Source of the DNA: Malacoraja senta
Lineage: Eukaryota
Assembly (NCBI GenBank): GCA_038087875.1
Contig: CM075990.1
Coordinates: 8,744,001-8,808,000 of the forward strand
Reading direction: 5' to 3'
DNA: 64,000 nt
Shown: positions 1-64,000 of the stretch, in pieces
Layout: each line of letters begins with the position of its first letter
How positions within the stretch are numbered: the stretch's first letter is position 1
Translations under genes and position numbers: made by a program
The notes under the pieces: generated by a model
Database searches by the model: none
The model's input: the letters and a program-made list of their open reading frames with translations, nothing else
What the model was told of the DNA's origin: nothing

Positions 1-519
1 TGGACATTGGGATAGTCAAGTTAACCACCTACATGGCTGTAATGACATTGTCAACAAATAATCTGCTGAAGCAACTCAGCGAATGCGGCAGCAAGCCTGG
101 AGGTAACTGGACAATCGACCCTTCCTCTGTACTGAAAGAGCGGAGGGGAGAAAAACGGATCAAAGAGGAGGAGGGAAAGGTGGGGCAAGTGTTGGCACGA
201 GAGGGGTATCCAGGAGGAGAGGGATGGATTGGTGAAGAGAGTCAGGTGGGGGAGAGAGTGGTGGGGATAACAGCAGAGGCTGGGGCAATGTTTGGTGGAA
301 TTAACTAGGGGCTGAGGATGATAGAATCTGATGGGCAAGGGATGTGAGACAAAAAAAAGGGGGAGAGAAGTACAATGAGAGGGGAATGTGAAGGGGGGAG
401 TAAAGATCAACTGCCTTAGATTCAGCCAGTCCGAAGAAGAGTCCCGGCCCAAAACATCTCTGTCCATTTCCTTCCATAGATGCTACCTGCCAAAACAAAG
501 ATGTGTTCATAAGATCATA

Positions 520-900
520 ATATCATTAGTGATAGGAGCAGAATTAGGCCATTTGGCCCATCAAGTCTACTCCGCCATTTAATCATGGCTGATCTATCTC
601 TCCCTCCTAATCCCATTCTCCTGCCTTCTCCCCATAACCTCTGACACCCGTACTAATCAATATCTATCTCTATCTCTGCCTTAAAAATATCCACTGACTT
701 GGCCATCACAGCCTTCTGTAGAAAGAAATCTGAAAAAAACCCCACCATCTGACTAAAGATATTTTTCCTCATCTCCTTCCTTAACAAATGTTCTTTAATT
801 CTGAAACTATAACCTATAGTCCTTGGCTCCCCCACTAGTGGAAACATCCTCTCCACATCCACTCTATCCAAGACTTTCGCTGTTCTGTACATTTCAACGT
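520..900 (-). mobile_element. CR1/HER1-type LINE 3' fragment
   Basis: Minus ORF ...LDRVDVERMFPLVGEPRTIGYSFRIK... is the CR1 ORF2 C-terminus; 3' UTR shared with other copies in the window. Confidence 0.85.
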
Positions 901-1859
901 TCCTCCAGCAGTTTGTATTTCGCTCAAGATTCCGGCATCTGCCGCGTCTTGTTGCTGCCCTACATGTCCCTAAGGTTTCTCTCTTTCAATTACTGTTGGA
1001 GCCTGTTCATCCCATGTGTCCGTTAACAGCAAGTGAGGGAGTTAGTGTTGAGAATTCACTGCTGGAGCCTGAGACCGTTTAAAACAAGAAGAAAGATATT
1101 CTTTAAAAAATTACAGTTCTAGACGCATTGAGTGTTTACTTGTATCATCAAGTCATTTCTTGGAATTCCCTCATCTCATCTCCCTTCCCTGCCTCACGGG
1201 TTGCGAGCCTGCTGTGAATTAGTGTTTAAGGACGTGCAGTCCTAGCTTTTCGTGAAAGGCAAGTCACTTGGGGATTTTAGTTTTGTAAACATTGCTTGTT
1301 GACACTGCCTTTATTACCAAGGCATTATATTTTATTCCTTTTCCTTCTGTGGCGCACACCCAATGCACATCGCAGCTCTAGCATATACTGCTGCTTTCAG
1401 TCTAATGATATTCCTTCCTCGCTGGTACAGTGTTAGTTATTCCGCTCTCCAGAATTGGAATCTCAGTGATGTTCCCATCTATCGCCTTGTGCAAGCATGG
1501 CTGAATCCGCCCCATGCTCTGAATTTCTAACTGCCAGAGGGATTTAATTTGCTTTCAGAATGAAATGTACATACTTCTGACCTCCCCAGGACACCGAGAG
1601 GATTGATCCATTAGACTATAAACACTAAAAAGAGCGAAGCTGAGCCCTGCGGTACTGTATGGAACAACATCAGGACTTGTCAAACTCACTGGGCTGATGA
1701 GAGTCTGGAGCTAGAGTTAGAAATTATTTTCCATGTCATTAAGATTTCAATTGCCCCTTTTCTTTTCAATTTGCGCACATTGTTATGCCCTCAGAATGAG
1801 AGAGTTCCAGTGCAATCTATGAACTTACCATGGTCCAGGGCTTTCCTGACCTGTATTAA

Positions 1860-2145
1860 GAATAGGGGTATTACATTTAGGACTGAGATGAGGAAAAACT
1901 TTTTCACCCAGCGAGTGTGTAGGAATCTGTAGAATTCTCTTCCACAGAAGGCAGTGGGGGCTAATTCACTGGATGTTTTCAAGAGAGAGTTAGATATGGC
2001 TCTTAGGGCTAATGGAATCAAGGGATATGGGGAGAAAGCAGGAACGGGGTATTGATTTTGGATGATCAGCCATGATCATATTGAATGGCGGTGCTGGCTC
2101 GAAGGGACAAATGGCCTACTCCTACACTGATTTTCTATGTTTCTA
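1860..2145 (+). mobile_element. CR1-type LINE 3' fragment
   Basis: FRTEMRKNFF-type coding end plus 3' UTR, also seen at 15226-15545 and 35735-35995. Confidence 0.8.
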
Positions 2146-2392
2146 TTATTTGTGGAAACAATGAACTGTAGGTGGAGGAGTACTTCTTCAAAGTAGATGT
2201 TCCACAAGGAGAAGAGTCCCGACTTGGAACATCACCTACCCCTGTTCTCCAGAGATGCTGCCTGACCCATTGAGTTACTCCAGCACGTTGTGTCTTTTTC
2301 TATATTATTTATGCTTAGCAAAGAGACAGGCAGCTCCAGTTACCTCAGTCCAAACAGAGACAATTTAAGATAAACACAAAGTGCTGGAGTAA

Positions 2393-2944
2393 AGGGGCTG
2401 TCCCACTGCGGCGACCTAATTGGCGAATTTAGAAGAGTTGGCCCTCGACTCATACTCGCAGCATGGTCGACACGAGGTCCAAGGAGGTCTTTGTAACTCT
2501 CCTTCATGCTTGAGAGTAGTCCCCGGCTACTCGAGGCCTCAGCTAGGTCGCGGCGTATTTTTTAACATGCTGAAAAATGCCCGTGAGTAAAAAAAGGTCG
2601 CCAGGGAAAAAATCTATATTTTTTTTACTCCTAGGTTTAGTCGAAGTAGGTCGTAGTGGGTCGGCATGTTATTCGTAGGTAATCGAGGGTAGTCGAATGT
2701 AATCGAAGGTAGTCGAAGGTAGTCGTAGATAGTCTTCAACATAGTCGAAGGGAGGTCGAAGGAGATCGAAGGAGGTCGTCTTCACTCTCCACTATTTTCC
2801 CAAAGCTAGTCGAAGCTAGTCTTCAACAGAGTCGAAGGAGGTCGAAGGAGGTCTTCTACATAGTTGAAGGAGGTCTTCAACATGACACTTTTTCAAACTC
2901 TCCTAAACTCTTCTAAACTCGCCAATTAGGTTGCCGCAGTGGGT
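2393..2944. mobile_element. Harbinger-like MITE inserted in a Penelope-derived repeat
   Basis: Inverted termini (cccactgcggcgacctaattggcgaatttagaagagtt / aactcttctaaactcgccaattaggttgccgcagtggg), right tip truncated; TAA on both sides; internal (gtagtcgaag)-like tandem repeats. Confidence 0.75.
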
Positions 2945-3384
2945 TAACTCAGTGTGTCAGGCAACATCACTGGAGAAAAAGGATAGGTGATGTTTTGGGT
3001 CACGACCCTTCTTCAGACGTTGAAATTTATATTGTCCAAGGAACCACTGAGAATAATAATAGCAATTGCACGATGATTTTAGCATCACATAATAATTCCA
3101 GAGGGCTCCACAGGAACGGATGTCGGATAACTTCAAGCTTGGTCAAAGAGGTACATTTTACAGAGTGCCTTATCGAAGGGGACAGGGCAGAGCATTAAAA
3201 GTGTTTGCAGAAGGAATTCCAGAGCTCTTGAGGCCCGGAGTTGTAGAATTCCTTCTGAGGTGCAGCTGGTTTTGAGGAAGACAGGGCGGTTGTGGGATGA
3301 CAGAGATCTTGGATGATTCCAGTGATGGAAGATGCTACAGAGATTGGAAAGGTTGAGTTGACTGGGGAATTGGAAAAGATGAGA

Positions 3385-3506
3385 TGCGTAGGAAGAAACT
3401 GCAGATGCTGGTTCTAAAGAAGTGTCTCGACCCGAAACGTCACCTATTCCTTCTCTCCAGAGATGCTGTCTGAACCCGCTGAATTACTCCAGCTTTTCGT
3501 GTCTAT
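3385..3506. mobile_element. Penelope-derived hammerhead repeat (fold-back form)
   Basis: Family sequence in both orientations; direct repeat ctggggaattggaaaa at 3362-3377 and 3507-3522. Confidence 0.75.
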
Positions 3507-3974
3507 CTGGGGAATTGGAAAAATTGTTCGAGACTTTTAAAACTGGTGTGCCACCAAATCAAAAAGCTAACTGAATGAAAAAGTCTGGAGACATTCGATG
3601 TGTTATGAATAATGCAAACGATTCTCATTGCCCAGTGAGTTTGCGGCTTTACATTAAGGTTTCTGTCTCAGCAGGACACCAACTGGATTGGTCAATAGTC
3701 TTGTCTTACCATCATCCAATTTCACTCACCATTAATTTGCAGAGTAGATCTGCCCATTCATCTATTCCCCCTGGAAGTTGCAACATGTTCAGATTAAGGT
3801 ATCTCCAAGCTGCTGTTTAATTTAAATCTCCCGAGCGGAGGCGTGTGGCTGAAGACATCAGCCATTCCCCCAAAGGTAGGAGAAGCCCAGGCCATTAGCA
3901 TTCACTCCACACGCAGTCAGTTTCATTCCATCATCAGTAGATACTTAGAAAAAATAAATCTGTTATTATTCCAC

Positions 3975-4247
3975 AACGCAGAAACAGGCCCTTCGGCCCA
4001 CTGAGTCCGCACCAACCAGCGATCCCCACACACTAACACTATCCTAACGGCAACTTACATTTATACCAATGCCAGTTAAGCCAACAAACCTGTATGTCTT
4101 TGGAGTGTGGGAGGAAACCGAAGCACCCGGAGAAAACCCACGCGGTCACAGGGAGAACGTACAAACTCTGTACAGACAGCACTCGTAGTCAGCATCAAAC
4201 CCAGGTCTCTGGCGCTGTAAGGCAGCAACTCTACCGCTGCGCCACCG
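3975..4247 (-). mobile_element. HE1-like V-SINE (tRNA-derived)
   Basis: tRNA-like head (ggtggcgcagcggtagagttgctgccttacagcgccagagac), V-domain-like body (gggttttctccgggtgcttcggtttcctcccacactccaaagac), CR1-like tail. Confidence 0.85.
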
Positions 4248-5277
4248 ATGTTGGGGTGAAATCTTGATCTGTCTCATTTTGAGGAATATCTCTAGACTGC
4301 ATGGTCAATGATGGAGATGCTTTGGTGTTAATATTTCCCATTGATCATGCAGTTTGCAAGGATTGTCAGCACATCATTTCTGTAAGCGCTGATCCACGAG
4401 TCTATATAAATCCTGGATCGATAAATAGGTCAGGAAGTGACCTTGGATATGACAGGATCATTTGAGCTGAAAGAAGGTATCTGTGATCACACACTCACCA
4501 AATAGAACATACGCTGCCCAGAAAGCAATGCCAGTCAACCATTAGTGCTTCAGGAAGAGACTGTGTATGCATTCAAAATTAGATTGGGCGGAGATGAAGA
4601 CAAATGAGAACTAGGGCTGTGGCAAACGGGTTTGCATATGTGAAGTGAGCTGTATACTCATGTGAAGATTAAACACTGACATTTTATAATTTTGTATATC
4701 TTTTATTTTTGGTGCCCTTATCTATTATGTGAATTGGAAGCTGAGAAATCATTACATGCCTTTGTGTGAATTTGGCTATAGAAACCTACTAGTTCAAATG
4801 AAAATGATTCTGCAGCATAATGAATGATTTTATTATACTCATTCTTTGCGGTTACAATTAACAGAGGTAAAGCTTGGCTGGATAGATAACTCACCACGAG
4901 ATACTCAACATTCATCTTGGCAGATCTAAGCCAGTGGCATCATTCATTCCAAACGTGGATGTTTAAATAATGCAGATAAATAAATTTGTTTAGAATGAAA
5001 TCCAGATTCACATTAGAGATACAATGAACTGCAGATGATGGAATCTTAGGCAAAGTACAAAGTGCTGGAGGAACTCAACAGGTTAGGCAGCAATGGTCAC
5101 TTGTCTATTCCCTTCACAGATGTTGCCTGACCCGTTGAGTACCTCCAGCACCTTTTGTGTTTTACTCAGAATCACATTAGCTTATTGTCATATCATTGTG
5201 CAATGAAATTTCTTGTTCCTTTGAAGCTCACAGCGTAAACAACATACATACAGTAATGATAAATACAACAATAGTTA

Positions 5278-5790
5278 GGGCGGCATGGTGGTGTAACATT
5301 AGAGCTACTGCCTTACAGTACTCATCTCTACTCCCAAGCCTTTCTTGACGTCCTCTGAGCGAGGGCTATATGTATGTGGTGATGTATGTATTTAATCTAT
5401 GAACCACTGTTGTATAATCGTTAGTACCTCCACCAATGTAAAGCACTTTGGCCAACGAGAGTTGTTTTTTAAATGTGCTATAGAAATAAAAGTGACTTGA
5501 CTTGACTTGACTTACAGTGCGAGAGCCCCGGGTTTGAATCTGACTACCGTTGTTGTCTGTACGGAGATTGTACGTCACCTGGGTGTGTTTTGTCCAAGAT
5601 CTTCAGTTTCCTCCCCCACTCCAAAGACGTACAGGTTTGTAGGTTAATTGGGCTTGGTATATACAAAAATTAAATTGTCCCTAGTGTGTGTAGGGTAGTG
5701 TTAACTTGCGGGGATCACTGTTCGTTGCAGACTTGGTGGGCCAAAGGGTTTGTTTCCGCGCTGTATCTCTAAACTAATCTAAACTAAATA
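5278..5790 (+). mobile_element. HE1-like V-SINE interrupted by an L2-type 3' end (5320-5510)
   Basis: SINE head and body split by an insert ending gtaaagcactttgg...aataaaag(tgact)n with TSD cttacagt (5312-5319 / 5511-5518). Confidence 0.8.
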
Positions 5791-5949
5791 TTACAATTAT
5801 GAGTGCAAAGCAGCAAAATGGTGTAAGATTGTACAGCAATCTGAAATAGTGCAAAACATTATTAAAGTACAATGATAGAATAACCAAATTGGGTAGAGTC
5901 AATAGTAAGGGAACATGGCAACAGCATAAGGCTGTTAAAGAGGTACTAT

Positions 5950-6169
5950 GTGTAAGAAGGAACTGCAGATGCTGGTTTAAACCGAAGATAGACACAAAAA
6001 GCTGGAGTAATTCAGCAGGACCGGCAGCATCTCTGGAGAGAAGGAATGGGTCATTTTCGGGTCGAGACATCGTCTGAAAAAGGGTCTCAACCCGAAACGT
6101 CACCCATTCCTTCTCTCCAGAGATGCTGCCTGTCCCGCTGAGTTTACCAAACTTTTTGCTTCTATCTTC
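5950..6169. mobile_element. Penelope-derived hammerhead repeat, fold-back form
   Basis: ~90-bp inverted arms around the gtctgaaaaagggtctcaacccgaaacgtc core; TSD gctgt(t/g)aaagaggt near 5932 and 6170. Confidence 0.8.
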
Positions 6170-6184
6170 GCTGTGAAAGAGGTG

Positions 6185-7020
6185 ATTGGTTCAACAGGGT
6201 GATAGGAGTGTGGAAGAAGCTGTTCCTAAGTCTCGACATCTGAGCTTTCAAGCTCCAGTATCTTTGCTCAGAAGGCAGGATAGAATGACCTTTTCCTTTC
6301 AAAGGCATCCTTGATCATACTTCCAGCCTTCCTGATGCAACGCACCATGCTGGTGGACTGGAAGGAAGGAAGTGATGAATCGGTGAAGAACTGGGCCGTG
6401 TTCACCACTCTCTGCAGGTTCAGGCAGTCGCGAGCAGAGCAGTTGCCATACCAGGCCAAGAAGCATCCCGTCAGATGTAGACAGTATTGTGTTGACCTTC
6501 CTCACTTCCTTCGGTCAACAGCCAGCTTTTTTGTCCAGCTGACGTTGTGGTCTAGGTTGTTGTTCTGACACCGTGACACAAGGTTTCCAACCTCTTTCCT
6601 GTGCTTCGTCTCATTGTTGTTGATCCAGGTGACAACGGTGGTGTCATCGGCAACTTTTGAGATTTGCCACCCAGTCCCAAATGTACTGGGTGCTGAACAA
6701 AGGGACTGAGCTCACAACCCTCAGGGCAACAGTGTTGAGGATCAAGGTGGACGGAATGTTACATCCAATTCAAGTGGAGATCTGCTGGTTAGGATCCAGA
6801 AGCCAGTTGCAGATGGAGGCTCCAAGGTCAAAGTCCAGAGGTTTAGGGTTGAGCTTGTTCGGTATTGAGTGGCTCAATGAAAAGCATCCTGACAAAGGTG
6901 TATTTTTGCAAAGGTAGTCAGATGTGAATGTAGTGCAAGAGAGACGATGTCCTTTGTAGATCTAATATACCACTTTGAAAATTGAAAGAGGTCTAGATTG
7001 CCCAGAACACTTTGTTATGT
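6185..7020 (-). mobile_element. Rex1/Babar-type LINE remnant
   Basis: Minus strand encodes ADDTTVV (RT motif) and AWYGNCSARDCLNLQRVVNTAQ, typical of the Rex-Babar ORF C-terminus. Related fragments at ~13190-13620, 14490-14980, 23830-24165 and 29120-29525. Confidence 0.75.
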
Positions 7021-7754
7021 TCATGGTTTTAGCTGGTCAATAGAATAATGTTTTTTTCTTGAGAAATGGAATGATGGAAGTTTCTTTGAAACAGATGAGG
7101 ACAGTGGATATCTCTCTATTCAAAGAGTTTTTGATTCCACCTCCCCAATCATTGCTGAACATTCAACAAATCTAATTCACCGATTATACATCTTGTGCAT
7201 CCACTCATCACTCACCCCCCATCTGTGTTACCTTGTTGGCTACTTCTCAATTGATGGGAATTTTATGGTAGGTCCTTCATGACTCGTCCATTTGGCTCAG
7301 CGAAATTAGGAATTAGAAAGCCCAGGTACTACAAGATGTTTGAAATCAATATAGTCCAAGCCTCACAGAGGAAGGTCTGGAATGAAGATCAAGCACAAAC
7401 ATAAATTAACTGAACATTTGCTGAATCAATTGCCAGAGTACAGAATAGGTCAACGATAAAATTATTCCACTTGAATACAAAGCAGATAGCATTTACTGTA
7501 TATCTTGCTGTAGAAATAACTTTGTGGATATATAATCTTAAATGTAATTTGCATGACCAGAATATTGAACAGCTGATGTCTTAAGGCCACCCATCTCATC
7601 TACTTCGATGAAACAATGATTTGTGATGTTAGTACATTCCCTGACCAACAGGACCCACGGTTACCTATTGTCATCTGTTATCGGCCATGATTTGTCTTTT
7701 CTTGCTTCCAGTTCCACTCCCCCCCTGCCCCCCACCCCGCCCCCCCCTCCCTAC

Positions 7755-7856
7755 AATCAATCTGAAGAAGGGTCCCGACCTGAAACGTCATCTATCCATG
7801 TTCTCCTGAGATGCTGCCTGACCCGCTGAGTTACACCAGCATTTCATGTCTATCTT
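7755..7856 (+). ncRNA. Minimal type I hammerhead ribozyme motif within a Penelope-derived repeat (representative copy)
   Basis: CTGAAGA-A-GGGTCCCGACCT-GAAAC-GTC at 7762-7789: conserved core, stem II, palindromic ACGT stem III, GUC cleavage triplet. Helix I is very short, so activity is unproven. Confidence 0.6.
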
Positions 7857-8082
7857 CCTTAACAAGGGGTGGCAACCAGTTCAAGTTTCTTTTTGGAACT
7901 TCAATTATCTAATTCCAGTGAAGCGATTGCTCCAATAGCTAAACAAATGGTATTTCATTGTCTCCTGTGATCAGGATGTCCTGTCAGGAGCTGGAAATTT
8001 CACCTAGTTATAGCAATTTGTAAGAGGCAGGGAATGCTGGAGTTAGTCAACAGATAACATAGTATCGTTCGCACGTAAGCAC

Positions 8083-8083
8083 C

Positions 8084-8134
<51 letters not shown>

Positions 8135-8143
8135 ACACACACA

Positions 8144-8182
<39 letters not shown>

Positions 8183-8443
8183 ACTCACACACACACACAC
8201 ACACACACATGCATGCACACACACACACATACATACACACACATTTGCACATGACACACATAGACATGCATGCACACAGATGCATGTGTGTACACACACA
8301 AATACATACACACACATGCACTCAAACACACATGCACACACCTAACACATGTTGCCATGCATGTGTGCACACACATTCACACACACACACAAACGCACAC
8401 ACATATACACACACACACATATATACACACACACACACAAACA
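8083..8443. repeat. (CA)n microsatellite, partly degenerate
   Basis: Direct observation. Confidence 0.97.
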
Positions 8444-8764
8444 CTGTTGAGCCCGCTTTAAGGATTCTGCATATTTCTGAAACACTTCTTCCCTTTAAGT
8501 ATGTTACAGATTTTGTTTTCATAAGAACCAAGTTCTGTCGCCCAGCTTGGTTTATTCACATTCTGCAGTCAAGTGTTGGGCCAGTAAGGAGCTGCTTGTA
8601 TTTATTTTCTCTCGTCCTGTTATTTCTATTTATGAATCAATCAGGCTCAAGGGCAAGAACATTAAAAGCAGTGGTTTGTGAGTTATGTTCTTGATGCTTC
8701 CCACGAGAGGACTTGCAGTTAATGGAAGAATAGGTTCAGATGAATGTTGGGGAATCTTTCATGT

Positions 8765-8860
8765 CCCCCTGAGAACACAGATGAGGATTCAATTTAAAGT
8801 TTTATTCACAAGGCAGCATCTTTAACAGTAGAGCACTCCCTCAGTCCTGGATTGGATTTG
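8765..8860 (-). mobile_element. Old DeuSINE-like fragment
   Basis: Minus strand gactgagggagtgctctactgttaaagatgctgcctt...ctcatctgtgttctcagg resembles the Deu domain as I recall it; heavily diverged. Confidence 0.45.
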
Positions 8861-8884
8861 TAGCATGTATTTTCTATTTTTTAA

Positions 8885-9195
8885 TTTAGTTTAGAGATAC
8901 AGTGCGGAAACAGGCCCTTCGGCCCACAGAGTCCGTGCCGACCAGCGATCCCCGCACATGAACACTATCCTACACACACTATGGACAATTTACACCTACA
9001 CCAAGCCAATTAACCTACGAACCTGTACGTCATTGGAGTGTGGGAGGAAACCGAAGATCTCAGAGTAAACCCACGCGGTCGGGGGGTGGAACGTGCAAAC
9101 TCCGTACAGACAGCACCCATAGTCGGGTTCGAACCCGGGTCTCCGGAGGTGCAAGCACTGCAAGGCAGCAACTCTGCCGCTGCGCTGCTGTGCTG
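8885..9195 (-). mobile_element. HE1-like V-SINE
   Basis: Same family as 3975-4247 with (ctaaa)n tail. Confidence 0.85.
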
Positions 9196-10096
9196 TCCTC
9201 TTCTTTATATTGTCAGCTTAACATGTTACAAGTAGACCTTTGATGCAGTCTGTGGTTTTTGAATGAGGTGAATGGGTTACTGGATGTTGGTCTTAGAGGC
9301 TCTGGTTGCAGTAACTCAGTCCCTGAAGAAGGGTCCCGACCTAAAAACATCACCTACCCATTCCCCCCACAGATGCTGTCTGACCCGCTGACGTACTCCA
9401 GAATGTTCTGTTGTGTAAAATATCATGTTTATTAAAAAACTGAGCAACAACATGCCATAGTTGCCGAGTAGTTCACAGCACTGGTCTCTGGAAACTCCTG
9501 GACTCCGGTTACATGGTCTGCAGTCCATTCTCCTCTTTCCTAATTTCCCAACAGTCTTTGAAATTCCCCAACACTCTCAATAGGCCAGTTCATCATTTGG
9601 ACAATTGAGGAAAAGGATGTGGAGGAAGGAACTGCAGATGCTGGTTTACACGGAAGATAGACGCAAAATGCTGGAGTAACTCAACATTTGGGTCTGGCAG
9701 CATCTCTGGAGTGAAGGAATAGGTGAAGTTTCGCGATGTCTAAATATCAAAATCTCAAACCTAATAAAATCTCATTGGGTGGGGGATAGCCGTGATCCCT
9801 GCCCTCCTAAAAGTTTCTGAACCTGGACTTCCGACAGCAGATACTTCAAGGCACTGGAACGGTGCTACCAGTGGCATCTTCACAAAATCGTCAAGACTGC
9901 CATTGGGGTAGGCCTCTCCCAGGCCAACAGCTCCAGCACTGAGAGCCTAATTTTAGTCAGTCGGCTCTGCTGGGCATCCAGCCATTTGCATGCCCAACAC
10001 CAGACTCCCAAAGCACATGTACTGTTGCAAACTGGGAAGAACTCAAGGATGAGCCAAAGCATCCTTGGGAAAAAAAGCAACATCCTACTGAGTCAT

Positions 10097-10372
10097 GGGC
10101 GGCACGGTGGTGCAGTGGTAGAGCTGCTTCCTTACAGCGCCAGAGACCCAGGTTCAACCCTGACTACGGGTGCTGTCTGTATGAAGTTTGTACGTTCTTT
10201 CTGTGACCACATGGGTTTCCTCCCGCATTCCAGGATGTGCAGGTTTGTAGGCTAATTGGCTTCCGTAAATTGCCCCGAGTATGTAGGATAGAACTAGTTT
10301 ATGGGAGATAGCTGGTCAGCGCAGACTCGGTGGGCTGAAGGGCCTGTTTCCATGCTGGATCTCTAAACTAAA
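10097..10372 (+). mobile_element. HE1-like V-SINE
   Basis: gggcggcacggtggtgcagtggtagagctg...ctctaaactaaac. Confidence 0.85.
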
Positions 10373-11394
10373 CAAGACTCCTGCCCTCTAAAGTGAAAAG
10401 GAAACTTTTAGGTTGGTTTTAAGATCAAAGCCAGGCATTGGAAACATCAACCCATGATAAATGGCAAAAGGATTACACCACTTCTTAAACTACTCGCCCA
10501 CCTGTCCTGTTGACATTATTGCCCAATCTGCGAAAACTCCCCTCTGGTAAAGTAACCAGCATGGAAGAAAGTTATCATTAAGTCCTGGGGTATAAATGTA
10601 TTAGTCTTAATCCATATGTTGAGTTTCATCCCTCAATCCCAAGACAAATTAACATCCAAAGGAATGTCCAACAGATAAACTTGATTTTATTGATATTACG
10701 AGTCAAAATGTCACAGCCATTAAAGAATGTGTTTGACCTTTTAAATCCTCCTGTATCCTGCAGTCTTCCAATGTTACAACCAATTGCTCATTCCCAGTTG
10801 TCTCTGCTATCTTAATGACCACACTACACTGGTTTGGACTGGCTTGCCATTGTAAACAGTCTTTCTAAAGAACATGATTGCGCCAACAGTTTCAATACTG
10901 GGGGGAAAAATACATCAAGGAAGAAATATTTACACCTGGTATCAGTTCTGCAGCATTTCTCCAGGTAATTGCAAAACCAAAGATCTTTATCATAATCAAC
11001 AAAAGTACCAGCATGTGAATGGCTTCTGCATTCTTTAACCCTTAACGTAACCACTCAATGTACCTTACGATTATTAAGTCAGAGCCGGGGAAAATGGGAT
11101 GGATGACACTTTACATGAGTGTATATAGTATTCATGGCATAATAGATGAATGAATGACTCAATAGGAATTAGTAGATATGCACAGCGGTAGAGTTGCTGC
11201 CTTACAACACCAGAGACCCAGGTTCGATCCTGACTACAAGTGCTGTCTGTACAGAGTTTGTACGTTCTCCCCATGACCATGTGGGTTTTCTCCGGATGCT
11301 CCTGTTTCCTCCCACACTCCAAAGACGTATAGGATTTAGGTTAATTGGCTACGGTAAAAATTGTAAATTGTCCCTAATGTCCTGAAGTAATAAA

Positions 11395-11600
11395 GGAGGA
11401 CCTGGCGTGGGGGGGAATGCTGTGAGGAGGGGTAGGGGGGGGGAAGAACCAAGGGGGACCTGGCGTGGGGGGGAATGCTGTGAGGAGGGGTGGGGGGGGA
11501 AGAACCAAGGAGGACCTGGCGTGGGAGGGAATGCTGTGAGGAGGGGTAGGGGGGGAAGAACCAAGGGGGACCTGGCGCGGATACTTTGTAACTTAACGCC
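11395..11600 (+). repeat. G-rich ~59-bp tandem repeat (3 copies), part of a dispersed family
   Basis: Unit ggacctggcgtgggggggaatgctgtgaggagggg...aagaacca; related sequence at 22930-23102 (-), 44590-44720 (+) and 52790-52900 (-). Confidence 0.8.
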
Positions 11601-11622
11601 TTTATGGTTGACTAATTGCTAA

Positions 11623-12121
11623 AAGGTCTGTCTCACGAGTCTGCGGTCTATGGCGGTGAAACGGGAAGAATCTGCCGCCATAGACCGCGCACTCGTGAGA
11701 AAGTACAATTCCCGGGCCGTGCGGCGGTGTTCCCAACACCACGCGGTGCTAAAATAAAATCGACAATGTCCAAAACTAAATACTCACCGCACAACCTCCA
11801 CCAGTGATGCACGAGTGCGGCACGGCCGCACGCACGGGCCGCCGCCAGTATGGCTCGAGCGCCGTACGTCAAACCTCCACTGCCACAGCCGCCGCTGGTG
11901 AGTCACGTGCGGCGGGCCGACGTCATCGCAGTCGGCCCGCCCTTTTTTTACTTACCGCAAGCACGTGGGACCCGCCGTGTTTGAATTAACTCGGCCCCCG
12001 CGCAGCATCCGTGCGGCGCTCCGGTGGATAGGCTCGACGCGCTCGCTGTTGCCGCGCGGTCCTCGCTACCGGCGATGCCGCGCTTCACCGCCGATGACCG
12101 CAAACAGGTAAGACAGAGCCT
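11623..12121. mobile_element. GC-rich Harbinger-like MITE (same family as 32183-32776)
   Basis: Ends aaggtctgtctcacg / gtaagacagagcct, flanked by TAA and TTA; CpG-rich body highly similar to 32183-32776. Confidence 0.75.
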
Positions 12122-13956
12122 TTACTTTGGGTACGCAAGCAAACATTTCACTGTGACTGTGACAAAAACCCTTTCTGGCTTAAATCCTCCCTCCACCACC
12201 TCCAGTTTAAATTCCATTTGGAATATTTTGGAGGACCAAGAAACCAAGAACCAAGAACCAAGACTGACAATAAAGTATTCATCCATTCATTCATGTGTAG
12301 GATAGTGGTAGTGTACGGGGTGATCGCTGGTCAGCGTGGTCTCGATGGGCCGAAGGGCCTGTTTCCACACTGTATCTCAAAACTAAATTGAACTAAATTG
12401 ACGTGGTTGCAAGCTAATTGAGATTGGGAATGCCTGGAAACCTAACTTGCAAAGGAGATGACAAATGGAAAAGGAGGGGAGATGATCCTGAAAAACAAAA
12501 AAATGGGATAAAGGCAACAGAGAGAAGTGATCATTGCTTGGAAAGTCAAGAAGCAGAATCATGGCTAACTGGGCTCTAATCCCTTGTTTTCTCCATCTCT
12601 CATAAGCAGCAGGATTACATTTCCAACCTAACAATCTGATTTGTAAACTATTTTGTAACCTTTCATTATAAAACTTGTGAGCTATTAATTAATGCTTTAA
12701 TGCTTTAAAGTTAGCTGTGTTAATCCCTTAATGGTCATATATTTTAATGCAATTACCCAGTCGACTGTGGCCAATTCATGCCACATACCGCTGGGACCCT
12801 GGTTCCAGATTCAACTATATCAGTTTCAATCTTTATAAAGAAATTTATTGTATTTTGATCACTTATTCTTAATGGGGCTCCTTAACTACCTGGTTATTAA
12901 TTAACCTTCATTTATTGCACGATATTAAAATTATCCATTCCCTTATTGTTTATAAAATACAAATCTAGAATATTAGAATTGTTACACATTCCAGAAATCT
13001 GACCTACTCACTATTCCAGCTAATTAGATTTTCCCAGTCTGGATGTAGGTTGATGCCCCCCCCCCCCCTCCCCCCCCCCTGATCATTGTATTACCATTCA
13101 AACATATGCCTCTTATTCCCTGATTTATATTATATTACCACGACTCAAAAAGCACTTGTACTTTTGGTAAAGGTACTACTGTTTTTATTGGTATTCATAT
13201 TGGTTTATTATTGCATATGTACCAAAATACAGTGAAAAGTTATTGTTTGCTTGCTATCAGGTCAAAGCAAATCATACAGTCCATGAGTACAATCAAGCTG
13301 TACATACGTACAACAGGTGGTACAATGAGAAAAATATCAGAGTGCAGACTATAGTTTTACCGCATTGCGGTGTTACTGTTTCAGATAAAAAGTCCAGTGC
13401 CCACAGTGAGGTAGGTTGGAAGACTGGTGGGGAGGCTGGTCTGTGTGATGAACAAGGTGGCACCCACCTTTCCCTGCAATTTCTTGTAATCTTGAGCAGA
13501 GCTGCTCTCAAACCAAGCTGTGATGCAACCCCATAGTCTACTTACTACAGTGCATCTGTGGAAGTTGGAAGTTGTTGGAAACATGCTAAACTTTCTTAGT
13601 CTCTTGGAAGTAGAGGCCCAGGAGTGCTTTCTTTCTGGGAGTGCTTAGTTCTGATGAGGGTTCCAGTATTTAGAAACAGTAATGATAAAACAATTGTGGA
13701 GAACATCCTAAAACCCTTGTCTTTTTGGTGGTAGACATTGCGGCTTTGGGAGAAATCTTGTAAATGGATTTCCCTACAGTTACTGTATGCTGATACTGGA
13801 TGAAATTAATGATTAAGGTGATGTATTGGATCACAAACATGTGAGCTACTTTGTCCGAGATGATATCAATGTCATTGTGTGTTGCTGGAACTATAATCAT
13901 CTATGCAAGGAGGAAATATTCCATTGCACCTAACATATAGATGGTAGAAAGGCTTT

Positions 13957-14240
13957 GTTTAGTTTGGTTTAGGTTAGTGATACAGAGTGGAAACAGGCCC
14001 TTCGGACCAGCAAACCCCGCACATTAACACTATCCTACACACACTTGGGACAACTTACAATTTTACAAAGCCAATTAGCCTGCAAACCTGTACGTCTTTG
14101 GAGTGTGAGAGGAAACCAGAGATCCCGGAGAAAACCCACGGGGAGAACGTACAAACTCCGTACAGACAGCACCCGTAATCAGGATTGAACCCGGGTCTCT
14201 GGCGCTGTAAGGCAGCAACTCTACCGCTGCGCCACTTTGC
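13957..14240 (-). mobile_element. HE1-like V-SINE
   Basis: Family sequence. Confidence 0.85.
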
Positions 14241-15225
14241 CTCAGGATTTGTGCATCCTTTAGTGCATCAGGATTTGTTCACTTGCCGTGGGATACCTGC
14301 CACTGACCTGCTCTTGTAGACCAGTATTTGGGCTTCTGCTGTAGGTGGATTTCTGGTTGATTGTGGTTCAAGGATGGTGGGGACTTAGTGAGCGCAGAGT
14401 CATAGAGCACAGAAACAAGCCCTTCGGTCCAACTTGCCCATAGTGACTAAGATGCCCCATCTTCACTAGTCCCACTTGCCTGTATTATGCCAGTGTTTAA
14501 TTGTTATATGTACCAAACCAGAACAATGACATTTATACTTGCAGCAGAACAGGTATAAACACGGTACTCAATAGATAACATCATAAAACAAACAAAAAAG
14601 TTCAATAAATAAAAAATAAAAACAATATTAGTGCAAAACAAAACAAAAGCCCAAAGTCTAAAATGCAACCAAGACAGTTAATGGCTTGGAGTCTAGTTGA
14701 TATTTGCAGTGTTTAATGACATGATGGTTGTTGGGAAGAAGCTGTTCCTGAACCTGGAGGAATACCCACGGTATTTAGACTCCTATACCTTCTTCCCGAT
14801 GGCAAGAGTGTATTGAGAGCGTGGCCAGGATGGTGAGGGTCCTTGATGAAGCTGGTTGTCTTTATAAGTGCACCACCTTTGATGGTGGGGAGGTCAGTTC
14901 CCGTGATGGCCCACATATTGTCATCTCCTTTCATTCCCGGGTGTTTGAGTTGCCCAACCCAGTCTGTGATGCAAGTAAATTATCCCCAAAACACACTAGA
15001 GGTGATTTGGCTAAAAACCACAAGAGTTGATTGGCTCAAGTATACAAGATGTGAGGTTTGAATTGCTCCTGAATCTGCTGATTTATGAATTAATTATTTT
15101 GCTGCAATTTGAAACAAAATCCTCTGTTCCATTGTGTGCTTACTGCCTCTTTAACTATTTAAGTTAAATTGATTCATTGTTTGTTTTTTGTGAATGGAAC
15201 AAATTAAAATAAAAACAATTTTTAT

Positions 15226-15545
15226 ATGTTCCCGATGTTAGGGGAGTCCAGAACCAGGGGCCACAGTTTAAGAATAAGGGGTAAGCCATTTAGAACGGAG
15301 ATGAGGAAACACTTTTACACAGAGAGTTGTGAGTCTGTGGAATTCTCTGCCTCAGAGGGTGGTGGAGGGCGGTTCTCTGGACACTTGGGGCTAGATGCGG
15401 CTCTTAAAGATAGCGGAGTCAGGGGATATTGGGAGAAGGCAGGAACGGGGTACTGATTGTGGATGATCAGCCATGAGCACATTGAATGGCGGTGCTGGCT
15501 CGAAGGGCCGAATGGCTTACTCCTGCACCTATTGTTTATTGTCTA
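15226..15545 (+). mobile_element. CR1-type LINE 3' fragment
   Basis: MFPMLGESRTRGHSLRIRGKPFRTEMRK plus 3' UTR. Confidence 0.85.
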
Positions 15546-15664
15546 ATTTTAGTAAAATACATTACAATGGGAAGATGGGAAGGATATCTTAGTCCACTCT
15601 TAGCACTTGTAAGAACCAAATTAGAGATATTTTTCTCTTTGTCAGCCAGACTTTGCTTTTCATT

Positions 15665-15879
15665 GTGCAGGAAGGAACTGCAGATGCTGGTTTACACTGA
15701 TGATAGACACAAAATGCTGGAGTAACTCAGCGGGATAGGCAGCAGAAGGAATGGGTGACGTTTCGGGTTGAGACATTTCTTCAGAGTCTGAAGAAGGCTC
15801 TAGAACTGAAACATTACCCATTTCTTCTCTTCAGGGATGCTGCCTGTCCCATTGAATTACTCCAGTATTTTGTGTCTAT
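15665..15879. mobile_element. Penelope-derived hammerhead repeat, fold-back form
   Basis: Inverted arms; perfect 14-bp TSD ctttgcttttcatt (15651-15664 / 15880-15893). Confidence 0.8.
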
Positions 15880-16108
15880 CTTTGCTTTTCATTCCTGTGA
15901 AGCATCAGTGATATTTCTGGGCCTTTTTTCTGAAACACCTTTTAGAACTTCCACTCTTTCATATCTAAATATTTCATTTTTTCTGCCTCTGTCTTTATCG
16001 ACCCTTCTCTCACTTCATCCATCACCTTGCTTCTCCCCCTCCTCATCCTAAACACAGCCTTCCCCATATCCTCCCTGCAATGTAGCTGACGTCTGTTCAG
16101 TTACACAG

Positions 16109-16430
16109 GGGCGGTATGGTGGCACAGCAGTAGAGTTGCTGCCTTACAGCGCTTTCAGCGCCAGGGACTCGAGTTTGATCCCGAATACAGTTACTGTCTG
16201 TACGGGGTTTGTACGTTCTCCCCATGACCGCGTGGGCTTTCTCCGGATACTCCGGTTTCCTCCCACACTCCAAAGACGTACAGGTTTGTGGGTTAATTGG
16301 CTTGGTATAAGTGTAAATTGTCCCCAGTGTGTGTAGGATAGTGTTAATGTGCGGGGTTCGCTGGTCGGTGTGGACTCGGTGGGCCAAAGGGCCTGTTTCT
16401 GCACTGTATTTCTAAACTAAACAAAACTAC
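16109..16430 (+). mobile_element. HE1-like V-SINE
   Basis: Family sequence, near full length. Confidence 0.85.
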
Positions 16431-17608
16431 CCGTGAAATCTGGCTTGTGCATTTACACACCGTGCTGATAGAATGCTTCCTTCCTTCTTGAAAGCAAAAT
16501 AATTAGTGTGGCAATAATGAATAGAATAGAGCCTGCCCACTGTAGGTGAGGCAACCATGCTGGTGATAAATAACCATTGACATTTCTTCTTCCATCAAAT
16601 CACACCAGCAGATGTTCACAATATCCAAGGTAAGCCCAGTGATTATGAGCTGCAGGTTATTAAAGCCCAGTTCTGAGTCAGGAAGAAAGATGTTTATTCT
16701 AGGCAAATGGATCCTGGAGTGGTGGAGCATGCGGCAGTGGAATTTGAGGGAAATTGGGATGGCATGACTAGTTAACGGAAATAGCAAGCTACCTCGCAGA
16801 TTGTGAGACATTGGGAGTTTATTGATCAGAGTAACTGAGGGACAAAGAGAAGAGAAACAAAGTAAAGGGCAATGAAAAGTAAACTGATGAAGAATAGGAC
16901 AGTGGGGTAGTATTGAATATCTGATGGTGCTGGAGGGGAGAGGAAATATGAAGGTGGGGCAATGGGGAGTGAACAATAGTGATTAGTACAGGTGCCAGGG
17001 GTTATGGGGAGAAGGCAGGAGAAAGGGGTTAAGAGGGAAAGATAGATCAGCCATGATTCAATGGTGGAGTGGATTTGATGGGCCAAATGGCCTAATTCTG
17101 CTCCTATCACTTATGAACCTGTGAGGGGCAATGGGGAGTGAATAACAGGGCGAGGAGTGAATGGGAGCTGAATAATGGGATGAGGAACAATATTGCAGGG
17201 AAATGGGGAGTGAATGATATTGAGGGGAAATGAGGAGTGAAACAGGAGGGGCAAAGGGTGTTAACGTCTAAATGAGGGGGCGATATGGAATGGACAGCAG
17301 AGTGAAGAGAGGGGAAGTGACTCTAGTCTGAGTGGCAATGTAGAGTTAACCAGTAGCACGATCGAAATTGGGAGTGAAGGAATATAGTGTGAATTAAAGG
17401 GATATTGATGCAGGAAATTGGAAACAAAAACTAAATGCTGTAAAACCTCAACAGGACATGCAGCCTCTGTGGAGGGAGAAGCAATTAATGTTGCAGGTCT
17501 GCCAATTGTCTTTCCAGTAGGAGAGAATATGGGGGAGAGATGTATATAACAAATGGAGTGTCTCCGTTAGCATAAGTCCAAGTGGCGTACATGGAGTAGT
17601 TACATTAA

Positions 17609-17845
17609 AGGGCCTGTCCCACTTGGCGATTTTTTCGGCGACTGCGGGCATCATTGACTGGCGTATCAGGTCACCGTAAAAGTCACGGCGTGACGACGTA
17701 TTGACGCGCGGTGTTTCCTCAAGTGTCGCAACTTTTTTTTTGTTCGCCGCTGGATTTTGAAATGTTCAAAACCTTTCGGCGACCCTGATGCGTCAGTCAA
17801 TGACGCCGGCAGTTGCTGAAAAAATCGCCAAGTGGGACAGGCCCT
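17609..17845. mobile_element. Harbinger-like MITE
   Basis: Perfect TIR agggcctgtcccacttggcgattttt / aaaaatcgccaagtgggacaggccct; TAA TSD (17606-17608 / 17846-17848). Confidence 0.85.
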
Positions 17846-17987
17846 TAAGGTTCTTTGTCAGTGTAATGTGTGGTAAACGATGAGGTTGTGGGACATGCCC
17901 AGCAGGCAAGACTTTCTAAGTAAAATAAGAAAGACTAAACCAATATGTTGACAGATGGAATTGACCAGCTCTGATACAGAAAGAATG

Positions 17988-18810
17988 TTGTAGGAAGGGA
18001 CTGCAGATGCTGATTCAAACTCAATATAGACACAACATGCTGGAGTAACTCAGCGGGACAGGCAGCATCTCTGGAGAGAAGGAATGGGTGATGTTTCGGG
18101 TCGAGACCCTTCTTCAGACTGGTTAGGGATAAGGGAAACAGATATAGATGATGATGTACAGAGATAAAGAACAATGAATGAAAGTTATGCAAAAAGGTAA
18201 TGATAATAAAGGAAACAGGCCATTGTTAGCTGTTTGTTGGGAGAAAACAAGAGGACAGTGTGATTTGGGTGGGGCAGGGATAGAGAGAGAGGAAATGCCA
18301 GGACTACCTGAAGTTAGTGAAATCGATATTCATACCGCCACTGGGCTGTAAGCTGCCCTGAAAGAATGTTTATCTGATGTTGAACAATTTGACACGGAGC
18401 CCTGACAAGGCTGCAACATACCCAAGATGGCACATGAGGTAGTGCTCCTAAAGCTGTTGTTGGGCCTCTTTGTTACACTGCTGGAGGCTACAACAGAAGG
18501 GTCAGAGTGGCAGTGGGCAATGGGGAATGAGCTATAGAGTGAAGGGGCAATGGGGAGTGAACTACAGTGGGGGGCAAATGGGGAGTGAATAACAGGGTGA
18601 CAGAAGGACAGGGTGACAGTTAAAGGGACAGACAACTGCAGGTCAAGTTCAGTCCCACAGACTGAATGCTCTTCAGAGATCCCCCAGTCTGTGCTTGCTT
18701 TAGCAATGGATGGGAGAACCTGCTGTGAATGCTGAATGCAGTGCCCTAGATGGAAGAAATGTAAGTGAATCACTGCTTCACCTAGAATTAACATTTGAGT
18801 TCCTGAATGC
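17988..18810 (-). mobile_element. Penelope-like element 3' remnants (GIY-YIG endonuclease C-terminus, pseudo-LTR, hammerhead)
   Basis: Minus strand reads GSLQPSGGMNIDFTNFR* (18300-18360) leading into the hammerhead at 18087-18121. An older remnant reads EHYLMCHLGMLQP (~18410-18450). Confidence 0.7.
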
Positions 18811-19007
18811 CGAGAAAAGAAGAGATAAATGGTCAGGTAATTATTGTATTTTAGTTTTAGTTTTAGAGATACAGCATGGAAAAAGGCCCTTCAGCCCAAG
18901 AGTCCATGCTAACCATCGATAACCCGCTCACACTGGTTCTATGTTATCCCAGTTTCTTATCCATTCTCTGCACACTGAGGGCTATTTAGATAGATAGATA
19001 GATAGAT

Positions 19008-19225
19008 TCCTTTATTGTCATTCAGACCTTTCGGTCTGAACGAAATTATGTTGCCTGCAGTCATACACAGAACCAATAATAACAAAACATACAATAAACA
19101 CAAATTAAAACATCCACCACAGTGAGTTCACCAAGCACATCCTCACTGTGATGGAGGCAAAGTCTTAGTCTCCGTCTCTTCCCTCCTTGTTCTCCCTCTG
19201 CGCTGAGGCGATCGATCCAGGCCGA
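19008..19225 (-). mobile_element. Truncated copy of the 845-bp non-autonomous retroelement at 56380-57224
   Basis: Near-identical 3' end including the ttcagacc-gaaa-ggtctgaa hairpin. Confidence 0.75.
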
Positions 19226-21017
19226 AGTAGGACTGAAATAGCTGGGGTTCTAGTTTGGAAGATCAGGGGGTGATATGCCTGGGTCAGGCTCTGGAGAGAT
19301 CTTTTGAAATGGAGTAGAACAAATAATAATAATAATAATAATAATACATTTTATTTATGGGGGCCTTTCAAGAGTCTCAAGGACACCTTACAGAATTTAA
19401 CAAGTAAGAAACATATAATCGGAGTAAAATAAATTATAAAGACATCACCAATACACAAATTAAAGACAGAATTCGATCCAAAGACAAAAAAAATCAGAAA
19501 CACAAAGTGAAGAGAGAGCAGCGGCAGCTAAACTGCGCCAGCGTACACTCTCCCTTCCGACCGACCACAAATAGCGCTGGAGTACCTCAGTGGTTCAGGC
19601 AGCATCTCTTGAGGACATGAATGGATGATGTTTCAGGTGGAGATGCCTCTTCAGACGGGTCCTGATCCGTGTGACATGAGAGAATGTGCCCAGGTAACCT
19701 ACCATCCACCTCCTGCTTCTATATTCAGGTAATACTCATGGCTCCCCGGTGATCTCTTGGCCTGGAGTCCAAGTGTAGTCACCATTATTTGGGTGTCTCA
19801 TCACAAACTACTTGAGGCTTCAAGCTGCCGTCAAGCTCATTTGTAAACACACAAAGGGACCAAACACTGAGTGTAAACCAACATCTTCAGTCCCTTCCTA
19901 CACATTTGGCCGCTTCACTGCGAAATCTCCTCAAGGTATGCCGACTTTGAAGGAGTTCTCCTCCTCTCCCCGACGGGAGTTCTGCAACACCCTCTCTCGC
20001 CGCCCCCCCCCCCCCCACATCTAATTTCCCTCTCCCCTGACTCTCAGTCTGAAGAAGGGTCTCAACCCCAAACGTCACCTATTCCTTTTCCCCAGAGATG
20101 CTGCCTCTTATTCCAGCATTTTGTGTCCATCTAAAGGATGGCTGTTGTTTGTCCTTCGCTTATATTCAAGGCTGGGACTGTTCTTGTGCACCATTTGTGA
20201 AGCCCATTGTTGACTGTAGGGCTCCAGGAAGAAATATAGCTAAACTGACAAAAATGTATTTCAAGCATTGCATCCTATTAAACTGCTATTCAGCTCAGAC
20301 CTGAACCACAGAGTATTAATCTTTGTGGTCCATTCTCTGCAATGTCCTTGCTACCCCCATGTCCCGCGATCTCCCAGATATTAGAAAGAATGGATTTCAT
20401 TACAATGGCAGCATTACAACTATTCAAACAGTGCTTTCTTTCCACATAGGCTGCAACTTGAAGTGCAGTTGGTGTAATATTCTCTCAGATGCCGGCCACA
20501 AAGGAACTGGAAGATTAGTGTGTGTCGCTGACTAGCTCAGTTTATCTTTCATAATTCCTTGACAAGCATACATGCAATGAATATATACAAACATATAAAT
20601 AAGAAAAGGAATTACCAATTCAAATTGAGCAGATGAAGCTGGGGAACAGCACTCTTTGGCACTTAAATATTCATTTATGTTGGCTGGAGTCGAGATAATC
20701 TTCTGAAATGTGTGTACAGAGCAGTGGCCTCCCATTCCAGCTGATCTCACCCCATGTAAGGTCTTTGACTTCATTCGTATACAATGGAAATTGATTTTAA
20801 AAGAGGACAGTTGTTTTTGGTGTTACAAGAAACGGTAATCACAGCTGATAGCGAGTGAAACATAAATGAAAGAGTGAAAATGTCAGGTGTAGCAAGCGTA
20901 TTTAGGATGCACTGCTTAGATTGCAATATGGTTAGGTTCCGGGAGATTTCAAAGAGAAAGCTTATTAAATATTATTCAAATCCATATGTACAGAGGGACA
21001 GAGTAGCAACTGTACAG

Positions 21018-21121
21018 CTCCTCCCCCCCCTCCCCCCCATCCTCCCCCCCCTCCCCCCCATCCTCCCCCCCCTCCCCCCCATCCTCCCCCCCATCCTCCC
21101 CCCCCCTCCCCCCCCCCCCCC
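21018..21121. repeat. C-rich low-complexity tandem repeat (G-quadruplex-prone on minus strand)
   Basis: (ctcccccccctcccccccatc)-like units. Confidence 0.9.
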
Positions 21122-21334
21122 AATCTATGCACATCCCCAACCCTGGACTTTCCACTATTCACTTTAATTTCATGTTTTGTGTACCTTGTTGTGTTCTACT
21201 GTTGGCAGACCAATTTCCCTCCTGGGATAAATAACGTTCTAGCGTATCGTGTCATATTTAAAGGAGTCACAGGGATATGAGGATTTAGCAAAGGTCAAAC
21301 TTTTGACTTTTTCAAATAGTTGAAAATAACATAA

Positions 21335-21635
21335 AGTGGCAGAGCTGGTAGAGCTGCCACCTCACAGCACTGGAGACCCGGGTTTGATCCTGACCTCGGG
21401 CGCTGTCTGTGTGGAGTTTGCACATTCTCCCTGTGACCTCGTGAATTTCCTCTGGGTGTTCCAGTTTCCTGACAAATCTCAAAGACGTGTTGGTTTGTAA
21501 GTTAATTGTACCTCTGTAAAAAAAATGTTCCGAATGTATAGGCAGTGAATAAGAAAGTGGGATAACATAGAACAGGTGATCGATAGTCACTGTGGACTTG
21601 GTGGGCTGAAGGATCTGTTCCATGCTGTATCTGTA
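21335..21635 (+). mobile_element. HE1-like V-SINE (older)
   Basis: Family sequence. Confidence 0.8.
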
Positions 21636-21850
21636 TAACATAGCAATGCTGATTTAGTAGCTATTCCCTCAGAACCAACAAAATATTGTTGCAGATCTTC
21701 ATCAAAGTAATTTGTAAATCATGTTTTAATTTCTAATCGAAGTCTGTTGAACACCTTACATAATAGGTTTATGTAGCAAAACGTGCATTGCAACCAAGGA
21801 AGTGGGGTGGAATTAGTAGTCTTAGACAACGGCAAACTCAATGGTTGATG

Positions 21851-22168
21851 TTTAGTTTAATTTAGAGATACAGCGCGGAAACAGGCCCTTCGGCCCACTA
21901 GGTCTGCGCCGACCAGCAATCCCCGCACATTAATACTACCCTACACGCACACTTGGGACAATTTTTACATTTTTCAAGCCAATTAACCTACATACCTGTA
22001 CGTCTTTGGAGTGGGGGAGGAAACCAAAGATCTCGGATAAAACCCATACAGGTCACGTGGAGATCGTATAAACTCCGTACAGACTTCACCTGTAGTCGGG
22101 ATCGAACCCGGGTCTCCGGCGCTGCAATTGGTGTAAGGCAGCAACTCTACCGCTGCGCCACCATGCCG
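21851..22168 (-). mobile_element. HE1-like V-SINE
   Basis: Family sequence; inverted relative to the copy at 21335. Confidence 0.85.
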
Positions 22169-22506
22169 CTCTTGTGGGAGGAGAGTTCTCTCATTAATGT
22201 TTGTTGAACTACTTGGATGATAATTTGATCAGAATCACTAACGGAGCCGGTTTTTGATCTGTAAATAAATATTAGACACATCCATGATTTCAGAGGGATT
22301 TCACATACATTTCACATATGGACAATATACCACGGTTAAAGATGGGGGTGAGAGTTGAGAGAAGAAATTGAGTCCATCTGTCCCATTAGATTCACATACT
22401 CCGATCTCATACAGAGGGCATTGCCAGGTTACTGATATGGTTACTGAACTGGTTTATCTCAGATCGCTTCAGAGCAAGGTCTAAGTCTCCTTTCTGTCAT
22501 CAACAG

Positions 22507-22702
22507 CTCCTTCCAAGACCTGGCGAAGCAGTCTGAATTATCGTACGGCACAGTGAAGGACTCCTCGGTCTACGAGTACTTTCAGGCAAAGGGCACCAAC
22601 CCATTGGAGCAGGACAGTACTTATGCTGAACTCTGGAGAACCATCAGCAAACGCAACGGTGAAGAAAACTGCATTTCAACCGTGCACGAGGGCATCGCAA
22701 AG
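22507..22702 (+). CDS. GRID1: GRID1 coding exon (S2 ligand-binding segment), fourth from last
   Basis: Acceptor caacag| and donor AAG|gtaaac; 196 nt. Translates to [65 protein letters not shown], recognisably GluD1. Not shown in the ORF track. Confidence 0.96.
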
Positions 22703-25655
22703 GTAAACTTTGGACAGGCTTTCTGAAACACAGCAGGGTGTCCATCTGTACAACTTGTCCGGGCAAATCTCCCTTCCCTCCAACACACATTCACTCTCCA
22801 TCACTCCAACTCCACGGTGGATGGGCCATTTACTCAGCTTCTCCAGCAGTTGCCTTGACAAGCTGATCGGAAGCATAGCAAGGTGTCAGGGACCTGTTGC
22901 ACGGCAAGGCTGAAGATAGGGTTGGAATGGAATATTTTATTGTCACATGTGACAAGACACGGTGAAATTCTTTGCATGCACACCCAAGGTATAAAAATAG
23001 TCACCACATACATGGCGCTAACCAAGTTACAAAGTACCTCCGCCGTCTCCTCCTTAGTTCCCCCCCCACCCCACACACAGCAGCCCCCCCACGCCGGGCC
23101 CTGAGAACAAAGAATATGTTGATCGAGCTGCTCATGATCATGAAAGGTTTTAATGGAGTTAAACAAGGTGAGCTAAAATGGAGGCACAAGGAACTGCAGG
23201 TGCTGGAATATTGAGTAAACCACAAAGTGCGGGAGTAACTCACTGGTTCAGGCAGTATCTCTGGTGGACATGGAGAGGCGACGTTTCAAGTCGGGACCCT
23301 TCTTCAAACTAATGGTATTAGGGTATTAGGGTGCAAGAACCTATGACTTGCCTGGCTTTGTCTCAACCCCTCCTCTTTTCTAGCTCTCCCCCCTCTGCTA
23401 CAATCTGTCTGAAGAAGGGTCCCAGCCCAAAGCGTCACGTTGCCTATCCATGTCCTGCTGAGTTGCCAGCTGATCCACCGAGTTACTCCGGCACTTTGTG
23501 TTTTAAACGAAGAGAGCTGCTTTCCAGTGGCAGGAAGGTTGATAAACCAGCAAAGTGATGGAATATAATTGGGAAGGAAGATAATAATAATAATAATAAT
23601 AATTAATTTTATTTGGCTCCTCGAAGATGAGGAACGTTTGATAACAAAGTGCTGGTGCGATCTGGAATGACTTGGCTTGATAAAGAAGTGGGAACTGATC
23701 TATTGAGAACCTTTAGTAGGGAGTTGTAGAGATAAAATGGCCATGCAATGGGGGAAAGAATGGAGAGGTGAGAAAATGGAGCCAATGTATCAAGGAGTGA
23801 CTCATGGGCAATGGACTAACCTGTCCCTTTCAAGATTCAAGAGATTCAAGATTCAAGAGAGTTTATTGTCATGTGTCCCAGATAGGACAATGAAATTCTT
23901 GCTTTGCTTCAGCACAACAGAATATAGTAGGCATGAATACAGAACAGATCAGTGTGTCCATATACCATTATATAAATATATACACACATGCGATAGATCC
24001 CCTCGATGGCAGGGAGGTCAGAGAGGATGATGGACTGGGCAGTGTGTTTACTACTTTTTGTAGTCTTTTCCGCTCCTGGGCGCTCAAGTTGCTGAACCAA
24101 GCCACGATGCAACCGGTCAGCACGCTCTCCACTGTGCACCTCTAGAAGTTAGAGAGAGTCCTCCTTTCCGTCCCTGCAGAGGAAATGTTCCATTTATTTA
24201 GACAGAGAATATTTATATTATTTATGTCCCCTTCAGTGTGTGGTTCTGGCAAACCTCAAACTAAATTAACAATTCTTCCTCCTCACCATGTGCACAAGAT
24301 AAGCCTGGGCGTATCATTCAGCAAAAATAGACTGAGTCAAAACTAGGTGTTTTGGCCAATCTCCACCCAGCACCAACTGAACACCCCCCTCCCGCAGCAC
24401 CAGGGGAAGTGATGAAGGTGGTAGAGTAAACCGGCTCGTTGTTCACACAGATCCATGTGAAACATTTTGCTGATCGAAGCATTCATTTAGCAGAGAGTGC
24501 TGTGAATTAATGGAGATAATCGATGGTGAATTTGCCACAGTGTACATGGCAACTGTTGGTGTCCACTGCCAACACTCCCAATGCCAAGAGGCACAATATA
24601 CTGCTGTGTCTAGGACAGGAAGCTTTATGCACCATTTGAACCCATGGATGGTAGACTTGTAATATCCCATGAGTATTTTACACTGTGTAAGAACACAGTT
24701 CAATAATAATCATAATTACTTTTTAAATAATTATCAATTAATTAATAATTAATGGCTAGCCTTTCTTATTAGTGAATCAGGTTGGTTTAATTAAAGTTTT
24801 AATAATTTGCCAAGTGAACTTGCCTTGATGATATGTGATGAGGTATAAAATAAAGAGAATTAAGAATGAGGCGAGGAAAGATTTTCTGTGGTTGGAATCA
24901 GGAATGTGCTGTTGGAGGTTCCATGGTGTCCTCAAGAGGGAATGGGATAAGTATGTGGCGGAGAAAAGTTTTCAAGGCTGAAATGAGAGAGTTGTGCTTA
25001 TTGAGTCAGCTCGGACATGGTGGGCCAAACATCCCCCCCACCCCTCCCCGTGCTGAAATGATTCTATGAATATGATTCCATGAAACCATAAGAATTAGTT
25101 GGAGGCTTCATTTAAACATGGCACATGGCACCTTTCAGTTCTTGAACAAACATGTATATTGTCCACAAGCTAATGGGCAAGGATCCAACTCAAGTCCCGG
25201 GGATCCACCTCAGTGAGTAAGAACAATGAGAGCAGAACAACGGCTTAGATAAACATAATTCACAGCATCAGGAACAAGAATGAAAAAGATTTAGTCTGTC
25301 GACAAGGCAGTGGAGAGGGTTCTCAAAGATAGTTTCTTGACGTGTAACTGAGTGAGATTAATAATGGAAGTTGGCTCCAAATTGACCAAAATGGGGAATA
25401 TGGGATAAAAATATTAAATGCTGTGCCTGATATGTTTCCAGACAATCCCTAAATTATGCCAAAACATGTGTGAGGCTGAGAATCAATAGAAAAGCAATTA
25501 TAAGAACATATGGGGGGTTAATCATAAGGCACAACAACGTTCTTTGACAAGAGTTTCCAGGGGATATCAAATTTGGTCATTAGTCTTTTCAGATTCACAT
25601 GGGTATAGAAAACATCTGTGATAATTTTAAAGTACATGAAGCTGGGAGTAGATAG

Positions 25656-26169
25656 CGTGTCAAGCAGTATCTCTGGATAGAAGGAATGGGCGACGTTTCG
25701 GGTCGAGACCCTTCTGCAGTCTGACCCAAAACGTCACCCATTCCTTCTGTCCAGAGATGCTGCCTGTCCCGCTGTGTTAGGGCCCTGTCCCACTTTCCCG
25801 AGTTACTCACGAACTCTCCCGAGTTTTCCCCTTGATTCGAACTCGGAGAATTACGGTAATTGTCATTCGTAGGTACTCGGGGTTATTTTTTCAACTCGTA
25901 GACATTTTTCAACATGTTGAAAAAACGACCCGACTTACCTGATGCCCCGAGTTCCCACGGCTGGCATTACGAGCCGCTACGAAACATCTACGGACTCCTA
26001 CGGGCTCCTACGAGCTCGCATCCGACATTACCCGACATTCCCCGAGTTCGAATCAAGGGGAAAACACGGGAGAGTTCGTGAGTAACTCGGGAAAGTGTGA
26101 CAGGGCCTTTACTCCAGCATTTTGTTTCTATCTTCGGTGTAAACCAGCATCTGCAGTTCCTTCCTACAC
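25656..26169. mobile_element. Penelope-derived fold-back repeat carrying a nested MITE
   Basis: 14-bp TSD ctgggagtagatag (25642-25655 / 26170-26183). Confidence 0.8.
25780..26108. mobile_element. Harbinger-like MITE
   Basis: ~65-bp TIRs (ggccctgtcccactttcccgagttactcacgaactctccc...); TTA TSD (25777-25779 / 26109-26111). Confidence 0.85.
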
Positions 26170-26740
26170 CTGGGAGTAGATAGTCAGATGACCTGCTGCC
26201 CAGTCCTTTTCCTGCTCTCTGTGGGGAGAAGTATAGAGGCCTCCTCCAGCATCCAAGTTGCCTTTCTGTCCTCCCTAAAACTCCCACACCTCCAATGCAC
26301 CTCACTCATTGCCCTTTCATGTCAGTTGTTCTCTGCAACCAAAGGAAGGTTTGGGCAAATAAGATGGGAGGAATTTTTCCATCAGCAATCCCGTGTGGGT
26401 ATTAATTCTGTAATACTTAAATAATAGACTTCAAGACTGCAGTAAGATCTAATTAAATGCAACAAATCTCTGCCGGTGCTCCTAATGTTTGAATGAAGTG
26501 CATTAGTCCCTCTGTGTGACAGTAATTTATAAATAACAACCTTTTGCAGTTCTGGAAACAAAACAGGTTCATTCGAGGATAGAATAATCCATCTGCACTT
26601 TGCATTTAATTTCTCCTGATAGATTCTCTCTAATCCCTACCTTTGACTCAGGTACAATTCCAGCAATGTTCGAGGGTGTAGAGATTCTGCCTCGCAATGA
26701 TCTGTTAATTGTTACAATTTTTTTTTTCCTCTGCCAACAG

Positions 26741-26907
26741 ATAAAGACGGGAACATATGCGTTCCTATGGGATATGGCGGTGGTGGAATACACTGCACTG
26801 ACTGACGACGACTGCTCTCTGACTGTGGTGGGGAACAGCATCAGTAGCAAAGGCTATGGGATTGCACTGCAACATGGAAGTCCCTACAGGGACCTCTTCT
26901 CCCAGAG
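26741..26907 (+). CDS. GRID1: GRID1 coding exon (S2), third from last
   Basis: Polypyrimidine tract + ccaacag| acceptor, AG|gtaagg donor; 167 nt, phase-compatible with both neighbours. [56 protein letters not shown]. Confidence 0.97.
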
Positions 26908-26931
26908 GTAAGGGAAACACCAAATCTATTA

Positions 26932-27291
26932 AGGACGACAGATGGCGCAATGGGCTAAGTGTTCGGCTGGCAACCGGAAGGTAGCCGGTTCGAATCCCGC
27001 TTGGAGTGCATACTGTCGTTGTGTCCTTGGGCAAGACACTTCACCCACCTTTGCCTGCGTGTGAATGTGTGTGAATGTGTGTGAATGTGTGTGAGTGATT
27101 GGTGGTGGTCGGAGGGGCCGTAGGCGCAGATTAGCAGCCACGCTTCCGTCAGTCTGCCCCAGGGCAGCTGTGGCTACAGAAGTAGCTCACCACCACCGAG
27201 TGTGACTGAGGAGTGAATGAATAATGCGATGTAAAGCGCCTTGAGTATTAGAAAGGCGCTATATAAATCCCATCCATTATTATTATTATTA
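26932..27291 (+). mobile_element. tRNA-derived SINE with L2-type tail, resembling teleost AFC SINEs
   Basis: A box TGGCGCAATGG (26943-26953), B box GGTTCGAATCC (26987-26997), CORE-like gtgtccttgggcaagacactt, body gtcagtctgccccagggcagctgtggctaca, tail gtaaagcgccttgag...aggcgctatataaat plus (att)n. Confidence 0.8.
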
Positions 27292-27359
27292 CTGAGAACT
27301 GTGATGGTCAGCCATTGTTTAAAGGACTCTAAACATCCCTGTGATCTGATCCATCACCA

Positions 27360-27890
27360 ATTTTGTGAGCAATTTTGGTCACCTCAACTGAGGAAGGATG
27401 TGCTGGCTCTGGAGATATTCCAGAGGAGATTCACAAGAATGATCCCAGGAATGAGTAGGTTAATCTATGATGAACGTTTGTCGGCTCTGGGCCTGTACTC
27501 GCCGGAGTTTAGAAGAATGAGGGGGGGGGGCCTCATTGGAACGTACAGAAGAGTGAAAGGCTTGGATACAGTGGATGTAGAGAGGATGTTTCCACTAGTG
27601 GGAGAGTCTAGGACTAGAGGTCAGAGCCTCAGAATTAAAGGAAGTTCTTTTGGGAAGGAGATGAGGAGAAATTTCTTTAGTCAGAGGGTGGTGAATCTGT
27701 GGAATTATTTGCCACAGAAGGGTGTGGAGGCCAAGTCAGTGGATTTTTTTAAGGCAGAGATAGACAGATTTTTGATTAGCGCAGGTGTCAGAGGTTATGG
27801 GGAAAAGACACAGGGTTAGGAGGGAGAGATAGATGGCAGAGTAGACTTGATGGGCCGAATGACCTAATTCTACTCCTATCACTTATCACC
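27360..27890 (+). mobile_element. CR1/HER1-type LINE 3' fragment
   Basis: QFWSPQLRKDVLALEIFQRRFTRMIPG...NFFSQRVVNLWN. Confidence 0.9.
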
Positions 27891-30800
27891 AATGATAAAC
27901 TAAAATAGTTTGGCAAGTGATTTCACACCTATGCAATTGCCATTAATATTGTCCAGGTTACTTAAAACTAGACTGCTTAAGATTCTGGAATACTAGAATC
28001 TAGAAAAAATAATTCTATTCCCCTCAACCCCTCTTCCCTTCCTTCCTCAATACCCTGGGTATTGGCAAGTTAGGCAATCTCCACCCACCTCCACACTCAA
28101 TAGTCATTAAGCATGTTAAAGTTGCGTTTGTGTGTGTAGCATGTGTGTAATGTGCATATTTAACAAGCTACCGCAAACATTGTCAAATTTCAATATGACT
28201 TCTCTCCCCTGGATCTCAACGGGAGAGCAAATTTGGGTACAAACATTTTAAAAGTAAATGCCAGTTTGATTTGTGAACGAACGTGAACAGTAAGGATTGT
28301 AGCACTGTAGAGCTTATTTAAGTAATAAATTCCTCTCAGGGGGAAGTAGTGTCTGGTCATGAATGATAAATCACCCATTCATACATTTTCAGGGATTTAG
28401 TCTGCCAGATTCAGTCTGCACTGTCTGGTGCCTGGAATCAATTGCCATTCACACTGCATCTTTTTATAAAATATGTTCACAGAATGTTTTCTATTGAAAG
28501 AGAAGATATAATGCTTTGATGGTCATGATTTAGGACGCCATAATCTATGATTAAATGAAGAGCCAACATAATTTTAGAACTAGCAGTTCAGCCTCTGCAC
28601 GAACCCTCCACATAGAGACTTCCTGCCCTTGTACTGATTACTGGGGAAAAAGCTAAAGAGACTTGGGATGAAAGCTCCATGTGAATAGATAAATAATTGC
28701 CTGCAAATCATAAAATCATATAAGCTTTGATTGCAAGTGGCAAGAGTCCATAAAGGCTTGGATGGAGAATCAGACAGTCACAGGGCAAGAAAAGGAAAAG
28801 ATTGCCAGAGGTGTGGGAGACAAGGGTTAGTGCGGATGGTAGGCCTGATGATTTGTGGGGGTTTAGATTGATGATTTGGAGAAATGGTTGGTTTTGGAAA
28901 GGTTTTGCCCTGGTCATTTGAAGGGCAAGGATGGGGAAGGAGAAGGTTTGGAAAGATGATGGGGGAGATTTGAACTGAAAATTTGGTTGGGGGGGTGGGG
29001 GGTGAGGGGGGAGGGGTGGTGAATTGTTGATTTGAGAGGTTTATGGAGATGATTAGTGATCTGGGTAGGTGATTTTGAGGAGGATGAGTAGATGATTTTG
29101 GGGATGCACTGATAGACAAGAGAAGACTCAAGAGACAAGACAAGATAATGTATTGTCATGTGTCCCAGATAGGACAATGAAATTCTTGCTTGCTGCAGCA
29201 CAACAGAATATTGTGGGCATAAATACAGAACAGATCAGTGTGTCTATATAGCATAGACCATATATATACACATAAATAAACAGATAAAGTGCAGTAGGCT
29301 GTTATAGTTCAGAGTTTGTTTGAAGTTGTGTTTAATAGTCTGATGGCTGTGTGGAAGAACTGTTCCTGAACCTGGATGTTGCAGATTTCCAGCTCCTGTA
29401 CCTTCTACCTGATGGTAGCGGGGAGATGAGTGTGTGGCCAGGATGGTGTGGGTCCTTGATGATGTTGGCAGCCTTTTTGAGGCAGCGACTGCGATAGATC
29501 CCCTCGATGGTAGGGAGGTCAGAGATTTGTGGTTTGGGGTTGATGATTTGTGGTTTGGGGCCGATGATTTGGGTGTTGTATGGGACTGATTGGATGATTT
29601 GGAGTATGGACTAATTTGGAGTATGGACTAATGATTTGAATGGGCTTGAGTTCATGATTTTAAGGGGTTGGGATTATGATATGGGGGTTGGGCAGATGAT
29701 TTGGGGGAATTGGTCCAAAGATTTGAGGTATTTCAACCGATGATTTGGAGGATTGGTCTTATGTATGGAAGGGGTGTCAGGCAAAGTTTGTGGGAATGGA
29801 CCGATAATATGAGGAGATCAGACTTCTGACTGTGATGGAGCCAAGCAAATTGGTCATGGAGCCATTGGACAGAAACCTGGGGGCACCTTGAAGATGATCA
29901 CAGGGAAGTCCAGACTGGGAAAGGTCAGTCACAGTCAAACAGATAATGGACGAATAATACTAAATCCGTATATGCACAATTTGGCATCTTTATGTGTTAT
30001 TTAACAACATCCACATGATAGCATGAGCTACACACACAAAGAATGGCAATTGTTTTGGCTTTGATCAGAAAATGTTCCCCCAAGTACAAATATATGATAG
30101 AATTCATACAACAGATACTCAAAAAACCAGGTTAGATCATGTGCAGGTGTCCCAGCACCAGATCTTTGGAAGGGTATGTTAGCCTTGGAGGGAATGCAAT
30201 ATAGATTTATGAGTGAAATCTGGGCTCCAATGGTTAAATTATGAGTAAGGACTACAGGACAGCATCCTGCATTCCCTAGAATGTAGTGGGAACAATTTTA
30301 TTGAAGCTTTTAAGGTATAAATGAAGGCAAACATGGTGGAAAGAGCCCAGGGCAATGGTATAGTCTAGAAATTAGAACCAGATCAGCACAAATGCATTAC
30401 AGCGTTGCCCACTACTTTTAGCTTTGTCCTTGGAATGAGATATCAACCTAGATCCCTCTGATCCCTAGATCATGTGGTATCAGTGAACAGTGAACCATAG
30501 TTACCTAGCTTGCAGGGGTATGGTACGTTGGACTGGCAGAATTTCACATAGTGAATGATTTTTGCAACAAAAAATGTTGAAATGAATTGATGTTTTGAAA
30601 AATCAGTTTTGGACAAGTTGTTCTCAGTGTGAGAGACCCAGTAACAAAGGAGCGGCGTTTTAGGAATACTATTGGAAATCAGCAACAAACATATTCTATT
30701 GAGCAATAGAGTTAGGTCCCGCAGGTAATTCTGAATGGCTTCAATGAATAACAGCAGGTAATTATGAATTGCTTCAAGCTACTCTTTGGTGCTTGGTAAT

Positions 30801-30895
30801 GGAGAGGAAGAATCAAGTGTGATGACGTTTGAGTGTTGTGTTGGAGTTTGTGAGCAATGGTAGTGTGACTGATGCTCTAACCCATCTGTGTGCAG

Positions 30896-31136
30896 GATTC
30901 TGGAGTTGCAGGACAGTGGGGATCTGGATGTGTTCAAGCAGAAATGGTGGCCAAAGATGGGTCGGTGTAATCTGAAGTCCCTCTCCGGTGGCCAACCAGA
31001 TGGACAGGCACTCAAACTGCAGAGCTTTGCTGGTGTCTTCTGCATCTTGGCAGCAGGACTTCTTCTCGCCTGCCTTGTGGCAGCTATGGAAATCTGGTGG
31101 AACAGCAACCGATGCCATCAGCAAAGTCCCAAGGAG
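30896..31136 (+). CDS. GRID1: GRID1 coding exon (end of S2 + M4 transmembrane helix)
   Basis: tgcag| acceptor, GAG|gtaaat donor; 241 nt. [24 protein letters not shown]...[37 protein letters not shown]. Confidence 0.97.
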
Positions 31137-31782
31137 GTAAATCTAACTGGCAGGTTTGTTCTAGTTTTTAGTTTTATCGTTACATCGTGGAAACAGGCCC
31201 TTCGGCCCACCGAGTCCCTGCCGACCAACAATCACCCATACACTAGTTATATCTTATCCCAGTTTCACATCGGACACACCAGAAGTGATTTCATCATTCA
31301 CCGTCTTTTTCATTATTCCTTCCAAAGTGGATAGCCTCACATTTTCCTACATTATCCTCCATCTGTCGACTTCTTGGAGTTCACTAACATATCTGTATCT
31401 TTGCGGGCTTCTCTTCCCAACTTGTTAACCCATTTATCTTGTTTCATCAGAAAATCTGGCTACAGTATTCTCGTCCCTTCATCCAAGTCATCAACATAGG
31501 TTACAATTAGTTGACTCCAGTACCAATGCCTGTGGCATCACACTGGTCATTGACAGATGATCTGCGAATGTCCCATCTATCCTACCTTACTGCTTTCTGT
31601 TAGTTGGCCATTCTTCTATCCATGTTAATATTTTACCCTCAACTTCATGCACTCTTACTTGGTGCAGTAACTCATTGCGTGATTAGCTTCAGGAGATCCA
31701 AATACATTTCATCCATTGCTTCCCTTTTATCCACCTGTTTGTAATACCTGCAAAGAACTCTAGCAAACTTGTCAAACATTAT

Positions 31783-31964
31783 GTTCAAGAAGGAACTGCA
31801 GATGCTGGAAAATCGAAGGTAGACAAAATTGCTGGAGAAACTCAGCGGGTGCGGCAGCATCTATGGAGCGAAGGAAATAGGCAACGTTTCGGGCCGAAAC
31901 GTTGCCTATTTCCTTCGCTCCATAGATGCTGCCGCACCCGCTGAGTTTCTCCAGCAATTTTGTC
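31783..31964. mobile_element. Young Penelope-derived insertion forming a perfect 143-bp palindrome
   Basis: Arms 31822-31892 and 31894-31964 are exact reverse complements; TSD ttgtcaaacattat (31769-31782 / 31960-31973). Confidence 0.9.
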
Positions 31965-32182
31965 AAACATTATTTCCCTTTCCAATGTTGACTCTGCTTG
32001 AGGGTGACACAAAATGTTGGAGTAACTCAGCAGGTCAGGCAGCATCTCTGGAGCAAAAGGATAGGTGACATTTTGAGTCGGGACCCTTCTTCAGACTGAA
32101 GCCTGAAGTCTGAAGAAGGGTTGTGACCCAAAACATCACCTCTCATTTTCTCTCCAGTGAAGCTGCCTAACCTGCTGAGTTA

Positions 32183-32776
32183 AAGGCCTGTCTCACGAGT
32201 CTGCGGTCATTGGCGGCGAAACGGGAAGAATCTACCGCTCCTGGGCCGCCATAGACCGCGCGTTCGGTCAAACGCTCAATTCCGGGGCCGTGCGGCGTTG
32301 TTCCCAACACCGCACGGTGCTAAAATAAAACCAACACTGTTCAAAAATATGTCCCTACCGCACAGCCTCCGCCAGTGAGGCACGAGTGCAGCACGGCCGC
32401 CGCCACAGCCGCCGCCAGTGTGGCTCGAGCGCCGTGCGTCGAACTTGCACCGCCACAGCCTCCGCCAGTGAGGCACGTGTGCGGCACGGCCGCCGGCACA
32501 GCCACCGCTACAGCGCCGCGATCAGGACGGCCGCCGCCACAGCCGCCGCTGGTGAGTCACGTGCGGCGGGCCGACGTCATCGCAGTCGGCCCGCCCTTTT
32601 TTTAACTTACCGCAAGCACATGGGAACAGCCGTATTTAAATCACTCGGCCCCCGCGCAGCATCCGTGCGGCGCTCCCGTGGCATAGGCTCGGCGCTCTCG
32701 CCGTTGCCGTGCGGTCCACTCTACAGGCGAAGCCGCGCTTCACCGTCGATGACCGCAACACCGTAAGACAGAGCCT
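32183..32776. mobile_element. GC-rich Harbinger-like MITE nested in a Penelope-derived fold-back repeat (32005-32836)
   Basis: TTA TSD (32180-32182 / 32777-32779) splitting ctgagTTActcc. Confidence 0.8.
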
Positions 32777-33107
32777 TTACTCCTGCATTTTGTGTCTTTG
32801 GTATAAACCAGCATCTGCTGTTCTTTTTTTGCTACATTTTGACTCTTGTTTGATTCACTGAATTTCTAAATGACGTGCTATTATCTACTCATTAGTGGTT
32901 TTCAGTGATTTCCCATGGACAGATGTTTCACTAACTTGTCTATAAATTCTCTCTACCTGTCTCTCTCCTTTCCAAAATAACAATATTTGTTGTTTTCTAA
33001 TCCTCCGAGACTGCAGAATCCAGAGATTACAATCAACATACCCAATATCATTGCAGCCTCTTACTGTACTTTAAGAACCTAAGATCAAGCCGAGTTTTTA
33101 GCCGCTG

Positions 33108-33297
33108 AGAGCCTGCCCCACGGTAGTAATTTGCGCATCATTTACGCGACATCATTTACGGGTCGTAGTGCGCATGGTGCGTAGTGACGTAGGCAGTGAC
33201 GCGCGGTCGCCCGCCGCGCCCCAGGATTTCGGGATGTACAAAATCTTCGCGCGCCATCTATGTGACGTGCAAATGACGCCCAAGTAGGACAGGCCCT
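33108..33297. mobile_element. Degenerate Harbinger-like MITE
   Basis: Right end aagtaggacaggccct+TTA; degenerate left end agagcctgccccac; CpG-rich interior. Confidence 0.55.
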
Positions 33298-33924
33298 TTA
33301 CTTTGTCCAATAGTTTCCTTCTTGTAAAATAAATTGTTCAGTGTTCCTCCTCCTTACATCGTCGTGATTAACTGTTATTATTAGAATAATCTTAATGTTT
33401 TAAGACTAATCCAATATAATTACCTTCAAAGTCTGCCACTTCTCTGCTTCTCATTACTAATTCCCCAGTTATCCTCCTAGGGACCAGTTGATTATTTTAG
33501 TTTCTCTCTATTTATATATTCGTAGAAGGTCTTACTTCCTGCTTTAATAGTGTTTGCCAGAGAGCAGCGATGTTGGGTTACAATGGGAATCGTGGTCTCA
33601 GTGTAGCAGAACCACTTGGATTTCATGGATTTGTGAACCTTGGATATTCAATTCAAAAACTTTAGTCTCAGGAGCAAGTCAACCCATACTTCAAAGAAAC
33701 TACCCTATCCTTTGGTCACAAAGCAAGCCAACAACCGACAGGTCCAGGCACTTTATATTCCGTTGGGATTTCTTGGTCATGTCCTTCAGGACAAAACAGC
33801 CCTCCCACCTGGAAGTTTACTTTCTGCATTTACAGCCAAGGAACATCCTCAGAGGCAGAAGGCTAAAACACCTGCGTGAAGGGCGAAGAATTCCCCAAAC
33901 TCCCTTGCCTGGACTTCTTATACT

Positions 33925-34680
33925 CGCTCCCCCTCCCCCTTCATTTTGCTCACTCTCCCTCTCTACCCCAATCTCTCAGTCCCCAACCCTCCCGTGTTCC
34001 CACAGTTTCTCTACACTCTGTCCCTGTCCCCTGCTCCATAGCCCCTTCCATCCACCGCTCTCCACCCAGCTGCCTCAGAGCATTCTCCATCTTCTTGCTC
34101 TCTCCCATTCCGTCACTCCTCCCTCCATTATTCCATTTCCCTTGCTTCTTTCTTCTATCCTCCATTTCCTTCACCTCTCCTCTCTCCCCTCTCCCCCTCC
34201 CTCTCCCCCTCCCCCCCTCCCCCCCTCCCCCCTCCCCCTCCCTCTCATTCTCTCCATCCCTTTCCCCCTCTCCTATCTCTCTTCCCTATCTCTCCCCCTA
34301 TCTCTCTCCCCTATCTCTCTTCCCTCTCTCTCCCCTATCTCTCTCCCCCATCTCTCTCCCCCATCTCTCTGCCCTATCTCTCTCCCCTATCTCTCTCCTC
34401 TCCCTTCCTCACCCCCTCCCACCCACTCTCCCCCTCTCTCTTCCCCTCTCTCTCCCCCCTCCCTCTCTCTGTCACACACACACACACATACACACACACA
34501 CCATGTGTCTCACTCTACACCCTCTCCCTCTCTAACCTTTTGATCTCCCAATTTCTTCTCCACCTCCTCCCACATTTTCCTTTCTCCTCCTCCGCTCGCC
34601 CCCCCCGCCCCCCCCCCCCACTCCTCCTCCCCCACACACATACTTCCCTTCCATCTCCCCTGGTTCCTCCTCTGGCTCTC
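33925..34680. repeat. Pyrimidine-rich (CT/CCT) low-complexity tract upstream of the last GRID1 exon
   Basis: Direct observation; source of the spurious P/S/L-rich ORFs. Confidence 0.9.
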
Positions 34681-34713
34681 CTGGCGCAGTCTAACGAGAT
34701 GTTTCTTGTTCAG

Positions 34714-35142
34714 GATAAGGAGGTGAACCTGGAGCAGGTGCACCACCGCATGGACAGCCTGATGGACGATGACATGGCCCACAAACAGATCTCGGCCGCC
34801 TCCATCGACATCTCTGCGCTGGATCTCGGCAGCAGGCAGGGAGGCCAGGGCATGGAGCCCGTGCGCGATTACCAGAACACCCACATTTCAGTCAGCACTT
34901 TTTTACCAGAACAGTCTCACGGTCCAAGTAGGAAGCTCTCCTCCCTGGGCAGCACCAACCTCTCTCTGCCTCTCAGCAGTTCAGCCACACTGCCGTCCAT
35001 ACAGTGCAAGCATCGATCACCAAACGGAGGACTCTTTCGCCAAAGCCCAGTCAAGGCGCCAATGCCCATGTCATTCCAGTCTGTGTCAGGTCCTGGGGGG
35101 CTCCCAGAATCGATGGAGCCTTCCCACGGGACCTCCATATAA
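34714..35142 (+). CDS. GRID1: GRID1 terminal coding exon (cytoplasmic tail with PDZ-binding motif)
   Basis: ttgttcag| acceptor; [27 protein letters not shown]...[17 protein letters not shown]...EPSHGTSI then TAA. The tail matches GluD1 (SHGTSI) rather than GluD2. Confidence 0.97.
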
Positions 35143-35345
35143 CTTCAAAACGCCGCATGGCAAAATTTTTAATATAAAAAATTTACAAAAAAAAATCTAG
35201 CATTTTCATGTAAATACTTGTAAATAATTCAAGAATGAAGTGGGGTAAAGTGTATTTTGAATATTCTCAATTTTTGAAGTCAGTAGATCATGTATGAATG
35301 GCTTTGTAAATTTTGTTCTATACAAATAAAAAGCAGAATTACTTG
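35143..35345 (+). promoter_or_regulatory. GRID1 proximal 3' UTR with candidate polyadenylation signal and tandem Pumilio elements
   Basis: AT-rich. TGTAAATA at 35209-35216 and 35219-35226; AATAAA at 35325-35330 followed by GT-rich sequence. Confidence 0.6.
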
Positions 35346-37526
35346 TGATGGTTATTGGGGTGTGCAAGGGCTTTTCTTGCTCAGTTTTCTTGGCTCAGTG
35401 GGGATTGTGATGGTTATTGGGGTGTGCAAGGGCTTTTCTTGCTCAGTGGGGATGAATTCAATTGTTCAGCGGCTTCCTGATTTGCAGTGGCTTGGAAATT
35501 AGATTGCAGCTCGCTGCATGTTTTGAACCCCATGCAATGGACAATCTGTTTCCACCACTCACGAAGTTCACGGGGGATTTCTAGTTAGGATGCACATTAG
35601 TACATCTCATGGCATCAGACCTTTTTGCCAAGAAAAATTGGAGTTCCCATATCAAAGAAGCAGCTGCTGTTTAACACTCAAACCACTGTGCGTTTGTGGA
35701 TGAAGCGCTATCTAAAGAAAGGTACTCCCACATCTATGAGAATAAGGGGGAGGCCATTTAGGACTGAGATGAGGAAAATGTTTTCACCCATAGAGTTGTG
35801 AATCTGCGGAACTCTCTGCCACAGAAGGCAGTGGAGGCCAATTCACTGGATATTTTCATAGAGCTCTTAGAGTTAACGGAATCAAGAGATATGGGGAGAA
35901 AGCAGGAACTGATTTTGGATGATCAGCCATGATCATACTGAATGGGCTCAAAGGGCCGAATGGCCTACTCCTGCATCTATTTTCTATGTTTCTAAACAAG
36001 AACAGGCAGATTTGTGCCTCCTTTGGGCTATTTCCACAGCTTTGTAAGATGCAATTGTTGATAAAGACAATTATGTGTGTTTGGTTGAAGCTTTATCTGA
36101 GAAAGGTACTCCCACATTGATGAGAAGAAAGAGCAGGCAGATTCATGCTTCTTTGGGGCTATTTCCACACCCCCATATGGTTGAATTGTTGATAAAGCCA
36201 ATTCTATTTGGCTGAATTTGAATATTGGGAATCGCTAACTGCTCATCGTAGGACTTTTGTAGTTATACTGTTGGTAGCACAGTTGACTGGGACATCTTGT
36301 GCCCAAGACAATATTAAGGGTCGTAGTAGAGGAGGCACCGATGCACTTATTTTCAAATACCCTATTGTACAGAGTACACAGAGAAACACACTCTTATCCA
36401 GAAGAACAATGTCAACAGTGGGGTATGGGTCATATTGTCGGTGTATTAACAGCCAAGCAAGTGTCAGAAGGTCATAAGTGATAGGAGCAGAATTAGGCCA
36501 TTTGGCCCATCAAGCCTACTCCGCCATTCAATTACAGCTGATCTATCTCCCCCGCCTAATGCCATTCTCCTGCCTTCTCCCCATTATCCCTGACACCCGT
36601 GCTAATCAGGAGTGTGTCTATGTCCGTGAATATCAAGACCTCTTTTCTTTGTCAACATTCTGGCAGTGGGATCAATCTAGCTGGTTGATCAATGCCATAT
36701 CTTGGTTTGATACACAACACTGCAGCGTCAAAGCGACCCCTGCCCTGCTCCACTCCAGGCGTGGGGGCTTCCTGTACGTTTCCTTCAGTGAGGGGGATGT
36801 GGTTTCATGAGCCAGCAAATCTGCCAACACCGTCTGCTTTCAGTTGCAGGTTGAGAATAACTATACTTGTGTGGTGATCCTCACTCCCCTGAAAAACCCA
36901 CTTATCAAGTCATAGAAATATACAAGTGCCAAAACAGGCCCTTCAATTAACTTTATGTATCCGTAAGGAACTTTGGTTTCTGCAGCCATACAATAAGAAG
37001 AAACAATTTTACAAGACACACAACCAACTCAATTCACACAGACATCCATCACAGTGAATCTGCTCCTCACTGTGATGGGAGGCAAAGTCTTGTCTCTCCC
37101 CAGCTCTCCATGCTCTCCCGATGTTAAAGCCCCCGGCGGGCGATGGTACGTCCCGCGGCCGTTAAGGTCGCGCCGGCGATGTAAGGCCCCGCTCCGGGTC
37201 GTTTTCATCCCCGCAACTCGGGCGGGAGAAGCTGCCGCCGCGGGAGCTCCGAAAAGCGGTCTCCCACCTCTGGCTTACAAGTCTGCACTCACCATTAAGC
37301 ATCCATTTACACTAACCTTAGACTAATCCCATATGGTATTCTCCCCATTTTCACATGAACTCCTCTGGGATTCCACCAGCAACCTGCAACGTCAGTGGCC
37401 AATTTACCTCCCAACCTGCACAGAAAACTGGAGTACCTGGAGAAAATCCATGGATCAAAAGACATCTAAAAACTGGGGCAATGGAGCTGTGAGGCAGCAA
37501 CTCTACCTGTTGCACTTCCTCAGTGC

Positions 37527-37726
37527 NNNNNNNNNNNNNNNNNNNNNNNNNNNNNNNNNNNNNNNNNNNNNNNNNNNNNNNNNNNNNNNNNNNNNNNNNN
37601 NNNNNNNNNNNNNNNNNNNNNNNNNNNNNNNNNNNNNNNNNNNNNNNNNNNNNNNNNNNNNNNNNNNNNNNNNNNNNNNNNNNNNNNNNNNNNNNNNNNN
37701 NNNNNNNNNNNNNNNNNNNNNNNNNN
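37527..37726. other. Assembly gap (200 N)
   Basis: Run of exactly 200 N. Confidence 1.
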
Positions 37727-38142
37727 AAAGAAAAGATTGAAAGAGAGAAGAAAGTGAAGGAAAAAGTGCAAGTGTAGAAAAGTGTAGAAAATGTAACAAC
37801 AAACAAAAAAAAAAAAAGGACGAGGACCCTATGAAAGCGAAATTAAAGACAAAAAAAAAAAAGGAGTTAAGAAATAGGCCCTAAGAAAAGAAAAGAGAGA
37901 GAGAAAAAAAGAAAAACAAATGTTTTTTTTTTTTGAGCATCACGTAAATAGGACATACCAACTCTTCAACTATCATCCCCCCTTACCCGACCTCAATTTT
38001 TTATTTTTTTAAAGTACTTTTGCACCCTATGTTTGTAATAATTCTATAAATGCAGACCACGTCAGGTGGAAGTGATCTGGTTTACCTGCTAGGAGGAGTC
38101 TTATCTCTTCAAGGTGTAGTGTTTCAAACATATTTGAAATCC
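37727..38142 (-). mobile_element. 5'-truncated copy of the L1-clade LINE at 60452-63096
   Basis: Reverse complement of ~62590-62985 (ISNMFETLHLEEIRLLLAGKPDHFHL... plus 3' UTR); runs into the gap. Confidence 0.9.
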
Positions 38143-38379
38143 TAAAATTTAAGATTAAGTAAAATAAAAAAAATTCTGCTCTTACCTTTCCAATAAAAAG
38201 TAAGCAATATTATTCAAATGAATGGGCCACAATTGCCAGAACTGTCAGCTGAAGAACAACATAATCTGTATTAACTCTCCAAAGATGCTCTCTAATCTCC
38301 AGAGTATTCTCAGCAATTTTCTGACGTTGTTTATGTCATGTCAGTCAAGCTCACAGCCTTAATCTGCTCCAAATATAAG

Positions 38380-38850
38380 GTCATAAGGTCACAAGTGATA
38401 GGGGTAGAATTAGGCCATTCGGCCCATTAAGTCTACTCCACCATTCAATCATGGTTGACCTATCTCTCCCTCCTAACCCCATCCTCCTGCCTTCTCCCCA
38501 GAACCTCTGACACCCGTACTAATCAAGAATCTATCTCTCTGCCTTAAATATATCCACTGCCTTGGCCTCCACAGCCTTCTGTGGCAAAGAATTTCACAGA
38601 TTCACCACCCTCTGACTAAAGAAATGTCTCCTCATCTCCTTCCTAAAAGAACATCCTTTAATTCTGAGGCTGTAACCTCTAGTCCTAGACTCTTGCACTA
38701 GTGGAAGCATCATCTCCACATCCACTCTATCCAAGCCTTTCACTATTCTGTACGTTTCAATGAGGTCCCCCCTCATTCTTCTAAACTCCAGCGAATGCAT
38801 GCCCAGTTCCGACAAAGGCTCGTCATAGGTTAATCTACTCATTCCTGGGA
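38380..38850 (-). mobile_element. CR1/HER1-type LINE 3' fragment
   Basis: PGMSRLTYDE...SLEFRRMRGDLIETYRIVKGLDRVDVE. Confidence 0.9.
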
Positions 38851-39859
38851 CGATGCTTGTAAATATAATCACAATATAGTAAGCGATCTTCCCAATATAT
38901 CACCCTGGTGTCGTTCTCTGCCCTCCGTCCACGAGATGACCTTGTGCTCACCTTCTTGCCCCAGCACGAACTCTCAGCCTTATTCTCACCTCCTGCACCT
39001 TGAGCCCAATTTGAAGGCAGCACTCAGGGAGCAAGAGAAATCCAGCACCAATCTGAACAAAATTACCGCACCTCTAAAAATAGACCATTATGACTCAACA
39101 TCCCCCAGGACAATGACAGACTTGTGGGGTTAGTAGACAAAATTAATAGTTAAGGTCTTTGGCTTCCACCAAACTATTAATAGAATAGAATAGAATAGAA
39201 TAGAATTCTCATTAAATATTCTCATTAAAAATATTTCACAGTGAAATAGAAGGAGCATGGAGTTTGTACCAGAGTGGCACAATTGTAGAGCTGCATCTTA
39301 CTTCGCGAGTGACCTGCATTCAATTGTGGAGTTTGCATGTTCTGCCTGTGACCGTATGGGTTTGCCCTGGGTGCTCTGGTTTCATCCCACATGCTGGTTG
39401 GTAGATTCATTGGCCACAGTCAATTGCCTCTGTGTGTGGGAAAGTGTTAGAATCTGTGGGAGTCGATGTGATCAGTTAGATTAGTACAAACCAAATGTTT
39501 GATTGCTGGCATGGACTCATTGGGCCAAACGACCCCTCTTCCAGCTCTATAGGCCGAGGAACAACATGTCTAAACACAGTATGAATTATGAATCATTCTC
39601 TGCCAGGGACACTAAACTAAAACATTACTACTTTCAGCAAAATGGGGGAAGGTTTTCAAATGACACAATAATAACAGCCACTAGTTGACCAGTGTTAATT
39701 TTCACCACATTTTCTTTTCATAGTCATACAGCATGGAAACAGGCCATTTGGCCCAACTGTGTAGGTCCTGCCCATGTTAGACTTGCCAAAATGTAACACG
39801 TCATATTTCTCTGTATTAAATTCCATCAACCATTCCTCAGCCAACCATTTCTGCCTATA

Positions 39860-40070
39860 TGTGTAGGAAGGAACTGCCATTGCTGGTTTAAATTAAGATA
39901 GACACAAAATGCTGTAGTAACTCAGCCGGACAGGCAGCATCTATGGAGAGAAGAAATGGGTGATGTTTCGGGTCGAGACCCTCAGTCCGAAGAAGGATCT
40001 CGACCCGAAAAGTCACCCATTCCTTCCCTCCAGAGATGCTGCCTGTCCAGCTGAGTTACTACAGCATTTA
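39860..40070. mobile_element. Penelope-derived fold-back repeat
   Basis: Inverted arms around the hammerhead-like core. Confidence 0.8.
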
Positions 40071-40599
40071 TGCCGATATTCTGTGTTTGCTACATTCAGC
40101 CAGTGAAAACAATATTCCTGCCTAAGTGTTTTAATAAATCTCCTCTTATTACAATGGACGAGCAGCTCACAATGCTGAGCAATGCAACACTGACAATGGA
40201 CCTACACTGAGAAATGGGCGATCTATGGAAATATATTTATTACATCGACTGAAGTTTGGATGTGACTCCAAAGAGAAGTAGCATCATTAAGTCTGCTGGC
40301 TAGAAGCAGCCAATACCTCCGTCGATACAAACATCTGCCTGTCATCTCCAACATCTGGCAAAGCACCCACCTAGATGACATAAAGAACGCTGTCTGACTT
40401 TCATTCCTTATTCTACCACTTTATTGGTGTGTTGCTTTTGTTGCCAATGTTCAAAAATTAATCTTCAGATCCAATGAATGAGTTACACATTGCTGTCAGG
40501 AGCATTGAAGTGTGTTTTCCTGGAAAATGAAATTAACGTTTTCTTGGTGATTTTCATAGTCGAAATCCAGCCTTGGACAGAGTCGAGTACCGACAGCAA

Positions 40600-41000
40600 G
40601 AGGAGGGCAGGAGGTTGAGGGATAATCACGTAGAGGTGTACAAAACCATGCGAGGAATAGATCGGGTAGGTGCTCAGTGTCTCTTGCCCAGAGTAGGTGA
40701 ATCGAGGACTTAGGTTTAAGGTGAAGGGAAAAAGATTTACTCGGAATCTGAGGGGTAACTTTTTCACACTAAGGGTGATGGGAGTATGGAATGAGCTGTC
40801 AGATGAGTTAGTTGAGGCTGCGACTATCCCAACGTTTAAGAAACAGTTAGACAGGTACATGGATAGGACAGGTTTGGAGGGATATGGGCCAAACGTGGGC
40901 AGGTGGGACTAGTGTAGCTGGGACATTTTGACCAGCATGAGCAAGATGGAACAAAGGGCCATTTCCACACTGTATAACTCTATGACACTATGACTCTAGC
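40600..41000 (+). mobile_element. CR1-type LINE 3' fragment
   Basis: FKVKGKRFTRNLRGNFFTLRVMGVWNEL. Confidence 0.85.
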
Positions 41001-41259
41001 AGAGAACTACATTCCTCAGCCAAGTGATTACAGCTGAATTTCAGTCACTGTTCAATTATGTAGGGGATATGCACAGAAAAACCCCACAAACAGCAAAGAG
41101 GAATATTAATCTGCTTTTTCATGGCAGGGATTGAAAGTTAACTGACCCACAGGACAGATTCAGAGAGAAACAGAGAGAATGTGAATCTGCAGACAGAAGC
41201 GACATTTTAGCAATGTTTATAATAATAATAATAATAATCTAATATATATTTGTACATTT

Positions 41260-41487
41260 ATACGTTCTCACCGTGACCGCGTGGGTTTTCTCCAAAATCT
41301 ACAGTTTCCTCCCACACTCCAAAGATGTACAGGTTTGTAGTTAATTGGCTTGGTTTAAATGTAAATTGTCCCTAGTGTGTGTAGGATAGTGTTAATGTGC
41401 GGGGATTGCTGGTCGGTGCGGACTCGGTGGGCCGAAGGGCCTGTTTCCGCACTATCTCTGAACTAAACTAAACTAAGCTAAACTAAT
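41260..41487 (+). mobile_element. HE1-like V-SINE, 5'-truncated
   Basis: Family body plus (ctaaa)n tail. Confidence 0.85.
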
Positions 41488-42679
41488 AATAAGATATAAT
41501 ATATAAAATAATATAAACTAATATAATAATAAAAATAATAATAATAAGATATTAACAAGCACCGAGTGAAGCATATTGAAGAACCATAGCATCCAATGCA
41601 GCTACTGAGGTTTACCTCTGCTGAAACAAACTAATATCAAGGTCACAGGACACTGAAGTGTCTGAGCACAGACATTGAGGACAATCCATGCAAATACCTA
41701 TTACCCAGCTGTTTAACATGTGTTGAACTTTCTCTAGTCTTTGACTAAGAGATTGATTCCCAGTGGCCACAGTACGTGGTATTGTTAATATGTGTTGGAA
41801 GGAACTGCAGATGCTGGTTTAAACCGAAGATCTTTGGTATTGTTAATAATTGTGTTGAGGCCCAGAATTCACAAGACAAGAAAAATGTGAGACAGTTTTC
41901 AGCAATTAAGGGAAATCTGATGTTTATTTTCATGTCTCTGGATCAATTTTTGGTTCATTGCATTGATAACCATGTAGGTGAAGTCTAACTAGTGCCACCA
42001 TCTGCACAGCAATATCAGGGTTTATCCAGAATGTCCTGAAGAAGGGAATAGACAGATGGAATGAATCCCACCCATGTACAGAACACTAAAAGATTAATCA
42101 TTTTGCACAGTATGATTTTTTTTTAAATGAAATTGATATTGCTCTTGGGCTGTGTTTCAAGTCTAGGTTCATCAGAGTCATGTACATCGCTGACAACTGT
42201 TGATTTCAAAGCAGGACCAATATAGGGAGAATGAGGGGGGGGGGGGTATTTTCATGATGCTGTGGGTAATTGCAGCCTTGGCTTGCAAAGCAATCACACT
42301 GAGGCCAGAACTGATCCCACGTCTTTCATGGTCTCGGGATGTCTCGGTACAGCCAACATGCCACGTGGGAAACGCAGCAGCCAATTTTGTGCAGCGAGGT
42401 CCAACAAACAGGAATGTGATGAAGTACAAATAACCTACTCCTGTGACAAAAGGATTGATGTTGGCACTGAAACACGAGGAAATTCTCCAGCTGTCAGAAA
42501 TAATGTCTTGGCATCCTGTCAGAGAGATAGAACTGAGGGAATACTCCAATCGTAGGGTCAGTATTAAGGGATCAATGCACTGTCGGATGTTCGCTCTGAG
42601 AAAGCACAGCACTGTTAGAGAAATTGTGCTGAAATAGAATTGCCCTGCCAGAAATGTAGCTTTATGGGAGCTTTAGACT

Positions 42680-42972
42680 TTAAATTCTAGAGGTGCAGCA
42701 TGGAAACAGGTCGTTCAGCGCCGACCAGCGATCGCCCCGTACAATATCACCAGCCTATGCAGTAGGCAGAGATAATTTACCATTTACAGAAGCCAATTAA
42801 TCTACAACCTGTATGTCTTTGGAGTGTGGGGGGAAACTGGGGAACCTGGAGCAAACCACGCGGTCACAGGGAGAATGTACAAACTCCGTACAGACAGCAA
42901 CCGTAGTCTTGATCGAACTGGGGCCTTTGGTGCGGTAAGGCAGCAACTCTACTGCTGTGCCACTGTGCCATC
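42680..42972 (-). mobile_element. HE1-like V-SINE
   Basis: Family sequence. Confidence 0.8.
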
Positions 42973-43644
42973 CCTTTGCTGAAGAGGCAACAATGAAGGA
43001 GGCCTGCACAGTCAGAGGGATCCTAGTAAGGAATCACACTATAAGAGGAAGAGCACTGAGTGAGCACTGTATGGGATATTTGTATGGAGGTATGTAGATA
43101 AATCATGCCAGCCCATGATATAATGGCATCATCATTTCTGTAGTATCTACGGGCTAGTTATTGGTAGTTTGCAATAAAGTGCGCACTCATGTTTTGAAGG
43201 TTATTTTAAATGGTAATTATTTTTTTAGGATAACGTTACATAGTAATTACCAGCTCCATGTAGAATTACACCACTGGAAAGTGAGGCAAGTCACAACAAC
43301 TGACGCACATTTCCTGCAAGACAAAGAACTGTGTTTTGAAGGAACTCACCGACGCACCCGCTGGGTGCAGCTGATCAAAAGAACTGACCGCAGGAGGGAA
43401 AATGACTGGGTTAACAATTTTTGCTTGGGTGCTCTATGAGTCAATAGCAGCCGGCAGCAATCGAGAAGGAGAAAACTGCGAGAATGGGAATCTGCAGACA
43501 GAAACACTGATGGCAGGACAGTTAAACACAGGAATAACACAGGGAAAAAACACAGGGTGGCATACAGGAATTAAAGAGCTAAGATGCCTTGAGTCCTACA
43601 GCATTAATGTATTGGCAGGATATAGGATAAAATGGCTGCTCATA

Positions 43645-43780
43645 GGTCATGGCCTCAGGATTAAAGGACGCTCCTTTAGGAAGGAGATGAGGATAATTTA
43701 TTTAGTCAGAGGGTGGAGAATCTGTGGAATTCATTACCATAGAAGGTTGTGAAGGCCATCAATGGATATTTTCAAGGCAG

Positions 43781-43876
<96 letters not shown>

Positions 43877-44012
43877 TCTTGATTAGTACGGGTGTCAGTG
43901 GTTACGGGGAGAAGGCAGGAGAATGGGGTTAAGAGGAAGAGATAGATCAGCCAGGATTGAATGCCAGAGTAGTTTGATGGGCCGAATGGCCTAATTTGAC
44001 TCCTATCACATG
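43645..44012 (+). mobile_element. CR1-type 3' fragment containing an expanded (GATA)n microsatellite (43781-43875)
   Basis: CR1 'gcagagatagatagattcttg' site expanded to a long GATA array. Confidence 0.9.
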
Positions 44013-44189
44013 AACTTCTGTACTCATGTGTTGATTGCCCACGTTGGGAATTTGAGTGCCTTTAATATGTCTTTCACGGGAAGCATGGGAATTTTCTTCA
44101 TAGTTAATATTCTTGAAGTGGAGAATGACATTGAAAATGATTAGGCTCAGAATACTGATTTGAGACAATAAAGGAGTATATTTTGTTAA

Positions 44190-44550
44190 TGAAAATTGGC
44201 CCTGAGACCAATCTTGTAGCCCTAAAGAGAGTCAAAGATGTTCCATTCTCAGGAAGAATTGGCAGATTATTTTCATACAGAGCCACTTGAAGTGGAGAGA
44301 TTCAAGTTTGGCATGAACTATCAATGAGCAAGAGTTACAGTGGCAATATCATTGCATTAAAGGATTTGTCTAGACTTTGCAACTTTGGTGAATACTTAAA
44401 CCGTGTGCTGCAGGATAGATTTGTGCTGGCTTTAGTGACAAATGGATTTAGTCTAAATTGTTAAGCACACATTGTCTTAAATTTGATCTGGGTTGCAAAA
44501 TTGAAATCTCAATGGAAAAGGCCACAAAAAATGCCAAGGAATTCACCCAC
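44190..44550 (+). mobile_element. Degenerate Gypsy/Ty3 gag remnant
   Basis: Frameshifted peptides LADYFHTEPLEVERFKF and IIALKDLSRLCNFGEYLNRVLQDRFVLAL match the Gypsy gag pattern ERFKF...L..LA..C.FG..L...LRDR.V.GL. Confidence 0.65.
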
Positions 44551-45093
44551 GGCCAGGCACAAGATCGACCGTAGCCCATAATGACTGCAGTGAGGGAGGG
44601 GGGAGAACAATGGACAATGGGGACTTAGTGTGGGGGGGCACTGTGGGGGTGGGGAGGGGGGAGAACAAAGGAGGAGCCAGCATACTTTGTAACTTTGTTA
44701 GCACCTTAGGTGGCTGCTATTTGCATACCTTGGATATGCAAGCAAATGTGTGTATTTGTGAGCATGTGTATATACAGTATATATATACATACGGTGTATT
44801 ATGTTTACATATTCTGTTGTGCTGCAGCAAGTAAGAATGTCATTGTTCTATCTGGGACATACAACAATAAAGCACTCTTGACTCTCTCTTGACACTTGAG
44901 CCCAGTAATCAAACTTTTGGGACATTTCTTAGTTAAATACAAACAGACTTTGTTTCAATCAAATAACAGCAGCAATCCGGCTTGGCTCCGCATAATTTTA
45001 AATATATCAGCCTCAGGCCACATTTTCAATTCTTGTTTTATCACATTGCAGAATAAAACAATGCCCAATTCACGGAAGGAATTAAATGCCTTA

Positions 45094-46014
45094 TGGGCCT
45101 GTCTCACTTAGGCGACTTTTTAGGCGACTGCAGGAGACCATGCAGTCGCCACATGGTTGCCACATGCTCGCGGGTAGTTGCCGGGGAGTCGCCTTCATAG
45201 TCGTGAGGAGTTCCTGCATTCTGGGAGCTAGTCACGGCCTCATTATGGTCGCCGTGCGACTAGATTGAAGCTGCCATGGAGAGTAGCAAGAATTCTCGAG
45301 CCATAGGTGGGTCGCCAGGAGGTCAAAGATTCTCGTAGGTTCTCGTAGGTTATAGCCGGTGCTGACCGCTGAATTTCATTGGCTCATTGGGAAAAAAAGG
45401 TAAGCAGTAGTTTTCAGAACCAAGGATAACCGACCGGTAATGTTAAATGTCCGCTGAGCTTCACTGTCGTGTATCTCCGGCTTCTTAAAAGTTGTCTCCA
45501 CTCCTTCTCCCCGTTCTCCCCCCTCTCCCCCATTTCCCCCCTCTTTTAAAGGCCTTACCATACACTGTGCTTTAGCCGTCTTTTTACAGCGGCAACCTTC
45601 CTGTTCATCGGTGTGTGTGTGTGTTTCAATAGACAATAGGTGCAGGAGTAGGCCATTGAGCCCTTTGAGCCAGCACCGCCATTCAATGTGATCATGGCTG
45701 ATCATCCCCAATCAGTACCCCGTTCTTGCCTTCTCCCCATATCCCCTGACTCCGCTATTTTTAAGAGCCCTGTCTAGCTCTCTCTTGAAAGCATCCAGAG
45801 AACCTGCCTCCTCTGCCCTCTGAGGGCTTTGTACCATGTGAATTTGCACCTTGGCTTTGCACCATGTGAAATTTTTAGACAGCGCTCCCCCCGCTTGCCC
45901 TGTCCCCCGCCTGCATAACGGGCTGGTGAAGGAAGCGATGTGTTTGCGTATGTGTGTTCCACTCTGACAGTCGCCGGCAGTCCACTGAAAAGTCGCCTAA
46001 GTGGGACAGGCCCA
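45094..46014. mobile_element. Harbinger-like non-autonomous transposon containing a CR1 fragment (~45628-45820, minus)
   Basis: TIR tgggcctgtctcacttaggcgactttt / aaaagtcgcctaagtgggacaggccca; TTA TSD (45091-45093 / 46015-46017). Confidence 0.85.
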
Positions 46015-47234
46015 TTAGTCAGTCCTAGCTAATGATATTGCAAGCAAACTGTTCATGGATCCTTTAAATTATCAACTCAAGCATCTGTTGTCATGTTTCC
46101 AAGAATGTTCTGTTATTATCGCCCATGGATTCACTTGCACCAAAGGCTTTAAATGCGGGAGAGTTATGTTTATTGATGTTTCAGACTGTGAAACGAATAA
46201 GAACCACAGGGACTGATATTCCAGACATAAACTGTAAATAAAACATTGAATTAGGATTAGAAATTCAAATCTTCTCCACCCACTCACATTGAAGGAGAGG
46301 CAGTATCCAGGAGAAAGAAAGATGGGGTCAGGAGAAAGAACAGGATGGTGTAGGTCACAGCAATGGGCACAGATTGGGTATTAGGCTGTGGGTGGGTCTG
46401 TGTGTGTGGTGAGAGAGTTGAAGGAGCAGGACAAGTAATGGGCTCAATGTCTTGGACGAAACTGATAGAATCATAGAGTCATACAGCGTGGAAACAGGTC
46501 CTTCGGCCCAACTTGCCCACACCAACTATCAAGCCCATCTATACAAGTCCCACCTGCCTGCATTTGGCCCTTATCTATCTAAATCTATCTTATCCATGTA
46601 CTAATCTAAATGTTTCTTAAACATTGTGATAGTACCTGCCTCGACTACTGCCTCCGGCAGCTCTTTCCACATACCTAACACCCTTTGCGTATAAAAGTTG
46701 TCCCTCAGATTCCTATTAAATCTCCCCCCCCCTCCTTAAAAGGGTGATGGTTGAAAGATGGTTGAAAGAGAGAAGAAGCTTAGATTTTAAGGCTGTATTT
46801 CTTAGTCTAGTACAAACCAATGAAATGTAAGTGAAAATCAAACTCAGCAGCAAGAGAGATTACAGCGGGCAGCAGTTTCATTGAAGTTAGCAGCTTTCTC
46901 CACTGCCACATTATAACTTTTTCATTGCAAAAGCTCCCAGACTGAGGAGGATTTATTATCCACAGCGTTCTTGCAAATCAACATCAGCACATCTTTTCTG
47001 TGAGAGATTACCACCCCAGCTTGGTGCATAGACTCAGCGTTCATAGACCATCCACCTCACCAGATACTGACACAGCATTAACACCTTCTCTCCTGACCCA
47101 GAAGTTTTCTCCACTGAGAATGAGAAAAGTGGTCACGCTGGGAAAGATGGGGAAGAGTTTGGTGCATCCATTAAAACATGTTAGCAAATGATTAATTTTG
47201 AATGATTAATTACCAAATGATTAATGTTAATCAA

Positions 47235-47510
47235 TGTTTAAGAAAGAACTGCAAATGCTGGAAAAATCGAAGGTAGACAAAAATGCTGGAGAAACTAAGC
47301 GGGTGAGGCAGCAACTATGGAGCGAAGGAATAGGTGATGTTTCGGGTCGAGACCCTTCTTCAGACTGATGTGGGGGTGGAGGGGGGGGGGAAGAAGAAAG
47401 GAAGAGGTGGAGACAGTGGACTGTGGGAGAGCTGGGAAGGGGAGGGGAAGGAGGGAGAAAGCAAGGACTACCTGAAATTGTAGGTCAATGTTCATGCCGC
47501 TGGGGTATTG
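47235..47510 (-). mobile_element. Penelope-like element 3' end with hammerhead motif
   Basis: YPSGMNID... endonuclease tail followed by cagtctgaagaagggtctcgacccgaaacatcacc (47333-47367, minus strand). Confidence 0.75.
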
Positions 47511-49919
47511 GATTGGCAACACAGTGACAATGATTCCAGCCCATTGTAACAAGGGTTTTATATTCATTAAATGACAGATCCGTGCGCGTTACAGAGAAAT
47601 TACGTTATTCTTGCAAATGCATAAGAAATAGCCACAAGAAAAGGCTGATCAGTCTTTCAGGTCAGTTCCACCATTCAATAAGATCATAGCTGCTTTTCTA
47701 CTTCAACATTATTTTCATGTGCTATCCTGATATCTGCTAATTCTTCTAATAACGAGTAATATCCAGTTAAATATCAATCTTATTTTATATGGCATCTTTC
47801 TTGGGCTAAGATTCACCATCCTTTAAGTGAAGAAATCTCTCTTCATTTCAATGTTACATGTCCTGCCTCTTATTTATCATCCATGGCCCGTAATTCCAGA
47901 CTCCTCAGCGAGGGAAACACCTTCCTCGTTGTAATTATGTGCTTGGCTACATATCCGTGTAAATCCAAGATACGTTGTGCCATAGTCTACAGATACTTGG
48001 TGGTTTTCAGTAACGCCCAGCTACAGGTAAACTGGAACCCTGTTCATTGTGTATTTGACTGATTCAGTTACATTTCCGGTCATTGGTGACTCCAGGATGT
48101 TATGGTGTCAAAGGGGATGCAATACAAGGGCAAGATCAATAGAGCTGCAATCTCTCTTGTTCATAAGGTCATAAGTGATAGGAGTAGAATTAGGCCATTC
48201 GGCCCATCAAGTCTGCTCCGCCATTCAATCATTGCTGATCTATCTCTCCCGCCTAACCCTATTCTCCTGCCTTCTCCCCACAACCTCTGACACCTTGGAA
48301 ATGGTCATCAAATGAAATTCAGAAGATGCCAATATTACTTGCTAAATCATAAAACATAGAACAGTACTACAGGAACTGGCCCTTCGGCCCACAATGTTTA
48401 CGCCAAACATAATGCCGTAAACTGATCTCATCTGCCTTGCCATCTCCCCCTATTCCATGTACCTATCTAAAACACTCTTAAACGCCACCAGCGTATCTGC
48501 CTCCACCACCAACCTTGGGTCGGTGACCCTTCAATGGAACTGATGTATCAAAGGGTTATTGACTTGAAATATTGAATCTATTGCTCTCTCCACAGATTGC
48601 TGCCTGATCTGCTGAGTATATTTCAGATTTCCAGTATTTGCTGCTTTTGGTTTTCTAGGAAGAGTTTCCTCTAAATTGTCATTAACCAATTTTAACACAG
48701 CTCCGCACAAAATCATTACAAAGAAGGAGATTATTCAGCATATGGATTATGTGTTGTCTCTCACTAAAACTCTCCCAACAATTACATTTCCCTGCTGTGC
48801 AAATTATTCTCCATCACTAACATATCCAATTCCCTTTGAATGCTCTGAGTATATCTATTTGTACCAGCCTCTAGGCAGTGAGTTCCAGACTGTAACAACT
48901 CTATGAGCAAAAACACTTTTTCCTCACATTTTTCATTCTACTCTGTTAAAAGTGTGATTCTGTTCCCCTTGGTCCTTGAGCTATCTGCTCCTGGGGATGG
49001 CATCCCTCTCTTTACTTTAGCTAAACCTACCATAATCTAAAACCTTTATCAAATGTCCTCTCAACCTGCTTTGCTCAGGGAAGTATCTCCAGAATTTCCA
49101 GTTTGACCATACAACTGAAATTCCTATTTCTAGAAACACTGGTAAATATTTTCCACACAATCTCAGCGATTAGATTTGCTGCTTAAGGTTGGAAAGAATG
49201 CTCCATTTATGGTTGATTGTTTAGTACTGACTCAACATAATCCCTGCTTCTGTACTCCATGTCTCTTTCATGCCAGGATCCCATATGCTTTATTAATCAC
49301 TTTCTCAGAGTGCTGAGCCACTCTAAAGGACCCGAATCCTTCTGTTCCTACGCAGGTTTTAGAACTGTAATATATTTTCTCTTCTTATTTCTCTGCACTG
49401 GTGCATCACTTCACCCCATCTGTATTGACTTTCATCTGTCAATTGCCTCCCATTCTGCCATCCTATCCATTCTGCAGTCTACCCCTCATTGATTACATGC
49501 TTCTAACTTTGTCTATCTGCAAAGTTAGAAATGTTACCTAGTTCAAAGTCCTTCATATGTATCAAAGTAGCCTGATCACTGATTGTGAAGAATAATATCG
49601 TCTCCAATCCTACATTCAGGTCCCATTAATTATTTCCGTGGACTTTAGTTTTGCCAACCAACCATGACAGCCATATTTTATCTGTAGTTGCCTTTGGTGA
49701 ATCTGTGCCCACAACAAAACAGCATTTCCTTTTATCAACGGTAAGCTTATCTCAAAATGAAGACAAATCTACCTCAGCATTAAAAGTCACCAGGAAGAAG
49801 CCAAACTAGCAGCCAAACGTCCAAATGTTGCAGACGCAAGATCAAGCAGAGATCAAGATCAAGGTACAACATCTTACTTACTGCACACTTACAACTAGAT
49901 GAAGAATGGACATACTTGT

Positions 49920-50080
49920 CTGAGGAATATTAGTCTGAAGAGTCTGAAGAGTCTGAAGTAGGGTCTCGACCCGAAACATCACCCATTCCTTCTATCCAGC
50001 GATGCTGCCTGGCCCGCTGAGTTACTCCAGCATTTTGTGTCTGTCTTCGTTAAGCCAGCATCCGCAGTTCCTTCCTACAC
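49920..50080 (+). mobile_element. Penelope-derived repeat
   Basis: Ends ...cagttccttcctacac; TSD aatggacat(a/t)cttgt (49905-49919 / 50081-50095); 5' (gtctgaaga)x3 stutter. Confidence 0.8.
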
Positions 50081-52932
50081 AATGGACATTCTTGTAATGG
50101 GTATGAATCTATGACTCTATGTTTAGATGGGGCATCTTGGTTAGTTGGGCCGAAGGACCAAGCCAGGAATAACTCGGAAAACTATTTCTTTTGGCTCACT
50201 GCCATGTACAAATCCATTAAAAACTTGGACAATGGCAAGCAACTCCTTGCCAACAGGGAGAGGAATGAGTGTTGTGGAGTTATATGTCTGTTCCACTTAC
50301 ACGTCCCGTCCCATCCACCATCCCCGTCAGCTGTCTTTGTCCATACTTAATGGAGCTCATTTGCATCTAGGTTATCACATAACAGCTTCATTTTTATATT
50401 TAAACTTCAAAGACACTAAATTTTATTAGGATTTTCCACCTACTCTGTGTGTGTTTATCTTGTTCGCATAATTTAGGGCACTTAAACTCTCAAGTATAGA
50501 CTTACCGAGAGCAAGTCCCACTTAATATTTTGAATTTTGAAGCACTTCACATTATACAACACTTCAATAAAACACATTGTAAAATTGCAAATTCCCAAAG
50601 GTAAGTATTGTGAAGACTTAAGACTGAAGAATTAACTGAAAATCAACCAGAACCCTATTATGTAATGGAATATAGAACAGTACAGTGTGTGAGGGGGAAC
50701 TGCAGATGCTGGTTTAAACTGAAGACAGACACAAAAGCTGGAGTAACTCCAGCTTGTTGTGTCTGTCTTCGGCATTGAACAGCACAGCACAAGAACAGGC
50801 CCTTCGGCCCACAATGTCTGTGCTGAACAAGATGCCAAGACAAGCACTTATCTACCTGTGCATAACCCATATCTCTCCATTCCTTGCATATACCCATGCC
50901 TATCCCAAAGTTGTTTAAATGCCACTAACGTATCTGCTTCAACCAGCAGCACATTCCAGGCACTCACCATTGCCTGTGTAAAACCCCCTTTTTTTTTCTT
51001 TGCCCCTCTCACCTTGAACCTATACCCTCTAGTATTTGATTTTTCTATACAAGCTTTGAAACCGCTTTTCCACTGCAGTGGAGATATGAGGGTGACAGAG
51101 CGGCACAGTTAGATGCAATCATGACCCGTTGGGTTTCTCCAGCACATTGTCATAGAGTCATAGAGAGATACAGTGTGGAAACAGGCCCTTTGGCCCAACT
51201 TGCCCACACCGGCCAAAATGTCCAGCTACACTAATCCCACCTGCCTGCGTTTGGTCCATATCCCTCCAAACATGTCCTATCCATGTACATGTCCAACTGG
51301 TTCTTAAATGTTGGGGATAGTCCCAGCCTCAACTACCTCCTGTGGCAGCTTGTTCCATACACCTACACTATTGTGTTAGTACAATGGCTGCCTTACCATT
51401 CCAGTATCATGGATTTCATCCTGATCTCTGCCATCACCTTGCATATATTTCCTCTGTCAGTGTCCTCCCAGTGCCCTCTGGTCCTCCCAAATTCACACGG
51501 GTTGGTGGCTTAATTGGCCACAGTGAATTAGCCTTAGTGTACAGAAGAAGGGTGGGATTTAGAAGGGTTGGAAAGGAATCTAAGGAGAATAACATTGATG
51601 CAGTTTAGGATTTAGTGTTAAGGATGCTTGCCTTTTCATATGAACATGATGAGCCCAAGGCTTGCCTCTCTGCTGTATGACTGTCACTCTGATTTTGTGT
51701 GGAATCTAACTGGGGGAATAAGAAACCATATCATGAGGGAATCCACACTATTAGAGTCGTAACAGAGCAGAGTGTGTTTTACATTCAGTGTTGAAATTGG
51801 TGTATTGAGAAGGATTAAAATCAATAATCTCAGAGTGGATAAAACTCTATCTGCTGAAATGAAACATCTGATACTAGGGGAATATTGTCAGTTTTAGCTT
51901 GTAGCTACATGATTAAAATGTAGCTTTAAAGTCAATTATTTGCGAGACCATCCGTGGAATGCAGCCATGTGGAAACTAGGACGAAAGGCAGCAAAGATCA
52001 ACAAAATCATTCTCCATATCGGATATCCTGATAGAGAATTAATGAATTGCTGTTGAAGTTATGGGAGGTATTGGAACTCATCTGAGAAATAACAAAACAC
52101 AAGGAATTGCAATTGCTGGTTGTGCTCACAAGGTGCTGGAGTAACTCAGTTGGTCAGGCAGCATATCTGGAGATCATGGATAGGTGATATTTCAGGTCAC
52201 TTCTTCAGTTTCTTCAGTCTGAGGAAGGGTTCCAACCTGAAACATTGATTATCCTTCTCCAGAGATGCTGCCTGACCTATTAAGTGAGGATGTACATCCT
52301 CTAAGCTTATTTTTTTGAGGTGCCACAACAACATTGTATTGTTTAGAACATATAAAGACATAGAACAGTACAACACATAAAGAGGCACTTTGGTCCACAA
52401 TGTCCATGCCAAACACAATGTCAGGTTCTACTAATTGGATCCATATCCTTTTATTCCCTGCATGGGATGCAAGCAGAAGCCTCCACCTGGCGCATCCCGG
52501 GCAATGCTGATGACAGGAACTGTACCACAGTGACTGACTGAAGTAGCCAATTCTGCAACCACCGACCGTCAACCGTCACTGACCGACCGGAAAGACGTGA
52601 TATAGAAGATGGCCGGACACGAGGAAGAAGATTCCCTGCATATACATGTGCCTTATTTAAAACCCCCTTACATTCAACTATCGTATGTCTCCACCACCAC
52701 CCCTGACAGCGCATTCCAGCCACCCATCACTCTTTATGTAAAAAACGTACCCTGCACATCTCCTTTTAATTTTGCCCTTTTCATCGTTCCCGGGTCCTGC
52801 ATTGTTCTTCACGGCTCATCATCCCCCCCCCCCCCCCCACCCCACGCAGGTCCTCCATTGTTCTTCATGGCAGTCCCCCCCTCTCACGCCGGGTTCCTAT
52901 TGTCATCTATGCCACTCTGAATTTTATGAATT

Positions 52933-54007
52933 GTCAGGTTGGAGGCCGGTGACTAGTGGCGTGCCTCAGGGGTCTGTGTTGGGTCCACTGTTGTTTGTCA
53001 TGTACATCAATGATCTGGATGATGGTGTGGAAAATTGGATTAGTAAGTATGCAGATGATAGTAAGATAGGTGGTGTTGTGGATAATGAAGTAGATTTTCA
53101 AAGTCTACAGAGAGATTTAGGCCATTTGGAAGAGTGGGCTGAAAGATGGCAGATGGAGTTTAATGCTGACAAATGTGAGGTGCTACATCTCGGCAGGACA
53201 AATCAAAATAGGACGTACACGGTAAATGGTAGCGAATTGAGGAATGCAGTTGAACAGAGGGATCTAGGAATAACTGTGCATAGTTCCCTGAAGGTGGAAT
53301 CTCATGTAGATAGGGTGGTAAAGAAAGCTTTTGGTGTGCTGGCCTTTATAAATCAGAGCATTGAATATAGAAGTTGGGATGTAATGTTAAAATTGTACAA
53401 GGCATTGGTGAGGCCAATTCTGGAGTATGGAGTACAATTTTGGTCGCCTAATTATAGGAAGGATGTCAACAAAATAGAGAGAGTACAGAGGAGATTTACC
53501 AGAATGTTGCCTGGGTTTCAGCAACTAAGTTACAGAGAAAGGTTGAACAAGTTAGGTCTTTATTCTTTGGAGCGCAGAAGGTTAAGAGGGGACTTGATAG
53601 AGGTCTTTAAAATTATGAGCGGGTTAGACAGAGTGGACGTGGATAAGCTTTTCCCTTTGAGAGTAGGGAAGATTCAAACAAGGGGACATGACTTGAGAAT
53701 TAAGGGACGGAAGTTTAGGGGGAACATTAGGGGGAACTTCTTTACTCAGAGAGTGGTAGCTGTGTGGAATGAGCTTCCAGTGGAAGTGGTGGAGGCAGGT
53801 TCGATGTTATCCTTTAAAAATAGATTGGATGGGTATATGGACGGGAAAGGAATGGAGGGTTATGGTCTGAGTGCAGGTAGATGGGACTAGGGGGAAGTAT
53901 TTATTTTTAATTTTAAAAAAAATTAAAAAAAATGTTCGGCATGGACTGAAGGGCCGAGATGGCCTGTTTCCGTGCTGTTATGGTTATATGGTTATATATG
54001 GTTATAT
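52933..54007 (+). mobile_element. Young 5'-truncated CR1 LINE (RT C-terminal half, open frame to 53890)
   Basis: SGWRPVTSGVPQGSVLGPLLF...KYADDSKIGG...QFWSP...FFTQRVVAVWNELP; (tatatggt)n tail; sits within an older minus-strand CR1 (~52620-54430). Confidence 0.95.
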
Positions 54008-54938
54008 ACTTCTATCCCTCAGCTTCCGATGCTCCAGAGAAAACAATCCAAGTTTGTCTAACCTCTCCTATGCTTAATACCCTCTAATCCTGGCAGCATT
54101 CTGGTAAACCTCTCATGCATCCTCTCCAAAACCTCCACATCCTTCCTGTAGAGAGGTGATCAGATCTCCACACAATATTTAAAATATGCCCTAACCAAAG
54201 TGCTTGAAACCTGCAAACATATTCCTGACTCTTATACTCAAAGCCCTGACCAATGTAGGCAAGCGTACCATATACATCTTCTTTACCCATTATTTACTTG
54301 ACTTGCTACTTATGGGAGCTATGGACTTGAAGCCCAAGATCCCTCTGAACATTAATACTGCTAAGGCTCTCACCATTAACTGTATACTGTTCTCTTACCT
54401 ACAACCTTCTAAAATGCAATACCTCACACTTGCTTGGAACAAACTCTATTTGCCATTTCTCCATAAATCTAATCACATTTCAACCATAGCATCATCACAC
54501 CACCATTCTGACATTTTCATACATGAACTATATCATTCTGTCTGCATTGTGGACATCTTCCATCCTGTCATGATTCATTCATGAAAACACAATCAACTAA
54601 TGTTACCAAAGACAATGATTGATCGTAGTTAAGTAGATTGAAGAACAAGGCCTAAGATACATTTGAAGCCTTGATTGATTGTGGAGCAAAAGAGCCATTA
54701 CCCAGGATCACGTTTTGGAAGACAGGGCAGGATATTTCCTTATCTGCTCCCAGCAAGCTGACCCCTAATGCCAAGTCAGAGAGCAAGGTTAATGGGGGCG
54801 AATGAAGTTATGAATGGGCACAACCCTAAACAGCAAGCAAATTCAACAACAGCAATTTGCAGTTACACAGCACTTTTCATATAGTAGAGCATGCCAAATA
54901 GTTCACTGGGAAATTTATATTAAAAACACATTTACACA

Positions 54939-55230
54939 GGGCAGCACAGTGGCACAGTGGTAGAGTTGCTGTCTTATAACACCAGAGACTCGGGTTCGAT
55001 TCTGATCTTGGGTGCTATCTGTACAGAGTTCCCACGTTCTCCCTGTGACCGTGTGGGTTTTCTCCAGGTGCTCAGGTTTCCTCACTCCCGCACTCCAAAG
55101 ACACGCAGGTTTGTAAGTTAACTGGCTTCTGTAAATGGTAAATTGTCCCTAGTGCGTAGGATATTGTTAATGTACGGGATGATCATTGATCATTGGTCGG
55201 CGCGGCCTTGTTGGGGCAGAAGGGCCTGCC
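54939..55230 (+). mobile_element. HE1-like V-SINE
   Basis: Family sequence. Confidence 0.8.
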
Positions 55231-56379
55231 TTCACATTGCATTTGTAAAGTCTGAAGTCAAACTGGAGAGAATGTCAGCTCGTGCCTGCTCGCTCAGTTG
55301 CTTCACATCAGTTTCACCAAGATACGTTGAAAGGACAAAGATATCCTTCATTTAGCCTGTGACAGGACTACCTGCTGGACCATAAAACGACTTGATGTTA
55401 CGTTTTAAATAGTGCGATGTTTGGAAAGGCAACTGCTATTTGTGAGCACAGCAAGATTTGTGATGAGTTAATTTGTGACTTTGCTGGTCTTGATCAGCCA
55501 GGAGATCAGGACCTGTTGTTCTTGGATCGGTGCCCAAGTGGCAATGTAATGCCCATGCAAACAGGCAGCAGGGGATTTACATCCACACACATTATTTCCC
55601 AGGTCAGTTCCAATATCTCCCTCAAACACCTTGGTCATGAGCCTCGTTGATACGCGGGTGCAAGTAAATATAATTATTTTTGAGTTTGGAAATCAGTGGG
55701 CAATTACATGAAATAATTTGGTGCTTTAAGCAACGGAATGATCATGGAGATTTTATTTTCCCCACTGGGGTATAGATGAAGGAAGCGAGCGTGTGCTAAA
55801 GATGCTGCTGGTGGTAGCTGTTCTGATACACAGCATGGAGGTGCTGCTGGAGCTGTGAACAGCTGACATTCCTGCAGAGTTTCTGACCCGCTGCTTTACC
55901 CAGGCCTGTTTGCTCAGCATGCACCCAGTTCATCCATCTGTGCCTGTGTAAGTGGAAGGTACGTTACCTTCTATTAACTCTCCTGCCACCAGATCAGATG
56001 TGAGGTGTTCGTCTTATCATTCTTGCGCAATAGTCGGCTGTGAAGACCGGCACACCTTTGCCTGTGCTGGTGCCCCACAGGAGGGGATGTCCTGAGATGA
56101 GGACACAGCATGGAGTAAGTAGCACTAGGGAGTCTAGCATAGCACGGCACTGTTCACATGGTGCAGCTCAGTCCATCATTGCACAACATAGTCCAGCGCT
56201 GCCAAATGCAACAAGGCATAGCTCAGCCTCGCATAATACAGCCTAGCTGTCCAACATAGAAGATAAACACAAAATGCTGGAGTAACTCGGGACAGGCAGC
56301 ATTTCTGGAGAGACCATACTGCTGCCTGAGGAAGGGTCTCGACCTGAAACGTCACCCATTCCTTCTCTCCAGAGATGCT

Positions 56380-57224
56380 TAGACTTAGACTTAGATTCCT
56401 TTATTGTCATTCAGACCTTTCGGTCTGAACGAAATTTCGTTGCCTGCAGTCATACATATAATAATAAATAACAAAACACACAATAAACACAAATTAACAT
56501 CCACCACAGTGAGTTCACCAGGCACCTCCTCACTGTGATGGAGGCAAAAGTCTTAAAGTCTCTGTCTCTTCCCTCTTTGTTCTCCCTCTGCGCTGAGGCG
56601 ATCCAGGCTTCTGACGTTGTCACCCCGCCGGATGATGGTAAGTCAGTCCCTCGGCTGAATCCGTGCTCCGTCCGCGATGGGCCGGTTCAAACTCCGCGGC
56701 CCGGGGTGGTCGAAGCTGCCGAAGCTGCCGCCCTCCAGTCCAGCGGACGCAGCTGTAGTTGCGGGAGCCCCAGAAAAACAGGTCACCCACCTGTGACCTG
56801 CGCGCTCCCGACGATGTCGTCCACCGGGCCCGCGGCCGAGCCTCCGGATTCAGGTCGCCACCAGTGTCCTCGGTCGCCACCGCCGGAACGCCACCGCAGC
56901 CCCGAAGCCGGCCAGCCCCGCGCTGGTAAGTCCTGGCTCTGCCTCCGGAGCCTCGAGGTCGGTCGGTCGCAGTTGGAGTTGGAGGCCGGCAGCTCCGCCA
57001 TTTTGGCCTCAGCGCAGACGGAGGCAGAGAAGGGGGATACGACAAGAAAAAGTCGCATTCCCCCGAAGGAAGAGACAAAAGTCATGTTTCACCCCCCCCC
57101 CCCCCAACACATAACCCAATAAACTAAAATTTAACTAAAACAGGACAAAAAGAAAACAACAAAAAAAGTAAAAGCAGACAGATTGCAGGCGAGCCGCAGC
57201 TGTGCAACAGCGCCGCCACTTCCG
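56380..57224 (-). mobile_element. 845-bp GC-rich non-autonomous non-LTR retroelement
   Basis: TSD gatgct (56374-56379 / 57225-57230); minus strand starts CGGAAGTGGCGGCG and ends with a GAAA-tetraloop hairpin, AATAAA and a (tctaag)n tail; no recognisable protein. Confidence 0.75.
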
Positions 57225-57710
57225 GATGCTGCCTGTCTTGTTGAGTCTTATTGTCTATAACTCATTTCCACCTGGTCCCGAGCTAACAATGGACCTTTCC
57301 CTTTATCATCGTTACTTTTTTGCATATCTACATCATTGTTTTACTTCGGAGTCACGTGAGTGACTACGTGAATAGAAGGCCGTCAGCCCGCATGCGCGTC
57401 ATTACGTCTAGCGCATTGCGCAACGGCTGACTGGGAGGCGCGCTGCTCCTTCCAGCGGTAAGTTTAAACCTACAGGTAAGTTTCAAGACTTATTTGTAGG
57501 TTCTGCTTTTTGTGTTGCAGGAAGCTCTTTACAGAGTTTGCCTGCTGAATTTCGGGGCGACGTCCGGACGGGCCGCGGGGAATCCGGTTATGGACCATGG
57601 GGAATCGCGGTCCGCACAGCGGAAGTGCGGGTAGCCGGCGGACGTCGGGTTCGCTACCTAAGTCACTGACAATGGGGTTAGCGGCTCCTAGGCTCCTAGG
57701 TCAGCGGCTC

Positions 57711-57915
57711 CTATGGTTCCCCACAATGGGGGTAAATCCAGCAGTAAGCCGGTCTCGCAACCCGAGTCACTGACAGTGCGGTCAGCGACTCCCAGACCGC
57801 TATGGTGCCCCAGAAAGGGGGTAAAACCAGCAGTAAGCCGGTCTCGCAACCCGAGTCGCTGACAGTGCGGTCAGCGGCTCCTAGACCGCTATGGTGCCCC
57901 AGAAATGGGTCAAAC
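57711..57915 (+). repeat. 89-bp tandem repeat (~2.3 copies) inside the DIRS element
   Basis: ctatggt recurs at 57711, 57800 and 57889 with near-identical intervening sequence. Confidence 0.9.
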
Positions 57916-58928
57916 CACAAGTAAGTCGTTCAGGCCTTAGGACTCGGGTGAGTCGGGCCAGGAGGGTTCCCCTCCTTCAATGGGTGCGTCTACGGATGCC
58001 TAAACCCACATGCAGCACCTGATGGAGAGGTTGCTCCACAATAATCCTCCAAAGGAGGGAGTTATCAGCGCGGGTCTCCTCGGGGGCCCGTGGCAGCGGC
58101 AGCGGCACCTGTTTCGGGGCTGCACAATGTCTCCCTCTCTGAGGAGGGGCGCATTCAGGGTCAGTTTCAGCTCAGAGCAAAAATCCTGATATAGGTCTGT
58201 AGGAGGGGCCATGTCAGCGCAGGTATCCTCAGTGGCCTGCGGCAGCACCTGTTTTCAGGGCTGCCTACGAATCCCCTTCTCTGTGGAGGGGAGTGCTAGG
58301 AAATACTCGCTAGTGAAGGGGTTACTGCCGGAAGAATTGGTTCCAGCCGTTGGCAGAAAACCCGGAAGGGGCCAGAGTTCCCCTCACGCTACAAGTGCCG
58401 GCAGTCAACAGCGCTATCAGGGTAGACATTGGAAGGAAATGAAACCAGACGCCGAATCTTCTCTTCAGGTAAGACTTATCCAACAGGTATACCTGGATGA
58501 GGAAGCAAAGCTGTCGGACTGATCAAGGTACCGACGACGAACAAAGCTTCATCGTATCGGCGACGACACACCCCACGCCTCATCGGCAGTAAGCAGTTCA
58601 CTGAAGCTGGTGGCAGCTTGAAAGCTGGGCAGAGGTCTTTCAGGCCTAGGTCCAAGCCGGTCTCAGGAAATATGGAATCCACATACACTACCATTCCTAC
58701 TCTCCAATCAAGGACGAGAATAGAACCCACATCAGGGGCCTTTGGGCTTACCATAAGACCACCGGTAACCATGGAGGTAGGTGGGTCTGGTTCTTCCGAA
58801 ACATGGAGTAAGTGGACCATTTACAAGTTGGGAATATTTACACTTGGTTTGTACAAATGAGAATGATAACATGTGATTGCATTATTATTGCACAGTATAC
58901 AAGGGTACCAAGTATGGTTTGGAATTGG

Positions 58929-59214
58929 GGCCAGAGTTGTCTTTCGAGGCAGGCTCAGTATTACGGCCAGGATTGCCCTCAGAGACAAGCTCAGAAATAT
59001 GGCCAGAGTTGTCTTTCGAGGCAGGCTCAGTATTATGGCCAGGATTACCTTTCGAGACAGGCTCGGAAATAAGGCCAGAGTTGTCTTTCGAGGCAGGCTC
59101 AGAATTGGCCAGAGTTGTCTTTCAAGACAGGCTCAGTATTATGGCCAGGATTACCTTTCGAGACAGGCTCGGGTATCTGGCCAGAGTTGCCGTTCGAGGC
59201 AGGCACGGCATTAT
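58929..59214 (+). repeat. 36-bp minisatellite (8 units, alternating A/B variants) inside the DIRS pol region
   Basis: Units start ggccag at 58929, 58965, 59001, 59037, 59073, 59107, 59143 and 59179. Confidence 0.92.
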
Positions 59215-60451
59215 GGCAGGCGTGGCCTGTTCATTGTGAAAGATGGAGGATGTCGGTTCATAATTGATTTAACTAGCTTGTGCAACATAGACTTTTCAGT
59301 ATATGGAACTTCGTGACTAAGATGCATACTATTCAGGTCCCATTCACAGGGATCACCGGAGACATTTGAAATGTATCTGGATGGGGCAATGATAACAGTT
59401 AATGCGTTGCAAATGGGCAAACTTCAGCTCCTAGGTCATCTATCAAATTACTAAACCAGTGCTTGGACTGCTCAGAGCTCTAAAACACTTGTTATGGCTT
59501 AGCTGGATGATATTCTAAACACTGTGTTTTGCTAAAATCAACTGTTTCAGCCGCAACTATATTTGAGAAATTGAGGTCCCTCATCCATCCAACTAGAGTT
59601 ATTGATTATTCGGATTTACCTTTAACTATTAATTTATCTGTGACTCCGCCCTGGGGCAAGAGATTGGAATCAATAGAAGCCTGTAACTACCTTGTTATCA
59701 AGCAGTCTTCTAACCATCAAGTGTAATTGGCAATATAGCAGCTGTGTTTCAGCTGTGTAATTGGGCCTTTGCATTATCAGAACTTACAACGTGCAAAGTA
59801 GTAACCTCTCAAGTGCCATATAGGTCATTGTTAACATACCTATGCTATTACCAGCTGAAGCTACCTAAGTCACAATGGTGGACAAACTATATTCAGCATT
59901 GCTCCAGTAGTTTTGGTCAATTAATCTTCAGTATATTAGAAACTGATGCTAGTGCTCAAAGATGGTAAATTACGAATGCCATCTCTAGTCACAGAGGCGG
60001 ATGGGATTTGCATGAATTACCAATTGTTCAGTTATTGGTATCAACTACCTATAGACACTAGGTGCATACTATGGGTTAAAGGGTTATTGTGCGAATATGC
60101 ATAAACTGCATGCTCAGTTCCAAATTGATACACTGTGGTGGTGGCATATATTAGTCACATGGGTGCAATCAAGTCAAAGTATCCTGTCATATTATAGTTT
60201 CCCCCGGAAGAGAGGGGTTACTATTATTATTATTTGTTCATTTATCAGCATCAGCATGTTTTAAATCTATGTCATGTCTGTATGCATTATGAATGTTTCC
60301 CTTATCTGTGGTCAACTGATGCAGTCGTGCTTGTGTGGACTCGTTTTTCCATGGCATGAAATCACAGAGCTTTAAAATCTTCAAGTAGTCACTCACGTGA
60401 CTTCGAAGTAAAATAGATTAAACGAGAACTTACCAGTTAAACGAGAACTTA

Positions 60452-62704
60452 CTACCTGATACATTAGCGGAATCAACGATTACATTAATACCTAAGAAAA
60501 ATAAAGACTTAGAAGAACCTGGTTCATATAGAGCTATAGCATTGTTAAACACAGATCAAAAAATATTAGCGAAAACATTAGCTAGAAGATTAAGTAAATA
60601 CATTAGTAAATTAATAAACCCAGATCAGACGGGGTTTATCCCTAAGAGATACTCATCTAACAATATGAGACGTCTACTCAACATAATGCACTCACACAAA
60701 TCTGAAGATCAAGAATTATCAATTATTTCGCTGGATGCTGAAAAAGCATTTGATCAAGTAGAATGGAATTATATGGACAAAGTATTACAAAAATTTCAAC
60801 TGGGGGAGAATTTTATTCTATGGATCAAGTTACTATATAACAAACCTACAGCTAGAATACTAACTAATAACATATTATCCTCGAAATTCCAACTATCAAG
60901 GGGAAATAGACAAGGATGCTCATTATCACCACAGCTGTTTGCTCTCATTATTGAACCGCTAGCAGAAAAAATTAGAATACACCCTGATATCCATGGATAT
61001 AATACGAAAGACTCATATAATAAAATATCTTTATACGCGGATGATATATTACTGTACATTACAAAACCTCAAATCACTATACCAAATATATTAAATTTAA
61101 TTGAAGACTTTGGATCTTTTTCTGGATATAGAATAAATTGGAATAAAAGTGAAATTATGTCAATAAAACCGAAAGATTCAACACATCTTTTAAAATTCCC
61201 TTTTAAAATAGCTACAGAAAAATTTAAATACTTGGGAATCGAAATTACCAGATCATATCAAGGTATGTTTAGGGCAAATTTTGACCCCTTACTTAATAAA
61301 TTAAACACACTAATTAAATTCTGGAAAACGCTCCCGATGTCTTTAATAGGCCGAATAAACGCAATAAAAATGATCTTTTTACCACAAATTTTATACCTAT
61401 TTCAATCAATTCCTATATATTTACCAAAGAAGTTTAAAAAAAAACTCGACTCAGATATCACTAATTTTATATGGAACTATAAATCACATAGAATACAAAA
61501 AACTCATCTGAATAAACCTAAAGTATTAGGGGGTTTAGCACTACCTAATTTTATGTATTATTATTGGTCAGTAAATATTAAAAATATGATTCAACTGATG
61601 GATAACTCCGCCCAGCAAGTGGACTGGATTGTAATGGAGAAAGAGGATTGCTCCTCTAGAAACATTGGAGCGATCCTCCTCTCTCCAATGAAACTGAATA
61701 ACATAAATTATAATAAGAACCCAATTATTCATAGTACAATCCGAATTTGGAAACAAATAAAACAAAATTTAAAATTAAGAAATTTATCACTTTTATTACC
61801 TATAGTCAATAACCCTTCGTTTAATCCTTCTATTATAGATAAAGCTTATACACAATGGGATAGATTAGGAATTAAAACGCTTGGTGACTTGTATGAAACT
61901 GGAAAATTACTTTCATTTCAACAATTACAAATAAAATATAAACTCGGAAATAATCAATATTTTAAATATTTTCAAATATGTGACTATTTGAAAAAATATA
62001 CAAAAGATCATTATAATAACCCAGTAGATGTATTGGACGAGGCAATGCAGATAAAAGCGGAATCAGCAAACTTAATATCTTATTTGTATAATATTATCTT
62101 AAATGTACAAATACCACCTACGGAGGGTATCAGAAGAGACTGGGAACAAGAGTTAGCTATTAAAATTTCAAAGGAAAGTTGGAATGAATACTTATTAAAC
62201 GTGCATAAATGCTCGATTAATGTAAGACACACTTTAATACAATTTAAAATTTTACATAGATTATATTATTCGAAAACTAAAATTCATAAAATTTTCCCAA
62301 ATGTATCATCTATTTGTGATAAATGTCAATCCCAAGAAGCTACTATAGCGCACTCATTCGTTTTCTGTACTAAAATTCAAAAATTTTGGAATGAAATTTT
62401 TGAAATCTTTACAAAGTTATTTAAAACAAGACTGATACCCAAAGCAGAATGGATTATCTTCGGTATAACGGAAGATGGTCCAGAACTAAATGTGTTTCAA
62501 AAGAAACTAATGGACTATGGGTTAATAATAGGAAAAAAGCTAATTCTAAAATTTTGGAAGAAGGCTCCAATACCAACTATAAATATGTGGATTTCAAATA
62601 TGTTTGAAACATTACACCTAGAAGAGATAAGACTCCTCCTAGCAGGTAAACCAGATCACTTCCACCTGATGTGGTCTGCATTTATAGAATTATTACAAAC
62701 ATAG
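60452..62704 (+). CDS. L1-clade ORF2 fragment: reverse transcriptase + C-terminal CCHC region (no start codon, endonuclease missing)
   Basis: DQTGFI, SLDAEKAFD, RQGCSLSP, LYADD, INWNKS, KYLGI, CDKCQSQEATIAHSFVFC; no stops over ~750 codons. Confidence 0.9.
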   Translation, partial: LPDTLAESTITLIPKKNKDLEEPGSYRAIALLNTDQKILAKTLARRLSKYISKLINPDQTGFIPKRYSSNNMRRLLNIMHSHKSEDQELSIISLDAEKAFDQVEWNYMDKVLQKFQLGENFILWIKLLYNKPTARILTNNILSSKFQLSRGNRQGCSLSPQLFALIIEPLAEKIRIHPDIHGYNTKDSYNKISLYADDILLYITKPQITIPNILNLIEDFGSFSGYRINWNKSEIMSIKPKDSTHLLKFPFKIATEKFKYLGIEITRSYQGMFRANFDPLLNKLNTLIKFWKTLPMSLIGRINAIKMIFLPQILYLFQSIPIYLPKKFKKKLDSDITNFIWNYKSHRIQKTHLNKPKVLGGLALPNFMYYYWSVNIKNMIQLMDNSAQQVDWIVMEKEDCSSRNIGAILLSPMKLNNINYNKNPIIHSTIRIWKQIKQNLKLRNLSLLLPIVNNPSFNPSIIDKAYTQWDRLGIKTLGDLYETGKLLSFQQLQIKYKLGNNQYFKYFQICDYLKKYTKDHYNNPVDVLDEAMQIKAESANLISYLYNIILNVQIPPTEGIRRDWEQELAIKISKESWNEYLLNVHKCSINVRHTLIQFKILHRLYYSKTKIHKIFPNVSSICDKCQSQEATIAHSFVFCTKIQKFWNEIFEIFTKLFKTRLIPKAEWIIFGITEDGPELNVFQKKLMDYGLIIGKKLILKFWKKAPIPTINMWISNMFETLHLEEIRLLLAGKPDHFHLMWSAFIELLQT

Positions 62705-63096
62705 GGTGCAAAAGTACTTAAAAAAAAAAAAAAAAAAATTCAGGTCAGGGGGGATGATAGTTGAAGAGTTCGTATGTCCCATTTACGTAATGCTCATAAA
62801 AATATTTGTTTCTCTATTTTTCCTCTTTCTCTCTCTCTTTCTTTCCTAGGGTCTATTTCTTAACTCTTTTTCTTTTGTTTTTAATTTTGCTCTTATAGGG
62901 TCTTCGTCCTTTTTTGTTGTCACATTTCCTACACTTTCACTTTTTCCTTCACTTTCTTCTTTCTTTCAATCTTTTCCTTTTCTAGTGTAAAAAATAAATG
63001 GAGTACATTAATTGTAAGAAGATATAAATGACGAGTACTAATGTATGTGGTTGTAATGTAATGTACTTCTAATAAATAAAATAAAAATAAAAAAAA
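60452..63096 (+). mobile_element. Young 5'-truncated L1-clade LINE with poly(A) tail
   Basis: Starts mid-ORF2 (LPDTLAESTITLIPKKNKD...SYRAIALLNTD), pyrimidine-rich 3' UTR, AATAAA and A-rich tail ending at 63096. Confidence 0.93.
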
Positions 63097-63589
63097 GAAG
63101 TTTGATCTTTATTTTATGAGGAGTTACGATGAGCGATTACGTGCCCTCTGCTCCCAACCCTCGTATCATAAAGATCATCTTGCAGTTCTAGTCATCTCTA
63201 ATCTTACTATGTTGGTTCAACAACCGTTATCTGTGATTTCACACCGCTGCTTTGAAGATTGGCGCGCATGCGGGCTGACGGCCTTCTATTCACGTAATCG
63301 CTCATAAAATAAAGATCAAACTTCAAACTGGTAAGTTCTCATTTAATCTTACTATTCTATTTTTCCCTATATCACTGTTTATATCTCCTGTTTCCATTTC
63401 CCCAGTCTGAAGAAGGGTCTTGATCCAAAATGTCACCTATTCCTTTTCTCCAGAGATGCTGTTTGACCCGCTGAGTTACTCCAGCTTTTTGTGTCTATCT
63501 GCAGAACATCTCCAGCTGCCTCAGCAAGGCCAGCAGCATAATTAAGGATCAGTCTCACCCTGGTCAGTCACTCTTTTCCGCTCTCCCAC

Positions 63590-63637
63590 AAGACACAGAG
63601 AGAGAGACAGAGAGAGAGAGAGAGACAGACACAGACA

Positions 63638-63680
<43 letters not shown>

Positions 63681-63810
63681 GAGAGAGAGATAGAGAGAGA
63701 GAGACAAAAAGAGAGACAAAAAGAGAGACAGACAGAGAGAGACAGAGAGAGAGAAAGACAGAAAAAAAAACAGTGAGGTAGAGACAGAGACAAAAAGGGA
63801 AAGAGAGAGA
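63590..63810. repeat. (GA)n/(GACA)n microsatellite
   Basis: Direct observation. Confidence 0.95.
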
Positions 63811-64000
63811 GGCTGTGCTTTTTCAGCTCTGCAGTTGAGAAGGTTTGAAGCAGACTTTCAAGGATTTTGTCGATGGAGAAGGAACAGAGGCAGAGGGGCT
63901 TCATAGTTTAACTTATCGTTGGACTGTTGAAACTTTCCTCTGCTCTAGGAATCCTCCACGAGTGTGAAAATTCCTGAGTTTTCTCTCCATTGTCGAGGGT

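Follow-up and report, generated by a model that had tools for sequence, protein, structure and literature searches.

The short repeats scattered through the window (the whole 64,000-nt stretch of DNA analysed) are probably truncated ends, in many cases doubled in mirror image, of an ordinary Penelope-like element (PLE), and each bears a worn copy of a hammerhead motif. We consider it likely that they are dead-on-arrival insertion products of an abundant, endonuclease-positive (EN+) and most likely Neptune-type PLE, each copy being an element end (pseudo-LTR, pLTR) and not a separate element. As clipped PLE ends with a known motif, they would thus count as ordinary debris of the genome and not as a ribozyme system of a new kind. 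The family comprises 41 segments at 26 loci (nhmmer gave 46 segments, of which five weak ones were dropped) and makes up about 5.8% of the window (3,727 bp). A 25-nt core pattern was matched 12 times at three or fewer mismatches against 0.00 expected, and a tail-end pattern 14 times against 0.63. The original prediction, about 20 short copies between 3385 and 63500, had therefore recognised a real family, but one that is larger and begins at 426. Insertions measure 41-375 nt, with 3' ends common to the series, and are distributed as follows (TSD, target-site duplication):

426..489, plus strand: old single copy with a decayed core.
2174..2305: copy at 2210-2305(+) lacking the 5' core, with a 21-nt minus-strand piece that resembles the candidate ORF start (19/21 identical, E 0.007).
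2945..3018, minus strand: single copy from the 5'-end hotspot; core G12>A, ACAT.
3385..3513: head-to-head pair whose left arm consists of tail alone; TSD 16 bp.
5022..5169: head-to-head pair without hammerhead core; TSD 14 bp, one mismatch.
5947..6174: head-to-head pair, left-arm tail; core G8>A; TSD 14 bp, one mismatch.
7743..7862, plus strand: carries the best-preserved hammerhead (C3 at 7762), with C11.1>U as sole core change and a 2-bp helix I that has the only two-sided change; the copy retains part of the UTR and a short 3' end and is sense to GRID1.
9323..9411, plus strand: single copy from the hotspot; decayed core.
9618..9733, minus strand: single tailed copy, 5' core absent.
15661..15885: head-to-head pair, junction at an AGT/CTGAAG palindrome; left-arm tail; TSD 14 bp.
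17418..17499, minus strand: old single copy, 5' core absent.
17985..18359, minus strand: longest copy, which runs from the final 17 codons of a GIY-YIG-type endonuclease and their stop through a pyrimidine-rich 3' UTR of 186 nt and the hammerhead (C3 at 18117, ACAT) to the downstream arm and tail; the TSD core GAAAGAATGTT flanks it on either side.
18307..18359, minus strand: endonuclease C-terminal peptide GSLQPSGGMNIDFTNFR within that copy, Neptune-like by eye.
19567..19657, minus strand: single copy from the hotspot; decayed core.
19871..20133, plus strand: one-unit permuted copy, in which a tail and 34 nt are followed by an ATG at 19938 that begins some 20 open codons (a candidate ORF start), then by a pyrimidine tract, the hammerhead (G12>C) and a short end.
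23187..23509: diverged-subfamily head-to-head pair whose right arm retains about 70 nt of UTR.
25654..26171: head-to-head pair, 330-bp insertion at a TTA in the right arm; TSD 16 bp, one mismatch.
31781..31972: young, almost perfect palindrome that has its centre within helix II and lacks the 5' half of the core; TSD about 14 bp.
31998..32826: head-to-head pair, both arms from AGT, 600-bp insertion in the right arm at the same TTA as in 25654..26171; TSD 11 bp, one mismatch.
39859..40089: head-to-head pair, left-arm tail; downstream of GRID1.
41790..41830, minus strand: smallest insertion, practically just tail; TSD 14 bp.
47232..47513, minus strand: second copy that extends to the endonuclease end, with a frameshift; UTR of 103 nt, hammerhead ACAT, tail; lies downstream of GRID1.
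49932..50084, plus strand: single tailed copy whose 5' end is a triple 9-mer AGTCTGAAG beginning exactly at the hotspot; core A9>U, ACAT.
50685..50785: short head-to-head pair that lacks the core; TSD 11 bp, one mismatch.
52100..52285: head-to-head pair of a diverged subfamily, decayed cores.
56247..56379: head-to-head pair, core 56326 differing at C11.1 alone, no helix I 5' strand; another insertion cuts the right arm.
63387..63505, plus strand: single copy with part of the UTR and a short 3' end; core G12>A, C15.2>U.

The copies bear marks of PLE-type insertion: an optional tail on one arm, an inverted 5'-truncated arm, shared 3' ends, variable TSDs and, as had been predicted, no poly(A) after the 3' ends. 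The latter fall into two groups about 35 nt apart, at model positions 86-101 (16/41 segments) and 121-128 (17/41; position 128 is the reference end), and the stretch between them is what we call the tail. A core followed by a tail of about 100 nt ending in CAGTTCCTTCCTACAC had been described; core and tail exist, but just six of the 23 full-core segments have that ending, while the majority stop about 35 nt sooner. Head-to-head inverted pairs, which had gone unmentioned, occupy 12 of the 26 loci, and the tail is confined to one arm in 11 of the 12. Target duplications of 11-16 bp were found at 10/26 loci, where the TSD score was at least 9, versus 9/650 mismatched flank pairs serving as control. 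Insertions of EN+ PLEs, whose described pattern is 5' truncation, an inverted pLTR and a 30-40 bp tail, likewise show a head-to-head inverted arm, a junction palindrome, a one-arm tail, a TSD of about 10 bp and tail-led ORF copies (Arkhipova 2013, PMC3846280; Craig 2021, PMC8557442; Schostak 2008, PMC2377424). Unlike in those described elements, nearly all insertions here are stubs of 40-230 nt, and their 5' ends are piled in a 4-nt window.

A Penelope origin, as originally claimed, is supported by this insertion signature and by a 5'-truncation series into a Neptune-like endonuclease C-terminus, in which two copies reach the ORF end and four others enter the UTR. The two copies said to join a GIY-YIG-type C-terminal peptide do so, 17985-18359(-) adjoining the open peptide followed by its stop and 47232-47513(-) a frameshifted version. 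This endonuclease end is the protein-coding part of the family, at 2/26 loci, and since a TSD flanks one of these two copies, ORF end, UTR, hammerhead and tail came as a single insertion. By eye, the peptide is like Neptune EN ends and unlike Poseidon ends (PMC8557442 Fig. S2), and from this sequence likeness the source element is most likely endonuclease-positive and Neptune-type. The 21-aa peptide matched neither Pfam nor PDB, the candidate N-terminus of the 19871..20133 copy, which looks like a tail-led element minus the ORF interior, returned nothing in protein searches, and neither an RT nor a full PLE ORF was recovered from the window, where no copy extends that far, or from scans of sequence collections; clade and autonomy hence rest on a 17-residue likeness judged by eye.

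Among the UTR-less copies, 17 of 32 start at -2..+1, the four-base span immediately 5' of the core (the projection reference began at -2, so that farther-upstream starts were ruled out by eye only), a pile-up for which we found no description in the literature. Near-identical sequence occurs in runs labelled with six organisms, whose contig depth is not copy number; there, opposite-strand joints lie at 18113-18121, and loose ends at 18119-18121 are among the best supported in relatives X1, X10 and X22. In raw RNA reads of X22 (a single-cell run, ~1% read), depth is about 30,000 at the hammerhead and declines to 6,051 immediately upstream of it, to about 2,000 in the middle of the UTR and to 66 at the ORF end, a gradient inflated by subfamily differences in the UTR. 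TCAGTCT conforms to an initiator whose A falls on the hotspot, and for this reason we tentatively favour run-off at the RNA 5' end as the likeliest cause of the halt 0-3 nt upstream of the core; the chief alternative is capture by the local TCAGTCTGA palindrome.

How such products could arise is suggested by PAc, a Poseidon element of the green anole in which RT starts internally at two sites, both strands are extended and insertion proceeds from uncleaved RNA (Frangieh 2024, PMC11167929). The element's own RT-endonuclease would nick the target in staggered fashion, yielding the 11-16 bp duplications. Within the element RNA, RT would then begin downstream of the hammerhead at one or other of two sites, which lie some 35 nt from each other, so that either a short or a tailed end results; the two end clusters are seen here, and the mechanism is borrowed from PAc. 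A start in the 3' repeat would carry the cDNA through hammerhead and UTR into endonuclease codons with variable stops, while most copies would end at the hotspot, perhaps by run-off. Both nicked strands may be primed, one per start site, the two cDNAs joining head to head into the observed pairs. The hammerhead, presumably maintained in source elements, is predicted to be active only as an ACGU-paired dimer, perhaps with protein help; it would be copied from uncleaved RNA and decay after insertion, mainly at CpG. The likeness to PAc would extend to two internal start sites bounding the tail, extension of both target strands, a hammerhead upstream of the start sites and insertion of uncleaved RNA. 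PAc differs in that its ORF starts inside helix II, whereas in the present family 34 nt separate the tail from the candidate ATG after it, and the EN end looks like that of Neptune elements; as PAc belongs to the Poseidon clade, its mechanism may not transfer. Taken jointly, stubs could be run-off ('strong-stop-like') cDNAs of a transcript starting at an initiator 3 nt upstream of the core, with RT starting internally in the 5' repeat and priming of both nicked strands at the two start sites producing tailed and untailed head-to-head pairs. We put this combined reading forward with some doubt; the transcript start that it places 3 nt upstream of the core would explain a helix I of only 2-3 bp.

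The sharp 5' boundary and the well-supported loose ends would also suit SINE-like derivatives, that is, short RNAs from solo stubs or internally deleted units (19871-20133), copied in trans by PLE protein and forming most copies. Stubs are indeed much more numerous than copies linked to the ORF, there is one ORF-deleted unit (263 nt), and non-autonomous PLE derivatives and trans-mobilisation by pLTR sequences have been described. We nevertheless find this explanation unlikely: stubs and ORF-linked copies have sequence and level of private decay in common, the deleted unit is single-copy in the window and lacks a clear TSD, and PAc requires RNA to ORF position +172, past the RT start at +111-118 (PMC11167929), which stubs would lack if the skate family behaves alike. 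As a separate observation, a fixed 5' end with fixed 3' ends also fits short non-autonomous transcripts.

The repeats had been interpreted as a non-autonomous retrozyme-like system. We do not uphold this, as the window holds no tandem units and the copies show standard products of an autonomous PLE, namely a truncation series into the endonuclease end, inverted arm, tail and TSD. What defines retrozymes is circular RNA together with tandemly arranged units whose hammerheads are complete; non-LTR retrozymes, reported in one chondrichthyan and argued to be pLTR-derived, do share with this family a type I hammerhead, a non-coding character and a relation to pLTR sequences (Cervera and de la Pena 2020, PMC7229834; Li, Clavereau, Pollet, bioRxiv 10.64898/2026.07.22.740005). 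If the window copies were monomeric offspring of a true retrozyme family, tandem hammerhead units would self-process into circles that are reverse transcribed and reinserted. Relatives do contain same-strand joints that lead from 18118-18121 back to 18026-18037 (in as many as 23 contigs for a listed joint), in one X15 record tail letters separate two units, as a direct dimer of about 130 nt, and the G of ACGU is kept in 64-78% of relatives' sequence. Such joints, however, amount to tens of contigs among about 300,000 records. In the single X22 run (~1% read), the same-strand joints among those listed carry 0-13 reads each, and ends of molecules did not accumulate at any position, although a library of that type tests this only weakly. 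None of the 32 UTR-less copies starts at the cleavage site, and inverted arm, tail and ORF end, the coding part included, are marks of PLE insertion. Described retrozymes have canonical hammerheads with a helix I of about 6 bp and a loop-loop contact, against 2 bp here; the 2026 preprint admits minimal motifs for retrozymes too (bioRxiv 10.64898/2026.07.22.740005). A retrozyme family is, in our judgement, highly improbable.

The hammerhead itself is of a known kind, the minimal motif (min-HHR) described from the pseudo-LTRs of metazoan PLEs (Cervera and de la Pena 2014, PMC4209133). Its layout, CUGAAGA, one additional A, a helix II of 4 bp closed by a 4-nt loop, GAAA-CG-UC and a 2-bp helix I, agrees with min-HHR in the CUGANGA core, the extra base after A9, G10.1-C11.1, the absence of loop 3, the palindromic 15.2-16.2 and the very short helix I, so that a minimal type I hammerhead with palindromic helix III had been correctly identified at the family level. 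Also as in min-HHR, motifs are mostly single, dispersed and tied to truncated PLEs, second copies lying on the opposite strand 100-700 bp off. A coral Neptune motif (PMC4209133 Fig. S3) has the same layout, with the extra base after A9 and ACGUC; its helix I is 3 bp, and that of 2 bp here recurs in the D. virilis min-HHR variant. No shark or skate entry for min-HHR was found in one supplementary file of PMC4209133, and an Rfam search of the window gave no hammerhead match at E<=1.

Individual cores are worn: none of the 23 full cores keeps all 15 core letters, and ACGT is retained in eight. Of the four cores previously singled out as best, 7762(+) and 56326(+) have C11.1 as sole core difference, and 56326(+) has lost the helix I 5' strand; those at 18117(-) and 47363(-), earlier given as 18087(-) and 47333(-), read ACAT and have lost the ACGU palindrome. 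ACAT exceeds ATGT by 15 to 3, and source elements with a broken palindrome may have gone on transposing. Better conservation of core than flanks was borne out in the counts, non-CpG positions differing in 11/289 core cells versus 289/2017 flank cells, but this contrast is favoured by the copy-finding method, and two flank blocks (9.0% and 6.2%) are almost as conserved. Helix pairs are paired in 84.7% of cells with one two-sided change, covariation not exceeding shuffles (367 of 500). The earlier suspicion that a short helix I leaves monomers inactive agrees with a pair probability of at most 0.04 in 6/6 folded copies, and on these predictions monomers are unlikely to cleave. Predicted duplex energy is -3.1 kcal/mol for ACGU and +2.8 kcal/mol for ACAU; in vitro, min-HHR monomers were inactive and dimers weak (PMC4209133).

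GRID1 is confirmed as host gene (exon 26753-26908, best match GluD1, E 6e-29), and its coding sequence ends near 35142, which places 12 of the 41 segments outside its introns, downstream of the stop. Of the proposed seeding of GRID1 introns with self-cleavage sites, what stands is one near-intact sense-strand core (7762), which would still need a dimer partner. That core, together with the hairpins predicted for the inverted pairs (-76 to -147 kcal/mol, 7/7 folded), could suggest that GRID1 pre-mRNA is cut or folded at the copies. We regard such host action as barely credible, given that no core is fully canonical, that strand bias is absent inside the gene (16 plus, 13 minus) as compared with outside (six each), and that beyond the poor activity of min-HHR in vitro the PAc hammerhead requires protein (PMC11167929).

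With respect to the hammerhead, our findings add one further lineage for a motif known across animals since 2014. How PLEs make inverted ends and tails is a step not yet settled, and given the abundance of the family in the window and its occurrence in runs of six organisms, its junctions constitute a large natural record of that process. If the run-off reading is true, thousands of genomic stubs would map the transcription start of a Neptune element and both RT start sites at base resolution, and would show that the hammerhead is bypassed. A hotspot that is the transcription start would provide a simple, testable account of solo and inverted pLTR stubs, and would support the view that PLE insertion does not need hammerhead cleavage.

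Short copies with a hammerhead core or its downstream tail are abundant in the window, which confirms the original observation in part: the core pattern, with up to 3 mismatches allowed, matched 12 times where 0.00 matches were expected, and the tail-end pattern 14 times against 0.63. Searching with a profile of six copies from the window gave 46 segments, of which five weak ones (60-105, 2361-2392, 48577-48617, 51122-51150 and 57280-57329) were left out; the remaining 41 were laid on a common frame and grouped as 26 loci, and the family spans 3,727 bp, or 5.8% of the window. Exact-pattern scans for the repeat gave no matches in metagenome contigs or in viral contigs, and the family is very probably already present in Dfam or Repbase. 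The host gene is GRID1 (plus strand), whose exon at 26753-26908 has GluD1 as its best PDB match (E 6e-29) and whose last coding exon finishes near 35142. We assumed that the first 26 kb of the window are GRID1 intron, since the motifs tried revealed no further exon there. Upstream of the GRID1 stop lie 29 segments (16 plus, 13 minus) and downstream of it 12 (6 plus, 6 minus). The last GRID1 intron also holds a near-perfect 73-bp hairpin (31781-31972, -146.8 kcal/mol), which scores weakly on plant miRNA models and is a possible dsRNA or editing substrate; Rfam on the palindromes of the window returned weak miRNA-hairpin matches only.

At the family level, the motif consists of CUGAAGA, one extra A, a helix II formed by GGGU/ACCC and capped by a 4-nt loop, then GAAA-CG-UC and a helix I of 2 bp. 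It is the minimal type I hammerhead of Cervera and de la Pena, as given in the accessible text of PMC4209133, and the coral Neptune motif listed there has the same layout. The Penelope origin and the hammerhead type that had been predicted are right. The core is kept constant across subfamilies, because its non-CpG positions differ in 11 of 289 cells against 289 of 2017 in the flank (P 3.5e-8). The expectation that the core would be better conserved than its flanks was thereby supported in part: it was through the core that the copies were found, and two blocks of the flank are nearly as constant. Covariation in the helices was not above shuffles.

A full core is present in 23 segments, none of which keeps all 15 core letters and eight of which keep ACGT, the palindromic helix III. 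Among the cores originally singled out as best, those at 7762 and 56326 are indeed near-intact, their sole departure being at C11.1 (56326 is without a helix I partner strand), whereas 18117 and 47363 read ACAT, for which the computed self-duplex energy is unfavourable (+2.8 vs -3.1 kcal/mol for ACGT). In predicted folding, monomers do not yield the active hammerhead shape, and the stability of single-strand folds of seven cores was never above shuffles (z -0.69 to 1.12); Rfam at E<=1 returned no hammerhead family, a negative that is scarcely informative where a motif lacks helix III. We judge the suggested relevance for the host gene to be wrong. The palindrome itself decays asymmetrically at one site:

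Core position 25-26 in every copy (such as window 18092): site of the G>A excess

Here G>A outnumbers C>T by 15 to 3 (P 0.0075, rising to about 0.04 once five tests are allowed for), unlike the other CpGs in the repeat, where decay in both directions is balanced, and the G of ACGU is kept in 64-78% of the relatives' sequence placed on the window (4 of 4 runs). This excess may point to source elements whose palindrome was broken.

The anatomy of the insertions points to the same element type. Described features of Penelope-like elements (PLEs) include, in the available portions of PMC8557442, PMC3846280 and PMC2377424, 5' truncation, an inverted adjacent copy and a tail of 30-40 bp; tail, inversion, truncation and target duplication were all found in the window. 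Head-to-head pairs make up 12 of the 26 loci, with the longer end on one arm only in 11 of the 12, and the 3' ends fall into two groups about 35 nt apart on the common frame, with 16 of 41 segments at 86-101 and 17 of 41 at 121-128. Flanking duplications of 11-16 bp with a score of at least 9 occur at 10 of the 26 loci, namely at 8 of the 12 pairs and 2 of the 14 single copies, as compared with 9 of 650 mismatched flank pairs serving as control. Two of the duplicated targets enclose these insertions:

17985-18359, minus strand: longest copy, inside a target duplication, with the peptide GSLQPSGGMNIDFTNFR and its stop, then a pyrimidine-rich UTR of 186 nt, followed by hammerhead and tail
41-nt insertion: tail only, within its own target duplication

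By eye, GSLQPSGGMNIDFTNFR is like the Neptune and not the Poseidon endonuclease ends in the portion of PMC8557442 that holds Fig. S2; it had no match in Pfam or PDB. In one relative, the depth of raw RNA reads drops from about 30,000 over the hammerhead to 66 where the ORF ends, which matches expectation for steep truncation, with subfamily UTR differences adding to the drop. For PAc, a Poseidon-clade element of the green anole, the accessible part of PMC11167929 reports that reverse transcription begins at two internal sites bounding the tail, that both target strands are extended, that insertion is normal in hammerhead mutants and that cleavage requires protein. We conclude that the repeats, with their minimal hammerheads, are most likely ends of an EN+ PLE, left truncated or inverted by insertion, and the visual likeness of the endonuclease suggests that the source was probably of Neptune type. 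Full-text literature searches found neither the exact motif nor the peptide, and searches on Neptune Penelope-like elements in elasmobranchs and on hammerheads of Penelope elements in sharks returned nothing and nothing relevant, respectively.

The retrozyme-like system originally proposed is not borne out. Non-LTR retrozymes are described, in the accessible text of PMC7229834 and bioRxiv 10.64898/2026.07.22.740005, as having tandem units, complete hammerheads and circular RNA. The window holds no tandem of the repeat unit, and 0 of 32 UTR-less copies begin at the cleavage site, which also speaks against cleavage as what defines the 5' ends of copies; X22, the RNA run of a relative, has no pile-up of molecule starts or ends, a weak test on about 1% of one single-cell run. 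Head-to-tail joints do occur in relatives, with up to 23 contigs per joint among those listed, of about 300,000 records, and one record has tail letters between two units. A minority of dimers thus exists in relatives, which would also be expected as partial tandems of a PLE. Assigning the window copies to a non-LTR retrozyme system is therefore, in our reading, wrong on system type; the supplements of bioRxiv 10.64898/2026.07.22.740005 may list the family among that study's chondrichthyan retrozymes.

One rearranged unit, single in the window, bears on the coding part of the element:

19871-20133: one-unit permuted copy, starting with the tail, followed by a candidate ATG and skipping to the UTR, with the ORF interior missing

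It could be a non-autonomous derivative or mini-PLE, its ORF start being a candidate only; ORF copies that begin with the tail have been described in Drosophila (accessible part of PMC2377424). Protein searches with the candidate start (19887-20021 / 19899-20003) were empty, its roughly 20 homologous residues being too few to inform. The protein scan covered 8 of 46 frames of at least 110 aa; the window may hold further remnants of a PLE ORF, for instance among its 456 listed short frames. Two scanned frames match reverse transcriptase: 52742-53890 (382 aa, RVT_1 E 7.7e-14) and 60422-62704 (760 aa, E 6.9e-40). We take these to be LINE reverse transcriptases, CR1-like and L1-like, respectively, and both long open frames are apparently young. 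Tandem repeats at 57711-57925 and 58921-59217 (period 89 and 36/72/106) adjoin the L1-like frame and are possibly its 5' UTR monomers.

Two different insertions with similar GGCC-type inverted ends, 25780-26108 (about 330 bp) and 32183-32776 (about 600 bp), split two repeat copies at one shared TTA, which flanks each insertion on either side. Presumably they are Harbinger-like MITEs, and their position suggests a preferred insertion target inside the repeat. A second repeat family of about 300 bp, which we take to resemble a tRNA-derived SINE, has 11-12 copies in the window, including 8863-9193, 10094-10379, 13954-14241, 16098-16429, 21850-22176, 42688-42969 and 54929-55249. On window 17940-18420, X22 RNA has A>G at 43 places and G>A at 45, and DNA runs have A>G at 16-17 and G>A at 19-24, about half of the RNA counts.

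The points where copies begin are unevenly spread. Among 38 arms and single copies, 6 reach into the UTR, 15 begin within the repeat and 17 begin at -2..+1 around the core letter C3, so that this hotspot starts 17 of the 32 UTR-less copies (P 1e-15 if starts are crudely taken as uniform under the null, in a count whose reference starts at -2, sequence further upstream being checked by eye). In three runs of relatives, some of the best-supported loose ends fall at 18119-18121, the flanks of 18119 and 18120 are near-random in DNA runs, and a triple 9-mer at 49932-49958 begins at the same A as the hotspot. The literature searched leaves the hotspot unexplained, and a search on the start-site or twin-priming idea, short on subscription journals, gave nothing relevant. 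Capture by the TCAGTCTGA palindrome would be one alternative; it predicts symmetric arms, yet in most pairs one arm only reaches the hotspot, and single copies begin there too. Splicing is another candidate, as the UTR at 18118-18307 and 47364-47470 (minus strand) has a GT start overlapping the ORF stop and finishes, with a pyrimidine tract and then CAG, right at helix I, where the D. virilis Penelope intron likewise ends (accessible parts of PMC4209133 and PMC2377424); yet no upstream exon is shared in 5 of 5 single copies starting at the hotspot, and no skip joint is among the best 15 of 450 joints.

The strand bias of X22 was set aside as evidence of transcription because mate orientation is ambiguous and the opposite strand of the UTR is A-rich. 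The TCAGTCT at the hotspot, we presume, fits the initiator consensus. Drosophila Penelope has an internal promoter with an initiator, according to the available text of PMC2377424. The simplest reading of the hotspot, and one we advance tentatively, is that the stubs are cDNAs ending at the 5' start of the transcript: reverse transcription starting in the 5' repeat would run off the start of the RNA and leave a stub ending at the hotspot, and priming at both nicks would give rise to a tailed/untailed pair.

Follow-up and report, generated by a model that had tools for sequence, protein, structure and literature searches.

DIRS elements are common in vertebrates, and non-autonomous retroelements of the tyrosine-recombinase type are already known. 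The element described here lies in a 64,000-nucleotide window (the whole stretch of Malacoraja senta DNA that was analysed) and resembles AcaDIRS1/2 and LgDIRS1/3 in its NTT ends, AAT junction, divergent ITR part, right extension, two-part ICR and lack of a target duplication (PMC3266345), and its RT/RNase H is of the same group. The conserved ITR measures 31-36 bp in those elements and 34-37 bp here, and their length is 3.97-6.28 kb versus 3.36 kb (PMC3266345). Unlike them, our element has a broken pol, no methyltransferase or tyrosine recombinase, a 36-bp array in the RT N terminus and an ICR interrupted by an L1. TOC1 of Chlamydomonas is termed a non-autonomous DIRS in the available part of its source (PMC9940879), and, as far as this part and that of a second source go, TOC1 and the SIRE/VIPER elements of trypanosomes (PMC6681497) are similar to our element in being noncoding or defective tyrosine-recombinase retroelements that are thought to depend on a partner. 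However, the VIPER/SIRE and TOC elements carry split direct repeats (PMC6681497, in excerpt; PMC3266345) rather than ITRs and an ICR, and the present element has not been reduced to its ends but retains the greater part of a decayed pol. Degenerate DIRS-like families of Xenopus are also vertebrate ITR/ICR elements, with 36 of 75 family consensus sequences in X. tropicalis having degenerate repeats or ORFs, but their ITRs of ~120 bp and TTT ends differ from ours (PMC9210276, accessible portion). Gypsy/DIRS1 elements make up 2.5-3.7% of batoid genomes according to the available text of a preprint (bioRxiv 10.64898/2026.10.27.761883). The scheme for DIRS1 replication, with ends templated by the ICR, a circle and integration by the recombinase, still lacks full proof according to the section available from PMC5633606.

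The two termini share a perfect 34-bp inverted core, as the first-pass annotation had noted, within a pair of 45-nt arms matching at 93%, for which the chance expectation is ~6e-14. The ITRs contain both conserved and divergent parts, and mismatches in the divergent part were rejected as a sign of decay, since such divergence is expected there (PMC3266345). The 3' ICR is complementary to the left terminus at its start and to the right terminus at its end, with a 3-bp junction between the two parts, and is damaged by the L1 and two indels. Excluding the L1, the element is ~3.36 kb long, close to the earlier figure of ~3.4 kb. Its ends, GTT and ATT, are of the NTT type, and a paralogous host repeat in the window (18231->18026) gives the empty target as CATTG-TT-CT. 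Comparison of the filled and empty sites showed no duplication beyond the shared TT core, which confirms the target previously reconstructed as cattgTTctat and supports the proposed recombinase-type integration at an NTT core. The RT/RNase H belongs to the DIRS group by protein comparison rather than by a tree, and the relatives of its pol include a protein (P0008) with an RVT_1 match and weak Dam and Phage_integrase matches. Pol ends at residue 464 of 644, and the methyltransferase domain and tyrosine recombinase ORF of an autonomous DIRS1 are absent. Sequence comparison thus supports the identity of the element as a genuine DIRS1-type retrotransposon copy and an integration of the recombinase type into a SINE. 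No second DIRS copy was found within the window.

Table 1. Features of the DIRS1-type element and its insertion site (positions in the window)
Feature	Position	Strand	Evidence
Host SINE-like repeat, portion left of insertion	57281..57338	+	Matches paralogue 18231-18170, which has no interruption, at 82%
Left terminus (GTT at its start) with the divergent part of the ITR and its conserved 34-bp core (57365-57398)	57338..57401	+	Inverted-arm comparison; layout as in PMC3266345
Presumed gag region, broken; 89-bp tandem repeats (57646-57931)	57500..58770	+	Position only
Beginning of pol, corresponding to residues 1-54 of P0007, an intact relative	58771..58929	+	47 codons align at 47% identity with a score of 52, without shuffle control
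36-bp tandem array, 8.3 units, replacing pol residues ~55-109	58922..59217	+	Repeat and protein comparison
RT with the greater part of RNase H (pol residues 110-464 of 644)	59239..60187	+	Broken by 11-12 frameshifts and 9 stops; net shortfall of 118 nt between anchors
3' noncoding stretch, preceded by the loss of the RNase H end, methyltransferase and recombinase	60188..60379	+	No score above shuffles
Left ICR and AAT circular junction (60412-60414)	60380..60414	+	32/34 complementary to left end
Right ICR, first part; junction-adjacent 4 nt absent	60415..60438	+	23/24 complementary to right end, plus 4-nt gap
14-nt copy of 60420-60433 at L1 5' junction	60439..60452	+	Sequence
Nested L1-type LINE, 5'-truncated, in sense orientation, with an open remainder of ORF2 and an A-rich tail	60453..63096	+	Open frame, domain matches, junctions
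Right ICR, second part; exceeds matching right terminus by 13 nt	63097..63144	+	Complementarity; hairpin with right end, z -6.15
Right terminus with the conserved core of the ITR (63263-63296), its divergent part, the right extension and a terminal ATT	63260..63356	+	Inverted-arm comparison
Host SINE-like repeat, portion right of insertion	63357..63500	+	63388-63498 matches paralogue 18141-18026 at 84%

The ICR (60380-60438 and 63097-63144) is complementary to both element ends, with 3 substitutions relative to them, the loss of 4 nt beside the 3-bp junction and the 13-nt indel at the right. It is divided by 2.6 kb of a LINE (60439/60453-63096) that we take to be L1 from the look of its ORF2; this LINE has a 760-aa open frame (60422-62704) with matches to RVT_1 (E 6.9e-40) and zf-RVT (E 0.0013), and it inserted without a target duplication and with the loss of 1 nt of the ICR. 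These lesions contradict the description of the cis signals as intact. The claim that the ICR rebuilds the circle junction holds in that the ICR is complementary to both ends, but the junction string quoted for it is not the ICR of this copy: it is the two termini joined and fits the form in other family copies, in which a joint 63354->57339 was seen among the 15 joints listed of ~1,700. The L1 in the ICR should end the mobility of this copy.

No gag match was obtained in 57500-58770 with three distant gag-region proteins, their profile or the Atlas. RT/RNase H could be followed across its breaks at 46-48% identity to P0006/P0007, with the catalytic codon reading stop-L-D-D (stop at 59500), and the pol homology ends inside RNase H, 192 bp upstream of the ICR. 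Its frameshifts include those near 59441, 59483, 59829, 59863-59872, 60035 and 60131. With the pol tail and two tyrosine recombinase proteins as queries, no methyltransferase or recombinase alignment rose above shuffled controls. The frameshifted and deleted RT and RNase H fragments, the *LDD in place of YLDD, the spacing of ~200 bp between RNase H and the ICR and the loss of the recombinase had all been recognized before; the loss of the methyltransferase domain and the 36-bp array in place of part of the RT N terminus had not. No source of the 36-bp unit was found elsewhere within the element. Pfam searches on the six frames of 57500-60380, read through stops, gave no family in five and one irrelevant match (E 0.13), word-based protein searches with the broken frames found none among 245 and 73 candidates, and a full phmmer search returned five matches, four being DIRS-type pol pieces and one unrelated. 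The spacing of anchors in pol, aligned for 120 of 125 proteins (P0008, P0120, P0122, P0123 and P0004 excluded), is nearly invariant among 116-120 intact relatives, and by this standard the pol of this copy is dead. P0004 was dropped as a relative because it is an unrelated coiled-coil protein. Used as a query, P0003 identified three distant metagenome loci, which were set aside.

Relatives were contigs of three public runs (X1, X2 and X7) with two organism labels, which may not be those of the window's species, and we examined 32 listed of ~390,000 records, selected for length at 85% likeness. Seven of the 32 fall in RT/RNase H and six span a lesion-bearing anchor interval, record 32 of X7 being left out of the count because no such interval lies wholly inside it. 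By hand count, all six informative contigs were too short in pol for an intact copy. In X1, record 6 has at most 1 insertion where an intact copy needs 2, and records 7 and 8 have 3 and 2 gaps where 7 and 6 are needed; in X7, records 29, 30 and 31 have 2, 3 and 0 gaps where 3 or more, 8 and 5 are needed. The three X7 records overlap over 53 nt, which exceeds two alleles in one sample. Thus, small inactivating lesions are common to every informative contig, in a sample that favors lesion-sharing relatives because intact copies would split into short pieces at this length and likeness. The sharing covers the small pol lesions, while the methyltransferase/recombinase breakpoint (60187-60203) and deletions of 59 and 37 nt were unbridged among the 32 listed records. 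To this extent, the proposal of a non-autonomous lineage moving in trans is supported.

An unlikely explanation, although the best of the alternatives, is that an autonomous DIRS1 was intact when it inserted and then decayed where it lay, with all lesions, including the recombinase deletion, private to it. The copy does have many private substitutions and some private indels (among them 58042/3, 58506, 59105 and 59931), and two indels per ~140 nt of paired cis sequence show that post-insertion deletions are frequent. Sharing of the large deletions is unsupported by the listed records, and X2 record 14 ends at 60203, leaving 54 letters unaligned on one or the other side, which is ambiguous. However, the small lesions kept by all six relatives, three of them overlapping in one sample, argue against decay in place, and a net loss of 118 nt with 11-12 frameshifts per 950 nt is heavy compared with 3% substitution in the paired cis sequences.

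Paralogues sharing these lesions could also have arisen by segmental or tandem DNA duplication of a dead copy, which we regard as improbable, more so than decay in place. The contigs are short and without visible flanks, and no loose end was seen at the termini among 24 listed of ~6,800, which would suit such duplication, but the precise NTT ends of this copy inside a SINE and the dozens of distinct contigs per position, from three runs and two organism labels, do not. At listed positions 59127 and 59174, the 36-bp array alone is covered by 20-42 contigs per run. Additionally, a 2-nt insertion is present in both ITRs of this copy and missing from 62-73% of the depth at 63287, as expected if it was copied by a replication round. 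Terminal bins had greater depth than the body, and X3 contains termini with almost no body cover; this was not read as absence of the body, and summed depth was rejected as a measure of copy number. Terminal patterns had no matches in viral and metagenome contigs, and no helper sharing these termini was found.

The paired cis sequences differ at ~4 of 129 nt (3.1%; 95% range, 0.8-7.9%) plus 2 indels, and, if the ICR templates the ends, as in the replication model given in the available part of PMC5633606, these differences arose after insertion. The perfect 34-bp core was rejected as a sign of youth, since a perfect 34-mer has a probability of 0.32 at this divergence. The 21 listed body records differ from this copy by 10.0% (4.8-12.9%), and at 19 of 20 listed body variants the other letter makes up at least 93% of the X1 depth, so these variants are nearly private. 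Neither a near-identical piece of this locus nor a near-identical sister was found among the records listed in the runs, in which the window's own species is perhaps unsampled, and the termini are not identical to the ICR. X1 contains 65% of the sampled words, which means that no fewer than a quarter of the DIRS 31-mers occur in it, so the nearest relatives may be closer than 10%. No RNA run was listed among those sharing sampled words, which is evidence in neither direction; contigs drop rare variants, and the window's own genome may hold young copies. The full claim of the first-pass annotation, recent movement in trans by a defective derivative whose cis signals are intact, is the least probable reading: the perfect core, the shared lesions and young sisters in a perhaps unsampled species would fit it, but the ICR was later cut by an L1, the paired cis sequence carries 4-nt and 13-nt indels and 3-4 substitutions that postdate insertion under ICR templating (PMC5633606, same part), and the listed relatives are ~10% different. 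The insertion event is old rather than recent, and the copy is long dead.

We therefore favor, with reasonable though incomplete confidence, an ITR/ICR-type DIRS1 copy belonging to an abundant lineage that already had a frameshifted pol while it was still being copied, inserted in an old event and later hit by an L1 in the ICR. Judging from the shared lesions, it is probable that this frameshifted lineage was multiplied in trans and that this happened long ago. A defective master would have been transcribed, with Gag, RT/RNase H and tyrosine recombinase provided by a helper element; the ICR would have templated the ends and closed a circle, whose ATT junction would have recombined with a GTT inside the SINE. 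The resulting anatomy and target site are those observed here. After insertion, private substitutions and indels accumulated, two of the indels in the paired cis sequences, and the L1 arrived. We put forward more tentatively, as a possibility somewhat short of even, that a high-copy, recombinase-less, fully frameshifted ITR/ICR DIRS1 lineage moved in trans across the genomes of cartilaginous fishes, with only the ends and ICR selected and pol decaying between rounds; the excess of termini may mark shorter, terminus-only DIRS parasites. A single old copy is insufficient to settle cis requirements or trans action, whereas a lineage spreading with dead genes would reveal which cis sequences are sufficient and that DIRS proteins act in trans in a vertebrate. 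If real, the cartilaginous-fish lineage would correspond, among DIRS1 elements, to the LARD/TRIM elements, and it would naturally map the cis signals needed by the unproven replication model.

The DIRS1-type copy lies between two halves of one SINE-like repeat, presumably of skate and ray type, whose copies are abundant in this animal DNA. An uninterrupted paralogue of the host repeat (18231 to 18026) has CATTG-TT-CT at the insertion point. With GTT as its first and ATT as its last three bases, the insert shares between its two sides the TT core alone. Integration at an NTT core without target duplication, as claimed in the first-pass annotation, is thereby confirmed. The arrangement fits recombination of a circle junction with a matching genomic trinucleotide, the DIRS1 integration route given in the accessible text of PMC3266345.

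When one frame of the element, read through its stop codons, served as query in a full phmmer search, five matches resulted, four of them pieces of DIRS-type pol. Through one of these pieces, 404 longer relatives were reached; among the best 120 is P0008, which carries RVT_1, a weak Dam match and Phage_integrase. The frameshift-aware pol alignment scored 276, against 32-33 in four control stretches. The tyrosine codon of the catalytic YLDD is a stop (position 59500), and the element is net 118 nt short between 16 pol anchors relative to a spacing common to at least 103 of 116-120 relatives in 14 of 15 anchor intervals. Near the 3' end, neither the tail of pol nor either of two recombinase proteins scored better than shuffles; elsewhere they exceeded four shuffles by at most 2-5 points, with the reverse strand scoring alike. 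Pol is dead and both methyltransferase and tyrosine recombinase are missing in this copy, and the earlier reading of broken RT and RNase H fragments, an eroded YLDD and a lost recombinase holds. Protein-comparison tests of the element did not confirm gag, the presumed 5' region of which holds 89-bp tandem repeats. The 36-bp array, inside the RT N terminus, is open in two frames and occurs in many contigs of the public sequencing runs X1, X2 and X7; the joint 58631 to 58994 (1, 1 and 6 contigs, respectively) suggests variants without 362 nt. A further pol deletion variant in X7 contigs has 35 nt instead of 66 nt at 59731-59798 (depth 578).

Features of the DIRS1-type copy and neighboring repeats (window positions)
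Feature	Position	Description
DIRS1 insert	57338-63356	6.02 kb
ITR core	57365-57398 / 63263-63296	perfect over 34 bp
89-bp tandem repeats	57646-57931	
pol residues 1-54	58771-58929	frameshift-aware alignment
36-bp array	58922-59217	in place of pol residues about 55-109
pol residues 110-464 of 644	59239-60187	11-12 frameshifts, 9 stops, 46-48% identity
Left ICR	60380-60413	32/34 match to left end
Right ICR, part 1	60415-60438	23/24 match to right end; 4 nt absent beside AAT junction
Nested LINE	60453-63096	sense, 5'-truncated; 760-aa open frame; RVT_1 E 6.9e-40
Right ICR, part 2	63097-63144	no substitution versus right end; 13 nt longer than terminus
Insert in SINE	56380-57226	0.85 kb, minus strand
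LINE 3' fragment	37727-38151	minus strand; 83% like 62580-62979

The inverted arms span 45 nt at 93% identity, and their perfect core (about 6e-14 expected by chance) is as first described; ITR and ICR sizes resemble those of short-ITR mollusc elements (PMC3266345, Table 3). The cis signals had also been called intact, a claim that fails: with the right ICR split by the LINE, short at the junction and overlong in its second part, they are recognizable only. Because the LINE interrupts the ICR and sets its A-rich tail before the right terminus, it is later than the DIRS1 insertion. It made no target duplication and cost the ICR 1 nt (60439-60452 and 63096/63097), and at its 5' junction (60439-60452) 14 nt were templated by ICR sequence lying upstream, features that look like end-joining repair. 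The complete junction form (joint 63354 to 57339) appears in 4, 1, 1 and 17 contigs of X1, X2, X3 and X7, respectively, and so occurs in other copies; these contigs may represent ICRs, tandem copies or circles. The second LINE fragment adjoins a 200-N gap (37527-37726). The insert in the SINE ends 3' in a short tail of tandem repeats and is flanked by a target duplication of 5-6 bp, and its middle part is 98-99.5% identical to X3 contigs; it appears young and could have derived from a LINE as a short non-autonomous element.

Four of at least 24 runs were compared at 85% likeness, all as contigs, which lose rare variants, and possibly from species other than that of the window. The body is covered throughout in X1, X2 and X7 (up to 88 contigs at listed positions), and X3 contigs lie on the flanking repeat, on the L1 and in the terminal bins, with hardly any cover of the body. 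Among the 32 records listed of about 390,000, picked by length, which favors lesion-sharing copies, none bridges the large deletions. Seven fall in RT/RNase H, and all six that span an anchor interval where the copy deviates from intact spacing have too few gap letters for an intact pol: in X1, at most 1 insertion versus 2 needed (record 6), 3 versus 7 (record 7) and 2 versus 6 (record 8); in X7, 2 versus at least 3 (record 29), 3 versus 8 (record 30) and 0 versus 5 (record 31). This hand count takes "gaps" as gap letters, which record lengths support, and is unchanged with a single in-frame 3-nt loss left out. The three X7 records share a 53-nt overlap, which makes some of them, at least, paralogues provided that the sample comes from a single diploid animal.

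Judged from these sequences, the lineage was probably defective, and insertion of an intact copy that then decayed in place is unlikely, given the six lesion-sharing records; passive duplication is more doubtful still. We favor, as rather likely, a defective master mobilized by a helper: the master would be transcribed, a helper with compatible ends would provide Gag, RT and recombinase, a circle would form through the ICR and integrate at GTT, and the copy would subsequently decay in place. A 2-nt insertion in both ITRs, lacking at 63287 in 73%, 68% and 62% of the depth (X1, X2 and X7), is explained by one replication round after the change. X1 has 65% of sampled words; since non-DIRS DNA makes up 53% of the stretch, a quarter of DIRS words or more must occur in X1, which would fit a copy no more than roughly 4-5% away from the family sequence.

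The non-autonomous derivative first proposed had supposedly moved recently in trans; its defective lineage is probable, its recency is not supported. In the replication model, as far as the accessible text of PMC5633606 goes, the ICR templates the missing ends, so ends and ICR are expected to be alike at insertion. By our tally, they differ at about 4/129 paired sites (3.1%; 95% range, 0.8-7.9%) and by two indels. At that divergence, the probability of a perfect 34-mer is 0.32. If the rate is taken from a shark (7e-10 per site per generation; 95%, 1.4-14.1e-10; PMC10587355), about 1.6% per copy corresponds to roughly 20 million generations, and to a few million at the least. Because the shark is another species, these figures indicate no more than the order of magnitude. 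Recent movement is the least probable reading, as 21 listed body records differ from the copy by a mean of 10.0% (4.8-12.9%) and, of 40 variant positions listed out of 492, 20 are in the body, 19 of which show another letter in at least 93% of X1 depth.

In the accessible portions of the literature, DIRS1 anatomy is textbook (PMC3266345; PMC8969392; general background, PMC5941688 and PMC8498967), TOC1 (PMC9940879) and SIRE (PMC6681497) are non-autonomous tyrosine-recombinase retroelements, and in Xenopus the consensus sequences of many DIRS families are degenerate (PMC9210276). Chondrichthyans carry DIRS (PMC4350176), and Gypsy/DIRS1 makes up 2.5-3.7% of batoid genomes (bioRxiv 10.64898/2026.10.27.761883). 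Searches of mainly open-access main texts yielded no non-autonomous ITR/ICR-type family in cartilaginous fishes; Repbase and Dfam may contain such families.

Terminal and ICR bins (63088-63333 and 60136-60438) were deeper than the body in the compared runs, most strongly in X7, where summed depth, which is not equal to copy number, reached 2.1 million at 63088-63333 versus 11,000-197,000 in body bins; the terminal bins border SINE or LINE edges. X3 has a junction contig at depth 94 and almost no body. Sister families with common ends would give the same depth picture. On the boldest reading, the copy may belong to a high-copy recombinase-less DIRS1 lineage, perhaps with terminus-only derivatives.
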